Shown here: positions 1-64,000 of the stretch, one piece after another
How the letters are laid out: every line of letters starts with the position of its first letter
Numbering within the stretch: the stretch's first letter is position 1
Translations under genes and position numbers: made by a program
Source: a virus
Length of the DNA stretch: 64,000 bases
IMG/VR virus record: IMGVR_UViG_3300048593_000672
Coordinates: 1-64,000 of that record
Direction: 5' to 3' (one strand)
The notes under the pieces: generated by a model
The model's input: only the letters and a program-made list of their open reading frames with translations
What the model was told of the DNA's origin: nothing
Databases searched by the model: none

Positions 1-215
1 ACTTCCTCCTCGAATCTTAGCCTCTTGGAGAGTCAGCAACCTGCAAACAAACTTGATCAATCACTAAATAGAGCATTACGCTGATTCTACATATTGATAC
101 AAAACCCCTTGACCGTAAACACTTCAAGGCTTTTGTATCTTGGACTACATTCTGAATTTGGAATTGCTGATTGATGACACGCTCTAATTCTTCAGCAATT
201 TCTGCGATTAATTTA

Positions 216-260
216 AGGCGGCACCCAGATTTGAACTGGGGAATGGAGGTTTTGCAGACC
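216..260 (-). other. 3' half of tRNA-Cys(GCA): phage attachment core (attP or attR)
   Basis: Reverse complement GGTCTGCAAAACCTCCATTCCCCAGTTCAAATCTGGGTGCCGCCT gives anticodon arm, T arm and acceptor 3' strand; the 5' half and D arm are absent. Confidence 0.85.
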
Positions 261-314
261 CAAGTCCCACAACATCTAAACACTGATTATAGGGGAGCTT
301 GACAACCCCGTAAA

Positions 315-791
315 TTAATTGGCTTGAATTTGGCTTAAACCCATTTGTTTTAGTATTTCTGTCATCTTTTTTGATAACTGTAACTGTTCCTTCATCTTGT
401 CAACACTTATCGTTATTAGCTTAATAGCTAATGGAGCTATGTCCTCTGGCTCTAAATGCTTTATAACGATACTCTCAATCATGCCTTTGTCTAAAGTTTG
501 GCTTACGGCTTGTTGGTAAGCTTTGCTGGCTTCTTTAACATCCTTAATTTCATCATTTTCAAAATAATAATTTAGTTCATCTAGGGTAACATTCCACATT
601 TTGGCAATAGTCTTCATATTGTCCCATTCAGGCGTAGAGGTCTTTTTGGGACTTGTCATTGTTTGAATGAAGCCGTGAGAAACTGTATTGCCCCCTAAAT
701 CAGAAAACCACTTTGCTAGTTGATCTTGAGTCATTCCCAGTTCATCTTGCTTATCTACAAATAATTTGATTAATTTTTGTCGGTTTAGCAT
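315..791 (-). CDS. Xre/CI-like HTH phage repressor
   Basis: N-terminal GMTQDQLA HTH; divergent from the early operon; next to att. Confidence 0.7.
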   Translation of the reverse strand: MLNRQKLIKLFVDKQDELGMTQDQLAKWFSDLGGNTVSHGFIQTMTSPKKTSTPEWDNMKTIAKMWNVTLDELNYYFENDEIKDVKEASKAYQQAVSQTLDKGMIESIVIKHLEPEDIAPLAIKLITISVDKMKEQLQLSKKMTEILKQMGLSQIQAN

Positions 792-884
792 CTTGATTGT
801 TGTTAAAGGGGTTTATCAATTAATAACATCGAGCAACATAAATTGGCAAGGCTGTAAAGCAAAATAGACACTAAAATTGCAAGC

Positions 885-913
885 TTGACAACTCTAGTCA
901 GTTGTGAGATGAT
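885..913 (+). promoter_or_regulatory. Sigma70-type early promoter overlapped by ACAACT-N6-AGTTGT operator
   Basis: TTGACA-17-GATGAT; inverted repeat at 888-905. Confidence 0.65.
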
Positions 914-939
914 AAACTGTAGTTTAGAGAGGATTAATT

Positions 940-1575
940 GTGTCAAAACAAAGACATAATAATGATGCCTACTACACCCATGCGGGATTGGTGAAGGCAT
1001 TACTGGATAACGTGGAGATTAGTGGGACTGTGTGCGAACCCTGTGCGGGGGAGGGGCATATTGCATATCAGTTAACTGAGTCTGGGCTTGAAGTGGTTTC
1101 TAATGATGTTGATATGTCGCTAGATTATCCACACCATGTTCTTGATGCCACCACCAACTCTTGTTGGGACGTGATGGGCGAAGGGAAGGAATTTAAATGG
1201 ACAGTAACGAACCCTCCCTACCGTCAGCCCGACTGCCAAAAGATTATTGAAAATGCCTGGGAGTATTCTAAAGTTGGTATCGCAATGCTGTTGCGGTTGA
1301 CTTATCTTGAGCCTTGTGCTTTATCGTCTAAGGATGTCATTAACTGGACTCAACGCTATCCAGATCGTGAGTTGAGTTGGGATGACCTTAATGGTCGCGC
1401 ACCATTCCTAAAATCAGCCCCACTTTCTCATCTGCTGGTATTTAATCCCCGTCCACAATTTCGGACTGACACTAAGGGGACTGACAACACAACCGTTGCT
1501 TGGTTTGTTTGGCAAAAAGACTGGGCTGAAGGTACTCAAATCGAATTTATTACGGACTGGAAAACTAATGTTTAA
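940..1575 (+). CDS. DNA amino-methyltransferase (likely N6-adenine)
   Basis: EPCAGEG SAM-binding motif and TNPPY catalytic motif. Confidence 0.85.
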   Translation: MSKQRHNNDAYYTHAGLVKALLDNVEISGTVCEPCAGEGHIAYQLTESGLEVVSNDVDMSLDYPHHVLDATTNSCWDVMGEGKEFKWTVTNPPYRQPDCQKIIENAWEYSKVGIAMLLRLTYLEPCALSSKDVINWTQRYPDRELSWDDLNGRAPFLKSAPLSHLLVFNPRPQFRTDTKGTDNTTVAWFVWQKDWAEGTQIEFITDWKTNV

Positions 1576-1957
1576 AAACTGTACTTTTAACATCAATATC
1601 TTGCCTGATGATAAGCACCAGCAAGAGCAATCTGATAACTATGTCAAGCTTGGTGATTTTGATTATCAAGAGCCAACCGAGTCTTTGCTTCAAGAGTTAC
1701 ATTTGGTTAAGGGGGCTGATTATTATTGGCAAAATAATAGCTGGCTTGAAGCTTGTGAGCTATGGGTTTTGCCTACTCGTTTTGGGCAAGTCTATGATGC
1801 AATCCATTCTTCTGCTGGTGTTCTTATTTGTCAAGCAAATGAGGATGTGCTTAACTCTAGCTTGTACAGGCTACTAAAAGAGCATAAAACTGTCAGGATA
1901 GAATTTGTCACCGATGCGATCTATAACATCTATAAGGTAAGTCAAAATGCAAATTAA
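1568..1957 (+). CDS. Hypothetical protein
   Basis: ATG at 1568 overlaps the previous gene end; coupled to ssb. Confidence 0.6.
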   Translation: MFKNCTFNINILPDDKHQQEQSDNYVKLGDFDYQEPTESLLQELHLVKGADYYWQNNSWLEACELWVLPTRFGQVYDAIHSSAGVLICQANEDVLNSSLYRLLKEHKTVRIEFVTDAIYNIYKVSQNAN

Positions 1958-2315
1958 CACAGTAAACTTGGTGGGTCGGCTGGGACGCGATCCGGAAATT
2001 AAGTTTTTTGGATCGGGTAAAGTTAACGCAAAATTCCCTATCGCTGTTAACAACCCATTCAACAAAGATCAAGCCGATTGGTTCAATGTTGAGGTGTGGG
2101 GAGAAAAGACAGTTGATGTTGTTGCCAAGTATTGCAAAAAAGGCTCCCTAGTTGGCTTGACAGGTTATGTCAAGATTGAGCACTGGGACGATACAAGCAC
2201 TGGTGCTGCCCGTTCTAAGCCAGTTATTAATACTGACAACATTTATCTTTTGGGTGGCAAAAAAGACAATGAGCAAAAAACAACACAAAACTATGATGAG
2301 GAGATTGCTTTTTAA
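1947..2315 (+). CDS. ssb: Single-stranded DNA-binding protein
   Basis: NTVNLVGRLGRDPE, DWFNVEVWG, KKGSLV, acidic C-terminus DEEIAF. Confidence 0.95.
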   Translation: MQINTVNLVGRLGRDPEIKFFGSGKVNAKFPIAVNNPFNKDQADWFNVEVWGEKTVDVVAKYCKKGSLVGLTGYVKIEHWDDTSTGAARSKPVINTDNIYLLGGKKDNEQKTTQNYDEEIAF

Positions 2316-2317
2316 TT

Positions 2318-2845
2318 ATGAATAATTCACTTTATAGCATTAGTACCGAGTTATCGGAACTCAATTTTGCCATTAGCAATGCAATGGAGTCCGACGATCT
2401 CACCCCAGAACAAAAAGATGAATGTGTCTCTAGTTTTTTTGAGATTTATTTAGCTGTTGAAGAACGGTTTGATGAACGGATAGATTGGTTGGCGGCTGAT
2501 GCTAAACAGAATGAAGCCCAAGCCGATGCTTGTAAGGCAGAAGCTAAACGAATCAGTCAGATCGCAGCAACTTATGAGGCGCAAGCTGAACGTATTCGGC
2601 AAGCAATTCTTGATGCTATGCAACAGCATAATAAATCAAAGGTTAACGGTACCTTTTGCAAGTTGTCTATTCGTAAAAACGCTCCCAAGTTAGTTATTAA
2701 TGTTGGGGTTGATAATCTACCAGATCATCTTGTTAAGACAGCTATTGTCAAAGAACCAGATAAAGCAGCCATTAAAGAACACATTGGTAATTGTTTTAGC
2801 CCCATTGCCCACTACGAACAAACTCAATCTTTGGTAATCAAATGA
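2318..2845 (+). CDS. Siphovirus gp157-family protein
   Basis: Coiled coil followed by KLSIRKNAP...EPDKAAIKE. Confidence 0.8.
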   Translation: MNNSLYSISTELSELNFAISNAMESDDLTPEQKDECVSSFFEIYLAVEERFDERIDWLAADAKQNEAQADACKAEAKRISQIAATYEAQAERIRQAILDAMQQHNKSKVNGTFCKLSIRKNAPKLVINVGVDNLPDHLVKTAIVKEPDKAAIKEHIGNCFSPIAHYEQTQSLVIK

Positions 2846-3135
2846 ACAATGCAACTTTAAGCGGTGAACTTAGCTCTGATCCTCAAAGCCGATTTGTTAA
2901 TGATGGACAAACACAAGTTGTTAATGCTGTTTTGCAATTTAACAATTTTAAGGGCCAACCTGAGCGGATGAAGATCGCGGCTTGGGGCAATCAAGCTGCC
3001 GAACTGCAAAAATACCAGCAGGGGACAATGCTGATTGTCGAAGGCCGGTACAAGTCTTTAAAAATCGAACGGGATGGTTTTAAGGAAGATGTGCTTGAGT
3101 TGAATGTTTCTAAAATTCATGAGGTGAACGTATAA
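2842..3135 (+). CDS. Second SSB-like OB-fold protein (no acidic tail)
   Basis: NNATLSGELSSDPQSRF, IAAWG, LIVEGR. Confidence 0.75.
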   Translation: MNNATLSGELSSDPQSRFVNDGQTQVVNAVLQFNNFKGQPERMKIAAWGNQAAELQKYQQGTMLIVEGRYKSLKIERDGFKEDVLELNVSKIHEVNV

Positions 3136-3452
3136 TGCCAAATGTCAAAAAAGTTGACTGGGATGAGCTAAACGATCAAGGCCGAGTTTTGGAGACACTA
3201 GCAAAGCCACCATCACCCCCACCACAGACACCAAGTAAGCTACAACGTAACGAATTACGCTTTGAGCTTTACAAAGCCGCACTGACCGGTATCTTGGCTA
3301 ATAGTCTTACTCAGGACTGCATTTCTAAAGCCATTGAGTTATCGGGTGTTCCCGCGCAGCAAGCAGAGCCACTTGTGAGACAAGCTAATGCCAGAATTGC
3401 TTTAAAACAAGCTGATGCGGCTTTGGCTGAGTGGGAGAAAAACCAAACTTAG
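3135..3452 (+). CDS. Hypothetical phage protein
   Basis: Coupled ORF; AALTGILAN...ADAALAE motif common in small phage proteins. Confidence 0.6.
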   Translation: MPNVKKVDWDELNDQGRVLETLAKPPSPPPQTPSKLQRNELRFELYKAALTGILANSLTQDCISKAIELSGVPAQQAEPLVRQANARIALKQADAALAEWEKNQT

Positions 3453-3481
3453 TTAGACGACTACCAACAGGACTAAGATCG

Positions 3482-3509
3482 AAGGGGGGAGATTACCCCC
3501 TTATTTTTT
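3482..3509 (+). terminator. Intrinsic terminator
   Basis: GGGGG-agatta-CCCCC hairpin followed by a T tract. Confidence 0.6.
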
Positions 3510-3525
3510 AATCGCTATACAAACT

Positions 3526-6459
3526 ATGAACAACCATCAAGCACTGATAGACGGGCTTACGACGCTACATAAATACGCCCCTGATGCGTGGGTTTATCCC
3601 TGTAATGCTCAAAAAATGCCAGCAGCTTATCATCGTGGGGCACCTGACAGACACATCATCCCCTCCGACTTGTCCAAGGCTCTCAAAAAGGGTGAACTAC
3701 TACTACCTTGTCCCGCCGACAATGACAAGAGCTTAAACCAGAATAAAAACGTCATCCCAGACACCACTGGATTTAAGCTGTTGACTGGCCGCAAATTCAG
3801 TTATCAGTGCCAGCAAGTCGTGTTAATCGCCATTGATGTTGATGGGGATGAGGCGAGGGAGACGCTTAATGTTTTGCGTGGCGATCGCCCACTCCCCCCT
3901 ACTGTTACCTGGTCATCGGGAAAACATGGTCGTTGCACGTACCTCCACCATTTCTCTGCTGGTGCTATTAAAGACACGCTTAAGAATAAGTCCCTGGGCA
4001 TTAAGGACGGGCGGGTAATCAAAGTCAACGGTGGGAGGTTAGAGATCATTGCTAATTGGCCTGGGGTTGTTGTTCCCCCCTCCGCCCATGCTGAAACCGA
4101 TGGTTATACATTTTGGGAGGGCCGATCATTTGCTGAAATAGCGATCGCTGAATTGCCAGATTATTTTGTGAGTTACCTGTGGGAAGAAAAGCGGATTAAG
4201 TCGCTTGATGACATTAAGTTACCCGTAGATGCAACTATCCCACTAATCGAATGCTGCTCTAAAGAAGTTCGGCAATTAGTTAATGATGGGGTGCCTGAAG
4301 GTTCAGGACACAACGATCAGTCTATTGCAGTTGCGTTAGAGTTGGTGGCGGTTCAGCGTTATTTAGACTATTTGGGTCAGTCTTACGATGCGGATGCAAC
4401 AAGTTATTTTACCCGATTCTTGGTGGCAAGCAATGTTGATGGGCGACGAGCAGAAGGACGTATTGAATGGGCTAAAAGCAAAAACGTTATTGAGCCAGCC
4501 TGTAAGCAGGAAGGTGTCAATAACTGTATTCGCGGCTGGTATTGGACTGAACATCTAAAAAACAATAATAGTTTTTCACAATTGGCACCAGCCAGCAAAA
4601 ATAAAGCGATTACACCAGAACAACAATCCAGTATTTGGGAACAGTTAAAAACACTCTATCACAGTCAAAATAGCATACAGGACATAGAGCTAGGGATAGC
4701 TAAAATCGCTTTTGAAAACAGTCGTCAACGCTCGGAAATCGAACGTCTCTATCAGTCTGTTTGTAAGACATTAGAGCAGGATCTAGCTAAGGATTTAGCC
4801 AATGAAGAGTTTAGCGAGTTTCAACTTAATACCAACCTCTTAATTGATATTGCCGATATTCTCCCCCCAGAACTAGCGGTAGAGTTAAAACGTAAAGCCA
4901 AAAATCGTTTTCATCCTTTACGTTACTTGGCTTATCTGTGGCCAGCTTGCGGAACATTGGTAGGGGCAAAAGCCCATGTAGTTGATCCTCGCGCCTCAGA
5001 TTGGCAATCCTATTTTATTTTTTATTGTATTGACATGGGGCTTAAGGGGGATGGAAAAACCACTGCCGGTAATTCAATCATGTATTACTTATTAAATAAG
5101 TTAATTGAAGCTGATCAGGAATGGGTAAGACTCCAAACCCAATTAAAGAATGTAAAACGGGCGTGGAAGCGAATGACACCACCAGAGCGTGAACACAATA
5201 CTGGTGATGCCAACCTTGATCCAGATGCTTTTGAGGATACTATTGAGGCAAAGAAAAAATGGGTTTTTAATAATCCCACAGTGCCAGCCGTATTAAAGTT
5301 TTTATCCGAACAAGATCCGTGGCATTCTGCTATTTTATTTAATGATGAACTGGCAAGTTTGATTAAGGGATTCAATCAATATAGTAAGGGAGATGGTAAT
5401 GATAAGGAGTATTGGTTGCAAGCTTTTAATGGACGTTCCTATTACGGATCTGAGCGTGTAACCGAGGGCAAAACTCATCAACTCCGAGGTCAGTTAATAC
5501 AGATTGCGGGGGGGATGCAACCTGACGTTTTCCGACAGCATTTATCTTTAGCAAAAAATCAAGATGGTTTAACAGACCGTTTTTTAATCTGCGATCCGCC
5601 AGAGATTGATGTGCCGATGAGGATGGACTTTGTGGAAACTAATCATGTTGCTATGCTTAATAAGATTTTCAAGTCTTTAGAGTCAATTCCGGTTGACAAG
5701 GATCGCTTCAGTTCTTACCCAATTTACTTTGAATCGGATGCGGCTCAGTATTGGGAAAAGTGTTGGGTAAGACTTAATCAATTAAAAGCTGAAAATCGAA
5801 TTAAAAACCCAAACTTTAGCGGTTATTGCGCCAAACTAATCACATACTTTCCCCGTCTTGCTGGTATTCTTTCCCTTATTTGGCAAGCGCATTATCGGGA
5901 TGAGGATGAACAATTTATACCAGCAAAGATACCTTTACACATAGCAGAAAAAGCATGGTCGCTTATCTGTTTTTATGCAACTCAATATATCAAAGCCGCC
6001 GCTATGTCGGATGAGTCGGCCAACCCACTTAGCAAGTTACTGAAAGACATTTGGGTTGTGGTTGAGCGTGACGGATCTATTACCCCCAGGCAAATTATTC
6101 AGTATTTTGGCAGTCGCAACGTTGGACAAAAGTTTGACTCTGCTTTTGCCAAGAGTCAGCTACAGGTGTTGGCTGACAATGGTTATGGCATCATTGAGCC
6201 AACTAAGAACAGTGGTATTCGACTCATTTATAAGGCTCCATCCGTAATCAAACAATCTGTCTTTAAGTTGCCAGAAATTCCCAAGCAATTAATTAAAGGG
6301 TGTGTTGCTAAAGTTTTATCCCCCAACTATGGGGTTGAGACAGATAGCGTTTGCTTCGTCTTTGAGCTTGACCACGACAATGACATTGCCCAGGTAATGT
6401 TGGAGGGGATAGATAATCCAGTTCCCATTCCATTTAGGCATTTGGCAAAGCAAGATTAG
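3526..6459 (+). CDS. Prim-Pol (AEP) primase fused to DUF3987/YfjI-type P-loop helicase domain
   Basis: AIDVD and VVPPSAH Prim-Pol motifs; GLKGDGKT Walker A; NDEL, GGMQP, DGLTDRFL DUF3987-like motifs. Confidence 0.8.
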   Translation: MNNHQALIDGLTTLHKYAPDAWVYPCNAQKMPAAYHRGAPDRHIIPSDLSKALKKGELLLPCPADNDKSLNQNKNVIPDTTGFKLLTGRKFSYQCQQVVLIAIDVDGDEARETLNVLRGDRPLPPTVTWSSGKHGRCTYLHHFSAGAIKDTLKNKSLGIKDGRVIKVNGGRLEIIANWPGVVVPPSAHAETDGYTFWEGRSFAEIAIAELPDYFVSYLWEEKRIKSLDDIKLPVDATIPLIECCSKEVRQLVNDGVPEGSGHNDQSIAVALELVAVQRYLDYLGQSYDADATSYFTRFLVASNVDGRRAEGRIEWAKSKNVIEPACKQEGVNNCIRGWYWTEHLKNNNSFSQLAPASKNKAITPEQQSSIWEQLKTLYHSQNSIQDIELGIAKIAFENSRQRSEIERLYQSVCKTLEQDLAKDLANEEFSEFQLNTNLLIDIADILPPELAVELKRKAKNRFHPLRYLAYLWPACGTLVGAKAHVVDPRASDWQSYFIFYCIDMGLKGDGKTTAGNSIMYYLLNKLIEADQEWVRLQTQLKNVKRAWKRMTPPEREHNTGDANLDPDAFEDTIEAKKKWVFNNPTVPAVLKFLSEQDPWHSAILFNDELASLIKGFNQYSKGDGNDKEYWLQAFNGRSYYGSERVTEGKTHQLRGQLIQIAGGMQPDVFRQHLSLAKNQDGLTDRFLICDPPEIDVPMRMDFVETNHVAMLNKIFKSLESIPVDKDRFSSYPIYFESDAAQYWEKCWVRLNQLKAENRIKNPNFSGYCAKLITYFPRLAGILSLIWQAHYRDEDEQFIPAKIPLHIAEKAWSLICFYATQYIKAAAMSDESANPLSKLLKDIWVVVERDGSITPRQIIQYFGSRNVGQKFDSAFAKSQLQVLADNGYGIIEPTKNSGIRLIYKAPSVIKQSVFKLPEIPKQLIKGCVAKVLSPNYGVETDSVCFVFELDHDNDIAQVMLEGIDNPVPIPFRHLAKQD

Positions 6460-6463
6460 TAGC

Positions 6464-6492
6464 TTGACAACTCAAATTAGTTGTGTTTTAAT
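6464..6492 (+). promoter_or_regulatory. Sigma70 promoter with operator
   Basis: TTGACA-17-TTTAAT; ACAACT-N6-AGTTGT. Confidence 0.7.
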
Positions 6493-6518
6493 TGTTGATA
6501 GTTATAGTTTTTAAAACA

Positions 6519-6761
6519 ATGATTAAACAAGCCAAAAATTTATGCAAGGGTGACGTTATTTATTTAGTTGAGCAAAAAGTAGCGGCTACTGTTGTAGCTG
6601 TATATCCTCACTGGAATAAAGACTCTATTCAGCTTGCAGAAGTATTGTCGTTTCGCGGGGTGTATGGCACAACACAAACAAATGTTGTTCGCTTTAAAAA
6701 TAATTTTTGCATCCCAGTCATCGCCCAATCGGAGGTACATCGTGACATTAATCGCTCTTAA
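6519..6761 (+). CDS. Hypothetical protein
   Basis: ATG downstream of the promoter. Confidence 0.5.
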   Translation: MIKQAKNLCKGDVIYLVEQKVAATVVAVYPHWNKDSIQLAEVLSFRGVYGTTQTNVVRFKNNFCIPVIAQSEVHRDINRS

Positions 6762-6830
6762 ACAAAGTTCTACTTTTGTTTTGATAATGCTCTTGCCAAC
6801 TTTAATTTGTCTTGTTTTGTGGGGGTGGCA

Positions 6831-7829
6831 ATGATAACTTTTGCCAGTCTTTTTACTGGATATGGTGGGGCTGATCTGGGGGCTGTCCATGCAGGATTGA
6901 CCCGTGTATGGGGGATTGAAAAAGACCCTAGTATTGCTTACGTTGCCAACTTAAATCATGGTAACTATATCTTATGTTTAGACGCAAAAGATTGTAATTT
7001 TAGCTTGTTTCAACGTCCAGACTGGCTACACGCAAGCCCTCCCTGTACAACTGCCACTGTAGTTAATGACAAAAAAGAATCACAGGAAGATATTGATTTA
7101 GCTCAGGCAATTTGTCGAGCGATTGAGGTATTGCAACCTCAATATTTTAGTCTTGAAAATGTTGCGGGTTATGTCAGATATCAATCTTTTGCCAAGATCG
7201 TATCACGACTATACGATCTTAATTACGCATGGGATTATAAAGTCTTGGATTGTTCTGATTACGGAGTTCCACAAGCTCGAAAAAGATTATTCTTTGTAGC
7301 GTCAAAAAATCCCTCTGTTTTTGGATGGGTTGATCGCATTCCAAAAGTAGAGGAAAAAGCCAATTGGTATGACGCGATCGCTGATTTAATCCCTACTCTC
7401 CCAGAATGCAAGCTAAAAGAGTCTCAAAAAACAGCGTTAGTTAATAGTCATGAAGTTTTGACTAACTCCATTGAAAAGTCAGAATACTTCCGACAATTAC
7501 CAAATCTAGCTATTCAAAATAGCGGTTCTCGCAAAGATAAAGACGGGAATCCTACTAACACTATCCGACTAGCCAATGAGACTATCTGGACTATTAGGGC
7601 TATGTCTGGCAACGTCCGACCTAACCCCCATCAAGTAACTTTAATCGTTGATGGTCGGGTATTACGTCCTACGATTGAATGTTATGCCAGATGGCAATCT
7701 TTTCATAATAGCTATCAGTTTAGCGGTGATTTTAAGCTAGATATGCGCGGAGTGGGCAATGCAGTCCCACCATTAATGTTTTCTCAAATTGTAAGGAGTG
7801 TTTTAAATGATTTTTGCAAAACTTACTGA
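6831..7829 (+). CDS. DNA cytosine-C5 methyltransferase
   Basis: LFTGYGG, SPPC, ENV, GVPQARKR, GNAVPP motifs. Confidence 0.93.
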   Translation: MITFASLFTGYGGADLGAVHAGLTRVWGIEKDPSIAYVANLNHGNYILCLDAKDCNFSLFQRPDWLHASPPCTTATVVNDKKESQEDIDLAQAICRAIEVLQPQYFSLENVAGYVRYQSFAKIVSRLYDLNYAWDYKVLDCSDYGVPQARKRLFFVASKNPSVFGWVDRIPKVEEKANWYDAIADLIPTLPECKLKESQKTALVNSHEVLTNSIEKSEYFRQLPNLAIQNSGSRKDKDGNPTNTIRLANETIWTIRAMSGNVRPNPHQVTLIVDGRVLRPTIECYARWQSFHNSYQFSGDFKLDMRGVGNAVPPLMFSQIVRSVLNDFCKTY

Positions 7830-8136
7830 CATCGAACAACAATTACTTTTATTACTTGTTGATGGCATGACATCTGATGAAATTGCCACTATCTTAGGAA
7901 AGTCTAAAAGCACTATTGATAATCAAATTGCTGAACTAAGAGAAAAGACTGGTCACAAGACCCGACTAAGTTTGGTGAATGACTATTACAGATCAACTTT
8001 CTGTAAAGACACTATTCAGGATGAACTTAATATCTTAGATGTAAAAATTGCCGTGTGTGAGGCAGAGTTAGAAGTTCATCGCACTATGCGACAAATCAAA
8101 TTTAATCAATGGTTAAAAACTCAAAGAGGTTATTGA
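7807..8136 (+). CDS. LuxR-type HTH regulator
   Basis: LT..EQQLL.LLVDGMTSDEIATILGKSKSTI pattern. Confidence 0.8.
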   Translation: MIFAKLTDIEQQLLLLLVDGMTSDEIATILGKSKSTIDNQIAELREKTGHKTRLSLVNDYYRSTFCKDTIQDELNILDVKIAVCEAELEVHRTMRQIKFNQWLKTQRGY

Positions 8137-8137
8137 T

Positions 8138-9091
8138 ATGAAGACTTACATTATCACTTGGCTTCGTGGCAATCAGACTCTATATCTTAGCGAGATACTT
8201 GGAAGCCAATCAAATTGGAGTCATGACATTAAAGACGCTCTCAGATTCTCCCAAAACAATATTCCCAATCTCTGTATAGATAAGTTTTATCAAGTTCATG
8301 ACTTGAGTAAGCTTCGCAAACTAATTAAATCCCCCCTACGCTACCCAGGCGGCAAGTCAAGAGCCATCAAACACATTCTCCCACTTTTTCCCAAGGGGAT
8401 TTCTAAGGTTGTTAGTCCTTTTATGGGCGGGGGAAACATTGAGATTAATCTGGCAAATCAGGGAATTGAAGTTCATGCCTACGATAAATTTAGCCCGTTA
8501 ATTTTTTGTTGGCAATTAATCAACAGCGTTCCCGTTGAGTTTGCAACTTTAATTCAAAAGCATTATCCGTTATCAGAAGCAAGCTTCTATCGAGAGCAAA
8601 AGCGTTATTGTTCGTTACTGGAAGCGGACAATTTTATGGAGGTAAGACTTGAATTAGCTTTATGGTTCTTTATCCTAAACCGTTCATCGTTTAATGGTAC
8701 AACATTGTCTGGGGGGTGTTCTAATCCGTCAAAACAGTTCACTCAGTCATCTATTGATCGGGTACGTAACTGGCAAAAATTAGACAACTTAAAAATCGGT
8801 TATGCAGATTTCAAGGATTCACTAAATGCACACAAAGATGCGTTTGTCTTTGCAGATCCTCTATACATGATTGACAGCAATCTTTATGGCAATAAAGGCG
8901 ATTTACATAAGAATTTTGACCATCAAGGATTGTTTAAATACTTAAATGATAGAAATGGTTGGATTCTCTGTTACAACGATTGTTCAACTATCAGGGAGAT
9001 GTATTCACGGTTTAAAATTGTTGAACCTGAATGGAGTTATGGTATGGGCAAAAATAAAAAGAGTCGTGAACTCTTGATTTTAAATTATTAG
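8138..9091 (+). CDS. Dam-like (D12 class) adenine methyltransferase with variant DPLY motif
   Basis: SPLRYPGGKS, PFMGGG, LNRSSFNG; DPLY in place of DPPY. Confidence 0.85.
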   Translation: MKTYIITWLRGNQTLYLSEILGSQSNWSHDIKDALRFSQNNIPNLCIDKFYQVHDLSKLRKLIKSPLRYPGGKSRAIKHILPLFPKGISKVVSPFMGGGNIEINLANQGIEVHAYDKFSPLIFCWQLINSVPVEFATLIQKHYPLSEASFYREQKRYCSLLEADNFMEVRLELALWFFILNRSSFNGTTLSGGCSNPSKQFTQSSIDRVRNWQKLDNLKIGYADFKDSLNAHKDAFVFADPLYMIDSNLYGNKGDLHKNFDHQGLFKYLNDRNGWILCYNDCSTIREMYSRFKIVEPEWSYGMGKNKKSRELLILNY

Positions 9092-9093
9092 CT

Positions 9094-9492
9094 ATGGCTG
9101 CTAAAAAAATAGATATAAGCTATTGTGGTTACAAACCCAACCAAAAAGTAGATAAACTCTACATAAGAGATGGAGTTAAGTACTGGGTTGGGCCATATCT
9201 TGTTTTTGACCCAGAGCTAGAAATTAATACCAGCAGGGGACAAATGAAAAGGAAGCTCAAAGACCATCAAATTAGTCGATTAACAAACCATGTTCCTGTA
9301 TGTAGCAGCTTAGATGGCAAAGCTATTGTTATCCATAAGGATAGGATTAGACCCCACAAAAAAGATGCTGTTACCTTTGCTCATGTCTTTGGAACTGTTA
9401 ATAGCGGTGGTATTATCCTCGCTGGTGCTAGTTACGAAAAAGCGGAAGATTTATCGTTGGGGATTGAGTCAATAACTGAGCTTGACAACTAA
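9094..9492 (+). CDS. Hypothetical protein
   Basis: Coupled ORF in the early operon. Confidence 0.55.
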   Translation: MAAKKIDISYCGYKPNQKVDKLYIRDGVKYWVGPYLVFDPELEINTSRGQMKRKLKDHQISRLTNHVPVCSSLDGKAIVIHKDRIRPHKKDAVTFAHVFGTVNSGGIILAGASYEKAEDLSLGIESITELDN

Positions 9493-9510
9493 GCTTAGTT
9501 TTGATATTAT
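9482..9510 (+). promoter_or_regulatory. Sigma70 promoter with operator
   Basis: TTGACA-17-TATTAT; ACAACT-N6-AGTTTT. Confidence 0.75.
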
Positions 9511-9543
9511 TAAGATATTAAGTCAATCACAAAAACAAAAACA

Positions 9544-9777
9544 ATGGCTGATCCAAAATACAAAACCCTTGCTGAATTAGTTGAAGCTATTAAGAATGGA
9601 AGTCTTGATATTGAAGGTCAAGATTTATCTATTCAAATTGATAATGATTCAACTGCTATGCACTATTACGATGAAAACGATAACAGTAATGACGTTTTCT
9701 ACTTTGACGGGCAGAATCCTAGTTGTTTGTTAGAACAGGCTTTGACTCTTTTGGGTGTACCTTGGCAGAATGCTTGA
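9544..9777 (+). CDS. Small acidic hypothetical protein
   Basis: First ORF after the promoter. Confidence 0.6.
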   Translation: MADPKYKTLAELVEAIKNGSLDIEGQDLSIQIDNDSTAMHYYDENDNSNDVFYFDGQNPSCLLEQALTLLGVPWQNA

Positions 9778-10150
9778 CTCTAACCGTTTGAGGTTTGACT
9801 GCTCGGAAAGACGGGCTTTTATCAATCAATTAATTAATTACTTTATGTGTTCAAAAATGCGATTAGGTTTGCGGACTAGATGCCAAGCCGAAGCAGTTGC
9901 TCAGGGCTTCCATCCCGATTTGGGGCTTGCTGTGATGTCTCATTATCTAGATGAAATGTTGTTAGGTCAGCCAGTAAGTGATGTAGTTTTTGAGCTTAGG
10001 TTTTGGCGTAACCTTATCACGTTTGCTAATGACTTTGATGATCAAGCTGATAACCGCTTACATCAAGTGTATACCGAGATTCACAACGCAGTAAAAAACT
10101 ATTTAGCTTATGTCAAAAATACCAGCGAAGAGAAGTTACTGGCTAGTTAA
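9755..10150 (+). CDS. Hypothetical protein
   Basis: Coupled ORF (probable start ATG 9770). Confidence 0.55.
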   Translation: MYLGRMLDSNRLRFDCSERRAFINQLINYFMCSKMRLGLRTRCQAEAVAQGFHPDLGLAVMSHYLDEMLLGQPVSDVVFELRFWRNLITFANDFDDQADNRLHQVYTEIHNAVKNYLAYVKNTSEEKLLAS

Positions 10151-10644
10151 TGGCGAAAGTCGTTTAGAGTGCCATCGCTCTGAGTGGGATAAAGATAAAT
10201 GGATATTTTACCCACTCCCCAAAGACGATTCTATCCCCCCACCTATCTTTGTTAATAGAGAAGATGGGGTTGGGGAAAGGGGTTGGACACTTGAATTTTA
10301 AGGAGGTTATTATGTCTGACAAAAAACAAAAGACAGTAACGCACAACAATATCTCTGTCGAGCCTGGCACTCGCCTTGGCGCACCAATAGATGAAGTGTT
10401 GGAGCGTAAGCAACAATATCTTGCAAGGTTTAGACAAAACAACAATTGAGGAATTAATCGTGTTAATACCAGCAAAACAGTTATTACCAGGTTACAGAAT
10501 TTATGACCGAGATAGTCAGCGACTAGCTACTATTTTAAGAGTTGGTAATCACGTTTTTTATTATCGCATTGATCACTGGGCTGGTTACACAACAGCCCCC
10601 ATCAATGATCAATCTGTCTCAGTCATTTCTTTAGGGGGTGTGGG

Positions 10645-11217
10645 ATGAGCAATCTAACCAACTTCTTAGATGATTTTACGTTTGAAAAGCCTATTTTATT
10701 CTCTACCCTAATAGTTCAAGCCATTTTAGAGGGGCGTAAAACTCAAACTCGGAGGGTGATTAAATGCGACTTTTATGTTGAGAATGACCCACCTTTAACA
10801 GCATATATTCCATGCTACATTACTGGGGAGCCACAACCAGTTAAACTACCTTGCCCCTATGGACAAATCGGTGACAGGCTATGGGTGCGGGAGACGTTTG
10901 CTTATCATCACACTGGACAGCTTTTTTACAAGACAGATATTCCAGTCCTTTGTCATAAAAACTGGAAATGGAAACCATCTATCTTTATGCCCCGCACAGC
11001 ATCACGAATCACCTTAAAAATAACCGATATTCGTATTGAGCGATTACAGGATATTAGTGAAGAAGATTGTCTATCTGAGGGCATCAATTATCAAGGTAAT
11101 GCGTATGATACTATCGGCGCATTTAGCGACTTATGGGATTCTATTAACGCTAAAAAACACCCTTGGCAATCTAATCCTTGGGTTTGGGTAATTGAGTTTA
11201 AGAGGATTGAAAAATGA
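10645..11217 (+). CDS. ASCH/PUA-like phage protein
   Basis: PILFS...AILEGRKTQTRR, CPYGQIGDRLWVRE, WKPSIFMPR, NPWVWVIEF. Confidence 0.8.
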   Translation: MSNLTNFLDDFTFEKPILFSTLIVQAILEGRKTQTRRVIKCDFYVENDPPLTAYIPCYITGEPQPVKLPCPYGQIGDRLWVRETFAYHHTGQLFYKTDIPVLCHKNWKWKPSIFMPRTASRITLKITDIRIERLQDISEEDCLSEGINYQGNAYDTIGAFSDLWDSINAKKHPWQSNPWVWVIEFKRIEK

Positions 11218-13181
11218 CCGCTTTTTTATCAACACCCACACCACTAAGTTTAGTTAAGCCCAAACTAACTCCACCTGTCCTGCGGGAAGACCAGTTAAAT
11301 GTTAAGCGCCAAGGCTATCAGTTAATCCGTGAAGGCCACAAGCGCATTCAGTTCGTTTGCCCTTGTGGTTGGGGAAAAACTGTTTTGGCTGTTAGTTTGA
11401 TTCACGACATCGCTTTTAAGGCCCAGGAACAGAAGGGTGGTAAAGAACGTAAAGTTTTGTTTTTAGTTCATGCCACCTGTTTAGTTGATCAGACTATTCA
11501 ACAGCTTGCTACTGCTGGTATTTGGGCGGGAATAATTGCGGGGGGCTATAAAGAAAACCGCCACAAAAACGTTCAGGTTGCGATGGTTCAAACCCTTGTC
11601 AAGCGTGACATTAGCTGGTTTGTTCCTGATGTAATTATTGCTGACGAAGCCCATGAATCGCTTTGGTATAAGTGGTCATTAGAGCGTTTTCCTAAACTCA
11701 AAGACGGCCAAACCATTTTTACGGCTGGTGCTTTAGATAATGAGTTGAGAGCTATCGGTTTTAACATTGACGCGACTATTTTGAATGGCGATCGCTATCC
11801 CACTTTTGAAGAAGTAAAGCACCAGCACAAAGAATTTTTGAAGTCTAATCACCCCGATCGTGGGGGGAGCAAAGAAATTACCCAACAGGCTAATGCAGCT
11901 TGGGATGTTCTTAAAGACCATCGTGACTTGTTTGATAGTGGCGATCGCCCAACTAACGCTCCTATCCTGATCGGACTAACTGCAACCCCCTGGCGATTAT
12001 CCAAACGTCAATCAATGGGTGACATCTTCCCAGTCCAAGTGTTAGGCCCCACGCCTGGAGAGATGGTTGCGCTAGGTCAAGCGACTAATTTTCAACAGGG
12101 TTTAGTCCCGTTCGTTTACTGGGGTATTGGTGGGGCTGAAACTAAATCATTACGAGTCCCGAGGGGGGGATCGGATTTCACTGAAGCCCAATTAGATGAA
12201 AGTTTTGCCATTCCCGAAGTTGTCCAGTGTGCGGTGGATAATTACATGGATAAGTCAAAGGGTCGTCGGTTCGTCTGCTTCCCTGTCTCCATCCACCACG
12301 CCCAGATGTTAGTCCATGCCTTTACTCGTGCTGGTATTCCTTGCGCTCTTATCAAGGGCGATACTCCCAACGGTAGTAAAGACAAGATTACGGACAAAGA
12401 GACCCGTAATTCTATCTACGCAAAAGTTCGTAAAAAAGAGTTGATGGGGATAATTTCGGTAGGCTGCATAAATTTAGGATTTGACCTACCTGAGATTAGC
12501 TGTGTGATTGATTGCTGTCCAACTTTAAGCCGTTCCAAATATGTTCAGGGGGCTGGTCGGGGCCAACGGATCGCGCCCTGGGATGGAAAAGTTGACTGTC
12601 ACTACCTCGACCAGGCGGGGAATGTGATGCGACATGGGCAGATCGAATCTATCCAGTATGGGGAATTAACACCAGCAGGGGAAATTATTCCTGAAGAAGC
12701 CCCCATGAAAGAATGCCCTGAGTGCCATCGGCTTTTAGTCACCTTCCACATGAAATGTATTCATTGTGGCTATGAGTTTCCCGCCCCCGAAAAAGAGCTT
12801 GCTGTCGGTGATATGCAGTTAATCGTTAGGGAAGATGAAGAGGGTCTTTACTATGCCTTTAAGGACTTACTACGTCAAGCTTATCAGTTTAATAATGCTC
12901 CATATTGGGCTGAAATGCAAATCAATGAACATGAACTTTACAAAACCCATAAATCAGTTAAGAACAAACAAATTCAGCTTGACAAAAAAGGCAAGCATTT
13001 GTTATGGCATCCCGTTAAAGCTTGGTATCACCACGCAATTTTTGAAAAGCCCACAAAAGAGGACGAACAAGCCTATATGCAATACTTGCAGAATGTAGCA
13101 TCAAAATACGCTGAACCCAAGCCCGATTGGTGGTTCCGCAATTACATGAAAAAGGAATTTGGGGAGGGTTGGAATGGATAA
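11214..13181 (+). CDS. SF2 DEAH helicase with inserted J-domain and C-terminal Zn ribbon
   Basis: CGWGKT, DEAH, TATP, QGAGRGQR, CPEC/CIHC; HPD insert between motifs II and III. Confidence 0.9.
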   Translation: MTAFLSTPTPLSLVKPKLTPPVLREDQLNVKRQGYQLIREGHKRIQFVCPCGWGKTVLAVSLIHDIAFKAQEQKGGKERKVLFLVHATCLVDQTIQQLATAGIWAGIIAGGYKENRHKNVQVAMVQTLVKRDISWFVPDVIIADEAHESLWYKWSLERFPKLKDGQTIFTAGALDNELRAIGFNIDATILNGDRYPTFEEVKHQHKEFLKSNHPDRGGSKEITQQANAAWDVLKDHRDLFDSGDRPTNAPILIGLTATPWRLSKRQSMGDIFPVQVLGPTPGEMVALGQATNFQQGLVPFVYWGIGGAETKSLRVPRGGSDFTEAQLDESFAIPEVVQCAVDNYMDKSKGRRFVCFPVSIHHAQMLVHAFTRAGIPCALIKGDTPNGSKDKITDKETRNSIYAKVRKKELMGIISVGCINLGFDLPEISCVIDCCPTLSRSKYVQGAGRGQRIAPWDGKVDCHYLDQAGNVMRHGQIESIQYGELTPAGEIIPEEAPMKECPECHRLLVTFHMKCIHCGYEFPAPEKELAVGDMQLIVREDEEGLYYAFKDLLRQAYQFNNAPYWAEMQINEHELYKTHKSVKNKQIQLDKKGKHLLWHPVKAWYHHAIFEKPTKEDEQAYMQYLQNVASKYAEPKPDWWFRNYMKKEFGEGWNG

Positions 13182-13721
13182 AAAAGATAACTATCCCAAC
13201 AAACATAATCATACAAAAGAACCAATGCCAAGACACGCTTATTTAGCTTGGCACGACTGGGCTAAAGAGATGTCTAAAACCCACCGACAAATTCAATGTC
13301 CAGACTGTAAGCTTTATTGTATTTGGGTAAAACTTTAACAGGACAAAATCATGCAATCAATCAACTTTGATCTCGGTGAACTATTAGTAATACAATTATT
13401 GATAGAAAGTATGCTTGAAAGTCAGCCAAACCCTCTTGTCTCAGTCGAAGACTTGATGTTGTCTATCGCATTACGATCTGCTCAAACAAAAGTAAACGAA
13501 GCCATTAAAAAAGAAAATGAAGCCAATGCTTAAACAACTAATCAACAAACTACTTTCCCTCGCTGGTATTAGTTTATGCAAATAATTAAATTTATCTTTT
13601 TTGTCTTTTGTGCCTACAGTTTAATCTTGTTTGGTTTAGGCTTTTACTATGGAGCAAGAGTCTATAAAATACAAAAACAAAAAGCTTGGCTTGAGTCTTT
13701 ATTTTTACAATCATCAACAAA

Positions 13722-14279
13722 ATGAGAACCAAAAACTTTATCAAGACTGTCAGATCGTTAATGACTGAGACTGACCACCAAAAAGAATTTGACAACTACG
13801 TTAAATGGGAGTCAAAAAAGACAGAGCAAGGCAACCGTAACATTGATCTGTTAGCTCAAGCTGTTAATCAAGCCGTAAGCAAAGTCAATAAAACAATAGA
13901 TGATTTTAGCCGCTCTATTATTGATTGCTCAGATCGGGTTAATGAGTTTAAGAGCCTCCTGCCTATTGAGGGAGAATACAAATTAATAAGACTTATCTCT
14001 CCTAGTCGTCTTTTTATGGGGTTTGCTGATCCGACTTTTACGGTTCCCATCCCAGAATCGTGCCAAGTTTCCCCAATGAATGTGACTTGTAATTATGGGG
14101 GTTATAACAGCAATGGCGTATGGGGAATAGATTGGTATCGAACTGTGATGGGTGGCTTTGATGTTGATTTATCTGAAGCCAACGACAAAATGCACAATTG
14201 TCCCTATTTTGTCAACAGTTCCCAACTAAAATGTACAGCAAACCCCACTAATACTAATTGTTTGGAGTGTAATGAGTAA
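13722..14279 (+). CDS. Hypothetical protein with cyanobacterial Cys-rich C-terminus (DUF6464-like)
   Basis: CPYF..SSQLKCTANP....CLEC. Confidence 0.55.
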   Translation: MRTKNFIKTVRSLMTETDHQKEFDNYVKWESKKTEQGNRNIDLLAQAVNQAVSKVNKTIDDFSRSIIDCSDRVNEFKSLLPIEGEYKLIRLISPSRLFMGFADPTFTVPIPESCQVSPMNVTCNYGGYNSNGVWGIDWYRTVMGGFDVDLSEANDKMHNCPYFVNSSQLKCTANPTNTNCLECNE

Positions 14280-15061
14280 TGCTATTCACAACCCACGACC
14301 GCAACCTTATCATTGACAGCGAAACTTATTTAGCAGCCTACAGTTTTGAGCCAACTGCCATCGAAACAACCGCCACACTCGACCCCAACAATGCAGAATT
14401 AAAGTCAATCTATAGCGATCAAATCACACCAGCTTTTGTTTTGGGTGGTGGCTTGCGCGACGCTAAAATCATTCACTTACAGGGTGTAGATTGGCGATCA
14501 CTTCCCCCCACCGTTGAAGCCCATCCCTTTAAAGAAGTTGGGCAAGTCGGGAAAGTTACTGGCAAGGGTCGGACTGCTTTTACCGTAGAAAATCGCACTC
14601 GCATTAGTGCTGCTCTCGCTGGTGCTTCTGTCTTAAAGACCAGTCCACTTTGCTTACATAATTTCTGCGATGTGCCAAGAGTCGTCATTGGGGGGGGCTG
14701 TGGATTAAGTATTGGCTACTATACTCATCAAGCTACCGTTGATACTGTCAACAGCCAGTCCAGCTTTCTCTTGTCTAGTACCAGTGATTTTACCTATGGC
14801 TATATCGAATTTACGTCTGGAGAAAATGCCGGGTGTCGATTTGCTATTAGCACTGGCTACAACGGCGCAATTGAGCTTGCTGAAATACCAGAGGGAGAAG
14901 TTAAAGTAGGGGATGAGGTAACAGCCGTTGGGGGCTGTGCCAAAACTCCAACGGCTTGTCAAGCCTATGGCAACTTCATAAACTTTATGGGCATTCCCAC
15001 CGGAGGGAGTTGGATACCTGGGATGGACGCAGTTCAAAATGCACCAATTGAGAGGGCTTAA
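14279..15061 (+). CDS. GTA-type tail hub/baseplate protein (DUF2163 / BR0599 C-terminal), N-terminally short
   Basis: FTTHDRNL, C.H.FCD, FTSGENAG, GCAKTPTAC..YGNFINFMGIP. Confidence 0.85.
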   Translation: MLFTTHDRNLIIDSETYLAAYSFEPTAIETTATLDPNNAELKSIYSDQITPAFVLGGGLRDAKIIHLQGVDWRSLPPTVEAHPFKEVGQVGKVTGKGRTAFTVENRTRISAALAGASVLKTSPLCLHNFCDVPRVVIGGGCGLSIGYYTHQATVDTVNSQSSFLLSSTSDFTYGYIEFTSGENAGCRFAISTGYNGAIELAEIPEGEVKVGDEVTAVGGCAKTPTACQAYGNFINFMGIPTGGSWIPGMDAVQNAPIERA

Positions 15062-15064
15062 GCA

Positions 15065-16886
15065 ATGACTGATAAACTACAAGCACCAGCAAAGGGTGAT
15101 TATGTTTTAGCCACACTATATCCTGATGGCAATGCTGCCGATCCTTGGTTTATTGGCTATTACGATTGTCTGAGTAATGATAATCCTCCCCGTCATTTTA
15201 TTTTAGATAATGAGGGAAAAAGAGACTATCACTCCTATCGAAAAGTGTCAGTAATCACACAAGATATTGGTGATTGGCTAATAAAAGAAAAAGACAAGCT
15301 TGAAACATTGAATAAAGACTTGTGGCCCATTGTAAATAGACTATTGAGAGGGCTTAATGTACCTTCAAGTTGATCTTTTCGGAGAACACCAGCCAGTGGA
15401 TAAACATGGCAATCCGTTGAAAATTGGGGATAAAATCAAAATCTCTAAAGATGATACTCTAGGTGCCACTGTTATTGGTTGTGAAGTCAATCTAGTTGTC
15501 TTTGACGGCTATCGTACAATGTCATTTGACTCTAGTTTATTGGAGAAAATTAACAATGACTAAGGAACAATTTGCAGCAATGCTTGATGATCGTCAATAT
15601 GGCGATGAAATCACTACTGGAGAGTGTAAACTAGCTAATGAACATGGTTTGTTGGTTGTCTTTGGGGATAGTGATGATGGAGTAAAAATGCGTGGTTTTT
15701 ATCATTACTTCTTCAATGCAATTAAAGGTGGATCGTGGCAGTTCTTTCTGACTGACAATAATGAACTTGTTTTCGCTGCACAAGATAGCTTGTTTTCTTC
15801 TGCCATAGACAGGAGCAAGCCATTAATCATAGAAGCCAATTGGTGTCCAGATAATCTTGATACTTCATGGCTAATTAAAGCCAATGTGGATTGTGCAACT
15901 TTTGACATCTTTGAAGATGATGAACTATTTTGTCGGGGTGTCGTTCTCGATAAGAAAGATATTGTTAAAGCATTATTAGGAGAGAATTAACCATGATTGA
16001 CTTTACACCCCTTGAATTACAAGTTATTCACACAGTCTTACGATTAACCAATGAGAAAAGTCCTGAGCCACTTCCAGAGTCTAGTCGGGAATGGGCAGAT
16101 GCTATGAGGTCGGCTATTAAAAAGATTGAAGACTTTGCCAAGTCGGGAGATTAATCAATGACAACTAATACCAGTAAAGGAATGATTGAAGTTGATTGGG
16201 GAGTATCAATAGAAATAAACTCCTTAACGGTTCAGCAGCCAAGTGGATTACAGGGAGGGATTTTTGTCGAAGCTCTTTATTGCCATAATGGGCAAAAAAA
16301 ATGGCGAATTAAATCCGAAGCTTATTTTTATGGAAAAGATAAAACATGGATTGATTTTTACGACAAAGAACAATTTACTGACACTTACTGTTGGGACGAT
16401 ATGGTAGAAGCATTTTTATTTGCTCAAAAACATTTAATTGAAAATTAGGGGGTTAACAATGCCAGACAATAACTCAACAAAGTATAGTATCAGCCAAGCT
16501 TTTAGATTGGCTGGGCGAAAAGCTGCAATTGCACTTCAGGAAGAACGTCATGAATTTGATAAGCCTAAAAAGCAAAAACCTAAAAAACAAAAACCTGAAT
16601 GGATGAGGTTGGATCAATGAGCAATAAAGTTTTAAAGCCTGCAAAAGATTTAGTTGTTGGCGAAAAATTCAACTTTAATAATGGGGAAAAACCTTCATAT
16701 GTGTGGGTAGTTGACAGCATAAAAAAAGACCCTCGATTCCCCAACGAAATAGAACCAATGGATGTGTGGGAAATCACTTATCACATGGAGCATCCTGATA
16801 TTCAATCCCCCCGTCAGCATTTTGTCCACGCTGATAAAAGTGATCTTGTTTTAGCGATAGTTAACGCACCCCCGCCCGTAATTTAG
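15065..16886 (+). CDS. Cluster of small hypothetical early genes (15065-15373, 15357-15563, ~15556-15990, 16158-16448, ~16617-16886)
   Basis: Overlapping start/stop codons, same strand. Confidence 0.5.
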
Positions 16887-19800
16887 CCAACTGGCGATCG
16901 CGTTCAATCTGACTCATTGACTTGCCAAGATCATTCGTGTTAGCCACTTCAATCTTAATGGTTTGATTGAAGTTGTTAACAGTTCCCTCGCTGGTATTAG
17001 TCTGAGTAGTGTTGGGGATGTAGGAAACAGGGCCGCCCTTGGCAAAATTCTTAACATCCTTGGCCATACGTTCTGACCAGTCTTTATAGTTGCGGTAGTC
17101 GCTGGCTTCGTTTGCAGAAATCACATACTCGTCAGCATTAAGGACGGCCAGGATGGGCCGCTTACCACCCGACTGCGACCTCTCCCGATTCATTGCTTGA
17201 CTAATGCCTTCTACCAGTCCCCCACCCGCATAATTATCAATCTTGAGGGGGTCAACGGGGCCGCCGTCGGCAAAGTTGAACGCATGACTAATCATTCCTG
17301 TAAAGCCGCCCGATAAGCTGTCAGCTATTGATTGACCCGCACTGGCATTACCAGCGTTAAACAGATTGCCAAAAATATCACTGCCAGCATTGATAAAGCT
17401 ACCGCCGCCGCTAACTGTTAAAGCACCAGCAAAAGCAGATAGGGCTGTAGTCGCTTCTGTCAGTCCCAAAATAAAACCGGCCATGGCGGGGTCAGTGGAA
17501 GTAATACCAGCGAGGAAAATGTTATCCATTGCTTGGCTGGTATTAGTCGTTGATTCCGTCAGGCTAGTAAATGCACTACTCAAATCAATTGTGTCGGGTA
17601 AAGCTTGACCTGTTGTTAATGTATTGCTTAAGTCAAAAGGCACAATGTTGTTGGCCGCTATGCTTGCCCCCCGCTCACCTAGTCGCGTAATTACATGGGG
17701 ATAAAATTCTTTGTTATCCAGACCGAGCATTGGCCCAACCCATTCAGCGATCGCATTTTGGAAGGGTTTGATAGCTAACTGCTCTAACATCATCCCCAAA
17801 ACAAGATCCTTGACTTTGTTGAGCGACTCCCCTAGTCCCTTAGACTCTAGGATCGCGCTACGCAGCCCCGAACTAAACTCTTTTAGACCTGGGATAGCGT
17901 CAACAAATGATCGCTTAATATTTAACTCACTAATCTCAGCCTGAAACCGCCGCATTTCACTAGCCTGTTGAGGCGAGTAAGCACCATCCCGAATCTGCTT
18001 CTCTAAATCAACTCTGGCTTGAGCCGCTTGCATCCGAGCATTAATAATCGCACTGGGGTCAATTAACGTTCCCATTCCCCAATCATTCTGCGCCCCAACG
18101 TCATAACGGGTTTTGTAGAGGTCAGCTTGAATTTTGGCATAACCCTGTTTAGATGCCATAATTTTATCGAGTCGCAACCAGGCTTCAGTGGCTCGTTTAG
18201 TGGGTTCTTCTAACGCAGCCATCGCCTTGGATTGCCTGTCAATTTCTTCCCGACGAGCTTGCATAATGGGAATGCTGTCGGTATAAAGTTTTAAATTGCT
18301 TTGATAAACAGACATAGCTTGCAACTCTTGAGTAGTTGCTTGGCGACCAGCTTTCGTCAGTTCAGCTTGCTTGTCAGCTAAGGCTTGTGCCGCAACCGCC
18401 GCACCAATATAGGCATCATCCATCTGTCTGCCAAGATTCCGCAATTCATCATCAAAATCACGGTTCATCTGGCGGAATTGTACACTAACTCCTTCTACAG
18501 CCAGGTTAATCTCATCAGCAGCCGTTTTATAGCCCTTGCTGTTAATGGCTAACTCACGATACTTGATATTGTTATCCTCAACTTTTCGACTCAAGTTAAG
18601 AGCCATATCTTGAAGGGATTGTAATTGCTGTTGGAAGGCATTGTTGAACTTGACCACCTCAAGATTGCCTTGCAGATCAAGCACAGCCCGATTGACCCCA
18701 ATTGTCGCATTCTTAACATCATTAATCTGACCAGCCGTATTAGTTAAACTACTCGTATCTTGTACAGTGATTGGATTTTGATCTGTAATTTGCTGTAAGC
18801 CGCTATAGTCATTAATTGCCCTTGGCTGGTATTTTGTAATAAATGGACTTTGTACGTTTGGCAGGACATTTCCCCCATTCATATCAACTTGAGGCTCAAG
18901 TTGAGAAGGTTGATAGCCTGGGAGTGTTTGATATTTTTTAATGTTGGGGTTGACATTGGCATTGCTACTACCAATCCCCTTGGCCGCATCAACTCTTGCC
19001 TGACTTTCCTTAAATTGTTTGGCAATTGCCTCAGTGCGTTTTTTCCAATCCTTCGACGACATCCTATCAATAAACTTAATGCCTTTTGACTCATAAAACT
19101 CATCAAGTTTAAAGGCTTCAGGATAAAGTTCTTTTTGATATTTGATAATATCTTCTAATGGCTTGCGGCTAATATTATTTGGATCGTTCAACTCAGCTTG
19201 ACGTTTTCTTGCCTTCTCCTGTTCGATCCGTTTGGCCCGCGCAGCAGTAGTGGCATTAGTCTGGAAAATTGCAGATCCCATATCACTAATACCCTCACTG
19301 GCATCAGCGACTAGCCACTCTTTGGGGGCCGCCGATCTCATTTGATTGTATAAGATACCCCTTACTCTAGATAAAGACTTCAAGTATTTAGATCCGTAGG
19401 CTGGATCTGTAGCATAGCGACCATAGCGACCCTTAAAGTCACGGTTGATAAAATCTTCAGGAGTGCTAAAGAAAAAGTCTTTTTTAAGTTTAATTGCTGC
19501 GTACTCTAAGCCCTGTCCGTAGGTTTTAAAGTGCTTGTTATTGCCAGCATCATCGTTGCCATAGTTCAGTGGGTTTTTAGTAAACTTCCCTCGTCCCTTG
19601 GTTCCAAAATGGCTTTCAATAAATGCTTGAGTTACTAAGGCATCAATGCTAACTCCTGACTTGGTAGCAGCATTTTTAAAATCCTCAACTGTCATTTGAG
19701 AACCATACTGGTTCAGCAATCTTGCTAAGTTTTTCTCCCATCCCATCGATTGAGTAGTAGCAGCCTGCGCCGGAGCGGTCAAGATGTTTTGCGCTGGTAC

Positions 19801-22800
19801 TTGTAGTTGATACGATGTTTTAACTTGCTTTGGTGCAGCAAGATTTAATCTCATCCCCCCGCCATACTTGCCCATCAGCCCGTTTAGTCCATTAACATCC
19901 CCAGGTGCGTAGTATTTAGTTGGTTGTACGACCGCACTTGGCTGACCAATCGGGACTGAGAACGGGACTCGTTCAACTACCGACTCACCGTAGCGGGGAT
20001 CGATATTAATACCAGCAGAGGGATTGTATGAGAGAGGGGCGGCTGGCAGTGAAGGGAGCTTGTTTTGATAGCCGCTATTGGGAGCTTCTTTCGTAATCCG
20101 GGTTATGATTTGCTCTAGCTCACGCCCTAACTTAATAGATGACGACTCCATCTGCATCATCATTGACCTAAACTGTTCATTGAGCCGGATGATGCTACGA
20201 GTGCGTTCCTCTTCGGCCCGCAGTTGTTTCTCCTGTTCATCCCGAATGCGCCGGAGAGTCGTCACATACTCTTGGCCAACCTGACGTTGTTTCTCATCAA
20301 GCGATCGCCCTTCCCCTTCCAAATTGCCGATATTCGCGAGGAAGTCAACAAAGATACTGGCAGTCTTTTTACCAATACTGTCGGGTTGGAAGCTGATGGA
20401 TTCAACAGCCAGCGTAGCCTTAGCTTGTCTCAGTTTCTCGCTGGTGCTTTTAAGTTCATTCTGAGCGGCCAATAGTTGACCTTCCAAATCAAACTGTAAA
20501 TCAGCCCAAGCCTCCTGCAAACCGCGAGTCTCGATAAAGGCATTACGGGCTGAATCCTGCACAGACCAGCCAAAGTCACGGACTTGTTGTTGCCAACCAA
20601 TCTCAGTCTCTAGCACAGAGCGGTTAAAGTCCTCTACCGATTGACCCAAGCCCCGATAATACTCTTCAGTGTTCTGTCCCGACTGCATCACTGCAAACTC
20701 AGCTTTAGCTACAGCTTCATTAGCACTTGCTAGTTGTTTAGCTAACTCTACTGGGTCTTGGGAGTTATCCTTAAACAGTGCTTTAACATCTCTTAACTGA
20801 CGTTTAGCTGTAGCCAAGTCATTGTAAGCAGAAAAAGCTTGAATATCTTGAGTGCCAATTTTGCCCTTACTAGCAGCTTGATACATCTCAATATTCGTGT
20901 TGCTAGCCGCAATCTGGGTGTTAGCTTGACGGATAGCATTGAGTCGTTGTTGCTGTAGCTTTTCAAGATCAATTTGAGCTTGTAAAACTTTGCCCTCTAA
21001 CTCATTCGCTTGCTGGTATTTTTCTTTAAACTTAATAGATTGCTCTAAGAAAGTTTTTAGTCCCCCGCTAATACCATCCCCAGATTCAACCAACGCCTTC
21101 ATTGTCTCCACGCTGGTATTCATGATCATGTCTAGGGGGTCTTTATATTTCTCCCCACCACGACCTCGTAACTCAAGCCGGTTCATTGCATCCTGAGCGA
21201 CACTTGGCTCTAGTCCATTTAAAGCAAAACCTTTAAATGTTTCAGCATCTTGTTTAACAGGCAATAATTCCCGTTTGGCAGTAGTTAAGTTATCTAAAGC
21301 TTGCTGGCGTTGTAAATCAATATCATCAAGTTTTTGATTAAGCCGAGCTTCAAGTAATTGATTATTACGACGACTTGCTAACCCCTGATTGTATTCAGCG
21401 ATATTAGCACCAGCAGAAGAAACTAATTGACTAGCTCCTTGTAAACCAGGAATCTTTTGGTTGATAGAACCAGTGTGCATTCTGATTGCTTCTAGCCTGA
21501 CGTTGGTATCAGACATTAGCTTGGCAATGACTTCTAGCTTTGCCTCACGTGCTTGAGCGTCGGGATTCTTTTTGACTGTCTCCCTCATAGCCTCATAAGC
21601 TTTATTCATCTGCTCTAAAGCAATCTGATTGCCAAAAGTTTCATTGACGGCTTTTTCTCGATCCCCCACCTTTACTGCCAACTCAGCACTAAGGTTTTTA
21701 AACTCCTCACGGTTGTTACCACCCAATTTACTGTTATTAGCTAAACGAGTTCTGATAACAGCAATCTCTCGATCTAGCTGAGAAATATCAGCTTTACCTT
21801 TTGCAAGGTTTTGGGGATTAGCGTAATTTGCATCCGCCTGTTCGATCAGTCTTTTGCCATAGCTAATACCCCTGTCAACTTGCTTGAGGTCTTCCATCAA
21901 ATCCCGCCGATCATCCTTATCCATGCGAACGGATTTGTAGATATTGCCTTTTTCGTCTCGGTAGTCAATAACGATGTTATTTATGCCACTATTTGGCGCA
22001 CTTGGATCAAAGCCAAATGGATGGGTGTAGTTATTTAGAACACCACCAAAAACTCGTTGGGCAAAGTCGCCAACTCCAGTGATAGGTGTTGGATTGCTGC
22101 CACCAAGTCTTGTGTAAGTTGGATCATTTCGATCAACCTTATTGGGGTCTTTCATCTTGCCAGTCAACGTATTAGTAGCTTCCAGATTATTAATCATCTG
22201 CTCTAATTCATCGTTAGTCTTTTTCAATTCCCCGTGATAGGACTGCCAAATTTTAGTTCCTTTATCAATCGCAAATCCAATAGCAGCAAAAGCAATTAGT
22301 TGGGGGGCGATCGCATATAAAGCACTTCCGATACCAGAAAGCGCACCAGCTGTAGCAGCTAAACCCCTTACCGCCACATTGCTAGACGATCCACTGATAA
22401 CCAGGTTCGTGTTTAGTTTGGCTAGTCCAGTATTTAAGCCATTGAGTATCCAGTTATTAGTCATAAACTCAAGCCCCAAAACCTTGAGCGCAATCGTTAC
22501 AACTCTTGAGGCTGTTCCCGTATCCAGTAAAGCAAAGACAAATTTAGCCCCAAGCATCGTTACTAAAAGTCCCAGACTCGCCGTTAATCCCGTCGCTACA
22601 CTGTTAAGCGCATTCATCCCACCAACAGCTATATCCATTGCTGGCTTGCCAACTCCCAAGATTGTTTCTCCCATCCGACCCTGTAGTTTTTCCTGGGCGT
22701 TCTGGAATCGGGCGATACTACCGAGCGGCCCTTCCTTCACCGTATTAATCGGTAATGTTGCTTCGTAGGCTAGTTGTTTGGCCAAGGGTTGCAAGTCTGT

Positions 22801-25800
22801 TTCGGGAAACATCTTGCTATTTTTCATCTGGTTGGTTAACTGTTCATGGGTTAATCCCTGGGAACGAGCCATAGCCCCGATAGCTTGGGGTAGTACCTCC
22901 GCAAGCTGCGAACGTAGTTCCTCGGCCATTATTTCGCCTTTTCCGATCATCTGAACTACACTGAGGAACGCCCGTTGCTGTTCATCGGGCGTTGCACCCT
23001 GACCAACCAACGCAGCCGAGAACCCTTCAAAGATTTCTTGTACCTGGGGCGCAACGGTGGTGTTGGCGGCGGCGACTGTTAACTTAGTGAATGACTGAGC
23101 AGCAACCAACGCATTAGCTCCAATCTCATCAGCGTATTGGGCGATCTCCTTTAATTTACTGGCTGCATTAATGCTTGAGTCGTAAGTTAAAGCCGCTTTC
23201 ATCCGTTCCAATTGCAGGGCGGTATCAATACCAGTGCGGGCAAAATCAACGAGCACCTGTTCGACCTGCTGAAAGCCCATGTACATCAACAGCCCACCAG
23301 CAAAGCCTTTGATGTTTTCAATGATGCGGGCAAGACCAGGCATTTTTTCTTCTAATGCCCCCATGATCCGACCTAAGCCACGAATGCCAGCACCAGCGGC
23401 ACCGGCCCCCGCTTCAATTTCATCAAGAATGTTGTTAAACCATTCCCAAAATCCCTTATCGGCATTTTGAGGTGCTTGAGCAATCCCCGCAACCATATTG
23501 TTAGCACGACTATTAATAAAGTCTTTGGCATTATCGCCCATGCGCCGAGGTGCTAAATCATCAACAGTTAAACCACGACGAGGCGGCACTGGATTGGGAG
23601 AAGCACCAGCAGGGGGAATAGGTGGTTTGCGGGGGGGTTGTCCATTGCCACCACCAACAGGAACGTGATTATAAAGTCCAGCCGCCATAATGCGATTGGC
23701 TTCTGCAATTTGCCAGGCCTGACCTGTTAGGGGAGTAGAATCTCTCACTGGTCTTGTTGCACTTGTCTGTTGCTGTTGAATTTCCGAAACCCACAATTGA
23801 AGAGCATCACCCCATACGTCATCACCATGTAGCGGGGGGGACTGACTTGCAATCACCCTATTATTAGGAGGTAATGGTGGAGGGACAATTCCTCTCGCTG
23901 GTGTTTGTGCCTCGGATAGAGGAGGTAGCGGTAGAAGATTAGATACCCTGTCTTGTGCAACAACAGCATTTAATTCTTTTTCATAAATAAAGGAAACAGC
24001 CCTTTTATAACCAGTACTGTTAATATCCCTCCCGATATTGATGTTTTTAATATCGCGAAGATACAAGTTTTTAAGACCTAAAGCCTCTTCTTTGTAATTC
24101 TCAATATTTTTCCAACCCTCTTTTTCTAATTGGGGAACTGGCAAATCAAGCATCTCAATTGATTGGATAGCACCATCAATACCAATCTTGTAGCCTAAGA
24201 CTAAATTCTCACCAATCTTGATAAAGACTTTACTGGGCGATTTTTCCCCCAGAACATCCATCGCGGTTGTGATAAGTTTTTTGCTGGTGTTGGCGATCGC
24301 AGCAATCGGCTCACCCTCCGAACCAGTAATACCAGCCGTCAGACCTTTATTGATGTTTAGACCGACTCGTTCCATCTTTCCATAATTTTCATCCCCTTCC
24401 ATCTCTTTAAAGCCATATCCGGCCCAAAGCCTTTCGCTACGAGCATCTATTGGGGATGTACGAATTGTGTTGGAGCCGACTACACTAAACAATTCTTGCA
24501 TCCACAAATCAAGTTGTTTGCGAAGGGCTGCACGAATAGCGGGGTCTTTAGTTGGTTTAAAATCTCCATTAACCATTAGATCGGATAGATACCAACCCAT
24601 AGTCTTTGACACATAAGCGTGTAGATCTAGCTTTTGCCCTTCAACTACTGCACTTCTAGTAAACCTAGTTCCTACTTCGGGGGGTTGAATTTGACTGTCT
24701 TTTGTTGTCAACTCTATTCTTGGCATAGAGGATTCAATTGACAGCTTTTTGTTGATGTCAAGGCTGGCTTTTTTACCTGTAGCAATGATTTTATCAAGAT
24801 AAGAAAGTATATTTTTCCTGACAGAATCAAAGGGTAATGTATCTGTGTCAGAAGCATTTGGCAGCATACTCTCTGCCTCTAGAAATGCTTGTTTTGCTGG
24901 ACTATCTTCAGTTTTGTTTACGACTCTTCTTTGAAAGCTTGAGTGATTAAAATCTTTAACGATACTACTGACATTCGCATCTTCCGCAAGTCCATAGTCA
25001 ATCGCTCTTAGCTGCCCTTGTTTATCTATTAAAATATTGCCACCATGTAAGTCATTGTGTGCAATACCATTTTCTATTAAAGACTTTTTGAGTCGAATAA
25101 CTTCTTTAAAGAAAGACTCTGGATACTTCCCGCCATCAGAAATATTATAAGCATCATTGGCAGTTTGCCCCCGAATCAGTTCCATTGCAATCGCAGCGTC
25201 ACTAGAGCTATATCGCTTTGATCCCAAAACCCTTGGGCCAAGTCCAAGCTCTCCGGCCCTTCGAGATAGTTCTATTTCCTTGTCTGTTATTTGTCCATGT
25301 TTTAAGGCATATCCTCCCATATCATAGACAGTTCCATAAAGACCTTCCCCCAGTGTTTTTATCCCAGGAATAGTCTTAAATTCCCATTTATGATCATATA
25401 ATTCCTGTTCTGTAGGGATATTTATGGCACTTTCGTTTTTTTGTATCGGCTGCTTTGTTACTGTCCTTTGTTTGATACTATCCAAAGCAGCTTTATTCCC
25501 ACCACCCCATTCATAATAAGTTTCAAGTGTCTCAGCTAAGTTGTCTGCAAAATTATGACCAAATTGCTTAGATTGGGCAAGTTCTCTTTTAACAATGCTT
25601 TCAATATCGCCAATAATCGCCGCCATTTCTTTCGGCACTTTCTGAGCAACTTGGCTAAAGTCTAAGCCTTGATCTAGTCCAGCAACAATGTCTTGACCAA
25701 TCTCTTTAAATACCAGCGAGGGAGAATTACTTTTGAGCGTCTTTTTACTACTAGTAATCATTTCCCGCAACATTTCAATCGTTGCGTCTTTCGGCAAATG

Positions 25801-28800
25801 ACCCCGTTCCTGTAATGCTAATAAAATGCCATCAGGAATAGCGACACCCATCCCATGCGCTTTTTTGAGGATGTCTTTTGGATCAACAAACTGGTCAAAT
25901 TGACCTTTCCAACCGCCCAATATTTTGTTAGTTGAAACAAGACTACCTTTGCTGCTTAATGCTTGGTCTGGCAGCCCTCCCAAAGATTGTTTTTCTGCAA
26001 TAAAGTTTTTAGAGTAGTTGGCTATACTACTAATACGTTCAACGTCAATAATGTCATTAATGATCCTAATTTGATCGTTAATATTTTTGCGATTAGTTTT
26101 TAATGAATCAATTAACTGCTTAAGCTTAACTTCTGGCGAGTCTTCCCTTGCTGGTGCTAGTGCGTAAGCATCCCCACGACTGGGAGGTAGGGGTGATAAA
26201 ACTGTCGTTGCAGGGGGTAGGGCATTCGTTTCTTTTGCCAGTAATTCAGCGTAAACGTGCTCAACTGGGCGGGGCATTAATCTGGGCAGGCTAGTTATAG
26301 CTTTGTTGCCAAAATTGCCGATTCCCGTTAACAGGTTGTAGGTCTTATCCTCAACAGCACTAGGCAATAATGCCAGTGGTTTTGCTACTTGATTTAATGC
26401 AAATTGTCCTACTCCACTCGCGGTCCGACCACTCAGCAGATAAGTCAATATAGTTCCAGCCCCACCCAATGCAGCCGTTCCCGCATCACCAATTCCAGAG
26501 CCTAAAGCCCCCATTCCTGGAATACGACTCAACCAACTAGCAGCAGTCGCGGCCCCACTCGTTAATCCTTCAGGCAATAATCCCGCAATTCCACTACCGA
26601 CAGCCCCAATTCCATGACTCAATAACGGTGTGACAACCCCGCTAGAGATAGCGTCCATTCCCGCCCCTAACAAAGGTAGATCGTGTCCCGCCATGCCTAA
26701 GGCGATCGCGGGGGAAATAGCTTGAGTTACCTTCTTAGCAGCTTGAAGATTTACTAATCCAAGGCTTACGACCTGAACAGTATCAAAAGCATATTTTTCT
26801 ATTCCCTTAGCCACTCCGTAATGCTGTGATGCAATAGTGCCTAGCGATCGCATCATCTTGTTAAACAAGCTGACTTCTGGGGAAGCCAAAGCACCAGCAG
26901 GGGAAATGTCATTGGCTGGCTGTTGATCGTTTACGCCTGGGGGATTTACTTCAGAGGGATTACCACCACGACCAACCATATCCCGATGAAAAGCAGCAAG
27001 TTCTCGATAAAGCATCTCTAAATACTTTTCGGCACCGCTTAAATTGCTTTCGCTGGTATTAGTAAAAGCTGACTCGACAGGGTTATTATTTTCCGTTGCT
27101 GGTGTTTGGGACTCTACGGGATTATTTGCTTTTTCTGTTACGGTACGCGAAAGATTAGGCAACTCTCCAATCATTCTGACAAGCAACGATGGGTCGGATG
27201 GGTTTCTAATGCTTTCGTCAGATGGGAGTCCGAGCGTATTTATTCTGGTAGCTCCAACGCCCTGCGATTGAAAAATGCCAGATAAAGAAAATTCATCGGT
27301 AGGAAAGATGGGAATATTTGCTTTTGTCTCTTCAGAAAGATTGCCTTTATTAGCAACAAACTCATCCATGACCGATTGCAAATACTCATACATTTTGACA
27401 ATTTGATCTTGATAAATACCAAATTGACTACCCTTCTCTTTAAACCACTTAATTGTTTCATGAGATAATTGCCGATTCAATCCTTTTACAGCTTCAGGGT
27501 TTAAGTCCCTCGCAAAATAACCAGCAAGAGAAGAATCGCCTGACTTGAAAGCAGCCAAGTCTTGATTGGTTTGTTTTGCCTCTTCTTGATATTTTAAATA
27601 GCCGCCTAAGTCACTAGGGTTTTCAGGCATTTTAACGCCAACATCAGAAAGTCGTTTTGCTAATTCAACTTCTATTTCTTTGAAATATTGGTTTATCAGG
27701 TCGTGTAACGCCTTACCACCAGTTCTTGTCAGTGTTACAGTCGCCGCACCATGCTCAAAAAAGCGAGTAATCAGTGATTCAACGTCAAAATTACCCCCCG
27801 CACTTTGACTTGTCTTAAAGCCTTTAAATGGAGAATTAAGGTCAAATTCACCTGTTTTCATCAATGATTTTAATTGTTCCCCAATCCCTATCAACTCATA
27901 TAAATTACCCGTTGATTCCGCTATTCCCGCTTCTGTCTTTCGATTTAATCCAGTAGGACGTTCACTACCAATCGCATTGTAAAAAATAGGGGGAAACGCA
28001 GGTTCCTTAAATAAATGTTTCCAGTCGTGAGCATCCGTCCCAGAAAGTCCTATTGTGTTTAAGAATGAAGCACCTGGCGCATTAAATCCCCTCCCCAAAC
28101 CAAGTCTATTACCAAATGTTAGGGGGTCGCCTTTAAGAATTGCTGATTGATAATTTTGGGGGATAACACCAGACAAGCCCAGTGTCGGATAAGACATTGC
28201 CAACGTATTTGTTTGCAAGCCCATGTATTGAGCAGTTCTGGCGTAAGACATTGCATCCATCCCGCCAGACATTGAATAGCCAACAAAACGACCTTCTTTC
28301 CCCTGACTGTTAGCTGCTAAAGTATTTGCTAATGCTTGAGTTGCCGCTATCGATGTTGCCATTGGATTAATGGCAAATAACGCTTGTCTTGCCACATTCA
28401 TTACCGTATTGGCAACATCCTTATCCCCCATCAGATCGGGGAGAATGGTCGAAAGTCCCTTCTTTATTAGTTCTTCTGCTGGTCTTTTTTCGCCTGGCAA
28501 CGGTGCATCTGAGTTGGGATTTTCGACAGGAATAAAGCGAACGTTAGGAGCAAAAGGTTCAAGGGCCATTGCTATTTGACGACCACCTTGACCCCCCGCA
28601 AATTGACCTCCACCCCCTACACTTACTGCGCCACTGTAATTTTGTAAGTCAGGAAAATTGCCTTTTATTTGATCGTAAAGCTGCTGAGCTTGTTTGCTAG
28701 TTCGATAAGTCTGAATGCCTTGAATTAGCTTTAATAGTGGTTGAAATTCCGCAATAATGGGATTAATAACATTGTCAACTATCCCTTTTGGTTGGGCTAA

Positions 28801-29763
28801 ATCTAGAAACTTATCTAGAGTCTGTAATTTAGAAGTTGTCCCCATTGAAGCTAAAGGACGATTTTCTATCGTGGCATAAATCTTTTTAAGCTCATTATCG
28901 CTTTGGATTATTTGATCGATAGCGGCAGCATTTGCTTGAGTCGCAATATCTCTCAGCTTATAGATTCGCTCCAAAGACTTTGCAATTCCTGATCGCGGTT
29001 TTGCGGCTTCTGTTGCTTTTTTAAAATCACCAGTGTCTAATAATTCTCCTAAAAAAGTCTCAAAATAATTATCGGTTCCCACTACAAAGTTATTAAAAGC
29101 TCTTACACCAGCTTTTACTTTTGCCGACGACTCTCTAACGCCACTCGTTGCAAATTCCCCCGCTAAAGTTCGACCAATTTCTTCAGCAAAACCAGTAGCA
29201 ATTTTATTGACTGCTTGCCCTGCAATATTCATTGGAATGCGAATTGGCGCAGAAACTACATCAAAAGCAAAGCCAGCGATTTTAGATAAAACTCCACCTG
29301 GCCGCAAGTGTGCAACTTCTTTAATAACGTCCCGAAAATCCTGATCTAACTGCTTACCGAGTCCCCTAATTTCACTTGCCAAAAGACTATCTTGCCTTAA
29401 GCTATCAACAGAAATTTGATGCCGAATCGTCCCACTAAACGATCCCCCCGCCATCATGTCATTTTTAAGCACCCCCAACTCCCGCCGAAACTCCCGAACC
29501 TGATTAATACCAGCAGAGAGGGAAGTAGGGTCGTAAAGCGACTTAATGGGGATTGATGCTTCTTTCCGCAGTTCCCCAATATGCTTAATTTTTTTGTCAA
29601 TTAAATCGTTGAGTCCATGCAGTTGTTTGGTGTCAACGGGAATGGCGATCGCAGACTGACGCTTAAGTTTGCCCAGTTCATTGTCAACTTGATACATCCG
29701 GCGATTGAAGTTATCAATCCGAGCGTCAATGTCAATATAGATCTGACCGCCATCAACTGCCAT
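16861..29763 (-). CDS. Giant multi-enzyme tape measure protein (4300 aa)
   Basis: Follows the tail chaperone; tape-measure domain (KGEIMAEELRSQLAE, ~22.7-23.3 kb); C-terminal FADGG/FAKGG repeats; internal enzyme domains. Confidence 0.92.
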   Translation of the reverse strand: MAVDGGQIYIDIDARIDNFNRRMYQVDNELGKLKRQSAIAIPVDTKQLHGLNDLIDKKIKHIGELRKEASIPIKSLYDPTSLSAGINQVREFRRELGVLKNDMMAGGSFSGTIRHQISVDSLRQDSLLASEIRGLGKQLDQDFRDVIKEVAHLRPGGVLSKIAGFAFDVVSAPIRIPMNIAGQAVNKIATGFAEEIGRTLAGEFATSGVRESSAKVKAGVRAFNNFVVGTDNYFETFLGELLDTGDFKKATEAAKPRSGIAKSLERIYKLRDIATQANAAAIDQIIQSDNELKKIYATIENRPLASMGTTSKLQTLDKFLDLAQPKGIVDNVINPIIAEFQPLLKLIQGIQTYRTSKQAQQLYDQIKGNFPDLQNYSGAVSVGGGGQFAGGQGGRQIAMALEPFAPNVRFIPVENPNSDAPLPGEKRPAEELIKKGLSTILPDLMGDKDVANTVMNVARQALFAINPMATSIAATQALANTLAANSQGKEGRFVGYSMSGGMDAMSYARTAQYMGLQTNTLAMSYPTLGLSGVIPQNYQSAILKGDPLTFGNRLGLGRGFNAPGASFLNTIGLSGTDAHDWKHLFKEPAFPPIFYNAIGSERPTGLNRKTEAGIAESTGNLYELIGIGEQLKSLMKTGEFDLNSPFKGFKTSQSAGGNFDVESLITRFFEHGAATVTLTRTGGKALHDLINQYFKEIEVELAKRLSDVGVKMPENPSDLGGYLKYQEEAKQTNQDLAAFKSGDSSLAGYFARDLNPEAVKGLNRQLSHETIKWFKEKGSQFGIYQDQIVKMYEYLQSVMDEFVANKGNLSEETKANIPIFPTDEFSLSGIFQSQGVGATRINTLGLPSDESIRNPSDPSLLVRMIGELPNLSRTVTEKANNPVESQTPATENNNPVESAFTNTSESNLSGAEKYLEMLYRELAAFHRDMVGRGGNPSEVNPPGVNDQQPANDISPAGALASPEVSLFNKMMRSLGTIASQHYGVAKGIEKYAFDTVQVVSLGLVNLQAAKKVTQAISPAIALGMAGHDLPLLGAGMDAISSGVVTPLLSHGIGAVGSGIAGLLPEGLTSGAATAASWLSRIPGMGALGSGIGDAGTAALGGAGTILTYLLSGRTASGVGQFALNQVAKPLALLPSAVEDKTYNLLTGIGNFGNKAITSLPRLMPRPVEHVYAELLAKETNALPPATTVLSPLPPSRGDAYALAPAREDSPEVKLKQLIDSLKTNRKNINDQIRIINDIIDVERISSIANYSKNFIAEKQSLGGLPDQALSSKGSLVSTNKILGGWKGQFDQFVDPKDILKKAHGMGVAIPDGILLALQERGHLPKDATIEMLREMITSSKKTLKSNSPSLVFKEIGQDIVAGLDQGLDFSQVAQKVPKEMAAIIGDIESIVKRELAQSKQFGHNFADNLAETLETYYEWGGGNKAALDSIKQRTVTKQPIQKNESAINIPTEQELYDHKWEFKTIPGIKTLGEGLYGTVYDMGGYALKHGQITDKEIELSRRAGELGLGPRVLGSKRYSSSDAAIAMELIRGQTANDAYNISDGGKYPESFFKEVIRLKKSLIENGIAHNDLHGGNILIDKQGQLRAIDYGLAEDANVSSIVKDFNHSSFQRRVVNKTEDSPAKQAFLEAESMLPNASDTDTLPFDSVRKNILSYLDKIIATGKKASLDINKKLSIESSMPRIELTTKDSQIQPPEVGTRFTRSAVVEGQKLDLHAYVSKTMGWYLSDLMVNGDFKPTKDPAIRAALRKQLDLWMQELFSVVGSNTIRTSPIDARSERLWAGYGFKEMEGDENYGKMERVGLNINKGLTAGITGSEGEPIAAIANTSKKLITTAMDVLGEKSPSKVFIKIGENLVLGYKIGIDGAIQSIEMLDLPVPQLEKEGWKNIENYKEEALGLKNLYLRDIKNINIGRDINSTGYKRAVSFIYEKELNAVVAQDRVSNLLPLPPLSEAQTPARGIVPPPLPPNNRVIASQSPPLHGDDVWGDALQLWVSEIQQQQTSATRPVRDSTPLTGQAWQIAEANRIMAAGLYNHVPVGGGNGQPPRKPPIPPAGASPNPVPPRRGLTVDDLAPRRMGDNAKDFINSRANNMVAGIAQAPQNADKGFWEWFNNILDEIEAGAGAAGAGIRGLGRIMGALEEKMPGLARIIENIKGFAGGLLMYMGFQQVEQVLVDFARTGIDTALQLERMKAALTYDSSINAASKLKEIAQYADEIGANALVAAQSFTKLTVAAANTTVAPQVQEIFEGFSAALVGQGATPDEQQRAFLSVVQMIGKGEIMAEELRSQLAEVLPQAIGAMARSQGLTHEQLTNQMKNSKMFPETDLQPLAKQLAYEATLPINTVKEGPLGSIARFQNAQEKLQGRMGETILGVGKPAMDIAVGGMNALNSVATGLTASLGLLVTMLGAKFVFALLDTGTASRVVTIALKVLGLEFMTNNWILNGLNTGLAKLNTNLVISGSSSNVAVRGLAATAGALSGIGSALYAIAPQLIAFAAIGFAIDKGTKIWQSYHGELKKTNDELEQMINNLEATNTLTGKMKDPNKVDRNDPTYTRLGGSNPTPITGVGDFAQRVFGGVLNNYTHPFGFDPSAPNSGINNIVIDYRDEKGNIYKSVRMDKDDRRDLMEDLKQVDRGISYGKRLIEQADANYANPQNLAKGKADISQLDREIAVIRTRLANNSKLGGNNREEFKNLSAELAVKVGDREKAVNETFGNQIALEQMNKAYEAMRETVKKNPDAQAREAKLEVIAKLMSDTNVRLEAIRMHTGSINQKIPGLQGASQLVSSAGANIAEYNQGLASRRNNQLLEARLNQKLDDIDLQRQQALDNLTTAKRELLPVKQDAETFKGFALNGLEPSVAQDAMNRLELRGRGGEKYKDPLDMIMNTSVETMKALVESGDGISGGLKTFLEQSIKFKEKYQQANELEGKVLQAQIDLEKLQQQRLNAIRQANTQIAASNTNIEMYQAASKGKIGTQDIQAFSAYNDLATAKRQLRDVKALFKDNSQDPVELAKQLASANEAVAKAEFAVMQSGQNTEEYYRGLGQSVEDFNRSVLETEIGWQQQVRDFGWSVQDSARNAFIETRGLQEAWADLQFDLEGQLLAAQNELKSTSEKLRQAKATLAVESISFQPDSIGKKTASIFVDFLANIGNLEGEGRSLDEKQRQVGQEYVTTLRRIRDEQEKQLRAEEERTRSIIRLNEQFRSMMMQMESSSIKLGRELEQIITRITKEAPNSGYQNKLPSLPAAPLSYNPSAGINIDPRYGESVVERVPFSVPIGQPSAVVQPTKYYAPGDVNGLNGLMGKYGGGMRLNLAAPKQVKTSYQLQVPAQNILTAPAQAATTQSMGWEKNLARLLNQYGSQMTVEDFKNAATKSGVSIDALVTQAFIESHFGTKGRGKFTKNPLNYGNDDAGNNKHFKTYGQGLEYAAIKLKKDFFFSTPEDFINRDFKGRYGRYATDPAYGSKYLKSLSRVRGILYNQMRSAAPKEWLVADASEGISDMGSAIFQTNATTAARAKRIEQEKARKRQAELNDPNNISRKPLEDIIKYQKELYPEAFKLDEFYESKGIKFIDRMSSKDWKKRTEAIAKQFKESQARVDAAKGIGSSNANVNPNIKKYQTLPGYQPSQLEPQVDMNGGNVLPNVQSPFITKYQPRAINDYSGLQQITDQNPITVQDTSSLTNTAGQINDVKNATIGVNRAVLDLQGNLEVVKFNNAFQQQLQSLQDMALNLSRKVEDNNIKYRELAINSKGYKTAADEINLAVEGVSVQFRQMNRDFDDELRNLGRQMDDAYIGAAVAAQALADKQAELTKAGRQATTQELQAMSVYQSNLKLYTDSIPIMQARREEIDRQSKAMAALEEPTKRATEAWLRLDKIMASKQGYAKIQADLYKTRYDVGAQNDWGMGTLIDPSAIINARMQAAQARVDLEKQIRDGAYSPQQASEMRRFQAEISELNIKRSFVDAIPGLKEFSSGLRSAILESKGLGESLNKVKDLVLGMMLEQLAIKPFQNAIAEWVGPMLGLDNKEFYPHVITRLGERGASIAANNIVPFDLSNTLTTGQALPDTIDLSSAFTSLTESTTNTSQAMDNIFLAGITSTDPAMAGFILGLTEATTALSAFAGALTVSGGGSFINAGSDIFGNLFNAGNASAGQSIADSLSGGFTGMISHAFNFADGGPVDPLKIDNYAGGGLVEGISQAMNRERSQSGGKRPILAVLNADEYVISANEASDYRNYKDWSERMAKDVKNFAKGGPVSYIPNTTQTNTSEGTVNNFNQTIKIEVANTNDLGKSMSQIERDRQLAKLRAGVR

Positions 29764-29765
29764 AA

Positions 29766-31132
29766 CTAACTACTCTCAAACGATTTAATAATTGCCCAGT
29801 CGTCGGGCCGAACATGGGCGATGACCTGGGCGATGTCCGAGGGCAACAAACCAAGCTTACTTGCATTACTAACAATCTTAGCTGTTTCCGTGTCAATCGG
29901 CTCTTTACCCTTCTCTGGAAATTGAAAGGGTAAAAACTTAGCCGCATCGGGATACTCAACGGAAAAGTGATCGGGATTATTGTGAACCTGAGTCCAGTAA
30001 GTAAAGTGAGCGACTAGCCTGGCCACCGTCATATTCTGGGCGTTAATCTCTTCGGCTCTTGACCGATTAATCAAAATCCACTTCTCGTATAACAACCAAT
30101 CAGGCAGTTCTTCAAAATCGGATAGGGGTTGGCCCCAATTTAGCCAATCCCCCAGTATCCGATCCCAATCTACCTGTTTGGCATTTAGGATTTCCCTGAT
30201 TTTTTCACAGGCTCCTTTCCCCCCTCACTTTTTTCTGCTGGTGCTTCTACCCTGATGGCTGTCACTTGGTATGTTACGCCTTCTTCTAAGCTCAACCTTT
30301 GTTCTCCACAAAGGCTAAAAGAAGAGTCTGCTTTCATCTTGGCTGTAATCACATTGTCGGTATCTAGCCACCCCGTTTTACCCTGATTTTCCTTATTCAC
30401 AAATTCAGTAAACAGAGTCCGAACTAAACCTGGGGATAAATTTTTGACATTTTCAGCCGTGACTTTAAATGTTTTGCGCTCTGTATCAGACAAGTCTTTT
30501 AAAGCCACAACCCGCAAGGGAGAGGATAAAATACCAGCCAGCAACTCACAGTTATAGTTGGTTTGAGCTTCGGCATTCTGATCATTCAATTCACCTAGCT
30601 TAGTAAAGTCATCGCCTAACTTTTCGACAATTAACAGGTTGCGTTTTTTCTCTTCCTCGATTGCATCATCAAGGGATTTAGCATCACTAAGACCCAAGCT
30701 TGTAGCAATAGCCGTAAGAGCATTTACAGCCGTTTTATTTTGCTCGTCATTGTCTTTATCTAGGAGTTGGGCAAGGTCAAGTAACCGGCTTAGGGTTTGC
30801 TTTTTAGTGCCACTACCCAATTCCACCGTTACGACTCGATGGATTTCATCTTCGGAGATTTGATACTTACGGGAATTACTGCCAACAATGGCATAGTATT
30901 CTTTCTGAATCCTCTTAATTTCTTCTGATGCAGCCCCAACCGCTTCACGTTCACGACGAGTTAATCCCTTGAGCTTGTAAAGATAAATACCAATCTCCCC
31001 GTCACTGTTTTTTTCTAGTAGCTTGTCTAAAATCGGTTCTTCGGGGGAATCAAACGAATGGCAAAGATCGAACTCTTCAATGGGGATAAATACAGCTTCT
31101 TTTGCTTCCTTTAAATCCTTAAAAATGCCCAT
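29766..31132 (-). CDS. Tail assembly chaperone (30185-31132) with -1 frameshift extension to 29766
   Basis: G GGA AAG slippery site at 30215-30221; the -1 frame is open through to 29766; lies between tail tube and TMP. Confidence 0.85.
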
Positions 31133-31178
31133 AAATAATTAATCACTATAGTTGTCAGCTTTATTATGGCATACAAAC

Positions 31179-31433
31179 TTAGCTTGACAACAACTTTAGT
31201 TGAAAACTCTCTGGGCTATACAACACCCGATGATTCTTCTGGTAAATTAATTGGGGTGGCAACTCAACCAAGATTGGCACTTCATTAATACCAGCAAGAA
31301 GATTGATTGTGTCGGGTAGGTAGGGAGCAAAATAGCCCAGGCGATAAAAAAGAGTCTGGTCAACCACTTTACAGTTGGCTAACCAGACTAAATCCAAATC
31401 GTTCCAATGAGAGCGCAAAAGATTAAGCCGCAT
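31179..31433 (-). CDS. Hypothetical protein
   Basis: ATG overlapping the tail tube gene end. Confidence 0.5.
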   Translation of the reverse strand: MRLNLLRSHWNDLDLVWLANCKVVDQTLFYRLGYFAPYLPDTINLLAGINEVPILVELPPQLIYQKNHRVLYSPESFQLKLLSS

Positions 31434-32127
31434 TTTGGGGGATCTTTTTCCATGTACCGTTAACATGCAACGTGACGTTGTATTGATTAAAGGCGTTGTT
31501 GGAACGTTGTTCAGACTCACTGAATCGGCAGTTAGCAATACGACCGCCTCGACCTTGGGCATTAAGAATCATGACTCGAAGCATCTTGCCAGCTTCAATC
31601 GCATCTTGCATTAACTTCTTGCCAGGATCACCGTAAATGTCGGGGCCGGAAGTTTGTCCAGAAGACATAACACCAGAAACAGCCTTGGCAATCTCTAAAG
31701 TGTTAAATGCTTGATCTTGATATTCCTGGGATTGGTTATCGGTGTTGGCAGACTTGGCAGAGAAAAAGGGGACAAAGCATTCAACAATAGCTGCCGAGTT
31801 GTCTGCGATCGCTACGGCTGCGGGATAGATGGGGATTGTGGTAGCGTTTGCGGCAGTTTTGGTCTTAACGCGAACAACTTTAGAAACGTTACTAACAACA
31901 AAAACAATGGGCTGACCTTCATACAAGATTTTGGTGCAACCAGTATCAACAGTGATAGTCGTGTCATCAACGTCAACAGCCGCAGCTAAAGTGAGCGTTT
32001 CAATGCCTGGGATAACACCGGCGGGAGCTTCTTCATCAAAAGGAGTGGGAGAGACAAAGATTTGAGTACCCTGACCAGGTGTGTAAAGGCTGGTATCGTC
32101 GAGGGTAGTGTAATTATCACCGGCCAT
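31423..32127 (-). CDS. Major tail tube protein
   Basis: Position; PGQGTQIFVS N-terminus and YNVTLHVNG C-terminus. Confidence 0.7.
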   Translation of the reverse strand: MAGDNYTTLDDTSLYTPGQGTQIFVSPTPFDEEAPAGVIPGIETLTLAAAVDVDDTTITVDTGCTKILYEGQPIVFVVSNVSKVVRVKTKTAANATTIPIYPAAVAIADNSAAIVECFVPFFSAKSANTDNQSQEYQDQAFNTLEIAKAVSGVMSSGQTSGPDIYGDPGKKLMQDAIEAGKMLRVMILNAQGRGGRIANCRFSESEQRSNNAFNQYNVTLHVNGTWKKIPQNAA

Positions 32128-32132
32128 AAAAA

Positions 32133-32588
32133 TTACCTATAAGAATTTGTTTGCGTCACAATTAAATTCATTCTAGCCTGTGCAGGATAAATTGCACCAT
32201 CTAGTTCAGCGTATGGTCTAATTACTGGATTTTGATGAATAACGAAACTACTCTCAGATTGAATTTTGCTAATAGCGATCGCCAACACCCCGTCATAATT
32301 CCACTGTCTCAGGATTAGCTCAAACAAAAGATGATAAGACTTTAAAGCCAACAACCCCCCATCATTCATTTTTGGCTCAAGATTTAAGATTGCCTCAATG
32401 CCAGAGCCATCAACGATCTTATAGTTTTGGGGAAGGTCGGGGGGACTTATCCACACGGCTGGTATTTGTCCCTGTTCAACCTGATACAGCCCCAGGTCAT
32501 CAGCTAACAAAAGTCTAATAGCATCTGAGACATTGAGGGCAAAAGTGTCTAGTTGAGTTTGGGTGATGGACATAATAAATACCAGCAA
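32133..32588 (-). CDS. Tail terminator/completion protein (putative)
   Basis: Position between the gp10-like gene and the tail tube. Confidence 0.5.
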   Translation of the reverse strand: MLVFIMSITQTQLDTFALNVSDAIRLLLADDLGLYQVEQGQIPAVWISPPDLPQNYKIVDGSGIEAILNLEPKMNDGGLLALKSYHLLFELILRQWNYDGVLAIAISKIQSESSFVIHQNPVIRPYAELDGAIYPAQARMNLIVTQTNSYR

Positions 32589-32593
32589 AAAGA

Positions 32594-33073
32594 TTAGTAA
32601 TCAAATTCAGTTGTCTCAGTCTCAACCGTAATATCCCTCAAGCCAGCATCCTTAACGTACCGACCACGATCGTCGCGCAACCTGGTAACACCCCTCTTGT
32701 CCGTAGAAAGATTCGCTTTAAGCTTCTCGGCTATGCGCTCGGCAATACTCATCCCATCTTCCAGCGCATCGGACATAAAGGGTCGGGCGGGTAGAATCGC
32801 ATGACCGTTAGAGCCGCCTTCATGCACTAAATCACTATACTTAGCCGTGTTAAAAAACTTAACGTGAAGACCGTTAATATCAACGTCTTGGCTCTCTAAC
32901 AAATGCTCCGAGTCCAAAATATCCCTTGGACTGCCAGCAGGGGGTTTATGTTTACGGATAGTCTTATTGGGCCAATACCAGTGTGGAGATTCAATATTGT
33001 CCAGAATCTCATTGTGGATTTCATACGCAACTTCGGCTAAGGCAGCCTCTACCAGTGGATTAATGTTAATCAC
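32594..33073 (-). CDS. HK97 gp10-like neck/tail completion protein
   Basis: RDILDSEHLLES, YSDLVHEG, PARPFM. Confidence 0.75.
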   Translation of the reverse strand: MININPLVEAALAEVAYEIHNEILDNIESPHWYWPNKTIRKHKPPAGSPRDILDSEHLLESQDVDINGLHVKFFNTAKYSDLVHEGGSNGHAILPARPFMSDALEDGMSIAERIAEKLKANLSTDKRGVTRLRDDRGRYVKDAGLRDITVETETTEFDY

Positions 33074-33121
33074 TTGACAACTAAGTTTGCTATAGTATTA
33101 TCAATCATAACATTTTACGGT

Positions 33122-34768
33122 ATGCTGTCCTTCCCCCTAATTGAATCGTTAACCATTCAAACAACAGTTGACTTCCCAAAGAATCATATCTTGAGAGATG
33201 ATAAAGGGCGGGAACAGCGCATTATCCCCCACCAAGCCCCACTACGCAAATTTAACTTAACCAAAAAGATATTAACTGCCAGTGATGTTAATGATCTTTA
33301 TGACTTATTTGAAAGCATGAAGGGGGCTGGCGATAGCTTTCTTTACCAAGATAAATCAGATTATAGGGCGACTCGTTTAGCTAATACTTTCTCTGCTGGT
33401 GTTTATACTCAAGGCGTAATTATTAAAAGTGGTAGCACTTATTTACTTTGCAAAAAATACGCCTGTGGCGATAACATTCATTACCGTCCCATCTATCATG
33501 CCGACACATTAACGATTTACAGTGGTGATACGGTTGTGACAGGCTGGACATTCTTTGACGGTGGCACAATAACTGGATTATCTGGGGATGGCTATACTGC
33601 AAACTTTACTTTTAAAACCCCCGTTAGGTTTGAAGTTGATAAGCTTGAAAACGTCATCTCTACAAGCAAAAATAGCTCAGGTCGCTTACTTTATTCGCTT
33701 AACAATGTAATGTTATCTGAGACGCGACAAAGCATCCCTATCATCCTCACAGATACATTTCTAGACGATTGTGGACATACTTTTCAGATAGATTTCCTGT
33801 TTAACGCTACTATCAGCAAAAACTACACTACTGAGATAATCCCATTAGCCAGTGGATATGAAAAACGAACCTCGTTACAGGATGATGGCATTACTGAGAT
33901 TGACTTTGGCGATCGCACTCAACTAACCCAAGATCAACTTGAATACTTGCTATGCGTTTGGCTAAATACTAAGGGCTGTGGCGCATTCTTCAACTTTGAA
34001 GATGAAACAAATACCAGCGTGGGAGCAAGGTTTGATAATATCCCTTTAAGTTACACACAGCGATCGCCACTCCCCTATCCCAAATATGAAGTTAAGGGAT
34101 TAAGAGCAAGATTATTTTATGAGGGAATTTTAGAGGATACCGGCTACAACGGTTGGACTGGTTCTGTTTTGACGCTGTGTGATTGTATTAAGATTAAAAT
34201 AGAAACCCCACCTGCTATTACCGTTATTACCGTGCTAACCTATACGACGGGACAAAGCACTTTCGGTTATACGCTCTTACTAAAAGCGGCTCATTATGGT
34301 ACTTACGCGCAGTCGGATACGGTTGTAGGGACGTGGACTGACTTAACAATTGTTGGGAATGGCCCGATTATTGTTAGTGGTTTCTGGACATATGTAGGTG
34401 GATTTTCAATGTTGACCTATGGCGGGCCTATTGTAAACGGCATAAATTTAGGATGGCACGGTGGAGGCATAGACGAGGGTGAAGTTTATGTTTATCCCCG
34501 TTCAAATCCTAATGCACCTGGTTTCTCAACGATTGGCTCCATCTCTTATCAAATAGTGTTATCAAGTAATGGAAAAAGAGATATTATTCAGTTACCCTAC
34601 ACTAATCTAATTAGTATTGAAAGCGTGAAAAATATTAGCCAAACAATTACCTACATTGAGAGTGTAGATTATGAGATTGTCAGCCTTGTTAGTGGGCAGA
34701 TTAGACCATTAGTGGGCGGGGCGATTGAGGACAACCAGCAGCTAATTATTAGTTATTCAATAGCCTAA
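33122..34768 (+). CDS. GTA-type distal tail protein (two tandem DUF2460-like domains) with C-terminal extension
   Basis: GREQR...FLYQDKSDY...FKTPVRFEVD; second unit SGYEKR...ARFD; the TTG at 33074 is a -35 box, so ATG 33122 is the likelier start. Confidence 0.8.
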   Translation: MLSFPLIESLTIQTTVDFPKNHILRDDKGREQRIIPHQAPLRKFNLTKKILTASDVNDLYDLFESMKGAGDSFLYQDKSDYRATRLANTFSAGVYTQGVIIKSGSTYLLCKKYACGDNIHYRPIYHADTLTIYSGDTVVTGWTFFDGGTITGLSGDGYTANFTFKTPVRFEVDKLENVISTSKNSSGRLLYSLNNVMLSETRQSIPIILTDTFLDDCGHTFQIDFLFNATISKNYTTEIIPLASGYEKRTSLQDDGITEIDFGDRTQLTQDQLEYLLCVWLNTKGCGAFFNFEDETNTSVGARFDNIPLSYTQRSPLPYPKYEVKGLRARLFYEGILEDTGYNGWTGSVLTLCDCIKIKIETPPAITVITVLTYTTGQSTFGYTLLLKAAHYGTYAQSDTVVGTWTDLTIVGNGPIIVSGFWTYVGGFSMLTYGGPIVNGINLGWHGGGIDEGEVYVYPRSNPNAPGFSTIGSISYQIVLSSNGKRDIIQLPYTNLISIESVKNISQTITYIESVDYEIVSLVSGQIRPLVGGAIEDNQQLIISYSIA

Positions 34769-34847
34769 AGCTTGATATAAAAAATGGTTGAGTGGAAAGT
34801 AGCCTAGTCAAGTGATACCACGCTCTAGATATTGAACTATATTTTAA

Positions 34848-35066
34848 TCACAGGTATCTTAATGCAGTTGCTTCTGTATCTGTGATTGCCCGATTAAACA
34901 TAGAAAAAGACGAGACAACTCCATTAAAAAACCATGTATTATTGTAGCTACCCAGTCTATAAACATGATTAAAGTTTAAAGGCGTAACGTATGACCCAAA
35001 CGCACCATACCCTCTCTGGTAAATATTAAAGCTGGAATTTCCAGTTGAGCAGCAAATTGTTGTCAT
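34848..35066 (-). pseudogene. C-terminal fragment of a LamG/concanavalin-like receptor-binding domain
   Basis: FNGVVSSFSMFNRAIT..E..AL is a LamG C-terminus; only 72 aa. Confidence 0.5.
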
Positions 35067-35068
35067 TT

Positions 35069-36007
35069 TTATTCTCTCAAAATACCATATAATCTTATTT
35101 CAGCGCAATCCGCGTAACTTGTTGCATTACTAGTAAATCGATAGAAAGAATAATCAGCAGTATTTGAAATAGAAGGAGAGTACCAACTCGAATCATTCGG
35201 AGTTGATAGCCCTGTTGCTAGGGTTGTCCAGTCCGTCCCATTGTTTGAGGCTGAAATACTGAACGGATTAAAACTCCAGCCTCCTTGCCTGGGTAACATA
35301 GAAATTCTATCCACCATCGCCGTTCTGCTTCCATTAAATTTAATAGTGAAATTTGGGTTTGCTTCATAATTACTATGGAAAAAATCAGTATTGACTCGGT
35401 TTGTTGCCTGAGCAGTGATCAAACCAGCATAGTTACTTGATTCACTAGCAGTAATAAAGCCCCTTGTGTGAGGATTTATAAAATTCTCAGTCGCCGCATT
35501 TGTTCCTAAATAATAAAGAATATCATTCGTATCATTGTCGCTGACATAAGTACAAATAATACCAGGTGGCACATAACCTGGTAGCCAATTGATAGTATAG
35601 GAACCAGTGATAACCTTAATATTATGATTTGTATCTAATAAGAAAAAATCAATTGAATTATTAGCATCTATTTTAACGCCTTTATTGGCGGGTATAGTAA
35701 CCCCATTTACGGTTGAAAGTCCATAAAAAACAATGTATTTTGTGCTTAAATTTACCCAAATAATATGTTCACCAATGCCTAAACTTGAACAATCTATGCC
35801 GATATTAGCCGCTATGTTATCGGTAAAATAATAGCCGCTAGAAGTCAAGGCAGTATTTTGATTGATGGGTAAGGAAAATTTGATACTTCCATTGAACGAG
35901 TTAGGATTGTCTGGCGCGATCGCCCCTCCACTCCCAACCCCTGAAGTAGCAGTTGACCGGAGTGTTGCCATTCTCCCGTCAATCAATTCGAGTGAGCTTT
36001 TCATCAA
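35069..36007 (-). CDS. Tail fibre/receptor-binding protein with discoidin (F5/8C)-like domain
   Basis: SASNNGTDWTTL, YSFYRF, AEIRLYG. Confidence 0.7.
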   Translation of the reverse strand: MMKSSLELIDGRMATLRSTATSGVGSGGAIAPDNPNSFNGSIKFSLPINQNTALTSSGYYFTDNIAANIGIDCSSLGIGEHIIWVNLSTKYIVFYGLSTVNGVTIPANKGVKIDANNSIDFFLLDTNHNIKVITGSYTINWLPGYVPPGIICTYVSDNDTNDILYYLGTNAATENFINPHTRGFITASESSNYAGLITAQATNRVNTDFFHSNYEANPNFTIKFNGSRTAMVDRISMLPRQGGWSFNPFSISASNNGTDWTTLATGLSTPNDSSWYSPSISNTADYSFYRFTSNATSYADCAEIRLYGILRE

Positions 36008-38342
36008 CTATCTCCTCTGATTAATGCCACAAATTCAGATGGTAAATCAAACGACTCAGCTATTGTTGCCCATAAATTTCGATGCTCTTGAGCTACTTCT
36101 GCGATCTGGCAAAACAGTGGAAAGGCTACCGCAAAATCATCTACCCCATGATCAATGATAAAACTGTAGGCTAGGTCTTTTTTGCCCACTATTGACGGAT
36201 GGCGAGTGTTAGCAATAGCTTCATAATTGATCATGTTTTGTTCAAATGATATTGTCAAATTGAATCCTACCCAACTAGGTACAGGATCGGCAATTGGCTC
36301 TGGGTTAGGGATAATTTCTATTTCTTCATCTGATTCAATAAAATCTTGCCACACTTTTTGTAAAACCGATAAAGTAGGCTCAGTCACTCCCGAAAAATTA
36401 GGTTCGTCATTAATCCAAGGGAGAATGCTTATAATGTCATTACATTCCAAGTAAATTGTAGTTTCCGATCTTTTCATGGGGCTATTCTCCTATAAGAAAT
36501 ATTGATTGCAAAGACTATATTATTAGGAGTGCCAACTTTAGTGCCTCTTACGGTTACACAATTTCTTGTTTTTCCGCTTACTACTTCTGTCGTGTCAATG
36601 ACATATTGAGTGGTAGAAAATAACGTGGTCAAAGATGCACTTGTTATCGATCCTAGCGATGCTACTTGAATCACGCTATCGTTAAGGGGAGCGTAGCCAA
36701 GGCTAACATCCCATCTATTATTAGCGTCTGCCGAAGAGACGGTGGTTGTAACGTTAGATTCAAACAAAAGAATCCTAAAAGAACCACTAGAAACAGGAAA
36801 ATACAATACGTTGGTTGAACTAAATACGTTTAGTCCTGATTGGATAGTATATATTTGTTTAGTAACCCAATAAACTCCATTCCAAAGCCACCATGTAAGG
36901 TCATCTGTTTTATACCAAATATCATCAGCTACCAAAGCACTACCATTAACCCTTGTCGTTGGTTTTGTAGATTGATAAAAATGTTCAACCTCGTTTATTC
37001 TAGTCCCGTTTGGTAGAATATTGGGGGGATTAATTAACAACATTTAAACTACCTCCGTAACTCTAGCAGCACCGTTTGCTGATGTCCAAACACCTTTAAT
37101 CTCACCTGAATAATCATCCCCTTTGATGATTAATGTCGCGTCAGGTTGTAGCTTAACTGTGTAGTTGGTAGTAGATGCTGCACTAGCGTTACAACAGACG
37201 TATAAAATAGCAGTTGAATCATTATAAATAATCGCAGTTTTTCGATTGTTGTTTGCTGCCAATAAAGTAACAGAAGTAGCAATACTTGTTACATTACTTA
37301 GTGTTGAAGTTGCGGCATAGGATTGAGTTACAGATAGCGAGGTTGCCGGTGTTTTTACTCCCGCAACTAAAGCAGATAAGATAGCTTTTAATCTGTCAAG
37401 TACAGTATTGGCGGTTGGGATTGGCTGTATCTCCCCAACTTGAGCAACAATACTGGCTAAAGTTGCTTCTGTTGCTAATGTGTCTGTTACCGCTAATGCT
37501 GTCGATAATTGAGCCTCTGTTACTGGTTGATCGAGTTGATTGTTAACAGTAACGATACTGCTTTTTTTGTCAGTATCTACAATCAAAGCAGCTAATTTTT
37601 GCGTGTTTCCGCCAGCGTCTAATGCTGTTATAAAATCCATTACCAAAAAGCCCTCCAAAGCTGGCTAAATCGACTTCTTAGGTCAGTAGTAATATTAATC
37701 TCTCCAATTACTATTACCACGACATTGATTTTCTGATCCGGTGTTCGATACAATTCACTGGCAGACAAACCTCCGGCGATCGCCTCTGCATTGCTGTTAA
37801 AGTCTGGGATATAGGAACCATCAAAGACAATAGAGCTAATAGGTTTTGCGCTGATTATAGCAGCAACATTACTTGCACTAATGACGGCGTTAACCGGCTC
37901 AGAGCTAACAACGGAATTGACAGGTAAAGCATTGATAACATTAGACATGGCTCACCCTTCCAATTACTTGAGCCAGTGCATAAGACGCTGACAAAACAAT
38001 ATTATTTCTAGAAATATTCATATCAAAAGGATAGGCTGTTTTAATAGACAAGGTGTTGTTGCCTTGGTATTTTGTGGGAGTTAAATCAACTGTTACATCA
38101 GACGACAGCAATGGGTAGAAATGAGTGTAATCTTTCGTCTCATCATAATAAGTCTCCCCCCATTCAAACGTAGCTAAAAGAGAGCCGTTATTCTCTTCTA
38201 GATCAGTTCGCAGTTGCCCAAAAGGAGTCCACAAAGTATAGTCACCATCAGGAAAGATAATTGAATAAAACTTTAGATAGTTCCAATCCTCCCCTTGTAT
38301 AATGGCGGCTTCGCCTGTAATATTTTGTAGTTGTCTTGACAT
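36004..38342 (-). CDS. Tail fibre-associated genes (36004-36477, 36474-37043, 37044-37658, 37640-37948, 37941-38342)
   Basis: Beta-rich, Thr/Ser-rich coupled ORFs in the tail region. Confidence 0.6.
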
Positions 38343-38350
38343 TTTAACCC

Positions 38351-38584
38351 CTACGAATAACGCCCTAAAATTTGAACTGTAACCTTGTTTGCTGTGTCTG
38401 TTACTGCCTGAATAGTATCGTTAACTGCTGACAGTGTCAAGGAATAGGGGAGATCAAAAATAAAGGTTTCTTTAGTGGCAATTTCTCTTTCAAAAAATAT
38501 GTTAGTTGTATCTGATGCTGTGCCAACACTCCCCCCTGAATTAGGGACATTATAAAGCTTTACCGTTTCTGCTGTTGTAATTGT
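38351..38584 (-). pseudogene. 5'-truncated tail structural gene remnant
   Basis: Open frame TITTAETVKLYNVP...DTIQAVTDTANKVTVQILGRYS* with no ATG, directly after a TAA. Confidence 0.6.
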
Positions 38585-38600
38585 TTATTATCAAAGATAA

Positions 38601-40184
38601 TCACAAAATCCTCATCCCCTGCCATTGCGTCCCGCCAACACTTAAGATAATATTCCCAGTAGTATTGTCAATAATCCTAGCGGCGGCTACCTCAGATGCT
38701 ACCCCACAAAATCCAAATTTCACAAATCCTCGGAAATAAAGAGTTGTACTGCCCCCATAAGCTGTGCTTGAATTTCTTCCCTCTAAATAAGAATAGGGAT
38801 CAATAATAGCTTGGCCGTCATAATTTCTCCCGCCATTATAGGCTAAGTAAGCGGCATTTGTCGCTCCGACCTCATTTAGCCTCGCATTCGCAGATGTTAC
38901 GGTTACTCCTATTCGCTTTGTGAAATCAAAAGTTGAAAGCAATAATGGTTGAATCACCGTGTTTACAGCCGTCCCTGCTGGATCTGTCTGTGAGTGGAAA
39001 TCGACGCTAAGTTGCTTCCAATTGGTATTAGCGTGTTTGGCCTTTGCCACATAAGCGTATAAATATCCTGAAGCATAAAGTCTTCCAAGCATCCATGCCC
39101 ATTGATCTGTTAAGTCAATTCTGTTAAGAAAGCCGAAATGATAACCAAAACAAGCTCCTGACGCATTGTAAATACAAATACAGCCAGCGTCACTATCGGC
39201 ACTTAACCAAAGCCGATTAATGCTTCCCTCAGTAAAGGTTAAAGTATGAGTCGCAGTTGGGGAACCATTTATTTTAGTTTCTTCTAACCACCCCCTAAGC
39301 GTTAGCGTCATACTAGGCGCGGAACCACTAACAACAAATTCAACCCAGCAGTTATGGTTATTTGATGTAACTCCTTTAGTAAATAAAGAAGTACCAGATA
39401 CTTTGCTGATGGTTGTCCACCCCGCACTAGCTAAATTCGTATCTAGTGTATTTATTAAATTAATAGCGGTTGTGAATTGATAGCCCGTGTAATCACCTGG
39501 AGTTGTGCTGTTTAAATAAACTACTGGCATTAAAAACCTCTACTGTTTGGTGTGGCAGAATAAGGGGCAGGACTGACAAAATAAGCGATTGGTAAGTTGA
39601 TAAAAGGTGTGTCTGATTGAATAATCTTAAAAACAGAAATATTGCCAGATGAATCACTTGAAGGTGTGGCGCTCACACTCCCATCCCTTTTAGCAGCTTG
39701 ATTGATTGTAATTTTAGGCAGTCCAGTCTCAATGACTGGGGGAGCCGTATATCTTTTTCCCTCTTGACAAATTTTTATCAAAGGTAAATTAGACCCCGAT
39801 GGTGTAGCAACGGGGATAAATCTTTTGCCTTTAAAATAACGAGTTTTAAGCATTTTAAACCGTACTTTCTATGCCTGACAAAATCAATGTTACGTCTGTA
39901 GTTGTAGTTGACTTAGCCTCAAATTGATCCCCCGCCAAATACCGTTCCCCAAACTCAGTTAGTATTCCACTCCCATCGGCAGAACTGCCTATTTTTTCCC
40001 CATTAAAAATATAGTGAGGATCGGTAACACCTGTCCGAGTAACCTTGACTGTTATCGTCCCTGCTGTCGTACCATTTGACGCTCGAATCTTTTCCATTAA
40101 AAAATTATAGCCAGTCGTTACAGTGTGAACAGTCTGGAAAGATGTTGTTAGCTTGATGATTTCAGAGATTGCAGTTTCAGCCAT
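38601..40184 (-). CDS. Tail-associated genes (38601-39530, 39530-39853, 39855-40184)
   Basis: Coupled ORFs directly after the host-specificity protein. Confidence 0.6.
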
Positions 40185-40188
40185 GATA

Positions 40189-42783
40189 TTAAAGCCAGTA
40201 TTGTAATTTTAAATAGTTTGTCGCATCGGGCGGTGAGGTTATCACAAAATCCGTTAAACTTTCACCACTACTGGCGGCGGTGACAGTAACCTTTCCCGTC
40301 TTGGTTGTGGCTGCGATAGTCCCTGTTGCCAAAGCGTCAGAAACAACAGAAAAAGCATTAATCCCCACACTATTGATGGCAGCACTAGTCGCACCCGTAA
40401 AGCCCACACCAAAGATAGAAATTGCATCGCCAATCGCTCCTTGAGTTGGACTAAAACCCGTAATAACTGGAGTAACAGTTGAGAGCGTTGGGGCGATCTG
40501 CACCGCTAACGGATAGCCACGCCCAACTATTGCGCTCAACTGATAGATTTTAACACTTAAATTAGTTTGGACAGAACCAAAATCTGTTACCTGGTCAGCC
40601 GCACTATAGCTTATCCCTCGGCTGGTGCTTGTCAATGTCCTTGCGACACTCAACCCGTCCATTACGTCAATCTCGTATCGCTCCGAAACCTCACTCATTA
40701 AACTTGAGGGGCTTGACCAGCCATCGTGACGATCGCGGCGATCCCATGCAATTGCAATATTCCCACCCTGGTCTTTGGTCGCACTTGCACTGACAGGGGA
40801 ATAGCATTCTAGAGAAATACCAGCAGAGGAAATTGCTGTGTAGCTTGCCACCGATGGCTCACTCCCATTAACCCCAACCGCTTTCAGTCGCAATGACAAG
40901 CCTATATCGGACTGGGCTAGTTTAATTTTGCCCAAATAGCCACTCAACAAAACAAACTGCTCATTTGTGCCATGTCCACTAATAGCCCAGTCAGTCCCCC
41001 GACAACCCCGCTTAAACTCACTCAGATCATAGACTCCGGTAGAGATGAGGGCTGCATCCCTGGCCATAATAATTTCATTGCCCAAGCTAAATAAAATCCC
41101 ATTATTCAAGTCAAATTGGGCTTGAGTCACAGAAGATAGTTGTCCTGTACAATCACTGACCCTAATTGTCGTTGCATTACTGGCCGTGGCTGTGGCGACA
41201 ATCCCGACAATGCTCTTACTGCTAACACTGGCAATACTTTGATAGCTTGCACCAGAATCCCGACTAACATAAATGTTTCCACCCCGCCAATTGGTATCAC
41301 CCACAACAGCAATATATCCCGTCCCATCTGGGTCGCTATCAGTAATAAGGGAGATGTCAAGGGGGATAAGTGTAGCAGTGCCAATAGGTGTAGTGGTTGT
41401 TTGAGGATAATCAATATCAGCGTCAATATCTGGATCTGGATAAACCGGCTGAACAATAATCGGCGTGTCGGGATCGCCTGGGTCGTATGTGACACTTCCA
41501 TTAGCACCAGCGCAAAAAAGCTCAATGAGGTAGTTAGTCCCAACCGTCTTTTTTTCTATCCGCCATAAACGATTAACATTTCCCTCGTTAATTGATATGC
41601 AATCTCCAACATTAAGCCCGTTATAACAGGGCATTAAATAAAGCTTTTCAAGCTTATGCTTGTATGCTTTAGACTGATACAGCAATCGGCTTGCCACTCG
41701 TCCCATATCCCCGTCATAGCCGACAATTGAAGTAGTAAAAGTATCTTCTTTTGTATGCGTTGCAGCCGGATCTTTATAGAATTGAAATCCCTTATCATGA
41801 TCCTTACCAGCATTGGTAAATGTAACCCCAACAAATGAGGGCATATCTAGGGGATCGGGTTCAGGTCTTTCATAGGGAGTAATTGTTGGTGTTTTATAAT
41901 CCCTTGCCCCTAGCGCATCAAGATCTATAGATTTTGTTAAAGAAGCATTGCTAATACGATCAAAATAAAGCTTGTCATCAGACTCCCAATAATAGAGAAA
42001 GTTGATTCGACAAATATCTTCTATAAAATCTTTAAAACTACTCCCGCTATTTTCATAGACATCACCAGCGACATTAATAGATCCACAATCCCCTATAAAA
42101 ACAACATCCTCTTGAGTAATTCCGTCCTTGGCTGCAACGTGCCAAATCAAGTCCTGTAGATCGGGATCTTGACCAAATCTAAATTTTGCCTCTACGTCTA
42201 TTTTGGGAAAACCAGACCCCTTATAAAGTTCAATCGGGTACTCATTAAAAGCTAATAAACTACATCCTCGAAAGGCTGGAACGTAGCCCTCTAGAGATGT
42301 TAGAAGATCTAGTGGGCTTTGATCTGCCCTTCCTAATCTCAATTCGGTATGATCATTAAATTGCTGAATTACATCCCCAGAATCCCAAGCTGTATAAATC
42401 TGGACTCCATTAGCCCAGACACGATTAAGTCCCTCATCAGAAATCTCACCACCAATCAAAAATACAGCAGTCAAATAGTAATTTGCTGTGTCAGCATTGG
42501 TAACTGTCGTATTTCCACCACCCCCTTTTCCGCCCGATGACTGAGTAGTGGTCGTAGTTGTGATGACTTCCTTTAATGACTTTGCATAGATCAACGAACA
42601 GCCATTAACTCGATTTAATCCATATAAATCACGAATTAAATAGCCAAATTCACTATTCGGTGCGCCTAAGTTGTCTAATCTTTGGGCTGGTGTGTTGACA
42701 TAATTTGTAGTGTGGGGCGCAAATAAACGGCCCAATAATCCGATACCAGCACTAGCAACAGCAGGAATAATTAAATTAGCCAT
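40189..42783 (-). CDS. GTA-like host specificity/central tail tip protein with C-terminal IPT/TIG domain
   Basis: GGKGGG, PAFRG, RG.RGTD, SEVSERYEIDV, PVITGFSP. Confidence 0.85.
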   Translation of the reverse strand: MANLIIPAVASAGIGLLGRLFAPHTTNYVNTPAQRLDNLGAPNSEFGYLIRDLYGLNRVNGCSLIYAKSLKEVITTTTTTQSSGGKGGGGNTTVTNADTANYYLTAVFLIGGEISDEGLNRVWANGVQIYTAWDSGDVIQQFNDHTELRLGRADQSPLDLLTSLEGYVPAFRGCSLLAFNEYPIELYKGSGFPKIDVEAKFRFGQDPDLQDLIWHVAAKDGITQEDVVFIGDCGSINVAGDVYENSGSSFKDFIEDICRINFLYYWESDDKLYFDRISNASLTKSIDLDALGARDYKTPTITPYERPEPDPLDMPSFVGVTFTNAGKDHDKGFQFYKDPAATHTKEDTFTTSIVGYDGDMGRVASRLLYQSKAYKHKLEKLYLMPCYNGLNVGDCISINEGNVNRLWRIEKKTVGTNYLIELFCAGANGSVTYDPGDPDTPIIVQPVYPDPDIDADIDYPQTTTTPIGTATLIPLDISLITDSDPDGTGYIAVVGDTNWRGGNIYVSRDSGASYQSIASVSSKSIVGIVATATASNATTIRVSDCTGQLSSVTQAQFDLNNGILFSLGNEIIMARDAALISTGVYDLSEFKRGCRGTDWAISGHGTNEQFVLLSGYLGKIKLAQSDIGLSLRLKAVGVNGSEPSVASYTAISSAGISLECYSPVSASATKDQGGNIAIAWDRRDRHDGWSSPSSLMSEVSERYEIDVMDGLSVARTLTSTSRGISYSAADQVTDFGSVQTNLSVKIYQLSAIVGRGYPLAVQIAPTLSTVTPVITGFSPTQGAIGDAISIFGVGFTGATSAAINSVGINAFSVVSDALATGTIAATTKTGKVTVTAASSGESLTDFVITSPPDATNYLKLQYWL

Positions 42784-43201
42784 CTATCACCCCTGGCACT
42801 TCATACACTTTGATAATACGATGAACATTGCTCTCCAATGTCCCGTAACAAACTTTTCTCGCCGTTGCGCTGGCATGAACAAACTTTTTTTCATCCACAA
42901 CAATTGCAGAATGGGTATCTAAATTATTAAACTTAATCGCTAAAACATTTGCGATCTTAATAACGCTTGATTCGACTAAATATTTTTCTAATTGCCGAAT
43001 CATAAAAGAGCCTCTGGCTAATGGCTCATAGTTGGGAATTATGTCATCTTTATCAACAAAGCCAACATTTTTGCCAACACCAAACAACAATTGCACACAA
43101 TCAACCCCCACCCCCTTAACGCATTGATGATGATGATAGGGAGTTCCAAGCCATGTTAAGGCTTCCGTAACAATTTGCTGTCGAGTAATCTTAGTTGCCA
43201 T
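42776..43201 (-). CDS. NlpC/P60 tail peptidase
   Basis: WLGTPYHHH...GVDC, H.AI...FVHA. Confidence 0.9.
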   Translation of the reverse strand: MATKITRQQIVTEALTWLGTPYHHHQCVKGVGVDCVQLLFGVGKNVGFVDKDDIIPNYEPLARGSFMIRQLEKYLVESSVIKIANVLAIKFNNLDTHSAIVVDEKKFVHASATARKVCYGTLESNVHRIIKVYEVPGVIDG

Positions 43202-43313
43202 ACAATTAAATTAACATAGCGAAGTGAGACTATGACTATGATTTTGCTATCAGCCCTTATGGCTCTGTATATGTGGTTAGTTATTGAGTCTATCTTTAAG
43301 GAGCCATTTCCCA

Positions 43314-43775
43314 ATGACCTATCCCCTGAACAATCTTCTAGCGATCGCTGGCGACATCATCAGCGACCCAAGCATTAAAGCCAATGCGACAATAAGCTTT
43401 AGCCGAATCATCCGCGACTCCACCCCGACATTCACTACCGACAGTAAAGGGCGACAAATACCAGCAGAAGGAAGTAGCGAGGTGGTAGAGCTTAGTTGCT
43501 GGCTGCGGGAAGCAAGGGTAAAGCGTGACAATCCCCAAATGCAGGAAGGGGCGGATTTGAATGCCACTTACTTTGAAGGTCGGTTAGTTGACCCCAAAAC
43601 CTACGATTTCCCGATCAAGGCTAATAGCCCTATCACCGTCACGGTTAATGGACGCACCGGCACAATGCTTGTAGATACGAGGATGTTAGAGTCTCCAGCC
43701 AGCCAACAATACGACATTAAAGGGCAACTAGGCCAACAAATTGCAATCTTTGTACAGTTTAAACAAAATAATTAG
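43314..43775 (+). CDS. Putative head-closure/virion protein, inverted relative to neighbours
   Basis: DSKGRQIP, YFEGRLVDP; location among head-tail genes. Confidence 0.45.
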   Translation: MTYPLNNLLAIAGDIISDPSIKANATISFSRIIRDSTPTFTTDSKGRQIPAEGSSEVVELSCWLREARVKRDNPQMQEGADLNATYFEGRLVDPKTYDFPIKANSPITVTVNGRTGTMLVDTRMLESPASQQYDIKGQLGQQIAIFVQFKQNN

Positions 43776-43840
43776 CTTGACAACTCACTTTAGTTGTGCC
43801 AAGATAAGATTGGTTTTGGACACTTGCCATGGTTAATACT

Positions 43841-43866
43841 CCCCCAGTTTGTTACTGGGGTTTTTT
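43841..43866 (+). terminator. Intrinsic terminator
   Basis: CCCCAG-tttgtta-CTGGGG followed by a T tract. Confidence 0.65.
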
Positions 43867-44114
43867 AAAATATGATTGATCAAGATTATCGAAACTTTCG
43901 CATCCGTGATTTGGCTGAACGTATCCTTTTTGCTGGTGTTAATGCACACTCAACATTTATTGTAAACAGCACTGTCTACAATGCTGTCTCATCTGCATAC
44001 AACTACGCTAAACAGTTAGTTGATTATGGCATTCAACACTATCCTATTGTCACCGACGAATGTGGGGATGAAGAACCAGTCACCGCAGGCACCACCTTGC
44101 AGGATAGTTTATAA

Positions 44115-44534
44115 ATGCTAGCCCCAATAATTATTAAAAGTCCCAAAAAAACTTACGCTACTAAATCAGAACATGATGAACAGGCTGAGTTCGTAGCTTG
44201 GTTTAAAAAGCTTTATCCCAACGTAGGTATTTTTGCTATTCCCAACGGTGCTAATTTGTCGGGGGATAAAAGTGGCAATCAACAAAAAGATGCTGCTGCT
44301 AGGGCTAAACAATGGCGGTATCTTGTAGCGGAGGGAGCCAGTAAAGGTCATCCTGATCTACAAATACCAGCGTGGAAAATTGTGATTGAATTTAAAAAAG
44401 CCAAGGGTGGTGTAGTCAGTCCCGAACAAGAGGATTGGCTAAGATATTACCGTTCAATTGGATGGAATGCTGTTGTTTGTTATGGCGCATCTCAAGCTAA
44501 AGATTTTATTAATGGTTTTGTTAGGAGGATGTGA
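44115..44534 (+). CDS. VRR-NUC nuclease (Holliday junction resolvase-like)
   Basis: EHDEQ, FAIPNG, GHPDL, IEFK..GG.VSPEQ..W. Confidence 0.9.
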   Translation: MLAPIIIKSPKKTYATKSEHDEQAEFVAWFKKLYPNVGIFAIPNGANLSGDKSGNQQKDAAARAKQWRYLVAEGASKGHPDLQIPAWKIVIEFKKAKGGVVSPEQEDWLRYYRSIGWNAVVCYGASQAKDFINGFVRRM

Positions 44535-44911
44535 TGTTAATACTTATTATTTGCATTATCGCCCTTCCCCTATTCCTTCTCGTTGGTATTTTATCAGTTA
44601 GTTATTGGTATCCCCCGCAAGGTTATCAAGCTAAAACTGATAAGCCAGTGGGGAAACTACCAAATTTTAAAAGCTCTGTAAATAAAAACTATGGGAATTA
44701 AAACTTTTGATATTAGAGAACACGACAAAGCCAGAGGAGAGAAGTTTGAAGTCAACAATTTCTCTCTTACTTATGATCGTGATTATGGAATTGATCGCCG
44801 TAGCGGTTGGACTGTAGTGATTGATGGCGTAGTCGTTGTTCAGCTTACTTTCATCTGGAAAGCCCTATTTTTATGCGCTAAATCTCTTTTTTTTCGGGAA
44901 TACGCTGATAA

Positions 44912-45595
44912 CTAAACCCCCCTAATCCTTAAACTCTTAAAGGGCAACATCATGTAGTCAGGAATTTGGCCAATTAACGTTGGGTCGGTGGCGTATTTGA
45001 TTCTAAATTCATCAAAGGGTACATTCAATTCACTTACGCCTTTAAACACCCCAGACTGCACAATATAAGTGAGAATAGCACCAGCAGAAGCCTTTAGTTG
45101 ATTGATTTCTTGTGTGTCTTGGGTAAAATCAAACCCCGCCCAATACTCACACTTGTAATCAGTAAATCCGCTTTGCTGGTATCCTCCACGCAAATAACTG
45201 GATTGCCAGCCAGAACTTATTAGATTGATATTGGAATAGTTAAGAAAGATTTGATTATTGCTATCTAAAATAAACTCATCATCCGTGAGCGATCGCCAAC
45301 TCCCTGGCGGAACTGCCCGATTGAAAGTGTCAACTACATTCCCCCCAATCCTGACTGACAGGGCAAAGGGGTGATCGTCGTCAATCAGAATAGGAAAATG
45401 CTGTAGAAAGAAAGATTGAGTTTTAAAATTTAGCTTACGAGTTTCGGTGCGAAGGGCAAGGTCTAACGGACGGCCCGCCCCCGCCTCCGACTCTAGGATA
45501 GATTGCAAATAGTAAAATGCCCCAGTTAAAGCGTCACTGGTTAAGTTAACACCTGGGGCGAATAATGGTAAGTCATCCTCATTCAGAATCGCCAT
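44912..45595 (-). CDS. Head-tail connector/adaptor
   Basis: Follows the capsid gene; Y.AGF motif. Confidence 0.6.
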   Translation of the reverse strand: MAILNEDDLPLFAPGVNLTSDALTGAFYYLQSILESEAGAGRPLDLALRTETRKLNFKTQSFFLQHFPILIDDDHPFALSVRIGGNVVDTFNRAVPPGSWRSLTDDEFILDSNNQIFLNYSNINLISSGWQSSYLRGGYQQSGFTDYKCEYWAGFDFTQDTQEINQLKASAGAILTYIVQSGVFKGVSELNVPFDEFRIKYATDPTLIGQIPDYMMLPFKSLRIRGV

Positions 45596-45600
45596 AATTG

Positions 45601-45843
45601 TTATTTGATAAAGCTACAATTACGCTTGCTAATAGGACAGAATCGCTCTCGTTCTGCCGTATCCCCAATATTGCGAGAGAGGGGTTTTTCACCACAAGTT
45701 TCACACAACTTGATAACCGACTTTGGCCCAGTTTGAGTACCAGCAAGATAAGCCCCTGCTGTTTTTGCCAGATCGATAGGTTCGATCGTTTTTTTAGGTT
45801 CCTCAAACGTTTCAAACTTTTCGGTAGTAGGAGTAGTAGCCAT
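45601..45843 (-). CDS. Small Zn-finger-like protein
   Basis: CETC...CPISKRNC; coupled to the capsid gene. Confidence 0.55.
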   Translation of the reverse strand: MATTPTTEKFETFEEPKKTIEPIDLAKTAGAYLAGTQTGPKSVIKLCETCGEKPLSRNIGDTAERERFCPISKRNCSFIK

Positions 45844-45847
45844 ATTT

Positions 45848-47743
45848 TTAGAGTTCAGTTGCTAAGTAACGGACTTCGATTACGCGAGTTTGTTGGGGAA
45901 CATCACTGGTGTCGCTGTAACCAGTTGCATCAACGTCAAGAGGATCAAACGATTCATGGGAGAACCAAGCAAATTCACTGGCACGGTTCCAGAGGATTTC
46001 ACCAGTCCGGCTGCGAATTTCCATTGGCATCCCGACACCACGCGAAATGCTATCAGCACCGAGATTGTAAGTAGAACGAGTCTTTTTAGAGCCAGCCCCA
46101 GTCGTAACATTTTGAACTCCTGGGGTGCCAGGTGCACCCATGCCACGCTCATTCTGAGAGAAAATATGGAAACCAGAAACAACGCCGTGATAGCCAGAGA
46201 TTTGATCAATGTCAGTAATGGACTGCAATGCACTGGTAACACTTAACTGTTCTTCCATCGTTGCGGGGTTTAAGAACGCTTGACGATCAATAGTTACCAG
46301 GCTATCGGCTAACTGATTAAAACTATAGTCGTCAAGGATTTTGGCGTAATAATTCCCTTCGTACTTGGGAATCTTCATTGCAGCCATGTACTCATACTCA
46401 GAGCGCAAAGCAGAAGCCGTACAAAGCCCACCAGAGCCAACCACAAGATTGAGTGGATTAGTTTCAATCTCGTTATTATTGATATAAACAACAGCACTGG
46501 TCGGAGTGATTAAAGACCAAATAGCAAGGTCTTCAAAAATCATGTAGTTACGGGCAATATTAATATCAAACAAATTGAAAATATCAATCGCCGAAGTTTG
46601 CTCTGTGAAGTTGGCGACAAAGTAAGGTTCATTACCAGTTGCACCAATTTTACCCATCCCCCACTCTTTGAGGACAACATCAACAGTGCCAGTTTGCACC
46701 CCTTGACGGTTATCAGTAAGATTGGCAAACGTACCGTTACCAGATAACTGCCAACTAGAAACCGTGGTAGGTGGGGTATTTAGCGCATAACGCCAAACCT
46801 GCATTGTATCGCCCCTGTTTTTTTCCCACTGAATCTTGATGTTGGGAAATTGCCACATAATATAATTGGAACGGTGAGTAAACCGCATCAATCCACTTAA
46901 GAAGGGTAGAAAACCACCGACAATATCAGCAGGAATAACACCAGCGTTAAAAGTTACATTTGAACTTGAGCCAAACAACCCATTCCGTTTCAAGTAATCT
47001 TCATATTCTTGAAAAATGGGAAGATGCTGAAAACTGTTGACGTTGCGGAACTTTGTACCCAAGTCTTTTTCGGCTTCCTTAATATGACTAAAAAGCCACT
47101 GTTGCATGGCAGTACCGTTAGGTTGTCCCCATGAACTATCAACCCCACTGATCGAGTCTCTTACGTTTTTACGAACCTTGGGGGCTGACTCAAGAATGGA
47201 CTGAAACTCTTGAACTAAACGACTTTGGCGATCGCTACGGCTAATCTTCGTAAAAACAGAGCCATTGTAATTCTGACTACGCCCAGTAATCCCAGTCACC
47301 GCTTGCAGATTGTCCATTGCTTGCTCCTGCTGGTGTTTTTCATCCTGTGTTTGTTTTAAGCTGGCTTGCAAATCTGCTACTTGCTTTTTAAGGGCTTCCA
47401 TCTCAGGTGATTCAGCACAATCCTCTTCAATCGCCTGTACAGCCGTTAACTGAGCTTTGGCCGCAATTGCCGCCGCATCAGCCGCTTGTTGGATCATTGC
47501 CTGTACATCTTGAACAGTCATCGTAACTGTCTGGGGAGCGGAAACAGAAATACCAGCAGGGGGAATATCAGTCGATTGCAAGTTGATCGTTGCAGTTCGC
47601 TTAGTCGCTTTTGCCTTAGCCTCCGCCTTATCCTTAATTAATTCATTTAATACTTCAACAGTAGCTACACCCTCCTCAGAGGAAGGGGGTATTACCACTG
47701 TTTTTAGTTCTTGGGTAACTCGCGGCTTTCGGGTAGTTGCCAT
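45848..47743 (-). CDS. Major capsid protein with long N-terminal scaffold-like extension
   Basis: RGDTMQVWRY and VVLKEWG (N4 gp56-like); coiled-coil N-terminus; follows the protease. Confidence 0.75.
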   Translation of the reverse strand: MATTRKPRVTQELKTVVIPPSSEEGVATVEVLNELIKDKAEAKAKATKRTATINLQSTDIPPAGISVSAPQTVTMTVQDVQAMIQQAADAAAIAAKAQLTAVQAIEEDCAESPEMEALKKQVADLQASLKQTQDEKHQQEQAMDNLQAVTGITGRSQNYNGSVFTKISRSDRQSRLVQEFQSILESAPKVRKNVRDSISGVDSSWGQPNGTAMQQWLFSHIKEAEKDLGTKFRNVNSFQHLPIFQEYEDYLKRNGLFGSSSNVTFNAGVIPADIVGGFLPFLSGLMRFTHRSNYIMWQFPNIKIQWEKNRGDTMQVWRYALNTPPTTVSSWQLSGNGTFANLTDNRQGVQTGTVDVVLKEWGMGKIGATGNEPYFVANFTEQTSAIDIFNLFDINIARNYMIFEDLAIWSLITPTSAVVYINNNEIETNPLNLVVGSGGLCTASALRSEYEYMAAMKIPKYEGNYYAKILDDYSFNQLADSLVTIDRQAFLNPATMEEQLSVTSALQSITDIDQISGYHGVVSGFHIFSQNERGMGAPGTPGVQNVTTGAGSKKTRSTYNLGADSISRGVGMPMEIRSRTGEILWNRASEFAWFSHESFDPLDVDATGYSDTSDVPQQTRVIEVRYLATEL

Positions 47744-47787
47744 AATTTTTAAAATAAAAAGCTTTCTTAACTAAATATACTTTAAAG

Positions 47788-48552
47788 TCAAACAAGTTTG
47801 GTAAGTTTTTCATCAAATATTCTGGCACTTGGCACATTCCCCGCCGTCACAAAGCTTAATTCTTTAGAAAAATGGGTGGCGTTATAGAATGCGTAAGGTG
47901 CAATATCCTCCGGCTCAATCTCCCCCCAAGCTGCCAACATCTGCGACCAGAAACCAGGTGGGTAGTGAGGATCATCCTTGCCAAAATCCCCACCACACAA
48001 GGGGCATTCATAACTTTGGTTGCGAGTAATGCCACCAGTAGAGACATCGTTTAGCTGTAAATAACGAATCGCGTTAACGGCAGGACTATCGGCGGGAATG
48101 GCGGCGTAACAAATTACAGCCTGATACTTCCCACACTTTTTGATCACCTCATAGTCAAGACGGGGGTTAATCGAATTATCCAAAATCAGATTGAGTTGGG
48201 CTGGCCCTGGGTTATCAAACCGGAATAACTCAGCATCATAAACAAATCCAAGTGCTTTGTTGACAGTCTCCCAGTCGTGATCCATCGTCAAAACTTGGCC
48301 CTTGTAACTGTCTCTCATTGACTCAAGAGCCAAATCTTGCCAAACCGTCAAATCTTCCCGCAACAGATTGTCACTAGCCAAGATAGGCACACTAATCATT
48401 TCATTGGGGCCAAAATCAGCCTGACCTTTCTTTTTGCAAGCATTTATTAAAGCCAACTGCTCATCAGTCGGATAATCAACACATAATTTTCGGGCGATCG
48501 CTTCTCTATCAAAAATCATCTTACAAATACCAGCGAGAGAACTATATCTCAA
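47788..48552 (-). CDS. Prohead protease
   Basis: MDHDW, DVSTGG, CPLCG, ELSFVTAG; probable start ATG 48519. Confidence 0.7.
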   Translation of the reverse strand: MRYSSLAGICKMIFDREAIARKLCVDYPTDEQLALINACKKKGQADFGPNEMISVPILASDNLLREDLTVWQDLALESMRDSYKGQVLTMDHDWETVNKALGFVYDAELFRFDNPGPAQLNLILDNSINPRLDYEVIKKCGKYQAVICYAAIPADSPAVNAIRYLQLNDVSTGGITRNQSYECPLCGGDFGKDDPHYPPGFWSQMLAAWGEIEPEDIAPYAFYNATHFSKELSFVTAGNVPSARIFDEKLTKLV

Positions 48553-48638
48553 TTATCAGGTAACTTAACTTAGTTGCGTTAAAATAAATAACCCTCGCGG
48601 CGCGTGAACGCCCAGGGTTTGTACACTTAGCACAATAG

Positions 48639-49334
48639 ATGCACATGAACATTGTAAAGGTTTTCGACAACTCTGAGATTCGTTTTGTTGAACATCCCGA
48701 AGGAATCTACAGCTTTGGAATCGTCGCGACGGATTTAGCTGCCATTTTAGAAATTCAAAATAGCCATCAGCTTCCTGTTGACGATAACTGGAAGGGGGTA
48801 GATAGTATCACGACCCCTGGCGGAACTCAGTCTGTGACAGTAATCTGGGAGCCTGGTATTTATCAAGCGTTGGCCAAATCCCGTAAACCCAAAGCAAAGC
48901 CGTTCCAGAAATGGGTCTTTGAAGAAGTCTTGCCCTCCATCCGAAAAACTGGCAAATATGAGTCGATCCCCCAAGCCCCCCAGACCTACATTGAAGCTCT
49001 TAAAGCATTAGTGGCGGCGGAGGAACAAAAGCTGTTACTTGAAGCCAAGACTAAAATCTTGGAAGTTGAGAATCAGCAACTAGCCGAAGCGGTAGATGAA
49101 CTTTTTGACTATAGCTCAATTATCCGTATCGCCAAATTCAATAATGTCTCAGAAAAAGCGTTTGATTGGCGAAAGCTAAAAGCGGCCAGTCAGGTAATGG
49201 GATTAGAAATTAAGCGAGTACCCTGCCCCCGTTTCGAGACAAAATTACTGTACAGCCACGATGCTTGGCGGTTCTGCTATCCAGAAATGCGACTACCAGA
49301 GACAACTACCCTGGTCATTCAGCAAACAAAATAG
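48639..49334 (+). CDS. BRO-N domain antirepressor
   Basis: TPGGTQ, SRKPKAKPFQKWVFEEVLPSIRKTGKY, PQTYIEALKAL. Confidence 0.92.
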   Translation: MHMNIVKVFDNSEIRFVEHPEGIYSFGIVATDLAAILEIQNSHQLPVDDNWKGVDSITTPGGTQSVTVIWEPGIYQALAKSRKPKAKPFQKWVFEEVLPSIRKTGKYESIPQAPQTYIEALKALVAAEEQKLLLEAKTKILEVENQQLAEAVDELFDYSSIIRIAKFNNVSEKAFDWRKLKAASQVMGLEIKRVPCPRFETKLLYSHDAWRFCYPEMRLPETTTLVIQQTK

Positions 49335-49363
49335 CTTGACAACCAGTATTGGGTTTTAACCTA

Positions 49364-49436
49364 TACCCAATACTGGAATCGAACCAGTCATCAACCGATT
49401 ATGAGTCGGATGCTTTAACCAATAAGCTAATTGGGT
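49364..49436 (-). tRNA. tRNA with CAT anticodon (Ile2 or Met)
   Basis: Cloverleaf: ACCCAAT/ATTGGGT acceptor, CTCATAA loop, ACTGG-TTCGATT-CCAGT T arm. Confidence 0.85.
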
Positions 49437-49452
49437 GTTAAGTTTTAAATCA

Positions 49453-49525
49453 GCCCCAAGACTGGATTTGAACCAGTGACCTCGTTGGGAAACCGTATTG
49501 CTCTACTAGACTAAGCTACTTGAGG
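49453..49525 (-). tRNA. Pseudo-tRNA with disrupted anticodon arm
   Basis: Intact acceptor, D and T arms; the anticodon segment is 1 nt short and does not form a 5-bp stem. Confidence 0.6.
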
Positions 49526-49596
49526 ATGTGATCTCATTTATCTTATCACAACCACAATAGCTTGACAACTGAATTTAATTTTGCTATTATTAAATA

Positions 49597-49728
49597 GCTT
49601 GCAGTGGAGCGAGCGTGAGTATATAGCCTGCCCCCTTTCCACGGCTAACACTCAGCCCCAACCCAGACTGACTTACCAAAACAGAATTGAATCCTCAAAA
49701 AGTAAACCCCATCGTTTGGGGTTTTTTG
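49597..49728 (+). ncRNA. Candidate ~130-nt structured small RNA
   Basis: TTGACA-17-TATTAT promoter at 49562-49590, no ATG ORF, terminator AAACCCC-atcgttt-GGGGTTTTTT. Confidence 0.45.
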
Positions 49729-49767
49729 CTAGAATGAGTGGGTTGTCAAGCCGAATAAGCCCTGTCA

Positions 49768-50066
49768 TGATCGAAAATATTACAAGAGGCATTATAATCG
49801 CACTGACGTTTACAGCAATTAATCAGCCACTCACCCCAGACATTGCGTTTGACTTAGGCTACAAAGTTGGAATTAGGAACTGCCTGTATATTGTCCCAGA
49901 TCAAATAGGCAGCAAGCAAGCCCTTGATATGGCCATTCAAAGCTTAATTAATGAAGAAAGGGAAGTAGTAATAAAAATTAATCACATGGACGAATCTTTG
50001 CCTATTGTAAAAGCTCATGTGGCGGGATACGATAAAGGATTAACACCCTGCAAGGATCGACTATAA
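49768..50066 (+). CDS. Hypothetical protein with N-terminal signal-like segment
   Basis: Internal ATG (MIENITRG...) after the terminator; start approximate. Confidence 0.45.
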
Positions 50067-50195
50067 TGTTTATCGCAAAACTAAAAGATGGAACAACTGT
50101 GTCATTTCCAGAGGAAGATTTAGAAAGATTTTTTGATCAAGACGGGGACAATCTACAGCCACAAACCAAAATACTTAAGGCTCGAAGATTGCCGA

Positions 50196-50849
50196 TTAAC
50201 CCACCCACCCAAACTTAAGCTCTAACAAGGATTGATTATCGGGTCTATTCTGGCTAAACGAATATTCAAATGAGCATTTACAATTAGACCGACAATCACA
50301 GCCTTCCCCAATATTTTGCAAAATTCCCTTTGGTTGCCACCCCAAAGCAGCATACTGGGGGCATTGAGCGCAGGGAACTTTACTATTCAAAATACGCCGT
50401 TCGTAAGTAGCACCAGCAAGAGAAAATCCTTCTCTTCGGCCTCTCTCAAACATTCCCCTCGCCGCCGCCGCATATTGATCTAACCTAGCCGTAATTTGAT
50501 TCTCGGTCAATTGTCCCAGGGCCATCTCAGCACTAAACTTTCTTAGATAGCCATATTCCCGCCGCAATCGTCGCCCCACAATCCCATAGTCCCGATACTC
50601 CATTTGACCCGCCCCCAACTTGTAAAGCTGTAAGTTGAGGTCTTTGATGTTCTGGGCTATGTCTGACTCCCATTCGCCTAAACTTAGCCGCCCCTCAAAT
50701 AAATCAGTGGCGATCGCTCTATTTTCCTGCTGGTATTGTTCAATCTGTTTATTAACTAGATCTTTAATTGTGGCTAGTCCAACTAATCGACCCGTTGACT
50801 TATTGCGGTATCGGAGAGTCCTTGGGTCAAATTCAAAATCAGTAACCAT
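50196..50849 (-). CDS. Minor head/MuF-like morphogenesis protein
   Basis: RYRNKSTGRLV, C..C..YA.LGWQP, C.CRSNCKC. Confidence 0.7.
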   Translation of the reverse strand: MVTDFEFDPRTLRYRNKSTGRLVGLATIKDLVNKQIEQYQQENRAIATDLFEGRLSLGEWESDIAQNIKDLNLQLYKLGAGQMEYRDYGIVGRRLRREYGYLRKFSAEMALGQLTENQITARLDQYAAAARGMFERGRREGFSLAGATYERRILNSKVPCAQCPQYAALGWQPKGILQNIGEGCDCRSNCKCSFEYSFSQNRPDNQSLLELKFGWVG

Positions 50850-50884
50850 GTTAAAATGTGAGGAAACTATAGTTACTTAATATT

Positions 50885-51463
50885 ATGCCTTTTCCCCCTC
50901 CCGCCAAAATCAATGGTATTCGTGCAGTCTCCGTTCCCGGCCAACACTCAGCCCAGGTTTTTAACACTCAAACCCTACAAGCTGGCGTTGTCAGTTCTGT
51001 TAGCTTGACTCGCCCTTCCAATACCACCGCTTATACGGGTGGAGATGTGATTGGGATTGCCGATACAACGACTCCCGCTAATGCTGGTTCTGCCATTCTT
51101 GAATTTACATCCGTCGGCAACACTGGCGAGTTGATCAAAATCGCAGCCTCAACTTTTCAAGTCAATCTGTCATCTGTCCCCGCCAGCATGACATCCTTCA
51201 AGCTCCATCTTTATAATGCTTCTCCTACAGCCATTCTTGACAATGCGCCCTTTGACTTGGTAAGCGGCGATCGCACCAAGTATCTGGGAAGTATTGACAT
51301 TGGCACTCCGGCTGATCTTGGCTCTACCCTATTCAGTCAAGAAGATGCTGTCAATAAACTGGTTAAATTAGTCACCACATCTCTTTACGGTGTAATTGAA
51401 ACGGCTGGTGGTTACACTCCCGCCAGTGGAACGGGAATGACTGTGACATTAATCACTGGCTAA
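50885..51463 (+). CDS. Putative virion structural protein, inverted
   Basis: TRPSNTTAYTGGDVI motif; beta-rich. Confidence 0.55.
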   Translation: MPFPPPAKINGIRAVSVPGQHSAQVFNTQTLQAGVVSSVSLTRPSNTTAYTGGDVIGIADTTTPANAGSAILEFTSVGNTGELIKIAASTFQVNLSSVPASMTSFKLHLYNASPTAILDNAPFDLVSGDRTKYLGSIDIGTPADLGSTLFSQEDAVNKLVKLVTTSLYGVIETAGGYTPASGTGMTVTLITG

Positions 51464-51734
51464 AATCTGGCAGTTCAACTTCTTGACAAGCCAATTTATG
51501 CGTTGAATCCGATAAAAACCGAATCCTCCCATCTGTCACTAATGAGTGGCAGATTTTTTTGGGTCTTGCTTTATCGGTAAAGTCAATTTCAACTAATACG
51601 GAAGGCATAAAACTTGGTTTTTCTAGTGTTCCACTAAAAGCCCATTTACGAGTAGCTGTTGAGACTTCATGAATCTCCCCACAGCCTGGGCATTGGAAAG
51701 AGTAACCATTGTTTGTGTGTTGAACTTTAGCCAT
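51453..51734 (-). CDS. DUF6527-like Zn-binding phage protein
   Basis: CPGCGEIH, KPSFMPSV, CHSLVTDGRIRFLSDSTH. Confidence 0.7.
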   Translation of the reverse strand: MAKVQHTNNGYSFQCPGCGEIHEVSTATRKWAFSGTLEKPSFMPSVLVEIDFTDKARPKKICHSLVTDGRIRFLSDSTHKLACQEVELPDFSQ

Positions 51735-51739
51735 TATCT

Positions 51740-52318
51740 TTAACCCTTACTTGGTTGAACAGTGTGATCGCCGTTGTAACGTCCAGTTTTTTGATAGGAG
51801 ACAATACAGCTTTCGTGAGAATGAAAAATTAATTGACCAATTCTCATCCCTGACGATAACGGAATAGAGCGGTAGCGAGAATAATTTTTAAGCTCAAGGG
51901 TTAATGCTGAGTTACTAAAACCAGCAAAAGCCCATACCGCTAACGAATGCCCAAGCCCTTGACGAGCCAAGGATGACTTAAGCGCAAACTCACAGGAGAT
52001 ATTATTAGGTAGATTAAACCGCTCTTTTGTACAAGCTAAAACAAGTTCATTGGGGGCAAGATAATATTTTTTAGCCAAGTTAATAGCTAAAAAATCTGTT
52101 GATTCACCATTTAAAACAGCCCAAAAATTATCCGCTAACAATCCCCGCACTTGTAACCACCATGCTTTTAGTGGTTGAATCCATTTGGGAGCTTCAACCA
52201 TAATTTTATCCCCCATCAAAACATCAAGACTTGCAGGATTAATCAGGCCGGGATTAAAAGGCTCAATTGCCCCAGTCCGTTCAATCAGTTCTTTGATCTG
52301 CCAATCAACTAAAATCAC
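51740..52318 (-). CDS. dcd: dCTP deaminase
   Basis: INPASLDV, KSSLAR.G, LTLEL.N, GMRIGQL, GRY.G; DPG replaced by FAG. Confidence 0.88.
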   Translation of the reverse strand: MILVDWQIKELIERTGAIEPFNPGLINPASLDVLMGDKIMVEAPKWIQPLKAWWLQVRGLLADNFWAVLNGESTDFLAINLAKKYYLAPNELVLACTKERFNLPNNISCEFALKSSLARQGLGHSLAVWAFAGFSNSALTLELKNYSRYRSIPLSSGMRIGQLIFHSHESCIVSYQKTGRYNGDHTVQPSKG

Positions 52319-52320
52319 TT

Positions 52321-52548
52321 TTATTCCCCCCGTTCAGCGATCATTTGTCGGAGATAGTAAGCTAGATCAAGAGCTTCCTAGTATGCGTCAATCAAAGCAT
52401 TGCGGCCATTGTGAGCCTGTAGAATCGTTCCATATTTTGCCAGACCCATAAACTTTCGATCCTTTATATCAGCCACAACCAAATCGTGAATAGAGAGATT
52501 GTTGTTAGGGTTTGGCTGAGGTTTGTAAACAGATAAATTTTTAGTCAT
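52321..52548 (-). pseudogene. Small helical phage protein with in-frame amber stop
   Basis: KYGTILQAHNGRNALIDAY*EALDLAYYLRQ; TAG at 52378-52380 where this motif usually has Gln. Confidence 0.7.
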
Positions 52549-52726
52549 TAGAATCATTGTTTTTATCCCTTGAACTTTGAGCTAAACCCAGTGAACCAGC
52601 CAATGCAGCAGAAGCAATAGAAGGAGCGATCTTATCCCCCCACGGTGTAAATAGAGAAATACCAGCAAGAGAACAGCCGATTAGTGCTATTCCCATTGGA
52701 GTAAATGAGTTAATAATTTTTTCCAT
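52541..52726 (-). CDS. Putative holin
   Basis: Two hydrophobic helices, charged C-terminus, directly after the endolysin. Confidence 0.55.
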   Translation of the reverse strand: MEKIINSFTPMGIALIGCSLAGISLFTPWGDKIAPSIASAALAGSLGLAQSSRDKNNDSND

Positions 52727-53453
52727 TCAAAAATTTATTAGCTAAAGTGGCAATTAATCTAGCTTTGTCTAAGCCATTGATACATCGTCGAGCGTTGACA
52801 AAATCACGATTATTAATATTGACATAATCAGTTAACTTCTTGCCCGTAAAAGCCCCAGTCTTAAAGCCATGAACTAAGATAAATAAAGCTACGTTAGGCC
52901 CCATGGCTAAGTCGGGACTATTAACTAAATCAATCCCCAATAACTGACTATACTTTTGATAATTAGACCGCCATGTTAGCTGAACATAGCCCCTGCCAAA
53001 GTAAGTCTTGCCAGTAATTGGATCGGGTTTGCCATAAGTTCGACCAACTCCTTTTCCATATTCAGCAATCGGCTTAAAGGTATTAGCTGTTTCATGCTGA
53101 ACTGTTGCCAAGACATAAGCTTTTTGGGTAGTGAGTGTTAAGCCTTGGCGATCGCACTCAAAACGAATTGCTTCGATAGTTCCTTCCTTGGTAGAGAAGT
53201 CATGAGGAACTGATTTGTTTTTGTCAACAGCATCAATTAACTGCTTATAACTTGCCGGGCCAATCTGGTCAAGAAAAGCAGGATCGTGTTGATTGATAGA
53301 CTCCTTAAAATCAGACCAGGCATCCAAAGTCCTTGGGCCAAACAACCCATCAACTATGCCACAATCAAAACCTAATTTATTAAGAGCAGATTGAACACCT
53401 TTAAGTTCGTCATTGCTCAACTCGGATAGTTTTTTGGGTGATGTTAAGATCAT
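52710..53453 (-). CDS. Endolysin: peptidoglycan-binding domain plus GH19-like muramidase
   Basis: VDGLFGPRT; AYVLATVQHET, YFGRGYVQLTW..NY, ARRCING. Confidence 0.9.
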   Translation of the reverse strand: MILTSPKKLSELSNDELKGVQSALNKLGFDCGIVDGLFGPRTLDAWSDFKESINQHDPAFLDQIGPASYKQLIDAVDKNKSVPHDFSTKEGTIEAIRFECDRQGLTLTTQKAYVLATVQHETANTFKPIAEYGKGVGRTYGKPDPITGKTYFGRGYVQLTWRSNYQKYSQLLGIDLVNSPDLAMGPNVALFILVHGFKTGAFTGKKLTDYVNINNRDFVNARRCINGLDKARLIATLANKFLNGKNY

Positions 53454-53630
53454 GTTCTTTTTCTAATGCCTCCAAATTGTTAAATCGTTTCTTCCAAGTC
53501 ATCGTACCAGACCAATAATGAACACCATCAATAAATTGTGTGGAACAGGTGGGGCAAACTTGAATAGCCATGCTTTAGTCCTCATAACCTTTTGTTAGTT
53601 TACTACTAACTAAACTTAGTTGTCAAGCCA

Positions 53631-53974
53631 CTAATCCCCTTCCACGCCCTTGTCTTTTTTGGACTGAGCTAGTCGGCGATCAAAATCATCTAATTGAGCT
53701 TGATTAATTTGACGGATTAGCTCATCACTTGATGGAGTAAAGTCAAGTTTTTGGATTGGACGGTGTTGTTCAGTCATAGGAACTGGCCCAGCGTAAAAGC
53801 CCATAATCAATCAACCTCCACAATCTCAGCCCGTAAAATACTCTTAAAATCGGGGTTGGGAGGTTTTTCTTCCCACTTTTTAACAGCATTCTCTAAGTCC
53901 GACTCATCACAATTGGCTTTACGCAAAAGCGTTGACATCGGAGGTAGATTCATCGCAGTAGGTTGAAAAGTCAT
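53631..53974 (-). CDS. Two small ORFs after portal (53807-53974, 53631-53804)
   Basis: 55-57 aa ORFs with ATG starts, closely spaced; below the ORF-track cutoff. Confidence 0.5.
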
Positions 53975-53976
53975 TG

Positions 53977-55314
53977 TCAATGCCTCCCATTAGTTACTAG
54001 CAAATCAAAATCTTTAAGAGATCGCTGAGACACCGGCTCACTCCCAACCCCGCCCATATCCAAATCACTAATACCAGCAGCAGAAGTTTCATCGTCATTG
54101 GCTCCCGCTTGTCCCCCAACCAATGCTGACATATTCCATTGGGGCCAAACAATCCGGTAAAATTGCCCCGTCTTCCGCCAGAACTCTTCACCCCGCTTTA
54201 ACTTGATCTCGGTGTCAATGACTTGCCGAATGATTTGGGTTAGAGCATTGCAGTATTCGTTGCGGAGTCGGGCGTGCTGAAAGGCTGGTTGGGCCGATAG
54301 CTCCCTAGCAGATCCCGTCATTGCCCCTGGGAACAGGTAAAGGGGCCAGCCAGGCAGCATCATCTTGAATCGCCATTGAAGATAAACGTCAATGAGAGTT
54401 TGAAGGTTGGGGTTTTGGGAGCCAAGTTTTTTAATGTCAGCCCCAGGCAGCATATACAAGTCAGTTACTACACCATTCAATTTATTTGCTTCATGCTTTG
54501 TTATATAAGTCTCACGACCAGCACTATTCATTAAATCAAACGTATGGACGTTGGGATTGATACCGATGTCATTGGCGGCGATCGCCAAATCGTGAGTAAT
54601 CTGCTTAAGTTTTGCCCAAATCCCAGTTGCTACGCTGGTCTTCCACTCCGACTTACCGTAAAGATGTTGCTGGTTACGCCGGAGGTGAATAATTTTCCAT
54701 GCGGGGAATTGAATCGCCTCTTTATCATCCAGGTAACGACGTTGTTCAAACCCAGTCAAATAGCCATTATCTTCTTCCTTCCGAAACATCTCAAACGTAG
54801 GCAAAAACAATGTTCTTCCCACCGTAAAGCCAGACCCATCCTTCTCCAATCCAATCTCTAAAAAGGTATCGCCATATCCCAACCATTGCTTTAAAGCCAA
54901 TTTGAGCTTATCCCCACCGATCACATATTCACCTGGCCAAGACTGACGACGGATAATATCAAGCCCGCAGTCGTAAACCCATTTATCAATCGGCGTAAAA
55001 TCTGGCTTTTGGGCAGTCCCATAATTAAAGTCTGGTGCAATCGTAAAACCCTGATCATCCCCATCCGTAGAGCCGTAAACCGCATTCACCGCAAGGGTTA
55101 GGGTGTGATCAATCTCATAACAATACTCGCAAGCCTCAACAATCTCCCTGGTAATCCCCCGCCGATCTTGCCGAACGATATTCTCTCCAATCTCCAGGTC
55201 ATAACGCTTAGAGTGATCCAAGCCAGCATAACCCACCACTGACAAAGGACGTTGCGATCCATCAATACCAGCAGAGGGATTTTGGTTGGGCTTGGATTTT
55301 TTCTTTTTAGCCAT
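53977..55314 (-). CDS. Portal protein
   Basis: YGDTFLEI, KIIHLR...LYGKS; downstream of terminase. Confidence 0.8.
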   Translation of the reverse strand: MAKKKKSKPNQNPSAGIDGSQRPLSVVGYAGLDHSKRYDLEIGENIVRQDRRGITREIVEACEYCYEIDHTLTLAVNAVYGSTDGDDQGFTIAPDFNYGTAQKPDFTPIDKWVYDCGLDIIRRQSWPGEYVIGGDKLKLALKQWLGYGDTFLEIGLEKDGSGFTVGRTLFLPTFEMFRKEEDNGYLTGFEQRRYLDDKEAIQFPAWKIIHLRRNQQHLYGKSEWKTSVATGIWAKLKQITHDLAIAANDIGINPNVHTFDLMNSAGRETYITKHEANKLNGVVTDLYMLPGADIKKLGSQNPNLQTLIDVYLQWRFKMMLPGWPLYLFPGAMTGSARELSAQPAFQHARLRNEYCNALTQIIRQVIDTEIKLKRGEEFWRKTGQFYRIVWPQWNMSALVGGQAGANDDETSAAGISDLDMGGVGSEPVSQRSLKDFDLLVTNGRH

Positions 55315-55402
55315 AACAAAATTATAACCTACTTTAGTCCGTAGCTTGACAACTGTGATTAAAGTTGATAGGTTGATAACTAACTAACACCAGCGAGGTA
55401 AA

Positions 55403-55786
55403 ATGACAGGAAGACGTTGGACAGAAGAAGAGGAATTTTTATTGGAGTCTTTAGCGGGTGAATTGCCAGTCCAAGAAATTGCCAAAAAGCTAAAACGTAA
55501 CCGCAATGCTGTTGAAATGAAAGCATTTAGGATGAATTTATCTATTCAAACAGAGACGGATAACTGGTCTATAACAGCACTAGCTAAACTATTAAATATT
55601 AATCCCTCAACAGTATTTGAATGGATCGCAAAAGGTCACTTGGGGGGGCAAAAAGTAGGCAGATCACGAACATCTTCCTACAAAATATCAAAAAAAGAAT
55701 TTAAGTTGTTCTATGAAACGTATGGGCCACGCAAACAAAGCCTTAAAAGACTTGATCCAGGCATCATCAACTTTTTGATTAATTAA
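55403..55786 (+). CDS. Myb-like plus MerR/excisionase-type HTH regulator
   Basis: RRWTEEEE...IAKKLKR; LAKLLNINPSTVFEWIAKG; own promoter TTGACA at 55346. Confidence 0.7.
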   Translation: MTGRRWTEEEEFLLESLAGELPVQEIAKKLKRNRNAVEMKAFRMNLSIQTETDNWSITALAKLLNINPSTVFEWIAKGHLGGQKVGRSRTSSYKISKKEFKLFYETYGPRKQSLKRLDPGIINFLIN

Positions 55787-56340
55787 CGGGTAAATTCGCC
55801 TGGTTTGCTGGTACTTCCGTGGTCTCGGCGATCAACTGTTGGTATATATTGACGCATCTGTTTTAGATAAGCGTCAGCCTCTCGCTCTCTTTCTTTTATT
55901 TCCCTCAAATCATTTCTTATGTGATTTACTGTTTCCTCTTTTCTGTATTGATCTTGACCAAGCTGTGTTATTTTTTCTCCAATTGCAATCATTGACAGCC
56001 TAAATTCTTGAGAAATCAAATTAAATTGATTGATAATCTCTTGGCTAGATATTTTCAATTCAGAAGAAAAAGTAGCCCGATCATTCTGCCTTTGAGTTTC
56101 TAAGTTTTTTTTAGTATCTTCAAATTCCTTGGCAACTTCAACTTTGTGCTTGTCCAGTTCTTTTTGTGTAACATTTATGTCTGTTCTGATTCGTCCCATC
56201 CACAAAATAGCAGGAACAGAGACAATAACTAAGCTAATAAACGTCCCCGCCCACCACTCAAAAGGAAGTTGCAAGTTTTTCGTGCTAACTTGATGCTCCT
56301 CTGTTGAGGGATTAACAGCCAAGTAGTATTGGTGTTGCAT
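55783..56340 (-). CDS. Membrane-anchored coiled-coil protein
   Basis: One transmembrane helix followed by a coiled coil. Confidence 0.55.
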   Translation of the reverse strand: MQHQYYLAVNPSTEEHQVSTKNLQLPFEWWAGTFISLVIVSVPAILWMGRIRTDINVTQKELDKHKVEVAKEFEDTKKNLETQRQNDRATFSSELKISSQEIINQFNLISQEFRLSMIAIGEKITQLGQDQYRKEETVNHIRNDLREIKEREREADAYLKQMRQYIPTVDRRDHGSTSKPGEFTR

Positions 56341-56342
56341 AA

Positions 56343-57923
56343 TTAAATATACCTATTTTGTCTTGACTGTTGAGGGAGATAACCAACAAAGCTTGTATCT
56401 GAACTGATTATAATTGCATTTTGGGCGTTTGTGACCTGTTCATAAGCCCCAGTTGCCGAATCCACGATGTCATTGACGGTGGCCTTGAATAAACCGTCAA
56501 AACTTTCGACAGCCGATAAAAACTGGCTATTCCAATCCCCCCGAATCAAAAATACATGGCCCTGTTGTGCCTGAGTAGCTAAAGGGAGTGCTCGTTGCAG
56601 CTTGCTTTTGTCGGGTTTGATGGCCCTAATATCAAACTCCCTATTGATCGCTTGTAGTTCCTCCGCAAAATCACTCTCTAAAATTTTAGAACTGGCCCCA
56701 CCCTCTAACTCATAGCGGATTTTGGTATTTATCCCATCGGCGATCGCCGTTCCCTTGATGGCCTCAAAAACTTCCCCCGCCTTTCGTTGAAATACCAGCA
56801 GGTCGAGAATGTAAATGTTTGTGCCGATCATTGCCATCAAACAACCCGCAGTTGAACAGGTCTTTTTCCCCGCATCCTCCCGACTGGTAGCAGCCAAATC
56901 CCAAAATCGAATTTTAATAAGCGGCTCACAGGGTAAATCAGCATAGTCAATGACTTTAAACCATTCACCACTAAAGACAAGACCAGCTTCATACCTGATT
57001 TTCCAGTTCCCGAATAGCAATCGTTGACGTTCAACTTCATGTAAAGCGTTTAAGTTGGCCAAGTATTCAGGGTTTTTGCGGAGAAGGGCGGGGTTGTCAT
57101 AGATACTGGCGGCAATGAAAGTAAACGACTTAATCATGTCATCGTAGGTCACAAGTCCATTACTTCCCTCTACGATCGCCCGTAATTTCTCTTTATGTTC
57201 TTCTATTAATTCCTGTTTAGTATCTCCCCAGTAAGTTATCTCGTTAAATCGCAAAAAATACCTAATAACACCAGATCGTTCCATAATGGGATAGCCAGTT
57301 TCAGGATGCCACCACCACTGAATAAATGACGCAACCCAACTATCAGCGTCGGGGTTCATTGTTGCCCTTACTTTTGGCTTAATCCCACAGCCAGAACGGT
57401 TCCGAGACAACATATAGAAAAATTGATTTTCGTGAAAATGGCACAATTCATCAAACCCAATCCAACAAAATTGCGCTCCCTGATAATCATAAACAGAATC
57501 CTCATGCTGTAAAGGTCTAAATGTTATTTCCGATCCCGTTGACCATCGCCAAGTTGGTGGTTTACTGGTAAATCGCCCCCCAATCTCCCGATAAAGTAAT
57601 TGACTTTCGGAGATTAAACCACCAGAGTTTGTTAACTGAGGATACGATCGCCTAAAAAATACAGCGTTATAGCCCGATGTCTGTATTGACTTTTGTTTTG
57701 CAGCATCAATTAACAAGAATGCTGATTTCCCTGAACCTGCGCTTCCCCCCGTAAAAAGCACATCAACCGGACAATTAAACATCTCAGTTTGTTTGCCTGG
57801 TTGTGGCGGTGGAAGTGGCCATTCAACTTTTGTGGTCGCTGAAACTTTAGCCCTAGTTGACTCTAGACAATGCCTTCGCAATTTAGGGCTAAGTAGTTGG
57901 GATGGTGAAACGCTATTTGCCAC
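56343..57923 (-). CDS. terL: Terminase large subunit
   Basis: GGSAGSGKS, FDEL, ATMNP, RFWDLAA, DIVDS. Confidence 0.93.
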   Translation of the reverse strand: MANSVSPSQLLSPKLRRHCLESTRAKVSATTKVEWPLPPPQPGKQTEMFNCPVDVLFTGGSAGSGKSAFLLIDAAKQKSIQTSGYNAVFFRRSYPQLTNSGGLISESQLLYREIGGRFTSKPPTWRWSTGSEITFRPLQHEDSVYDYQGAQFCWIGFDELCHFHENQFFYMLSRNRSGCGIKPKVRATMNPDADSWVASFIQWWWHPETGYPIMERSGVIRYFLRFNEITYWGDTKQELIEEHKEKLRAIVEGSNGLVTYDDMIKSFTFIAASIYDNPALLRKNPEYLANLNALHEVERQRLLFGNWKIRYEAGLVFSGEWFKVIDYADLPCEPLIKIRFWDLAATSREDAGKKTCSTAGCLMAMIGTNIYILDLLVFQRKAGEVFEAIKGTAIADGINTKIRYELEGGASSKILESDFAEELQAINREFDIRAIKPDKSKLQRALPLATQAQQGHVFLIRGDWNSQFLSAVESFDGLFKATVNDIVDSATGAYEQVTNAQNAIIISSDTSFVGYLPQQSRQNRYI

Positions 57924-58299
57924 CTAACACCGTAAAGTCAGCTTCCCCCATCTCCAACCCTGGGACGGGATTAATACCAGCAGAAGAAGGTTCTGTTATA
58001 TCAAAGCCTGCTTCTGTCAGTTTTTTGTAAGCGTGATTGATTACCATATCTGGGTTGGTTGCAAGTTCCTCAAATGCTTGTGCGATGACCGTTAAAAGCT
58101 CGTCAAATTGGGGGATGGCTTGCTCAATGTGTTCGTTATAAGTCTTGTCTGCCGCTTGCTCTAGCAGCGTTTTTACCGCCGACGATAGACTAACAATTTC
58201 GTCTCGACCATCATAACCCAATTCCCTTAAGGCAACTGATAAAGCACGATAGCCACTCACTTGACAACCTCCTTGATACGCTCTAATTACTTTAATCAT
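57913..58299 (-). CDS. Small protein coupled to TerL, sharing a C-terminal motif with the TerS-like gene
   Basis: AYKKLTEAGFDITEP. Confidence 0.55.
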   Translation of the reverse strand: MIKVIRAYQGGCQVSGYRALSVALRELGYDGRDEIVSLSSAVKTLLEQAADKTYNEHIEQAIPQFDELLTVIAQAFEELATNPDMVINHAYKKLTEAGFDITEPSSAGINPVPGLEMGEADFTVLGGK

Positions 58300-59430
58300 T
58301 TGACGTTTTAGTTGTCAAGCAACTTCAGTAGTCAACTGATTTTGGCATAGCAGCTTACCATTTGTCACCTTGCTAAAAAGTTGGAAGTCCAAAATCGCTC
58401 ACAGCAGGGCTTGTGGGATTTTAGAGTCAAAAAAGTTGGAGCGGTTTTTGAACTTGTGACACGACCATTGATTTTTCCCGTTTCAAACGGAACAACTCAA
58501 AACCCTTGCTGTGACTGATTCTTTAAGGGGGTTGGGGTCATCGAGAAAACGGCGTTTAGTCGCTGAAAGCATTACATGGCAAGACGTTGAGGGACATCGA
58601 GATAATCTACGACTCAAACTAATATCTTTTGCAGACTAATCAAGCTCAGTTTAGATACGACTAACAGCTAAACGTCTCAATATAGCTAAACGGGATTTAA
58701 CACAGCTAAAACGCGATTCTATCCCCATCCCAGAAAGGATCGAGGGACAAGCACCAGCGAGAGGAAATTGGGGAGGGGGATCTGATGTACGAAAAAACTG
58801 ATGTACGCACTAATGGAGGATAGGAGTATATTAATATAGTAGTATATATATGTTATTATTATTATTATTATTATTATTTATTATTATTATTATTTATTAT
58901 TACTACTCTTTTTCTCCCATTTTCCCTGTACTCCTGTTAGTATTGTTAGCCCCTCTGTTAGCTATCTCTATCCCTTACTCCATATACATTACAGTCACTT
59001 TTCTCTACTGTTAGCATCCTCTCTACTTTTTTTATTCTTTTTCTCTAGTATTATATTATGTACTTTATAGAACATCTGCTTTTTTATTTTTTACTCTTAG
59101 TGGGGGGATGCTAACACTTACAGTTACACCAAAAATGAAAGCATTGCGGGGTAAGCACTTCAAGCTTTGTAATACAAATTACAGTGCTAACAGAGGCTAA
59201 CAAAGTTTTCTAGTAAATTTGCTCAAAACAATACATTTTACTGTTTTAATGTTTAACAATATAACGGCGCAGTGGGAGAATTGACAAAAAACACGTAATT
59301 AACGTGTTGTACTGTAAGTTTAGTTTGCGCGTATTACAATGTTAATGATTTTGTCAATATTTGTTAGTCAACAAAATAGCGACATAGATCGTTAAAATCT
59401 AGTCGCTATAATTCTTTCTGCTGGTATTTG
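58300..59430. repeat. Repeat-rich non-coding region; putative replication origin or packaging region
   Basis: (TTA)n at 58852-58900, opposed TGTTAG/GCTAACA repeats, AGCTAAA x3, CTGATGTACG x2. Confidence 0.55.
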
Positions 59431-59433
59431 TTA

Positions 59434-60162
59434 TTAATTATCGTCTAATTCAGCAAATTGGGTGTTGGACTGTTCTGGGAGCATTAGCGGCTCATTTTGT
59501 GATACAAGAAGTGTGGGATCGATGACTTCAAAGCCAGCCTTAGTGACTTGTTGGTATGCTTTATCAAGATCATTTTGACAGCCCAAGTTATTGATTAGGC
59601 TGACGCACTCCTTAAGTAAAACGACTGCATCCACAAAATCTTTCGATGGTCGGGCTGTAAAATGCTGGATTGCGGCCCTTCCATCCTCGTAAGTCCTTAC
59701 TGTGTCCACGTTTACGGTGGGCATAGACGCAATTTCGTCTGCTCTCTGCAACAATTTGGACGTAATACCCAAAACCTTAGCTTGACATTCTCTCTGCTGG
59801 TGTTCTCTCCAAGCAAGGTCGTCCTGTTGGCGTTTTTGCCAGTACGCTCGATGACGCTCCTGCCAACGGTAAACTTTTTCCCAATTCACAAACGACACGC
59901 CAGCACTGCTTCCTTTCGGCACTAGGCGGCTATTCTTGAGATCTGGAGTACCTCCGTTCTGGTCGGGATTGTTTGCTGTTAAGACATTTTTAGACTGTTC
60001 ATCAGCAACATATCGCCGCCATGCCTGAGTTATTGACGGTTTAATACCTGGTAAAAAATATTTTTGGAACTTGATAAAAGCCTCTGAATCTTCATCATCC
60101 TGCAAGTCCCAGATTGGCCACTTACTAAATTCTATCGGTTCTTTATCTGTTACTGAGGGCAT
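59434..60162 (-). CDS. Terminase small subunit-like protein
   Basis: WD....E.SEAF..F..Y and W....RWQER..AY pattern; upstream of TerL. Confidence 0.65.
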   Translation of the reverse strand: MPSVTDKEPIEFSKWPIWDLQDDEDSEAFIKFQKYFLPGIKPSITQAWRRYVADEQSKNVLTANNPDQNGGTPDLKNSRLVPKGSSAGVSFVNWEKVYRWQERHRAYWQKRQQDDLAWREHQQRECQAKVLGITSKLLQRADEIASMPTVNVDTVRTYEDGRAAIQHFTARPSKDFVDAVVLLKECVSLINNLGCQNDLDKAYQQVTKAGFEVIDPTLLVSQNEPLMLPEQSNTQFAELDDN

Positions 60163-60371
60163 ATTTTTGGGTTGTCTCTTTATACTTCCACTCTACCAAA
60201 AAAAATTTTATTACACCACTCTCTGGGGTTTGGGAGTTGAAATATCCCCACCCCCCAATCCGTACTAGTCGGGATTTAGCCTCGGGGGGGATATAGAACA
60301 AAAGCTAGTGCTAACAGATGCTAACAGTACAAAAGTTGGTGCTAACAGGGGCTAACAGTTTTTTTGAACTA

Positions 60372-60545
60372 CTAGTCTATCAACAATGCAAATGCAGTAC
60401 CCTCGAACTGTATCTCGAACTGCTCAGGCCGTAGTCGCAGGAAATCCAAAGCGTAGCCGTAAACACGATCCGCTTGCGATTCTAGAGTGCGATCGCTTAC
60501 TGTTGTGTTGCTAGATTGGGATAGTTTTTTGAGTTGCTGAAACAT
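60372..60545 (-). CDS. Small hypothetical protein (57 aa) with own strong promoter
   Basis: AAGGA RBS and ATG; TTGACA-17-TATACT at 60604-60576. Confidence 0.6.
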   Translation of the reverse strand: MFQQLKKLSQSSNTTVSDRTLESQADRVYGYALDFLRLRPEQFEIQFEGTAFALLID

Positions 60546-60628
60546 CTGATTAATTCCTTTACTTGATTACTTATCAGTATAAGACAATCCAAGTTATTTG
60601 TCAAGCTTAGATTGTCTTATTTTTTGAT

Positions 60629-61615
60629 TTACTTAACTTTGATCGTGTCTAGTCCCTCTGGCATGACAAGCTTGTATGTGTTGGGGGCTGTTAGTTCGTA
60701 CCCGTAGCCATTCATTAACGACGCTTGCCGGAACTTCCAGCTAAATTGCTCAGGATTAATCATCTCGCAGTTATTTGAGTCAGCTAGAGACTGTAAAGAC
60801 GCGATCGCAGTCTCACTCTTGTCCTTAATATTGATCCCATCCATTAAAGCCAATAACGCTAGGTGAGCAGAGCTGCCTTTTTTGACGGCTTTAATGCGAT
60901 CGCTCTCTACCGGCACACTGGGGTCGAGTCGTTTAAAGGGATCACTCAAACCACCTTTCGTATTCCCTGTTGTACCTACACTACGCTGGCCTTGGAGGCG
61001 TTTAATCATCACATCCTCTGACTTGATACACCCATACTCAACCCCTTTGTCACCTAGAAAGCTTTCAAGCTCACCTAAGTTTGTAAAGTGTAATCCGTTT
61101 AAATCTTCTATACTCTCAAAAGTATAAGAAAAAACAAATTGAGCATGATACTTGATCGGCTTAACTTCTACTGCTTTTTGCTGTTTAGCTAACACTTGTT
61201 TTTTGACATTAGCTAATGGCTGAAAATTAGACTTGACTAAATCAAACACACTGCTAGAAATAGCAGTTAAAGCACTGTAAGGCTTGCAAGCGTAATCGTC
61301 TGTGACGGGCCAGTAATAAAGCTCTCCCGACGATCCCGCCAAACCCGTCCCAATCGGCTCATTATCGCTTGCTGGTGTTACTTCTAACGCTTGATCTTTA
61401 GCTTGATTATTAACAGTCTCATTGTTGTCTTGATTGTCGATAGCAAAGTCTGATTCTAATTCACTGATAACAGACATTAATTGATCTTTAATCTCTACAT
61501 CAGAGTCAAGATCAAAGCGTTTATCAAGCTTAGCAAGTTTTCCAAATTCACGGACTAAAGCAGATCCGCCTAACTGAGATACTTTTTTGATTTGTTGTAA
61601 TGTAGCTTGAGACAT
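60629..61615 (-). CDS. Hypothetical protein
   Basis: ATG 61615 (MSQATL) preceded by GAGGG; upstream TTGACA at 61689. Confidence 0.65.
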   Translation of the reverse strand: MSQATLQQIKKVSQLGGSALVREFGKLAKLDKRFDLDSDVEIKDQLMSVISELESDFAIDNQDNNETVNNQAKDQALEVTPASDNEPIGTGLAGSSGELYYWPVTDDYACKPYSALTAISSSVFDLVKSNFQPLANVKKQVLAKQQKAVEVKPIKYHAQFVFSYTFESIEDLNGLHFTNLGELESFLGDKGVEYGCIKSEDVMIKRLQGQRSVGTTGNTKGGLSDPFKRLDPSVPVESDRIKAVKKGSSAHLALLALMDGINIKDKSETAIASLQSLADSNNCEMINPEQFSWKFRQASLMNGYGYELTAPNTYKLVMPEGLDTIKVK

Positions 61616-61774
61616 AATGCTGCCCTCTCTGTATCGAGTTGTTAATGTTTGTATAAATCTAATCTCCCACAATCCCACAACTTTGTCAAGCCTTTTCAGC
61701 AAAAAAGTTTAAATTACTTTTAGCTATTGCTTACAAGCCTTACCCCGCAAGCAATAGCTAAAAAACACGACTAT

Positions 61775-62323
61775 CTAAGCAGCTAAAAAGCTCTCGGACA
61801 AGCGTTCTAACACTTCCCTTTTGCTGGTATTAGTGTGCTTACTTAAAAGTTCCGCGCCATAGGCTACAGCCAGCTTGCGGGCATTGTCTATCGCCTCTTG
61901 ATAGACTGTATCTATGTCCTCAAAAATACTGGTAACAACGCCCTTATTGTACATATCTTGTAAGTTTAGATTAAACAAAAACTCGTTTAGATCTTTACTT
62001 TCCTTAGCTACGTTGATCACAATTTCTAACCGCTTTTGCAATAGCTCTAAGCCTTTAGGGGTCAATTGTTGATGCAATTTATCGCCTTTCAATTGACGAC
62101 TTTTTAACGTTTTATAAACACCATCTGGAAAGTGATCATAGATAACTTCTTTTGTGATTTGCGCCCAAGAGTGGGGTCGTAGATGTCCGTTCTGCTTTAA
62201 TCCTGTAAGGCGTTCAAGTTGGCTATAATACTCATCTTCAAAGCGTTTTAGCCAGTGATTAACTGGCATAACATAGTCATCAATATTGACATTAGGGCAT
62301 TTATCCTTTACAGTGGTAGTCAT
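61775..62323 (-). CDS. P63C-domain protein
   Basis: RF.DEYY..L.RL.G....RP....IT..VIY....KLHQ.LT; promoter TTGACT-17-TATACT at 62425-62397. Confidence 0.7.
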   Translation of the reverse strand: MTTTVKDKCPNVNIDDYVMPVNHWLKRFEDEYYSQLERLTGLKQNGHLRPHSWAQITKEVIYDHFPDGVYKTLKSRQLKGDKLHQQLTPKGLELLQKRLEIVINVAKESKDLNEFLFNLNLQDMYNKGVVTSIFEDIDTVYQEAIDNARKLAVAYGAELLSKHTNTSKREVLERLSESFLAA

Positions 62324-62435
62324 GTTGACCTCTTATGGTTAATGTTTGTATTTTTTGGGCTTGTACGCCCTTTTTTTGTGCTTTCAACACTTTATTAGTA
62401 TAGCAAGATCACAAGGATAAGTCAAGCTAGAACGC

Positions 62436-63971
62436 TTACGGCGCAAGCCTTTCAGCCCCCACCCCCAACATAGTCTCAATCCTACTAATCGCAATATCAG
62501 CATAGGACGGCGAAAGCTCTATGCCATACCCCACCCGACCAGTACTAGCAGCCGCAACAATAGTAGATCCACTGCCTGCAAAGCAATCAACAATTAGATC
62601 GCCTTCGTCGCTGAATGCTTTTATGAACCACTCTGGGAGCTTATGGGGAAAGGCTGCTTGATGGCCATTGTTTTTATTAACTATGTGAATATCTAAGACA
62701 TTACTAGGCAGGGCAACACCACTAACAAGATCGCTATTATCTAGCACCGGCATATTCCAGTGAGTGCCATTGCCACTATCTTCTCTTTTGCTGGTATTAG
62801 TCCCATCAAAGCAATAATCAGACTCATGCCCTACTCGCTCAGGGTAGAAGCGTTCAATTGCCCTATCTGACTTGGTAAAATGAAACACAGGTTCAAAGCC
62901 ATTTTTAAAACGATTTGGCCAACTCCCAGGCGCGGCATTGCGTACCCAGCAAAACTCATCTACAAAACACCAGCCCCATTGTTCAACGTGGGCTATTGTT
63001 AGCTTTTTAACGTATAAATGTCTTTGCCCTTGTTCACAATGCTCTTTAATGTTTAAAAAGTAACTGCCGCTATTGGCTAACCACAGCTTAATATTATGCT
63101 GAACACTTTTAAACCAACCAACATAGTTATCTGGCTCTATTGGCACAAAACCACTATTCTCATCATATTTGCGCTGGCTGGCATAGGGCGGGCTAGTAAA
63201 GATAATGTCTGCTTTTTTATCGCCTAACAATTTGGCCCACACAGCAAGATCTAAGCAGTCACCAACAATAATCCTATGATCGCCTATCGCCCAAATATCG
63301 CCTGGCTTGCTCCTATTCTCTACTATCTTATCATCGTCTAAGCTATTGTTATCAGTCAGATCGTTGTCTGTAACAGCGTTTAAATCGTCGTTAAAACTTG
63401 TTTGTTGATTAGCATTGTAGATATTATCTAAGCTATCAAAACAAGCTAAGTTAGTGACATTATTTTCTAACAGATAACTAGACTGAGCAGCTAACAAAGA
63501 CTGATCAAACAACTCAAAAACAGCTTGATCGCCTAACGCTGCAACGGTTGTGGCATTGTGGTCTATACTATATGCTATTGCGGCGGCTTGACTGTCTGAC
63601 TTAGCGATAGTAGCTGGCACCAACCAATCAATAATCTTGTCACCCTTAAGTAGCGGTTCAACGTCTTTTGGTGGGTCGGTCTTATTTTTTTTGTAGAGGC
63701 TTTTGAGGACGTTAAGACTACGATCATGCCCCTCCACCAGCGTTAATTTAATACTTTTATCGGCTAAAATATCATCTACACTTAAGTCTTTATACTTATC
63801 ATCTAGAAAGACTAGATCGACTTGGATCGGGTCACGGAAGCCATGATAGTCGATACTGGCTAAAGTGTGACTAGTAGAGTGCTTTTTGGAGTTATTAACT
63901 AAGCCTTCTAGACGGGAAAGGGGGATAAGGCGGTATTCAAGCATAATTGGTAAGACGACAACTAAAATCAA
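62436..63971 (-). CDS. ParB-like N-terminal domain fused to beta-class DNA methyltransferase (N4-C/N6-A)
   Basis: GFRDPI...EGH.R; TSPPY, HQAAFP, DCFAGSG. Confidence 0.88.
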   Translation of the reverse strand: MILVVVLPIMLEYRLIPLSRLEGLVNNSKKHSTSHTLASIDYHGFRDPIQVDLVFLDDKYKDLSVDDILADKSIKLTLVEGHDRSLNVLKSLYKKNKTDPPKDVEPLLKGDKIIDWLVPATIAKSDSQAAAIAYSIDHNATTVAALGDQAVFELFDQSLLAAQSSYLLENNVTNLACFDSLDNIYNANQQTSFNDDLNAVTDNDLTDNNSLDDDKIVENRSKPGDIWAIGDHRIIVGDCLDLAVWAKLLGDKKADIIFTSPPYASQRKYDENSGFVPIEPDNYVGWFKSVQHNIKLWLANSGSYFLNIKEHCEQGQRHLYVKKLTIAHVEQWGWCFVDEFCWVRNAAPGSWPNRFKNGFEPVFHFTKSDRAIERFYPERVGHESDYCFDGTNTSKREDSGNGTHWNMPVLDNSDLVSGVALPSNVLDIHIVNKNNGHQAAFPHKLPEWFIKAFSDEGDLIVDCFAGSGSTIVAAASTGRVGYGIELSPSYADIAISRIETMLGVGAERLAP

Positions 63972-64000
63972 TTATGCCATAAAATGACAAAAATACCAGC

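Follow-up and report, generated by a model that had tools for sequence, protein, structure and literature searches.

What a short, asymmetric DNA word might do when it is scattered through a whole phage genome is the question raised by an uncultured freshwater cyanophage, whose 74.7-kb genome carries on both strands a dispersed, one-directional word, A-R-Y-ACCAGC followed by a purine run. The window analyzed here is a 64-kb stretch of this genome; three of the four public sequencing runs compared were identical to it and the fourth was a variant. The phage had no nucleotide match in a collection of isolate phages, a tblastn search of that collection with its Prim-Pol was likewise empty, and its TerL matched distant phages only.

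A non-palindromic, DNA-level signal

The window contains the octamer ATACCAGC 45 times as an exact match (26 on the + and 19 on the − strand), compared to 1.6 expected and a maximum of 5 in dinucleotide shuffles, closely matching the original count of about 26 and 18 copies with about 2 expected and agreeing with the coordinates listed there. The ACCAGC hexamer was counted 112 times where 25 were expected, and the whole genome contains 54 copies of the octamer. The extended consensus noted earlier was refined to A-N-W-A-[A/G]-[T/C]-ACCAGC, then 7-8 purines, then A/T. Three main cores were found, AATACCAGC (n=50), AGCACCAGC (n=25) and AACACCAGC (n=17), and the wider ARYACCAGC family comprises 95 sites in the whole genome, 49 on the + and 46 on the − strand. 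Each of the first seven positions after the core is 83-89% purine; 47 of 54 sites have A or G as the first base and none has T. With the purine run counted, the recognized length would be ~17-25 nt.

Motif copies fall in all six reading frames, 8 of the 54 ATACCAGC copies lie between genes, and the excess persists under synonymous-codon shuffling of the genome (mean 14.1, sd 2.3, maximum 21), confirming the earlier view that the motif acts at the DNA level. Coding does not account for this non-palindromic and strongly enriched signal. Intergenic regions hold 14 of the 95 family sites although non-coding DNA makes up 7% of the genome (p=0.007), while the remaining 81 (85%) are intragenic, 37 in sense and 44 in antisense orientation, showing no relation to transcription. 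Words one mismatch away from the motif are neither depleted nor enriched. A literature search for the motif together with "cyanophage" gave no match. The sites of the window and the other features discussed below are collected in Table 1.

Table 1. Motif sites, site-free DNA and genes considered in this study
Feature	Position	Strand	Details
ARYACCAGC 9-mer sites	1614..64000	+	n=42, each with a purine run at +9 to +16; starts: 1614, 3011, 9226, 10118, 10465, 11818, 12668, 15082, 15385, 17422, 17503, 20008, 21406, 23389, 23602, 24328, 25709, 26890, 29506, 30530, 31287, 32578, 34010, 40816, 41503, 43457, 44363, 45077, 45736, 46937, 47549, 48526, 50409, 52658, 54070, 55264, 55386, 56791, 57973, 58750, 62966, 63992
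ARYACCAGC sites (GCTGGTRYT on +)	1434..62798	−	n=36, pyrimidine run in the 8 nt before each + start; starts: 1434, 1814, 3958, 4535, 5860, 9421, 11514, 11724, 12330, 13562, 14618, 16990, 17536, 18825, 19793, 20440, 21012, 21112, 23897, 24283, 26150, 27052, 27098, 30237, 32458, 33395, 40621, 43932, 47329, 50729, 55807, 59420, 59796, 61371, 61823, 62790
Convergent site pair	17503..17544		AATACCAGC, 24 nt, GCTGGTATT; within tape-measure gene; both sites kept in G001
Intergenic cluster of two convergent pairs	63992+/64017− and 64077+/64104−		passes the window end, to genome position 64112
Motif-free island	34019..40620		6.6 kb; probability of a gap of such length 0.014
Candidate motif reader, Prim-Pol (AEP primase) + helical bundle + MCM-like helicase	3526..6459	+	977 aa
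SSB	1947-2315	+	clade-specific; homologue in motif-bearing G406 (47%), none in three motif-free relatives
Sipho_Gp157	2318-2845	+	replication-module neighbor
Second SSB-like protein	2842-3135	+	replication-module neighbor
Repressor-like gene	315-791		clade-specific
Gene of unknown role	940-1575		clade-specific
VRR-NUC	44115-44534		clade-specific
dCTP-deaminase-like gene	51740-52318		clade-specific

Occurrence in hosts and related phages

In 401 sampled cyanobacterial genomes, AATACCAGC reached at most 206 copies per 6.3 Mb (33/Mb, one per 31 kb), compared to 50 per 74.7 kb in the phage (669/Mb, one per 1.5 kb). These genomes stand for the likely host type, cyanobacteria; motif density was also low in G321 and G169, the genomes with the closest tRNA-Cys matches. 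On the counts in five named and the 401 sampled genomes, a host signature was rejected. The motif can be set beside HIP1, GCGATCGC, an octamer typical of cyanobacterial genomes that is palindromic, genome-wide in hosts and linked to GATC/CGATCG methyltransferases, and that may be repair-driven. HIP1 is over-represented in the same phage (78 both-strand matches, or 39 palindromic sites, against 2.3 expected), and both are hyper-abundant short words that occur in coding sequence in several frames and are conserved between relatives. However, the motif is asymmetric, rare in hosts and confined to phage, which places it outside the HIP type of palindromic, host-abundant words.

Comparison with two relatives separated what is conserved from what turns over. 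G001, at 82% nucleotide identity to this phage (G000), carries 64 motif sites in 46 kb and keeps 46 of 52 sites in place. Of 54 aligned sites, 48 have an unchanged ACCAGC core, compared to 44% for flanking 6-mers, and the three core variants interconvert. In the purine run, 28 substitutions kept a purine (R>R) and 20 did not (R>Y) over 360 positions, a background rate with no extra retention of purines. HIP1 is conserved about as well as the motif (15 of 19 sites), and conservation alone is thus no proof of site-specific function. The distant relative G406 (Prim-Pol 46% identical) carries 41 sites in the same layout, with a G-rich purine run, where the reversed control gave 0. Its GC content is different and it shows no HIP1 excess, suggesting that its host is probably not that of this phage. 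Only 3 of 39 mapped positions are common to G406, indicating that density rather than position is kept.

The motif is present in these three genomes and in contig L313. It is absent from G407, G410 and G411, whose TerL is 46-48% identical. G410 and G411 encode only the helicase half of the Prim-Pol protein and G407 no part of it. This association of the motif with the N-terminal half of the Prim-Pol sets a single clade against three outgroups, so that other genes specific to the clade (Table 1) are confounded with it. A scan of IMG/VR for convergent pairs returned at least 119 loci; among the matches listed, only G001 and one more close relative, L313, were motif-dense. Other phages with related TerL were rejected as having a different architecture: their top 8-mers are heptamer repeats in tandem in L139, words of compositional or coding origin in L168, and Thr-Ser coding runs in L252 and L323. 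Distant Prim-Pol homologues L129 and L130 were likewise set aside, having local tandem or iteron arrays and no dispersed motif; one distant homologue adjoins a local array of 20 CATCGACA iterons. No motif site was present on a 3.8-kb contig that encodes a Prim-Pol N-terminal half 35% identical to that of the phage.

Strand distribution and spacing

The motif had been taken for a replication-polarized signal that flips strand at ~59 kb, a claim that testing did not support. The apparent switch in ATACCAGC orientation was not significant (runs test p=0.21, cumulative-skew range p=0.23), nor was polarity of the 95-site family (p=0.18) or polarity relative to a hypothetical origin at 64 kb (p=0.15); across tests on ATACCAGC, YACCAGC, ACCAGC and the 95-site family, none reached significance, and permutation tests on G001 and G406 gave the same result. 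Site orientations are mixed again past the end of the window, and GC skew tracks gene direction with no turn at 59 kb. The accompanying observation that nearly all copies between 40 and 58.8 kb lie on the + strand corresponds to 11 of 13 copies of the 8-mer but to only 25 of 37 copies of ACCAGC. With 49 + and 46 − sites, the genome also shows no significant switch in skew like that of KOPS/AIMS-type motifs at origin and terminus.

Evenness of spacing was found mainly strand by strand. Along single strands, sites are spaced more evenly than random placement would give in G001 (CV 0.64 and 0.69; P=0.006 and 0.02, respectively) and on the + strand of G406 (CV 0.48, P<0.0002), and weakly so in this phage. 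With both strands combined, this phage and G001 showed no excess evenness and G406 a weak one (CV 0.74, P=0.033); in G406, site strands alternate more than expected by chance (P=0.007).

A possible priming code and its alternatives

The candidate reader of the motif is encoded in the replication module. Its Prim-Pol domain spans residues ~1-218 (Pfam, E=7.7e-13) and its MCM-like AAA+ helicase (DUF3987) residues 443-829 (Pfam, E=1.8e-28), flanking a modeled helical PriCT/HBD-like bundle at ~240-345 with conserved C243, H262, C326 and C334; the C-terminal part is winged-helix-like. The AlphaFold2 model (pLDDT 73) matched MCM with Z 15.9, and the N-terminal part gave weak Foldseek matches to NrS-1 N300 and the pRN1 primase (E 0.005-0.03). 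The resemblance of the bundle to PriCT and the NrS-1 HBD is used as a lead only, the N-terminal domain modeled alone from a 3-sequence alignment was unusable (pLDDT 34), and a sequence search of the solved structures in the PDB gave no match. Among ~50 larger ORFs scanned, no DNA polymerase was found.

Among the three roles originally suggested, the anatomy and the comparison of genomes speak most for a Prim-Pol priming site, with a packaging or DNA-coating site left as a possible role. We lean, with somewhat less than even confidence, to reading the motif as the site at which the phage Prim-Pol/MCM-like replicase recognizes its template and starts synthesis. The data show that the motif is enriched, phage-specific and conserved, that its positions turn over, how its site is laid out and that the enzyme domains are present; that the enzyme reads the motif and primes there is what we infer. 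The motif would then be a phage-lineage-specific signal read on single-stranded DNA, the template strand presenting 5'-(T/A)(T/A)-YYYYYY-GCTGGT-RY-T-3'. The helical PriCT/HBD-like domain beside the primase fold would bind the fixed GCTGGTRYT without its being copied, and synthesis would start opposite the first base 5' of this element to yield a purine-rich primer of ~8 nt. A host polymerase would extend the primer, as no phage polymerase was found. A recognition word of 9 nt is expected by chance only about once in 130 kb on each strand, so that the genome would have to carry it at the spacing of Okazaki fragments; the observed spacing is ~1.5 kb per strand.

An invariant core followed by a purine run of 7-8 nt fits the layout of known sites of the pRN1 ORF904 and NrS-1 type. 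In pRN1 ORF904 the 8-nt primer begins directly 5' of a cryptic GTG in the template (PMC2034472), and the NrS-1 Prim-Pol requires an 8-nt template recognition sequence (PMC7102993). The phage protein is predicted to belong to the same class, with an AEP Prim-Pol, then a helical bundle, then a helicase, and the layout of its sites suggests the same arrangement of a fixed recognition element 3' on the template and a copied region immediately 5'. The purine run of ~8 nt equals the pRN1 primer in length, and the NrS-1 enzyme shows that a word of 8 nt can be required by a phage Prim-Pol; pRN1 needs only 3 nt. NrS-1 differs in having two site copies per genome, thought to be an origin, compared to ~95 here on both strands.

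The priming reading is supported by the fusion protein and SSBs that the phage encodes while no polymerase was found, by a motif that follows phage lineage rather than host and is missing together with the N-terminal half in G407, G410 and G411, by a core conserved in G001 and a density maintained in G406, and by spacing that is even mainly along each strand. Counting against it, lagging-strand priming from a single origin predicts polarity and none was significant, the purine run is under no extra constraint, per-strand evenness is weak in this phage, the N-terminal part resembles NrS-1 and pRN1 only weakly, and the 3.8-kb contig with an N-terminal half is site-free. T5-type nicks are interruptions at consensus sites on one strand of virion DNA; here sites lie on both strands, with some pairs 25-33 nt apart, and nicking at every site would break the duplex.

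It seems unlikely that the sites instead bind another phage protein on double-stranded DNA, such as a nucleoid, packaging or coating protein, a stoperator-like repressor, or the C-terminal winged-helix part of the replicase, which would bind iterons at many origins. Several clade-specific proteins without an assigned role could be such binders (the 940-1575 product, the repressor-like protein and VRR-NUC), sites are two-fold enriched between genes, where convergent pairs occur, and the iteron array beside the distant homologue makes sequence-specific double-stranded DNA binding plausible in the Prim-Pol family. The stoperators of cluster A mycobacteriophages such as L5 are similar in being tens of dispersed, asymmetric ~13-bp sites in a temperate siphovirus genome. 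However, stoperators are intergenic and oriented with transcription, unlike the largely intragenic sites of this phage; evenness that is mainly per strand also argues against a duplex binder, and a start site accounts better for an asymmetric core with a purine run than a binding box does. We regard as less probable again that the motif is a by-product of biased mutation or repair in the phage lineage, as proposed for HIP1, with no site-specific function. The equal over-representation and similar conservation of HIP1 in the phage, its three DNA methyltransferases and the unconstrained purine run are consistent with such an origin. Yet no methyltransferase is common to the motif-bearing clade alone, G406 and the motif-free relatives matching only the N-terminal part of the one at 62436-63971; hosts and HIP1-rich related phages lack the motif, its one-mismatch neighbors occur at unaltered frequency, and neither the degenerate adjoining purine run nor per-strand even spacing would be explained.

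A Chi-like signal controlling a RecBCD/AddAB-type nuclease and thereby protecting linear phage DNA, another of the suggested roles, appears the most doubtful. E. coli Chi is GCTGGTGG; the two are non-palindromic, over-represented 8-9-mers and the motif complement, GCTGGT-RY-T, does share the hexamer GCTGGT with it, as had been pointed out, and a linear genome, having two ends, could make use of sites in both orientations. The rest of the comparison disfavors the idea: host-type genomes contain the word rarely and, in the genomes compared, at about equal density with and without RecC. A search for RecC (PF04257) found it in just 43 of the 401 cyanobacteria, most of them small genomes, and in none of the Nostoc and Anabaena genomes that were tested. 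G406, which probably has another host, retains the motif, whereas HIP1-bearing relatives lack it; the motif shows no polarity, and its recognized length with the purine run is unlike that of Chi.

If the sites are obligatory Prim-Pol start points, this would be the first known genome visibly shaped by a long primase recognition code; we know of no earlier case, and a literature search on primase recognition sites in phage genomes found nothing relevant. Site density, per-strand evenness, position turnover and motif-free imported DNA would all follow from such a code, lagging-strand priming by Prim-Pol/helicase fusions could be tested directly, replication modules might be predicted from k-mer statistics, and a sequence-specific primase would be available as a tool. 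Should the motif prove repair-driven or a binding site, it would provide a clean, phage-only counterpart to HIP1 in one genome, which could help to separate selection from mutational drive for iterated words.

More tentatively, the priming reading may extend to a long template code (>=9 nt), with lagging-strand and restart synthesis only at ARYACCAGC-purine sites and about one site per 1.5 kb per strand having evolved. Such a code would form a private "replication alphabet", evolving together with the enzyme, by which priming is confined to phage DNA and imported DNA is marked as unprimed. The 6.6-kb motif-free island, with a lower GC content (39%) and genes at 35069-40184 that have no homologue in G406, is probably a recently imported module. 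The intergenic cluster at the window end is a candidate primary initiation region; G001 conserves its sites at 63992/64017 and 64104, and the core at 64077 is GCCACCAGC, which lies outside the ARY family.

A motif family acting at the DNA level

The motif is abundant far beyond chance. The window holds 45 copies of ATACCAGC (26 on the + strand, 19 on the − strand) compared to 1.6 expected, and the whole genome holds 54. Aligning the sites revealed a longer signal with a preference for A at −4 and −1, then the core, 7-8 purines and finally A/T; 47 of the 54 sites have a purine directly 3' of the core, and none has a T there. Only three prefixes are common 5' of ACCAGC, namely AAT (50), AGC (25) and AAC (17), and all three variants share the same flanks. 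The ARYACCAGC family numbers 95 sites (49 +, 46 −). They occur in all six frames, most commonly as opposite-strand Ala-Gly-Ile/Ala/Val, with no relation between orientation and direction of transcription (37 sense, 44 antisense), and intergenic sites are found at twice the expected frequency. Shuffling synonymous codons within genes gave 14 ± 2.3 copies of ATACCAGC, including 8 fixed intergenic copies, compared to the 54 observed. Since sites occur in every frame and between genes, and their excess survives codon shuffling, the motif acts at the DNA level, as originally predicted. It is not described in the literature that we searched.

The strand flip near 59 kb that had also been proposed was not borne out. 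Permutation tests were not significant for the 8-mer (p=0.21 and p=0.23), the 95-site family (p=0.18) or looser definitions; orientations are mixed again beyond 64 kb, and taking the site cluster at 64 kb as a hypothetical origin gave no significant polarity either (p=0.15). Polarity is also lacking in two motif-bearing relatives, G001 and G406; in G406 the strands alternate above chance (P=0.007). The + sites at 40-58 kb are largely cheap Ala-Gly-Ile placements in − strand genes.

Conservation and spacing of sites

The close relative G001 (IMG/VR 3300047554_001102, a 46-kb fragment with about 82% nucleotide identity to the phage) carries 64 sites, and 46 of the 52 phage sites in aligned DNA are at the same position, with the three core variants substituting for one another. 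Core positions are 94-100% identical compared to about 86% in flanks, and 48 of 54 sites keep ACCAGC unchanged, compared to 44% for nearby 6-mers; purines of the purine run change at the background rate. As a caveat on reading this conservation, the cyanobacterial palindrome HIP1 is about equally conserved, being kept at 15 of 19 aligned sites. The distant relative G406 (IMG/VR 3300035670_000130, 79.6 kb, terminal repeats, 46% GC) has 33 of 101 proteins in common with the phage, including a 46% identical Prim-Pol, and 41 ARYACCAGC sites whose adjoining purine run is rich in G (reversed control, 0). Of 39 mapped positions, just 3 are common to the two genomes: density is maintained as positions turn over. 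The motif-free island has no gene homologues in G406 and is probably a recent import.

Within each strand, sites are spaced more evenly than at random in G001 (CV 0.64 and 0.69; P=0.006 and 0.02), as they are on the G406 + strand (CV 0.48, P<0.0002), and weakly so in the phage even without the island (CV 0.75, P=0.024; CV 0.83, not significant). With both strands combined, spacing was not more even than random in the phage or G001 and weakly more even in G406 (CV 0.74, P=0.033). The phage and G001 have most sites in common, so their spacing results are not mutually independent.

Phage, hosts and candidate function

The virus record, of which the window covers the first 64 kb, totals 74,687 bp (41.8% GC), and a relative is colinear across its ends, so that the map is circular or permuted. 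The gene set is that of a temperate-looking siphovirus with GTA-like tail genes, three DNA methyltransferases (C5 and Dam-like enzymes among those encoded) and an early module of two SSBs, Sipho_Gp157, a 977-aa Prim-Pol/DUF3987 protein and an SNF2-type helicase. Residues about 1520-1605 of the tape-measure protein give a kinase-like match and residues 3360-3463 a glucosaminidase match. No isolate phage searched matched it; its DNA is present in lake-water metagenomes from many studies. HIP1 (GCGATCGC) occurs 39 times (78 both-strand matches compared to 2.3 expected). Lake-water occurrence and HIP1 abundance together identify an uncultured freshwater cyanophage.

Positions of features in the phage genome
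Feature	Position	Strand	Remarks
tAGCTTGACAACt-N5-6-tTAGTTGtg sites, window	884, 6463, 9481, 31183, 33073, 43776, 49561, 53620(−), 55345, 58312(−)		
tAGCTTGACAACt-N5-6-tTAGTTGtg sites, beyond window	70287(−), 70921, 73061		
HIP1 examples, window	3881, 4141, 7374, 11788		
C5 and Dam-like methyltransferase genes	6807-7829 and 8138-9091		
Tape-measure protein	16861-29763	−	4300 aa
Motif-free island	34019-40620		6.6 kb; P=0.014; lower GC
VRR-NUC nuclease	44115-44534		homologue in G406, none in G407/G410/G411; region outside G001
dCTP-deaminase-like gene	51740-52318		homologue in G406, none in G407/G410/G411; region outside G001
TerL	56343-57923		
Integrase	73446-74492		beyond window; adjoins tRNA-Cys
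tRNA-Cys	74564-74635	−	beyond window; beside integrase

A host signature was ruled out in five named cyanobacterial genomes and 401 drawn evenly across the phylum, where AATACCAGC reaches at most 206 copies per 6.3 Mb (one per 31 kb) compared to one per 1.5 kb in the phage. The closest matches to the phage tRNA-Cys, G321 (99%) and G169 (which also matches 24 nt of flank), are as motif-poor as the others sampled. The same scarcity makes a Chi-like nuclease signal, one of the roles first proposed, quite improbable. Of the 401 genomes, 43 carry RecC (PF04257), most of them 1.6-2.9 Mb in size, and motif density showed no dependence on RecC among the genomes compared. We also consider a HIP1-like repair drive unlikely, although the two words are similarly conserved in G001. 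HIP1 is not in excess in G406.

The motif may instead be a template recognition or priming site for the phage Prim-Pol/MCM-like replicase, a reading we hold tentatively by analogy with known systems. The 977-aa protein comprises a Prim-Pol fold, a conserved helical bundle (invariant C243, H262, C326 and C334), an MCM-like AAA+ helicase (Z 15.9) and a winged-helix-like tail; its N-terminal 350 residues weakly match NrS-1 N300 and the pRN1 primase, and residues 215-470 resemble PriCT/NrS-1-HBD clusters at the level of a lead. The pRN1 primase requires template GTG, its 8-nt primer beginning immediately 5' of it (PMC2034472), and NrS-1 polymerase requires an 8-nt template word (PMC7102993). On the template strand the phage motif consists of about 8 nt of pyrimidines and then GCTGGTRYT, the same layout but built on a much longer word. 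Chance would supply so long a word far too rarely, and this would account for selection favouring about one site per 1.5 kb on each strand.

Motif and Prim-Pol N-terminal half are confined to the same clade. The motif was absent from 80 loci with TerL 37-51% identical, and full examination of three of these relatives, G407, G410 and G411, found no comparable word; the 977-aa protein is represented by its helicase half alone in G410 and G411 and not at all in G407. The other genes restricted to the motif-bearing clade include an SSB, two early proteins, the VRR-NUC nuclease and the dCTP-deaminase-like gene, and binding of the sites by another phage protein is a somewhat unlikely alternative to priming.

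Other repeats and non-coding features

Elsewhere, metagenome contig JAESGT010000208.1 carries 20 copies of CATCGACA. Eighteen of them, in either orientation and some of them in 78-bp tandem units, lie within 3958-4465, immediately following the gene for a distant Prim-Pol homologue, and form an origin-like iteron array. G411 (IMGVR_UViG_3300045999_010308) has several unrelated 9-mers at 15-21 copies each (GTAGATTGC, GTCAAGCCG, ACAATCGGC and GTTAAGTAG), probably parts of one longer dispersed or arrayed repeat. In the phage, the tabulated tAGCTTGACAACt-N5-6-tTAGTTGtg family is promoter/operator-like, combining a −35-like TTGACA with an inverted repeat, and mostly intergenic. The 1.1-kb non-coding region at 58300-59433 has a single motif site (58750), a (TTA)n microsatellite at about 58853-58905 and GCTAACA/TGTTAG repeats.

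What the first reader, a model, noticed from the sequence alone, without database searches (positions are those of the whole stretch)
11690..11960. DnaJ-type J-domain inserted in a phage SF2 helicase
Seen: between DEAH and TATP lies an insert, TFEEVKHQHKEFLKSNHPDRGGSKEITQQANAAWDVLKD, with HPD at 11850-11858, matching J-domain helices II-III. Established: HPD stimulates DnaK/Hsp70; lambda replication needs DnaJ/DnaK; SV40 T antigen couples a J-domain to a helicase. Inference: the helicase may recruit host DnaK itself to remodel replication or initiation complexes.
Basis: partly seen in the sequence, partly recalled or inferred. Interest (0 to 1): 0.7.

Follow-up and report, generated by a model that had tools for sequence, protein, structure and literature searches.

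The report
J-domain embedded in phage helicase
An uncultured lake phage of cyanobacteria carries a DNA helicase with a complete Hsp70-recruiting "J-domain" spliced into its motor core, an architecture I did not find described for phages, which suggests the helicase brings the host chaperone DnaK to viral DNA transactions.

Summary
ORF 11214-13181 (+, 655 aa) is a RadD-like SF2 helicase. About 95 extra residues sit between motif II (DEAH, aa 144-147) and motif III (TATP, aa 256-259), with HPD at nt 11850-11858.

The insert is a real J-domain:
- Its family profile hits only J-domains in the PDB (DNAJA1 2e-8, polyomavirus T antigen 3e-8).
- AlphaFold models give the four-helix fold with HPD in the helix II-III loop.
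- The top structural neighbours are Tim14 and T-antigen J-domains, though those scores are weak.

The window's own Pfam DnaJ score (16-20 bits) is below the curated cut-off of 27.8.

The window is a 74.7-kb, 94%-complete virus record from lake water. HIP1 palindromes (31 found, 0.25 expected) mark a cyanobacterial host. It encodes no Hsp70.

The insert most likely arose once in this helicase family. It is under purifying selection as strong as the catalytic core (dN/dS 0.027 against 0.044). HPD was later lost at least three times, mostly in a low-GC, HIP1-free clade.

Recruitment of host DnaK is the best explanation (about 0.6) but is untested, and the client is unknown. I found no deposited phage genome or published census with this architecture, so I rate it a new variant of a known kind. 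An earlier first-reader note from an overlapping window marks the same stretch; its follow-up was withheld.

The parts
11214..13181 (+). Gene for a 655-aa RadD-like SF2 helicase carrying the insert. Its start overlaps the stop of the upstream phrog_874 gene (ATGA).
   Evidence: ORF. (Pfam ResIII aa 23-149 at 5e-15; Helicase_C aa 341-453 at 3e-10). (phrog_16 DNA helicase, 9e-62). (Foldseek best match E. coli RadD 7r7j, 1e-17). (RadD 5.9e-13 by sequence).
11367..11381 (+). Motif I / Walker A, GWGKT (aa 52-56)
   Evidence: Sequence. G54, K55 and T56 are nearly invariant in alignment A1.
11643..11654 (+). Motif II / Walker B, DEAH (aa 144-147)
   Evidence: Sequence. D144, E145 and H147 are invariant in A1.
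11667..11954 (+). Whole lineage-specific insert (aa ~152-247): a short beta-hairpin lead-in (FPKLKDGQTIF) followed by the J-domain
   Evidence: Absent from insert-less homologues P0030, P0036, P0045, P0051 and P0053. Bimodal motif II-III spacing. pLDDT 84-95 in the full-length model.
11721..11939 (+). J-domain core (aa 170-242): helix I 171-180, extra short helix 185-190, helix II 198-211, HPD loop, helix III 220-235, helix IV 238-241
   Evidence: AF2 secondary structure. (profile against PDB: all 60 listed hits are J-domains, best 2.2e-8). (Tim14 Z 6.9, rmsd 2.1 over 60 aa; mPyV T antigen Z 6.2). (Foldseek top hits are J-domains / T antigens). (Pfam DnaJ 20.0 bits, E 7.6e-4, positions 5-56 of 63).
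11850..11858 (+). HPD tripeptide (H213 P214 D215), followed by RGGS: the short 'HPDxGG' loop type seen in T antigens and Tim14
   Evidence: CAC CCC GAT. Invariant in all 13 HPD-bearing inserts aligned.
11979..11990 (+). Motif III, TATP (aa 256-259)
   Evidence: Sequence. T256 and P259 are invariant in A1.
12234..12572 (+). RecA2 / Helicase_C domain, including motif VI QGAGRGQR
   Evidence: PF00271, aa 341-453. Q445, G448, R449, G450 and R452 are invariant.
12708..12782 (+). Four-cysteine zinc ribbon (CPEC...CIHC, aa 499-523), as in RadD
   Evidence: UPF0547 zinc-ribbon, 18.5 bits, below cut-off. C515 and C518 are invariant and C501 and C504 nearly invariant.
12831..13178 (+). C-terminal helical domain (aa ~540-655), conserved in the family
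   Evidence: helices 540-558, 564-587, 615-629, 638-649; pLDDT about 90. Y621 and L625 are invariant.
3526..6459 (+). Context: PrimPol + DUF3987 (D5-type) primase-helicase, the likely replicative enzyme of the same early module. Its partnership with the J-helicase is inferred only.
   Evidence: Prim-Pol 7.7e-13; DUF3987 1.8e-28. The same gene lies upstream of the J-helicase in L083 and L086.

Best explanation
The gene encodes an active-looking RadD-like SF2 DNA helicase/translocase of a ~75-kb siphovirus-like cyanophage from lake water. A complete class-C J-domain was inserted once, in an ancestor of this helicase clade, into the surface loop of RecA domain 1 between motifs II and III.

In a J-domain both termini lie at the base of the helix II-III hairpin (established topology). 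I therefore infer that the HPD loop projects away from the motor. Proposed mechanism: the exposed HPD and helix II dock onto ATP-bound host DnaK and trigger its ATP hydrolysis. DnaK then clamps onto a client located at the helicase, which could be the helicase itself or a protein bound to the DNA structure it works on (fork, recombination intermediate, primase-helicase complex). This would couple Hsp70 remodelling to phage DNA replication or recombination.

Shown here: the domain's identity, its position, its single origin, its selective constraint, and the lack of a phage Hsp70. Inferred: DnaK binding and stimulation, and the identity of the client.
For: J-domain identity:
- The insert-family profile against PDB sequences returns only J-domains: DNAJA1 2.2e-8, murine polyomavirus T antigen 2.9e-8, Tim14 4e-6, E. 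coli DnaJ 8e-6.
- Pfam DnaJ matches 14 of 30 family members, best 1.9e-9. The window's insert alone scores E 7.6e-4.
- The full-length AF2 model has pLDDT 86.6 overall and 84-95 across the insert, with the J helix pattern and HPD in the loop.
- For the insert-only model, the best structural neighbours are Tim14 (Z 6.9), T antigens, and phage J proteins.

Functional constraint:
- HPD is invariant in 18 unique HPD-bearing inserts whose insert identity to the window falls as low as 28%.
- The position equivalent to DnaJ Y25-K26 is [Y/F/H]-[K/R] in all of them (H205-K206 in the window).
- dN/dS between the window and L001 is 0.027 in the insert and 0.044 in the helicase core.
- In the clade that deleted HPD, the Tyr25-equivalent is Cys in many of the listed insert sequences, as expected if that residue was kept only for DnaK contact.

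Dependence on the host:
- No Hsp70 is found in this 94%-complete genome, nor in four related virus records that are at least 92% complete (a fifth, 58% complete, also has none). This is the only J match in the genome.

Helicase competence and context:
- Motifs I, II, III and VI are intact.
- The gene sits in the replication module, and that position is conserved across clades.
Against: - No biochemical data exist.
- The window's own Pfam DnaJ score (16.3 to 20 bits) is below the gathering cut-off of 27.8.
- Structural matches for this small helical domain are statistically weak: Foldseek E 0.02-0.1, VIA Z below 8.
- Helix II is about charge-neutral (3 K and 3 E in the window), whereas canonical DnaJ helix II is strongly basic (my own knowledge).
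- The DnaJ Phe47-equivalent is Thr223 in the window and Met in most relatives, as in T antigens.
- At least three lineages lost HPD yet kept the domain (5-aa deletion HHPDHGGTKE to HAESKE; H to P; degenerate in P0025, P0027 and P0039). So the insert has, or can acquire, an HPD-independent role.
- I could not inspect model coordinates or PAE to verify that HPD is solvent-exposed.
Confidence: 0.6

Rival explanations
1. The insert is a J-like structural or protein-docking module, as Tim16/Pam16 is to Tim14. It derives from a J-domain but now serves the helicase in a DnaK-independent way, for example as an oligomerisation surface, a partner-binding surface, or a wedge or regulator of the ATPase cleft between motifs II and III. 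On this view HPD in the window is a not-yet-lost relic.
For: HPD was lost independently at least three times while the roughly 75-80 remaining residues of the domain were kept intact: 33 of 52 unique long inserts lack HPD, and one has PPD. pLDDT is higher in the full-length context (84-95) than in isolation (75.6), which suggests the domain packs on the core. Helix II is not basic.
Against: HPD and the Y/F/H-K/R pair are invariant across the whole HPD-bearing set, even at 28-57% insert identity to the window. dN/dS of 0.027 includes the loop. The large HPD-less clade is shallow: L084, which still has HPD, differs from L002 by branch lengths of about 0.017. So that clade's retention of the domain says little about long-term selection. 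A relic tripeptide would not be expected to survive this much divergence.
Confidence: 0.2
2. Host take-over. The J-domain's purpose is to engage or titrate host DnaK globally, for example to release a stress regulator and raise chaperone levels, as phage RB43 Rki does through sigma-32. The helicase is merely an abundant early protein that carries it.
For: There is precedent: Rki, a phage J-protein, acts through DnaK on sigma-32 (PMC3486835). The gene lies in the early module. The nearest stand-alone relatives of the insert are tiny 80-140-aa J-proteins without client domains.
Against: A free small J-protein would do this job and is what phages usually encode: 48 of 49 unique phage JDPs have no other known domain (PMC13254874 citing Barriot 2020). 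Inserting the domain inside RecA1, and keeping it there across at least 5 clusters at 50% identity, points to a function tied to the helicase.
Confidence: 0.12
3. Chance resemblance: a helical insert that happens to contain HPD and is not homologous to J-domains.
For: The single-sequence Pfam score is sub-threshold. Small helical hairpins give many middling structural matches (note).
Against: All 60 listed PDB profile hits are J-domains, with E down to 2e-8. A profile built only from the window and loci finds 6913 proteins at E<=1e-3; every one of the ten I inspected carries an HPD-type J motif. Four relatives carry precomputed Pfam DnaJ hits. Nearly all of the top ~40 BFVD hits are T antigens or phage J proteins.
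Confidence: 0.02

Closest known systems
Polyomavirus (SV40, murine) large T antigen
   Same: A viral protein that joins an HPD J-domain to a DNA helicase on one polypeptide. The J-domain has the same short 'HPDxGG[S/D]...M..hN..W' type. The murine polyomavirus T-antigen J-domain (1faf) is the second-best PDB sequence hit (2.9e-8) and among the best structural hits. The T-antigen J-domain is needed for efficient viral DNA replication (review PMC13254874).
   Different: T antigen is an SF3/AAA+ hexameric initiator helicase with an N-terminal J-domain on a flexible linker and an origin-binding domain. Here the helicase is SF2 and RadD-like, probably monomeric and accessory, and the J-domain is embedded inside RecA domain 1. 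The host is a bacterium. I read this as convergence, not homology of the architecture.
E. coli RadD (YejH), SF2 DNA repair helicase-like ATPase (PDB 7r7j, 6jde, 8h5y)
   Same: Best structural (1e-17) and sequence (5.9e-13) match for the helicase body: two RecA domains, a 4-Cys zinc ribbon and a C-terminal helical domain.
   Different: Identity is only 18-20%. The NCBIfam RadD equivalog scores 63 bits against a cut-off of 720, so this is not an orthologue. The Foldseek match covers the RecA, zinc-ribbon and C-terminal body; I did not inspect the RadD alignment over the motif II-III region.
Rki of T4-like phage RB43 and other stand-alone phage J-proteins
   Same: Phage-encoded class-C J-domains that exploit host DnaK (PMC3486835).
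   Different: Those are small proteins with no other known domain: 48 of 49 unique phage JDPs in the census cited in PMC13254874. Here the J-domain is an internal insert of an enzyme.
Tim14(Pam18)/Tim16(Pam16) pair of the mitochondrial import motor
   Same: The Tim14 J-domain is the best structural neighbour (Z 6.9, rmsd 2.1 A over 60 aa, 25% identity) and has the same HPDxGGS loop. Tim16 is a J-like domain without HPD, mirroring the HPD-less helicase clade.
   Different: The cellular context is unrelated (membrane-tethered import motor), and those are not inserted into an enzyme.
Lambda O/P-DnaB disassembly by DnaK-DnaJ-GrpE
   Same: Phage DNA replication that depends on Hsp70 remodelling of a helicase-containing complex (established knowledge).
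   Different: Lambda uses the host's own DnaJ in trans. Here the phage supplies the J-domain in cis on a different (SF2) helicase, and no loader-release step is known.

Membership tests
J-domain (Pfam PF00226; class C J-domain protein) | Sequence match to the J-domain profile at the curated threshold | tested here: inconclusive
   The window's protein scores 16.3 bits (whole) and 20.0 bits (insert alone, E 7.6e-4), below GA 27.8. However, 14 of 30 family members match (best 1.9e-9), 4 relatives carry precomputed PF00226 hits, and the insert-family profile hits PDB J-domains at 2e-8.
J-domain (Pfam PF00226; class C J-domain protein) | HPD tripeptide in the loop between helices II and III | tested here: met
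   H213-P214-D215 lies between predicted helices 198-211 and 220-235. It is invariant in 18 unique HPD-bearing inserts.
J-domain (Pfam PF00226; class C J-domain protein) | Four-helix fold with an antiparallel helix II-III hairpin | tested here: met
   AF2 models. The top-ranked neighbours are J-domains in three libraries: Tim14 Z 6.9, 1faf Z 6.2 with TM 0.54/0.61, and T antigens in BFVD. Individual scores are weak for so small a domain. There is an extra short helix (185-190) between helices I and II.
J-domain (Pfam PF00226; class C J-domain protein) | Residues essential in E. coli DnaJ besides HPD (Y25, K26, F47; from my own knowledge of Genevaux et al. 2002) | tested here: inconclusive
   By register from HPD: H205-K206 in the window ([Y/F/H]-[K/R] in all relatives). 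The F47-equivalent is T223 in the window and Met in most relatives, as in T antigens. No E. coli DnaJ sequence was aligned directly.
J-domain (Pfam PF00226; class C J-domain protein) | HPD-dependent stimulation of Hsp70/DnaK ATPase | not testable with these tools
   Needs biochemistry or genetic complementation.
SF2 helicase, RadD-like | Two RecA-like domains with motifs I, II (DExH), III and VI | tested here: met
   GWGKT 52-56, DEAH 144-147, TATP 256-259, QGAGRGQR 445-452. Pfam ResIII and Helicase_C. AF2 fold with RadD as best match.
SF2 helicase, RadD-like | Zinc ribbon and C-terminal helical domain after RecA2 | tested here: met
   C501/C504/C515/C518 are conserved. UPF0547 zinc-ribbon match is sub-threshold at 18.5 bits. 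The RadD alignment spans about 510-610 columns.
SF2 helicase, RadD-like | Orthology to E. coli RadD (NCBIfam NF053632 equivalog cut-off) | tested here: not met
   63.1 bits against a cut-off of 720. It is therefore RadD-like, not RadD. It belongs to phage family phrog_16.
Polyomavirus large-T-antigen architecture | N-terminal J-domain + origin-binding domain + SF3/AAA+ helicase | tested here: not met
   The helicase is SF2, the J-domain is internal (aa 170-242), and no origin-binding domain was detected. This is a functional analogue only.

The most novel reading that the evidence does not exclude
The phage helicase acts as a DNA-structure-targeted Hsp70 adaptor. By carrying the J-domain inside its motor, it fires host DnaK exactly where it is bound on forks or recombination intermediates. 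That would make it a bacterial-virus counterpart, arrived at independently, of polyomavirus large T antigen. On this reading the repeated loss of HPD marks lineages that moved from cyanobacterial hosts to HIP1-free, low-GC hosts (possibly Bacteroidota), where the partnership with DnaK no longer worked or was no longer needed.
Probability: 0.3. Interest if true: 0.8.

Novelty: new variant of a known kind. Interest (0 to 1): 0.62.

Why it matters
J-domain proteins decide where Hsp70 acts. Known phage J-proteins are almost all small stand-alone proteins, and the only well-studied virus that fuses a J-domain to a helicase is the animal polyomavirus.

A J-domain built into an SF2 helicase of cyanophages would be a second, independent case of this arrangement. 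It would give a simple bacterial system for asking what Hsp70 does at a viral replication or recombination machine.

The family also offers natural controls: closely related helicases with HPD, with a clean 5-residue HPD deletion, and with no insert at all.

It is also a clear example of domain insertion into a RecA-fold loop that tolerates a folded module. The same loop carries low-complexity inserts in Okeania relatives.

Tried and rejected
- **Single-sequence Pfam.** The DnaJ match is sub-threshold, so I could not rest on it and moved to family profiles.
- **Structural significance.** Foldseek of the insert-only model gave no match at E<=0.001 in PDB or BFVD, and VIA Z stayed below 8. I used these only as rank evidence.
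- **Independent acquisition in P0037.** It fell outside the J clade in the quick tree. The constrained tree with all 19 J rows together is 9.9 lnL units better, p-AU 0.65, so a second origin is not supported.
- **HIP1 sites as mobile-element boundaries.** Two HIP1 sites (11788-11795, 11941-11948) bracket the J core. I rejected them as insertion scars because close HIP1 pairs are common in the window (4 of 30 gaps under 160 bp) and more distant homologues lack them.
- **dN/dS over the whole gene.** The value was inflated by an indel-shifted stretch at aa ~470-600 in the ungapped comparison. I recomputed on clean segments.
- **Population variation.** Contigs of four other runs were identical, so no selection test was possible.
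- **Expression.** No RNA holder is listed.
- **Genome search.** The genome-contig scan with the single protein found no relatives.
- **Literature.** Barriot et al. 2020 is not held; I used the summary in PMC13254874. Full-text searches for J-domain with cyanophage, phage or helicase found no report of this architecture.
- **Cluster look-up.** It returned no names for relatives.
Full report
**Observation**

The window holds an uninterrupted ORF at 11214-13181 (+) of 655 aa. It has SF2 helicase motifs:
- motif I, GWGKT (aa 52-56)
- motif II, DEAH (aa 144-147)
- motif III, TATP (aa 256-259)
- motif VI, QGAGRGQR (aa 445-452)

Pfam finds ResIII (aa 23-149, 5e-15) and Helicase_C (aa 341-453, 3e-10). 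CAC CCC GAT, encoding HPD, sits exactly at 11850-11858.

**Is the insert a J-domain?**

On its own, the window's sequence matches Pfam DnaJ only below threshold. It scores 16.3 bits in the whole protein and 20.0 bits (E 7.6e-4) for the insert alone, against a gathering score of 27.8. The match covers profile positions 5-56 of 63.

Family evidence is much stronger:
- Of 30 aligned homologues, 14 match DnaJ, the best at 1.9e-9. Four relatives carry precomputed PF00226 hits.
- A profile built from 13 HPD-bearing inserts (A2) was searched against all PDB chain sequences. It returned only J-domains among the 60 listed hits: DNAJA1 2.2e-8, murine polyomavirus T antigen 2.9e-8, Tim14 4e-6, CbpA 6e-6 and E. 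coli DnaJ 8e-6.
- A profile built only from the window and fetched loci (A4) found 6913 proteins at E<=1e-3 among 1.84 billion representatives. All ten that I inspected carry an HPD-type J motif.

Structure prediction agrees:
- The full-length AlphaFold model is confident (pLDDT 86.6, pTM 0.83), with pLDDT 84-95 through the insert. It shows helices at 171-180, 185-190, 198-211, 220-235 and 238-241, with HPD in the loop between the two long helices.
- The insert modelled alone (pLDDT 75.6) has J-domains as its best neighbours in three libraries. These are Tim14 (Z 6.9, rmsd 2.1 A over 60 aa), murine polyomavirus T antigen (Z 6.2; Foldseek TM 0.54/0.61) and SV40 small t. In BFVD, nearly all of the top ~40 hits are T antigens and phage J-proteins.
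- Individually these structural scores are weak for so small a helical domain. I use them as rank evidence only.

Taken together, I put the chance that this is a true J-domain above 0.9. Its loop is the short HPDxGG[S/D] type shared with T antigens and Tim14.

**What carries it?**

The helicase body is RadD-like. E. coli RadD is the best match both by fold (7r7j, 1e-17) and by sequence (5.9e-13). The protein has RadD's 4-Cys zinc ribbon and C-terminal helical domain. It is not a RadD orthologue: the NCBIfam equivalog scores 63 bits against a cut-off of 720. It belongs to the widespread phage family phrog_16.

The window is part of a 74,687-bp IMG/VR virus record judged 94% complete. The gene sits at the end of an early module:
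- Sipho_Gp157
- PrimPol + DUF3987 primase-helicase (3526-6459)
- C5 and N6 DNA methyltransferases
- a phrog_874 protein whose stop overlaps the helicase start

Tail genes follow directly.

HIP1 (GCGATCGC) occurs 31 times against 0.25 expected, which is the signature of cyanobacterial DNA. The sequence recurs in lake-water metagenomes. Contigs from four other runs reproduce the DEAH-J-TATP junctions without a single difference, so the fusion is not an assembly artefact.

Neither this genome nor five related virus records, four of them at least 92% complete, encode an Hsp70. The insert is the only J-domain match in the genome. Any co-chaperone activity must therefore be directed at host DnaK.

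**Distribution and history**

I examined 216 homologues with recognisable motifs, drawn from 161 fetched loci plus database proteins. Motif II-III spacing is bimodal: about 20-29 aa in 119 of them and about 100 aa in 97.

A maximum-likelihood tree was built on the helicase core with the insert removed. It places 18 of the 19 insert-bearing rows in one clade (SH-aLRT 100), nested among insert-less helicases from cyanobacterial genomes. The exception, P0037, sat in an unresolved fork. Constraining all 19 rows to one clade gave a better likelihood (+9.9) with p-AU 0.65. A single acquisition is therefore the best-supported history.

At least five clusters at 50% identity carry the insert: P0001, P0018, P0009, P0108 and P0156.

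The nearest stand-alone relatives of the insert are very small J-proteins of 80-140 aa with the same HHPDxGGD...INxAWEIL pattern. One 119-aa protein (P0121) also shares the helix I region. These are possible donors, but that is inference.

**HPD loss**

Of 52 unique long inserts, 18 keep HPD, one has PPD, and 33 lack it. Thirty of those 33 belong to one shallow freshwater clade with a clean 5-residue deletion (HHPDHGGTKE to HAESKE). Its HPD-bearing sister, L084, is only about 0.017 substitutions per site away. P0025, P0027 and P0039 are degenerate. That makes at least three independent losses.

Loci of the HPD-less clade have 36% GC and essentially no HIP1 (1 site in 522 kb). Some were binned with Flavobacteriaceae or Crocinitomicaceae MAGs. 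HPD-bearing loci carry 2.1 HIP1 sites per 10 kb, and the window 4.8. This hints that HPD loss followed a change of host, but I could not test host assignment.

In many of the listed HPD-less insert sequences the residue equivalent to DnaJ Tyr25 has become Cys. That fits relaxed constraint on the DnaK-contact face once HPD was gone.

**Selection**

I compared the window with its closest relative, L001. The two align without gaps except in a shifted stretch at aa ~470-600. The insert shows 30 synonymous and 5 non-synonymous differences, giving dN/dS 0.027. The catalytic core (aa 1-150 plus 251-450) gives 0.044. The J-domain is thus at least as constrained as the motor.

Across the HPD-bearing set, whose insert identity to the window is 28-57%, several positions are invariant or nearly so. 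These are HPD, the following GG, the [Y/F/H]-[K/R] pair on helix II, and the N..AW and L.F positions on helices III and IV.

**Mechanism**

Shown here:
- a folded, conserved, HPD-bearing J-domain sits in a surface loop of RecA1 of an apparently active SF2 helicase
- the phage has no Hsp70 of its own

Inferred:
- J-domain termini lie at the base of the helix II-III hairpin, so HPD should point away from the motor.
- HPD would dock on host DnaK-ATP and trigger hydrolysis.
- DnaK would then capture a client at the helicase. The client could be the helicase itself or a protein on the DNA structure it processes.

The helicase body is RadD-like and a PrimPol-DUF3987 protein is present. I therefore think the J-helicase is an accessory recombination or fork-processing enzyme rather than the initiator.

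I give this explanation about 0.6. The rivals are:
- a DnaK-independent, J-like structural role (0.2), supported by the repeated HPD losses
- global manipulation of DnaK as by Rki (0.12)
- chance resemblance (0.02)

Caveats: helix II is roughly charge-neutral rather than basic, the Phe47-equivalent is Thr in the window, and I could not inspect coordinates or PAE.

**Comparison with what is known**

The closest functional analogue is polyomavirus large T antigen, which joins a J-domain to a helicase. There the helicase is SF3 and the J-domain is N-terminal, so this is convergence rather than membership.

Phage J-proteins are known, for example Rki (PMC3486835). The census summarised in a 2026 review (PMC13254874, citing Barriot et al. 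2020) lists 49 unique phage J-proteins. Of these, 48 are class C proteins with no other known domain.

None of 50,697 deposited phage genomes has a close helicase homologue; the best is 27.5% identity, in a Cylindrospermopsis phage, aligned in two pieces. A tblastn of the insert finds only 12 records, none annotated as a helicase under the match. Full-text searches found no description of a J-domain inside a phage helicase.

I therefore rate it a new variant of a known kind.

**Limits**

No RNA data were available, and no experiment was possible.

Noticed in passing
P0022 (homologue, 949 aa), and by matching length probably loci L127-L131, L134, L130, L144: In P0022 an intein of about 340 aa with a LAGLIDADG homing-endonuclease domain splits the Walker A motif (APCGYGK|C...VTHN|T). 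P0022 also keeps an HPD-bearing J-domain insert, so it carries two insertions in one RecA1 domain. The listed loci have helicase matches about 2.8 kb long, which fits the same intein, but I did not check them.
   Followed up: partly
P0029, P0032 and L005 (Okeania helicases): The same motif II-III loop carries unrelated low-complexity inserts (repeats such as GNREEKKGNREQATGNREEKKGNGQ), so this loop looks like an insertion hotspot in the family.
   Followed up: no
window 11788-11795 and 11941-11948: Two HIP1 palindromes (GGCGATCGC, both encoding Gly-Asp-Arg) bracket the J-domain core. This is probably coincidence: close HIP1 pairs are common in the window, and more distant homologues lack them.
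   Followed up: partly
window 16861-29763 (-): A single 4300-aa ORF lies on the minus strand immediately after the tail hub genes. Earlier first-reader notes call it a tape measure protein with kinase-, GNAT- and hydrolase-like inserts. I did not examine it.
   Followed up: no
window 6807-7829 and 8138-9091 (+): Two DNA methyltransferases, a C5-cytosine type (PF00145, 2e-39) and a D12-class N6-adenine type (PF02086, 4e-23), sit between the primase-helicase and the J-helicase. They are likely anti-restriction functions.
   Followed up: no
window 14279-15061 (+); L083 7874-9807; L086 9589-12131: Tail Dit/hub genes (DUF2460, Phage_phiJL001_Gp84_N, Phage_BR0599; RcGTA-like) follow within about 1.1 kb of the helicase on the same strand, in the window and in both related clades. 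This is an unusual junction of early and structural genes. In the window the DUF2460 gene seems to be missing at this position.
   Followed up: partly
loci L002-L004 and L085-L125 (HPD-less clade): These phage contigs of about 78-90 kb have 36% GC and no HIP1. Three were binned into Flavobacteriaceae/Crocinitomicaceae MAGs (L004 is an 86-kb contig, about the size of a whole phage). Either the host is Bacteroidota or the contigs were mis-binned.
   Followed up: partly

What the first reader, a model, noticed from the sequence alone, without database searches (positions are those of the whole stretch)
14279..43201. Scrambled GTA-type tail-tip module with an apparently split hub gene
Established order: TMP - Dit (DUF2460) - hub (DUF2163) - NlpC/P60 - host specificity protein. 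Seen: NlpC and the host specificity gene lie upstream of the tail tube on -. Dit is inverted on + at 33122-34768. The hub is on + at 14279-15061 among early genes. The hub begins at FTTHDRNL and lacks the usual first strand (TLC.CW.I), while VLTLCDCIKIK appears inside the Dit ORF at ~34166-34200, before a ~190-aa extra domain. Inference: an ancestral Dit-hub fusion received a domain insertion and then split, so the two polypeptides would complement in trans. Programmed DNA rearrangement is a less likely alternative.
Basis: partly seen in the sequence, partly recalled or inferred. Interest (0 to 1): 0.75.

Follow-up and report, generated by a model that had tools for sequence, protein, structure and literature searches.

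The report
Tail hub domain split across two genes
In this lake-water cyanophage the first beta-strand of the tail-tip hub protein is encoded at the end of a different gene (the distal tail protein) 18 kb away, a conserved split of one protein domain that probably reassembles when the tail tip is built.

Summary
The hub (14279-15061, +) matches DUF2163 profiles only from about position 30, and it is the only hub in the 74.7-kb genome. The distal tail protein (Dit, 33122-34768, +) is a tandem, JBD30-gp49-like double Dit. It is followed by GSVLTLCDCIKIK (34160-34198) and a 189-aa module.

Relatives settle what that motif is:
- In a natural Dit-hub fusion (P0015) it lies directly before YTTHDR, and a canonical-hub profile aligns it to the hub's first strand.
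- About 35 fused representatives exist.
- Short Dits in this clade end right after the motif.
- In a complete 79.6-kb relative the two genes are adjacent, separated by a stop codon and 5 nt.

The Dit and hub trees both nest the split clade among fusions.

The scrambled gene order is collinear with that relative, and only the Dit has moved. Independent lake metagenome contigs bridge the Dit's 5' junction, so misassembly is unlikely there.

Strand donation in trans is inferred, not shown. I rate this a new variant of the GTA/lambda-type tail tip, of moderate interest.

The parts
33122..34768 (+). Distal tail protein (Dit) gene, 548 aa from the ATG. It reads double Dit, then hub strand beta1, then a C-terminal module. 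It is the only + strand gene inside the - strand structural block.
   Evidence: PF09343 89 bits. TIGR02217. Homologues start at this ATG. It is the only Dit hit in the whole genome.
33074..33101 (+). Sigma-70-like promoter (TTGACA, 16 nt, TATTAT) in the 48-bp gap between the divergent neck gene and the Dit gene.
   Evidence: 11 of 12 consensus matches. This is a consensus match only. A related strain has a 1-nt insertion at 33112, which fits this stretch being non-coding.
33122..33736 (+). Dit tube-like domain 1 with its insertion domain (P0002 residues 17-221).
   Evidence: PF09343 residues 38-197. Aligns to the single-domain Dits of R4C (Z 12.2), RcGTA (Z 8.2) and lambda gpM (Z 6.3) over model residues 13-221. 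pLDDT about 90.
33764..34132 (+). Dit tube-like domain 2 (residues 231-353), a second partial DUF2460 copy.
   Evidence: PF09343 positions 5-86, E 2e-5, below the cut-off. The whole of residues 8-358 aligns to the trimeric double Dits of JBD30 gp49 (Z 13.6) and phage Chi (Z 14.6). Residues 234-352 alone align to tube-like proteins.
34160..34198 (+). GSVLTLCDCIKIK, the first beta-strand of the DUF2163 hub attachment domain, carried on the Dit polypeptide.
   Evidence: Nearly invariant in the clade. Contiguous with YTTHDR in the fusion P0015 and aligned there to the hub N-terminus. The model gives a short strand at 365-368 with pLDDT 52-58.
34199..34765 (+). 189-aa C-terminal module, a probable surface decoration or adhesin with an Ig-like end.
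   Evidence: 56% identical to the C-terminus of P0017, whose Dit part is 28% identical. Replaced by unrelated modules in P0008-P0011. Weak hits to Ig-like tail-tube decorations: PHROG 807 E 6e-4 and NF052337 E 1e-3. Not modelled, pLDDT below 50.
14279..15061 (+). Hub (DUF2163 plus BR0599) lacking strand beta1, 260 aa.
   Evidence: Four invariant cysteines at C125, C141, C220 and C227. Close homologues at 71-92% identity start at the same place. It is the only hub in the genome.
13722..14279 (+). 185-aa ORF of unknown function. It overlaps the hub start (TAATG) and sits where the Dit sits in the complete relative G001.
   Evidence: No family hit. Overlap shown. No homologue in G001, where the Dit occupies this slot.
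16861..29763 (-). Tape measure protein, 4300 aa, convergent on the hub block.
   Evidence: TMP_3, kinase-like and glucosaminidase hits. Homologous to the 5808-aa ORF of G001.
40189..42783 (-). Host-specificity / megatron-like baseplate protein (GTA g15 type).
   Evidence: PF13550 and PF23666. NF048004 E 2e-66. PHROG 4271 E 3.5e-83.
42776..43201 (-). NlpC/P60-type cell wall peptidase (GTA g14 type).
   Evidence: TIGR02219 E 1.2e-11, below the cut-off. GVDC, HSAIVV and FVHA motifs are present.
35069..36007 (-). 312-aa protein with a discoidin (F5/8 type C) domain, convergent on the Dit. Probably a fibre or receptor-binding protein.
   Evidence: PF00754 E 3.4e-6, just below the cut-off. A 306-aa ORF lies in the same position in L003, but its homology to this ORF was not tested.
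32594..33073 (-). Neck / tail-completion protein, divergent from the Dit.
   Evidence: PHROG 5 E 8e-5.

Best explanation
This is a freshwater cyanophage-type siphovirus with a GTA/lambda-type tail tip.

Shown:
- Its Dit is a tandem 'double' Dit of the JBD30 gp49 kind, which forms trimers in the solved JBD30 structure. Dit and the DUF2163 hub would therefore be present three to three.
- In this lineage Dit and hub were at some point one polypeptide.
- In the clade that holds this phage, the polypeptide has been cut inside the hub's N-terminal attachment domain, in the hairpin between strands 1 and 2. The Dit ends with hub strand 1 (GSVLTLCDC...). The hub starts two residues before strand 2 (FTTHDR).

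Inferred:
- During tail-tip assembly the Dit's C-terminal strand inserts into the hub's beta-sheet and completes the attachment domain. This strand donation fastens each hub subunit to one Dit subunit.
- The cut created two free, surface-exposed ends that accept extra modules. Here the Dit gained a 189-aa swappable decoration, probably an adhesin.
- Once the genes were separate, the Dit gene could move. In this phage it sits under its own promoter next to the fibre and host-specificity genes. The hub stayed at the ancestral site, convergent on the tape measure gene.
For: Hub truncation:
- The hub lacks roughly the first 30 profile positions in three independent profiles.
- Eight hubs from at least four assemblies start at the same point.

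Identity and conservation of the strand:
- The motif is nearly invariant in a family with 42% mean column identity, even where it forms the extreme C-terminus.
- In P0015 it runs straight into YTTHDR and aligns to the canonical hub strand, with a hairpin 6 residues shorter.

Fusions:
- 35 fused proteins were counted: 17 direct fusions and 18 with inserts of more than 45 residues.
- P0072 carries a roughly 215-aa insert inside the same hairpin.
- P0026 and P0028 carry other domains on the cut hub N-terminus.

Pairing and phylogeny:
- In all three genomes where both genes are visible (window, L003, G001), a Dit with beta1 pairs with a hub without beta1.
- The Dit and hub trees agree.

Structure:
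- Double-Dit fold: Z 13.6-14.6 to JBD30 gp49 and the phage Chi chain across both halves.
- The JBD30 Dit is a trimer with three DUF2163 subunits (PMC11445458).
- In RcGTA the hub attachment domain contacts the Dit C-terminus (PMC7296036). In R4C it is the main docking surface for the distal tail (PMC10276861).

Assembly checks:
- The genome is collinear with a complete relative that has terminal repeats.
- Contigs from other lake metagenomes bridge the neck-Dit junction.
Against: - No structure or multimer model shows the strand inside the hub sheet.
- The strand has only pLDDT 52-58 in the monomer model.
- The canonical-hub HMM alone does not detect the 12-residue segment in the Dit significantly (best E 11). 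Its identity therefore rests on the fused homologues.
- P0015 is nested within the split clade. It may be a re-fusion, or, being a single Logan contig, an assembly artefact.
- Tree roots are midpoint only, so 'fused first' is not proven.
- Expression of either gene was not observed.
Confidence: 0.7

Rival explanations
1. The TLCDC strand is simply the Dit's own last strand. The hub works without its first strand, and nothing is complemented in trans. Only the gene boundary moved.
For: The monomer model gives the strand low confidence and no partner. The segment alone is not significant against a hub profile.
Against: It is homologous, and contiguous in fusions, with the hub's first strand. It is nearly invariant although terminal. 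It co-occurs strictly with hubs that lack that strand.
Confidence: 0.2
2. A misassembled or chimeric contig placed the Dit and the hub apart.
For: The genome is a metagenome-derived linear record.
Against: - L002 (hub 85% identical) and the complete genome G001 show the same hub context.
- Contigs of three other runs from other studies bridge the neck-Dit junction, two of them without a mismatch.
- L003 independently has a split pair.
- No contig bridged the Dit 3' end by 31 letters or more, so that junction rests on the source assembly and on the L003 analogy.
Confidence: 0.02
3. A programmed DNA inversion or deletion reunites the Dit and the hub into one gene.
For: The Dit is a lone + strand gene among - strand genes.
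Against: - Both genes are already on the same strand, 18 kb apart, with the tape measure and tail genes between them.
- Only short repeats of 12-24 nt flank the Dit, several of them built on the HIP1 palindrome.
- No joints appear at the Dit flanks in four runs, though contigs can hide rare forms.
- The hub has its own start codon and a GGAG box 11 nt upstream.
Confidence: 0.02
4. The hub ORF is a decaying N-terminally truncated remnant, and another protein does its job.
For: It lacks part of a domain and lies outside the main structural block.
Against: - It is the only hub in the genome.
- It is conserved at 71-92% identity with 58 invariant columns, including the four cluster cysteines.
- The same truncation is kept down to 34% identity.
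Confidence: 0.03

Closest known systems
RcGTA / roseophage R4C tail tip (g12 Dit, g13 hub, g14 peptidase, g15 megatron; PDB 6TEH, 8GTC)
   Same: All four gene families are present. The hub has the attachment, cluster-binding and BR0599 parts with four cysteines. The hub attachment domain is the Dit-docking element.
   Different: - There the Dit is a single-domain hexamer and the hub carries its own first strand. Here the Dit is tandem and carries that strand.
- The gene order g12-g13-g14-g15 after the tape measure gene is not kept.
- The megatron homologue matches only the C-terminal half of that profile.
Pseudomonas phage JBD30 gp49 and phage Chi tail-tip chain B (double Dit, trimer; PDB 8RK3, 8VJH)
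   Same: There are two tube-like domains per chain (Z 13.6 and 14.6 over model residues 8-358). This gives three Dit subunits to three DUF2163 subunits.
   Different: Sequence identity is 8-12%. In JBD30 the DUF2163 protein (gp50) is a separate gene from the Dit gp49 (PMC11445458), and a DUF2163 chain in phage Chi is deposited separately from the Dit-like chain. Whether their N-termini are complete was not checked. Neither Dit is reported to carry a hub strand.
Lambda gpM-gpL-gpK-gpI-gpJ versus the single-chain hubs of T5 and LSH1 (hub encoded by one to three polypeptides; PMC13243795)
   Same: The same structural unit is cut into different numbers of polypeptides in different phages, with fusions and non-covalent partners.
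   Different: The known cuts lie between domains. Here the cut lies inside a domain, after one strand, and the fusion partner is the Dit rather than the downstream hub domains.
'Evolved' Dits of lactococcal and Lactobacillus siphophages, with carbohydrate-binding insertions (recalled from my own knowledge, not checked here)
   Same: The Dit is used as a platform for extra, exchangeable, probably host-binding domains.
   Different: Those modules are inserted in the Dit's galectin-like arm. Here the module follows a donated hub strand at the C-terminus.

Membership tests
DUF2163 baseplate hub (PF09931 + PF09356, TIGR02218) | Complete N-terminal attachment domain, including the first strand (TLAxCW about 17 residues before FTDHD). 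| tested here: not met
   The hub polypeptide starts at profile position 30/160, 31/287 and 34/280. The strand is on the Dit polypeptide instead.
DUF2163 baseplate hub (PF09931 + PF09356, TIGR02218) | The rest of the attachment domain and the BR0599 C-terminal domain score above Pfam's cut-offs. | tested here: met
   PF09931 58.6 bits (cut-off 26). PF09356 50.3 bits (cut-off 22.9).
DUF2163 baseplate hub (PF09931 + PF09356, TIGR02218) | Four conserved cysteines that hold the iron-sulfur cluster. | tested here: met
   C125, C141, C220 and C227 are invariant in alignment A2. The homologous cysteines of P0015 align to those of the RcGTA hub. Metal binding itself was not tested.
DUF2460 distal tail protein (PF09343, TIGR02217) | Profile match above the cut-off and a Dit fold. 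| tested here: met
   89.2 bits against a cut-off of 30.4. The profile of A1 hits the RcGTA and R4C Dit chains at E 7e-16 and 2e-13. Z 12.2 to the R4C Dit.
Double (tandem) Dit that forms trimers, JBD30 gp49 type | Two tube-like beta-sandwich domains in one chain. | tested here: met
   A second partial PF09343 match at residues 237-319. The model aligns over both halves to 8rk3_D residues 167-567 (Z 13.6) and to 8vjh_B (Z 14.6).
Double (tandem) Dit that forms trimers, JBD30 gp49 type | Trimeric ring in the virion. | not testable with these tools
   Needs a multimer model or cryo-EM.
GTA-type tail-tip module (g12-g15) | All four gene families are present. | tested here: met
   TIGR02217, TIGR02218, TIGR02219 and the megatron profile all hit. 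Three of the four fall below NCBIfam's equivalog cut-offs.
GTA-type tail-tip module (g12-g15) | Contiguous order TMP, Dit, hub, peptidase, host-specificity protein on one strand. | tested here: not met
   Hub at 14.3 kb (+), TMP at 16.9-29.8 kb (-), Dit at 33.1 kb (+), g15 and g14 at 40.2-43.2 kb (-). The same layout, except for the Dit, is seen in the complete relative G001.

The most novel reading that the evidence does not exclude
The hairpin cut acts as a plug-and-socket that lets this phage group exchange the Dit (with its host-range module) and the hub independently.

In relatives where the two genes are still adjacent (G001/L004), the hub lies in the -1 frame and a run C TTT TTT C sits just before the Dit stop. 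Ribosomes might slip there and make both the separate and the covalently fused Dit-hub from one locus, as the G/GT tail chaperones are made.
Probability: 0.1. Interest if true: 0.7.

Novelty: new variant of a known kind. Interest (0 to 1): 0.5.

Why it matters
This would be a natural case of a protein domain cut after a single beta-strand and rebuilt from two gene products inside a virus machine. A series of fused, insert-bearing, adjacent-split and dispersed-split relatives shows how it arose.

- It identifies a tolerant, surface-exposed site in the Dit-hub junction where phages add host-range modules. That is useful for annotating tail tips, where these hubs look truncated and these Dits look over-long.
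- It is also useful for engineering siphophage tail tips.
- It documents a widespread Dit-hub fusion that my two searches of the held library did not find described.

Tried and rejected
- Single-sequence AlphaFold of the fusion P0015 gave pLDDT 29 and was useless. This used one of the two structure jobs, so no alignment-based model of a fusion (P0015 or P0072) could be made.
- The C-terminal module was not modelled (pLDDT below 50).
- The word-based homologue search on the module found only the 97% twin P0007.
- Atlas hits for the module scored below 0.8 by features and below 0.5 TM by structure, so they are leads only.
- The canonical-hub HMM does not find the strand in the Dits on its own (E 11).
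- The metagenome-contig scan found no relative.
- The genome-contig scan gave one spurious 47-residue match.
The contigs of P0012-P0016, P0015 and P0072 could therefore not be inspected, and the co-location of P0004 and P0009 on one 43.9-kb contig is only suggested by the equal contig length.
- No PDB sequence match was found for the peptidase.
- The tail tube was not identified. For the 315-aa ORF the Atlas gave only a weak 'tail assembly chaperone' lead.
- No RNA holder was listed among the sequencing runs.
- A split intein was considered and rejected. The hub has only two residues before the conserved strand, and I saw no intein-like motif after the Dit strand on inspecting the sequence.
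- The upstream 185-aa ORF was considered as a strand donor and rejected. It has no beta1-like segment and is not conserved in G001.


Full report
WHAT THE WINDOW IS

The window is bases 1-64000 of a 74,687-bp linear IMG/VR virus record, estimated 94% complete. The palindrome GCGATCGC (HIP1) occurs 31 times against 0.25 expected. From my own knowledge HIP1 is typical of cyanobacterial genomes. The stretch is held by many lake-water metagenomes. I therefore read it as a freshwater cyanophage-type siphovirus.

CHECK OF THE OBSERVATION

The hub ORF is 14279-15061 (+), 260 aa, and starts MLFTTHDRNL.
- It matches PF09931 only from profile position 30 of 160, plus PF09356.
- It matches PHROG 778 from 31 of 287.
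- It matches a profile I built from 39 canonical hubs from position 34 of 280.
- An in-frame TGA lies two codons before the ATG, and a GGAG box lies 11 nt upstream.
- It is the only hub match in the whole genome.

The Dit ORF matches PF09343 at 89 bits.
- All homologues start at the ATG at 33122.
- The upstream TTG is the -35 hexamer of an 11/12 sigma-70-like promoter.
- VLTLCDCIKIK is residues 365-375 (34166-34198), and 189 residues follow it.

The peptidase (42776-43201) and the megatron-like gene (40189-42783) are confirmed. The 4300-aa ORF at 16861-29763 (-) is the tape measure protein.

WHAT THE TLCDC SEGMENT IS

A search with the Dit found eleven relatives. In the alignment the motif G-S-V-L-T-L-C-D-C is nearly invariant, while mean column identity is 42%.
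- Four relatives of 356-365 aa end three to eleven residues after the motif.
- Others carry unrelated C-terminal extensions.
- One, P0015 (615 aa), is a natural Dit-hub fusion in which the motif runs straight on as ...TLCDCVKLNNLYTTHDRP...
- In P0015, Pfam places PF09931 positions 7-160 on residues 344-497.
- My canonical-hub profile aligns TLCDCVKL to the consensus first strand, with a hairpin six residues shorter.
- Canonical hubs have TLAxCW at residue 18 and FTDHD at 35, and some have TLCxCV.

HOW COMMON THE FUSION IS, AND HOW THE SPLIT AROSE

An exhaustive profile search with P0015 returned 3133 proteins.
- 35 Dit-hub fusions: 17 direct and 18 with inserts of more than 45 residues.
- 8 full-length hubs that start at the THD motif.
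- 29 stand-alone Dits.

Three proteins show that the hairpin tolerates additions:
- P0072 has an insert of about 215 aa inside the beta1-beta2 hairpin.
- P0026 and P0028 have other domains on the cut hub N-terminus.

The trees agree with each other:
- In the Dit tree, the 13 Dits with beta1 plus P0015 form one clade (99 SH-aLRT). That clade sits inside a 33-row clade (99) that is otherwise made of fusions plus one clade of Dits without the strand.
- The hub tree mirrors this.
- P0015 is nested within the split clade in both trees. It is most simply a re-fusion.
- Roots are midpoint only, so the direction of change is likely rather than proven.

SYNTENY

L004 lies in G001, a complete 79.6-kb genome with terminal repeats.
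- There the helicase gene is followed by a 384-aa Dit that ends ...GSVLTLADCVFFQV, then a stop, then 5 nt, then a hub that starts MFATTSHDRP.
- Both genes converge on a giant tape measure gene.
- The window genome is collinear with G001 through primase, helicase, hub, tape measure, tail genes, g15, g14 and beyond.
- The exception is the Dit. In the window it lies between the neck gene and a discoidin-domain fibre-like gene, and an unrelated 185-aa ORF fills its old slot.

L003, an 8.5-kb contig whose Dit is 55% identical, shows a third arrangement. Its Dit is convergent on a fibre-g15-g14 block and its hub lies 5.4 kb downstream.

The unusual order is therefore a property of the group. The hub is at the ancestral site, and only the Dit has moved.

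THE EXTRA DOMAIN

Residues 376-564 are 56% identical to the C-terminus of P0017, whose Dit part is only 28% identical and lacks the strand. Dits whose Dit parts are about 95% identical (P0008, P0009) carry unrelated C-termini.

This is module exchange at a free C-terminus. It fits acquisition after the split better than 'insertion, then split'.

Weak hits suggest an Ig-like decoration at the very end. The domain itself was not modelled.

STOICHIOMETRY AND FOLD

- The Dit has a second partial DUF2460 copy.
- The alignment-based model is confident for residues 17-350.
- It aligns over both halves to JBD30 gp49 (Z 13.6) and to a phage Chi tail-tip chain (Z 14.6). Single-domain Dits cover only the first half.
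- JBD30 gp49 is a trimer with two tube-like domains per chain, next to three copies of a DUF2163 protein (PMC11445458). A 3:3 ratio explains why a Dit-hub fusion is viable here.
- In RcGTA the Dit is a hexamer. The hub attachment domain contacts its N-terminus, its long loops and its C-terminal residue (PMC7296036).
- In R4C the attachment domain is the main docking surface for the distal tail (PMC10276861).

MECHANISM

Shown: the domain is encoded in two pieces, the arrangement is conserved, and covalent versions exist.

Inferred: the Dit's C-terminal strand completes the hub's sheet in the assembled tail tip. In the monomer model the strand is short and of low confidence (pLDDT 52-58). That is what one would expect of a strand without its partner, but it proves nothing.

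ARTEFACT CHECKS

- L002 (hub 85% identical) has the same hub neighbourhood.
- Contigs of three other runs bridge the neck-Dit junction, two of them without a mismatch.
- A roughly 96% identical strain covers almost the whole Dit. It has a 9-nt deletion just after the strand and a 1-nt insertion upstream of the ATG.
- No joints appear at the Dit flanks.
- The Dit 3' junction was not bridged by a contig.
- Repeats around the Dit are short.

COMPARISON AND NOVELTY

The field already accepts that hubs are cut into one to three polypeptides at domain borders and are varied by fusion (PMC13243795). Two things are new here: a fusion across the Dit-hub border, and a cut inside a domain. Two searches of the held library, one for the two DUF names and one for four Dit/hub/cyanophage terms, found no description of either. 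I class this as a new variant of a known kind.

Noticed in passing
window 1-64000: The HIP1 palindrome GCGATCGC occurs 31 times against 0.25 expected by shuffling. This points to a cyanobacterial host. Holders of the stretch are lake-water metagenomes.
   Followed up: partly
window 16861-29763 (-); G001 59240-76666 (-): The tape measure proteins are giant: 4300 aa here, with kinase-like (residues 1520-1605) and glucosaminidase (3360-3463) hits, and 5808 aa in the complete relative.
   Followed up: no
L004 9960-9995: In the relative with adjacent split genes, the hub is in the -1 frame relative to the Dit. A run C TTT TTT C lies just before the Dit stop, and the hub frame is open from 9962. A -1 slip would give a fused Dit-hub. 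This is speculative.
   Followed up: no
window 33074-33101: A near-consensus sigma-70-like promoter (TTGACA, 16 nt, TATTAT) lies 20 nt before the Dit ATG, in a 48-bp divergent gap. The lone + strand Dit would therefore be its own transcription unit.
   Followed up: partly
window 35069-36007 (-): A 312-aa ORF with a discoidin / F5-F8 type C carbohydrate-binding domain is convergent on the Dit. The region 34848-40184 has no counterpart in G001, so it is a variable host-recognition region.
   Followed up: no
P0026 (476 aa), P0028 (798 aa): These hubs lack strand 1 but carry 218 or 537 residues of other domains on the cut N-terminus, partly shared between the two. They form the basal branch of the split clade.
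   Followed up: partly
P0072 (831 aa): This Dit-hub fusion has an insert of about 215 aa exactly between hub strands 1 and 2. It is a single-chain analogue of the window's two-protein arrangement.
   Followed up: partly
window 56343-57923 (-) versus G001 25479-28313 (-): The large terminase is 526 aa here but 944 aa in G001, at 68% identity over 476 residues. G001 may hold an insertion such as an intein.
   Followed up: no
window 34216 and 33112: A strain about 96% identical in another study has a 9-nt deletion right after the donated strand (as P0007 does) and a 1-nt insertion in the Dit leader.
   Followed up: no
window 13722-14279 (+): A cysteine-rich 185-aa ORF with no family hit is translationally coupled (TAATG) to the hub and occupies the ancestral Dit slot.
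   Followed up: partly

Follow-up and report, generated by a model that had tools for sequence, protein, structure and literature searches.

Tape measure proteins (TMPs) are known to carry wall-degrading domains as cargo. The kinase gp0.7 of phage T7, for its part, is expressed from the incoming genome and is not carried in the virion. It phosphorylates host proteins early in infection, a functional analogy also drawn in a study of phage 'polyvalent proteins' that predicted delivery of their kinase domains as modifiers of host proteins (Iyer, Burroughs, Anand, de Souza and Aravind, 2017; PMC5512222). These kinases belong to the Ser/Thr/Tyr-kinase superfamily, sit within large multi-enzyme phage proteins and keep an intact active site with a lost or reduced C-terminal subdomain; their clade, reported mainly from (pro)phages of Verrucomicrobia-Chlamydia and Bacteroidetes, is defined by an insert that separates the catalytic His from the Asp (PMC5512222). 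Delivered-effector ideas exist in this way for other virion proteins, and the term 'tape measure' is absent from the paper (PMC5512222). Among TMPs, there is one known case of a carried virion RNA polymerase: gp96 of Thermus phage P23-45 is a 5,002-aa TMP whose N-terminal polymerase transcribes pre-early genes, and which was experimentally shown to be present in virions and active (Chaban et al., 2024; PMC10770324). A literature search returned no description of a kinase inside a TMP.

The window analyzed here comprises 64,000 nucleotides (positions 1 to 64,000 of IMG/VR virus record IMGVR_UViG_3300048593_000672) and contains a giant open reading frame, P0001, with the following landmarks:

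16861..29763, minus strand: giant TMP ORF P0001, 4300 aa, one uninterrupted open frame
22819..23226, minus strand: tape measure core (TMP_3 / TIGR02675), from Pfam and NCBIfam profiles
22264..22590, minus strand: two segments resembling membrane helices by their strong hydrophobicity, aa 2392-2415 and 2477-2500, from a Kyte-Doolittle scan
19375..19686, minus strand: Glucosaminidase-like (peptidoglycan hydrolase) domain, aa 3360-3463, from PF01832, slightly below cut-off

Sequence matches identify P0001 as the tail TMP of a long-tailed, uncultured phage. Pfam TMP_3 matches aa 2180-2315 with 41.8 bits (cut-off 41), NCBIfam TIGR02675 (tape_meas_nterm) matches aa 2249-2314 with 32.7 bits (cut-off 21.35), and the C-terminal 140 aa match annotated TMPs from two Cylindrospermopsis phages. 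The hydrophobic segments (mean of at least 1.6 over a 19-aa Kyte-Doolittle window) and the hydrolase-like domain (E 4.9e-6; 27.7 bits, narrowly missing the cut-off of 30.2) both lie C-terminal of the kinase described below.

The initial annotation had reported a complete kinase motif set within this TMP, and all the motifs it quoted were found where it had placed them, within the one 4300-aa minus-strand frame. The domain and its parts are as follows:

24781..25413, minus strand: kinase-fold domain, aa 1451-1661 (Pfam, AF2, Foldseek, VIA-align)
25324..25353, minus strand: Gly-rich ATP loop LGEGLYGTVY, aa 1471-1480, with G1474 and G1477 (motif search and alignment)
25300-25302, minus strand: K1488 of YALKHG, aa 1485-1490 (motif search)
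25276-25278, minus strand: helix-C E1496 (motif position and alignment)
25024..25059, minus strand: catalytic loop HNDLHGGNILID, aa 1569-1580, with H1569, D1571, H1573 and N1576 (motif search and alignment)
24991..25002, minus strand: IDYG, the DFG-equivalent metal-binding motif, aa 1588-1591, with D1589 and G1591 (motif search and alignment)
24661..24774, minus strand: predicted disordered linker C-terminal of the kinase, aa 1664-1701 (pLDDT <50, model residues 224-261)

Searched alone against Pfam, the domain scores 37.8 bits with Pkinase (PF00069; cut-off 31.7) and a nearly equal 35.8 bits with ABC1 (PF03109; cut-off 22.9); in a scan of the whole of P0001, Pkinase drops to 29.5 bits and ABC1, at 31.9, is still above its cut-off. 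Further Pfam matches are to APH (18.2 bits) and choline kinase (15.5 bits), NCBIfam adds weak matches to UbiB, Bud32 and Kdo kinase, and the RIO1 (21.5 against 22) and Bud32 (18.7 against 199) profiles both score below cut-off. The Pfam kinase matches end near profile position 150-160 of 263. An AF2 model of the region has a mean pLDDT of 79, rising above 90 at model residues 30-160, with helices until residue 221. The modeled chain runs from an N-lobe through the catalytic loop and DYG into a short C-lobe of four helices, and an activation loop is missing. A helix begins 9 residues past DYG; the C-lobe amounts to four short helices (~65 aa) before the chain becomes disordered, and a Hanks-type activation segment ending in APE and a full C-lobe (helices F-I) are absent from the model. 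Foldseek matched the model to protein kinases with probability 1.0, and VIA-align placed TTBK1 at Z 14.2 (rmsd 3.5, 192 residues aligned), followed by Rio2 (Z 13.2), the archaeal tRNA 2'-kinase Ark1 (13.1, 164/173 residues aligned), TkArkI (12.8) and Rio1 (12.3). The AF2 core and both structural searches agree on a bilobal kinase fold. Profiles and model together confirm aa 1451-1661 as a compact, minimal protein-kinase-like domain inside a genuine TMP.

Its catalytic residues are well conserved. Across 100 aligned relatives, D1571 and D1589 occupy invariant columns (D131 and D149 in model numbering), and the columns of G1474, G1477, K1488, E1496, H1569, H1573, N1576 and G1591 are at least 90% conserved; the pattern among 49 long relatives is similar. 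The full set is kept, namely the Gly loop, the beta3 Lys with the helix-C Glu, HxD...N and the DFG-type Asp, and, as a sequence pattern, it is far beyond chance. With Pfam scores over cut-off and a confident fold, this bears out the kinase portion of the initial annotation. The domain is apparently catalytically competent, as far as conserved residues can indicate. Its catalytic loop is of the non-RD (HND) type, with one residue between H1569 and D1571, and, given also the lack of an activation loop, the kinase would need no activating phosphorylation. Because every catalytic residue is intact, the virion may bring a ready-made kinase into the host.

What such an enzyme would phosphorylate is less plain. 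One unlikely but not negligible reading is that a delivered kinase acts on a non-protein substrate, be it a small molecule, a lipid, an envelope precursor or a nucleic acid. The loop reads D-L-H-G-G-N, a form of the D-L-H-x-G-N type that small-molecule kinases commonly have, as in the APH, choline-kinase, Kdo-kinase and UbiB (ABC1/UbiB) families, in keeping with the secondary profile matches given above; the RNA kinase Ark1 is tied with the protein kinases, from which the VIA fold ranking does not separate it; and the activation loop and peptide-binding elements of the C-lobe are missing from the modeled domain. Against this reading, the highest Pfam score is that of Pkinase, and protein kinases head the lists from both Foldseek and VIA. 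Moreover, RIO and Bud32 kinases, which have these same features, act on protein substrates.

An exhaustive HMMER search with the kinase domain gave 487 relatives. Free-standing ones occur in cyanophages and Bacillus phages, and in cultured phages the relatives found by tblastn are free-standing genes in every case. Among 49 multi-domain relatives, Phage_Mu_F occurs in 5, a portal domain in 1 and TMP_3 in 1. P0109, a 3641-aa TMP, is ~24% identical to P0001 over four blocks covering about half its length and has the same order, an SPS module (see below) followed by an intact kinase (78 bits with the family HMM). The two kinases are only ~26% identical, yet all catalytic residues are common to both, and in a quick tree they fall in one small clade with moderate support (SH-aLRT 86). 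By sequence comparison, the kinase is shown to occur in no fewer than two TMP lineages that are deeply diverged from each other. Searches for closer relatives of the cassette region found none by blastn in cultured phages and none in IMG/VR; a metagenome scan with the region matched SPS modules only, and a word-indexed search for the kinase within other giant proteins returned the query itself.

Comparison with two close sister TMPs, P0002 and P0152, shows how this part of the protein varies. The elements of the region are as follows:

25648..25791, minus strand: SPS module copy 1, aa 1325-1372, with SPSLVFKEIG (aa 1347-1356) at 25696-25725 (motif search)
24703..25488, minus strand: indel segment present in P0001, aa 1426-1687 (BLASTP against the sister TMPs)
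24319..24702, minus strand: conserved domain of unassigned fold, aa 1688-1815, which includes RLWAGYGF (BLASTP against the sisters)
24409..24432, minus strand: RLWAGYGF, aa 1778-1785 (motif search)
24154..24366, minus strand: SPS module copy 2, aa 1800-1870, with SPSKVFIKIG (aa 1842-1851) at 24211-24240 (motif search)

In P0002, 13 aa stand in place of aa 1426-1687; in P0152, the divergent stretch starts from P0001 aa 1369 and contains an unrelated 272-aa insert. The BLASTP blocks flanking the gap are 79-92% identical between P0001 and its sisters, which sets the indel borders at aa 1425/1426 (1368 for P0152) and 1687/1688. The 272-aa insert has no Pfam match. It bears an HExxH motif, which is a lead only. 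Low GC was considered as a sign of recent import of the cassette; at 0.384 (rank 4 of 243 windows) it is uninformative, the neighboring conserved block being equally low (0.385). The expectation that homologous TMPs would differ by variable cassettes at this site was thus borne out for the slot itself, whereas its borders do not lie at both SPS repeats. A tentative reading is that the slot between SPS copy 1 and the 128-aa domain is exchangeable and holds a kinase in P0001, nothing in P0002 and an HExxH insert in P0152.

Two close sisters lack a kinase in the slot, and so tail assembly, and perhaps infection too, can proceed without it. This absence could also be read as a sign that the kinase is an inactive or inconsequential passenger, retained by the TMP solely as a spacer or scaffold, for extra length or as a docking surface. 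Upstream, both sisters have a diverged, low-scoring kinase that a coiled-coil insert divides in two, which fits that idea. A spacer, however, would not retain the Gly loop, the Lys-Glu pair, HxD..N and DxG, all of which P0001 and P0109 have kept at their low overall identity, and we regard the passenger reading as improbable.

The 128-aa domain that follows the slot had been described as GNAT-like, on the strength of RLWAGYGF. No Pfam family matches aa 1601-1801 at E<=10, and a PDB sequence search with aa 1688-1815 found no match, and no GNAT, at the same threshold. The GNAT profiles PF00583, PF13508 and PF13673 have no match at E<=10 in the whole 74.7-kb genome, whereas they match in 14/14 control genomes. 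GNAT motif A ([QR]xxGx[GA]) has no occurrence in the domain, and the motif-B-type pattern [LIVMF][YFW]...GF arises in 20% of P0001 shuffles, i.e., not beyond chance. In structure prediction over aa ~1450-1800, only the kinase fold came through, with its core above pLDDT 90; the AF2 model of aa 1688-1815, built from 3 near-identical sequences, has a pLDDT of 44.7 and no usable fold, and its best match (Z 5.0) is a non-GNAT at noise level, with a few GNATs at Z 3.2-3.8 within that noise. A word-indexed search for small proteins made of this domain gave no hit. With no profile, motif A or fold to support it, GNAT identity was rejected; on sequence grounds, the domain is a conserved module and no demonstrable GNAT. 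It is 88-96% identical in P0002 and P0152, and since both keep it without having the kinase at this site, kinase and 'GNAT' are not one cassette.

The SPS copies that bracket the region are real. Not one of 2000 shuffled sequences contained even a single SPS.VF..IG, so the pair is beyond chance. Copy 1 is kept in the sisters, and in the distant P0109 it is directly upstream of the kinase. The 71-aa module of copy 2 has tblastn matches in 178 cultured-phage records, lying inside annotated 'tape measure protein' genes in 24/25 among the matches listed, and the module is also present in metagenome TMPs; as sequence elements, the SPS peptides are ordinary, generic TMP modules. The profiles PF10145, TIGR01541 and TIGR01760 have no match in this phage genome, and a lone NCBIfam match, TrmB, was set aside as spurious.

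Identity between the two copies is 31% for protein and 37.5% for DNA, and their longest common run is 8 nt. The initial annotation had proposed that recombination between them inserted a two-enzyme cassette, kinase plus GNAT, which is injected as a pair. Both SPS peptides do flank the region, the divergence of P0152 starts 13 aa past copy 1, a few GNAT structures appear in the noise-level fold list, and GNATs and kinases co-occur in phage polyvalent proteins (PMC5512222). The cassette is nevertheless very improbable: its second enzyme has neither profile nor motif A, the supposed acetyltransferase stays where the kinase is missing, and the repeats are generic, with no nucleotide similarity between them and with indel borders elsewhere. 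The GNAT and recombination parts of the model are, in short, largely refuted.

For the kinase itself, we favor, at about an even chance, a virion-delivered effector that acts on the host before phage gene expression, as sequence, predicted structure and analogy suggest. During infection, the TMP would exit the tail tube, its C-terminal half, with the hydrolase-like domain and hydrophobic helices, would handle wall and membrane, and its N-terminal half, including the kinase, would then enter the cytoplasm, where ATP is present. There, the kinase would refold and phosphorylate host targets, most likely proteins on Ser/Thr, ahead of any phage gene expression, for take-over or counter-defense. The lumen of the tail tube is narrow, and several copies of a folded kinase of ~24 kDa should not fit into it; the domain would therefore travel unfolded or occupy a wider cavity. 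Delivery with the virion is plausible by analogy, given the repeated fusion of kinase relatives to virion proteins and the TMP-fused enzyme of P23-45 (PMC10770324).

The tail tube also figures in a competing account, in which the kinase acts in the phage-producing cell, either by phosphorylating host or phage proteins late in infection, as part of the abundant late TMP, or through ATP binding or autophosphorylation that aids folding, holding or assembly of the TMP, and is inert, buried or clipped in the virion. ATP is present where the TMP is synthesized, the stretch of predicted disorder that follows the kinase might serve for processing, and a folded kinase is hard to accommodate in the tube. 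Sisters without a kinase at the slot still have full TMPs, which also speaks for this account. Independent fusions to capsid-travelling MuF and portal proteins nevertheless point to delivery and not assembly, free-standing cyanophage relatives indicate that the enzyme needs no TMP, and P23-45 shows that a TMP-borne enzyme can act after ejection (PMC10770324). This account is accordingly judged unlikely, though worth keeping in view.

If delivery is correct, protein phosphorylation would be added to the actions available to phages within seconds of infection, ahead of transcription, with disabling of defense systems or resetting of host physiology as candidate uses. A broader proposal, to which we give somewhat less than an even chance, is that this phage group uses the TMP as an exchangeable effector carrier whose kinase enters the cytoplasm together with the DNA and phosphorylates host proteins before phage genes are read. 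This would be a pre-expression take-over or anti-defense step for which no tape measure protein has yet provided an example. As the domain is small and self-contained and its catalytic residues are clear, the delivery idea is directly testable, and the indel pattern among sisters (kinase, no insert, other insert) offers a natural comparison for the worth of the cargo to the phage.

Compared with known systems, the kinase gave no sequence match to T7 gp0.7 in any search of this analysis. Among viral proteins, those nearest to it in fold and sequence are free-standing cyanophage kinases (BFVD ranks 1, 2, 4 and 11), among them the 'RIO-like', 'APH-like' and 'ChoK-like' putative Ser/Thr kinases of Synechococcus phage S-CBWM1 and a kinase-domain protein of S-TIM5; the S-CBWM1 RIO-like kinase (P0009) is 33% identical to the P0001 domain (E 2.7e-15). 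Unlike the P0001 kinase, these are separate small myovirus genes outside the virion structural proteins. Like RIO, Bud32 and Ark1, the domain folds as a compact kinase that lacks the activation loop, whereas their partner domains and cellular context are missing from P0001, and the RIO1 and Bud32 profiles stay below cut-off. Like the polyvalent-protein kinases, it is embedded in a large phage protein with its active site intact; its C-lobe is reduced and not wholly absent in the AF2 model, the His-Asp insert of the polyvalent clade is absent (P0001 reads H1569-N-D1571), and the carrier, unlike theirs, is a tape measure protein. P23-45 gp96 differs in its enzyme and has no sequence relationship to P0001, whose kinase lies centrally within the N-terminal half and is known from sequence. 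Both, however, are giant TMPs of long-tailed phages that carry an enzyme with cytoplasmic substrates N-terminal of the tape-measure core; the P23-45 enzyme acts before phage gene expression, and, by analogy, the same timing is proposed for the kinase of P0001.

The window, the initial 64 kb of a linear 74.7-kb virus record from IMG/VR (estimated completeness, 94%), has genes for a large terminase, helicases, tail proteins, and several DNA methyltransferases. The last of these number at least three in the 75-kb phage (6807-9091, plus strand, and 62436-63971, minus strand). A 4,300-codon minus-strand ORF is assigned by sequence as encoding a tape measure protein (TMP), based on its TMP_3 and TIGR02675 matches, the resemblance of annotated TMPs from two Cylindrospermopsis phages to its final 140 residues, and the name "tape measure protein" given by the source to a sister of its product. 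The following features were located:

16861-29763, minus strand: TMP ORF, a single frame of 4,300 codons
TMP aa 2180-2315: TMP_3 (Pfam), 41.8 bits, cut-off 41
TMP aa 2249-2314: TIGR02675 (NCBIfam), 32.7 bits versus 21.35
TMP aa 2392-2415 and 2477-2500: two strongly hydrophobic helices after the TMP core
19375-19686, minus strand (TMP aa 3360-3463): glucosaminidase-like domain in the C-terminal third, Pfam 27.7 bits, slightly below the cut-off of 30.2
24319-24702, minus strand (TMP aa 1688-1815): 128-aa domain after the kinase

Upstream of the TMP gene, two overlapping ORFs (31423-32127 and 31179-31562; 31179-32127 overall, minus strand) could represent a tail-chaperone pair with a programmed frameshift; a PHROGs search of both returned no match. 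The lowest GC contents in the TMP gene are those of the kinase cassette (0.384) and the conserved block preceding it (0.385), which together span 24703-26142 on the minus strand (TMP mean, 0.438).

The initial annotation described a complete kinase motif set within the TMP, and this is borne out: all quoted strings are present within a few bases of where it placed them, a Pfam match exceeds its cut-off, the residues are conserved, and the fold is confidently predicted. When TMP aa 1455-1600 were scanned alone, two Pfam families exceeded their cut-offs: Pkinase, at 37.8 bits against 31.7, and ABC1, at 35.8 bits against 22.9; choline kinase, APH, and RIO1 matched more weakly. With aa 1441-1831 as the query, HMMER was run exhaustively against 1.84 billion representatives and gave 487 matches (E ≤ 0.001), in nearly all of which the kinase core was the sole matched part. 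Alignment with 99 shorter relatives revealed D1571 (HND) and D1589 (DYG) to be invariant, and columns conserved at ≥90% include G1474, G1477, K1488, E1496, H1569, H1573, N1576, and G1591; 49 longer relatives display the same pattern. Structure prediction, which the initial annotation had proposed, was performed with AlphaFold2 from the 99-relative alignment and yielded a mean pLDDT of 79, with the N-lobe and catalytic core above 90; four short helices follow the core up to model residue 221 (TMP residue 1661), after which the chain is predicted to be disordered. Foldseek matched the model to protein kinases with a probability of 1.0, and a Foldseek-independent aligner placed TTBK1 first (Z 14.2), followed by Rio2 (13.2), the RNA kinase Ark1 (13.1, 164 of 173 residues), TkArkI (12.8), and Rio1 (12.3). 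Sequence and model together thus identify a real kinase domain inside the TMP. In the model, the activation loop is absent, with a helix beginning nine residues past DYG; the C-lobe is reduced, and the catalytic loop reads HND, not HRD. The domain therefore belongs among minimal kinases of RIO/Bud32-like size and is probably constitutively competent; its profile and fold matches fit more than one substrate class.

Two close sister TMPs, P0002 (4,414 aa) and P0152 (4,621 aa), were found (n = 2), sharing 75-81% identity with this TMP across the final 2,600 residues and 79-92% over aa 1208-1425 or 1208-1368. Residues 1426-1687 are replaced by only 13 residues in P0002; P0152 diverges from aa 1369 and carries an unrelated 272-aa insert containing HELTH. 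This comparison, suggested initially as a search for variable cassettes, therefore places the kinase in a variable slot. The P0152 insert (aa 1702-1974) gave no Pfam match; its HExxH-type string, THELTHAF, hints at a zinc peptidase.

The 128-aa domain was previously proposed to be a GNAT-like acetyltransferase forming one cassette with the kinase. It persists in both sisters, which lack a kinase at the slot, so the two do not form a single unit; indeed, it is the best-conserved stretch among the three TMPs (88-96% identity versus 75-81% elsewhere), outside of which it has no detectable relatives. The acetyltransferase assignment is not supported either: the domain has no Pfam match, no PDB sequence match, and no GNAT motif A, and three GNAT profiles found nothing in the whole genome at E ≤ 10, although all 14 control genomes matched. 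A motif-B-type pattern arises by chance in 20% of shuffles, and the domain model is unreliable (pLDDT 44.7; best fold match, Z 5.0).

Copies of the SPS module, a TMP repeat, do bracket the region, as initially noted, but insertion through recombination between them is not supported. The copies share 31% identity over 48 residues (37.5% at the DNA level), their longest shared run is 8 nt, and no DNA repeat joining them was found. Only the left border of P0152 lies near copy 1, 13 residues past it. Among cultured phages, 178 records have a match to the 71-aa module around copy 2, including Staphylococcus 80alpha and phages of Streptomyces, Mycobacterium, Leuconostoc, and others; of the 25 records listed, 24 have the match within a gene annotated as TMP. 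Other giant TMPs contain the module one to three times. By sequence, the module is a standard TMP building block rather than a recombination scar.

In structure, the nearest viral matches are free-standing kinases from Synechococcus phages S-CBWM1, S-TIM5, and S-H34; the HMMER match P0009 is the "RIO-like" kinase of S-CBWM1. Of 50,697 cultured-phage records, 18 contain a relative, in every case as a stand-alone gene of a cyanophage or Bacillus phage. Many small free-standing relatives carry a Cys-rich N-terminal consensus before the kinase, CxxGxxCGxxCxxxxxxC, possibly a metal-binding knuckle, which is absent from the TMP copy. Virion-protein domains accompany the kinase in some longer metagenomic relatives: Phage_Mu_F (the SPP1 gp7-type head domain) in five, portal in one, and TMP_3 in one. 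Individual architectures include MuF, an intein, and two related kinases (P0003, 1105 aa); MuF and two related kinases (P0006, 819 aa); a portal and one related kinase (P0029, 811 aa); and a related kinase with a weak ADP-ribosyltransferase match (P0028, 1116 aa). The TMP_3 carrier, P0109 (3,641 aa), aligns to this TMP in four blocks over about half its length at ~24% identity. As in this TMP, its SPS module (aa 809) comes before the kinase, which is intact and spans aa 871-1005 (GEGSFGKV, AVK, HGDLQALN, DFG; family HMM, 78 bits). A quick maximum-likelihood tree, from which P0002, P0152, two eukaryotic multi-kinase proteins (P0008 and P0012), and P0154-P0156 as cluster duplicates were omitted, places both TMP kinases in a 14-member clade (SH-aLRT 86), with the MuF- and portal-fused kinases outside it. 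Thus, the tree and carrier domains indicate more than one fusion to virion proteins, and an old age for the combination of TMP and kinase.

In P0002 and P0152, a diverged member of this kinase family lies ~500 residues before the slot (aa 872-1146 and 876-1150, respectively). A coiled-coil insert divides it into an N-lobe and a catalytic part (aa 872-977 and aa 1020-1146 in P0002), and HNDLASGN and DFG are retained. Thus, all four TMPs of the group contain a kinase-family domain with HxD..N and DxG, the sisters' copies being weak-scoring and putative.

In siphophage tails, the C-terminal end of the TMP exits first. Here, the C-terminal half holds the hydrophobic helices and the hydrolase-like domain, and the N-terminal half holds the kinase. 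The former would leave the tail first, and the latter would follow through the channel toward the cytoplasm, the sole compartment with ATP. Caveats to delivery are the fit of a folded kinase in the tail tube and the chance that proteolysis clips it off at the disordered linker; in addition, a kinase at the slot appears dispensable in the sisters.

Virion proteins carrying enzymes for delivery are already known, and the TMP kinase would be a further case; in the literature searched, no description of a kinase inside a TMP turned up. Iyer et al. predicted truncated, delivered kinases in phage "polyvalent proteins" and did not mention TMPs; in their kinase clade an insert separates His from Asp, whereas the TMP kinase has none (PMC5512222). 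The 5,002-aa TMP of P23-45 has as its N-terminal part a virion RNA polymerase, by which pre-early genes are transcribed (PMC10770324); this shows, by analogy, that such a delivery route can work. Both giant TMPs bear an enzyme on the N-terminal side of the core, an RNA polymerase in P23-45 and a candidate kinase here.
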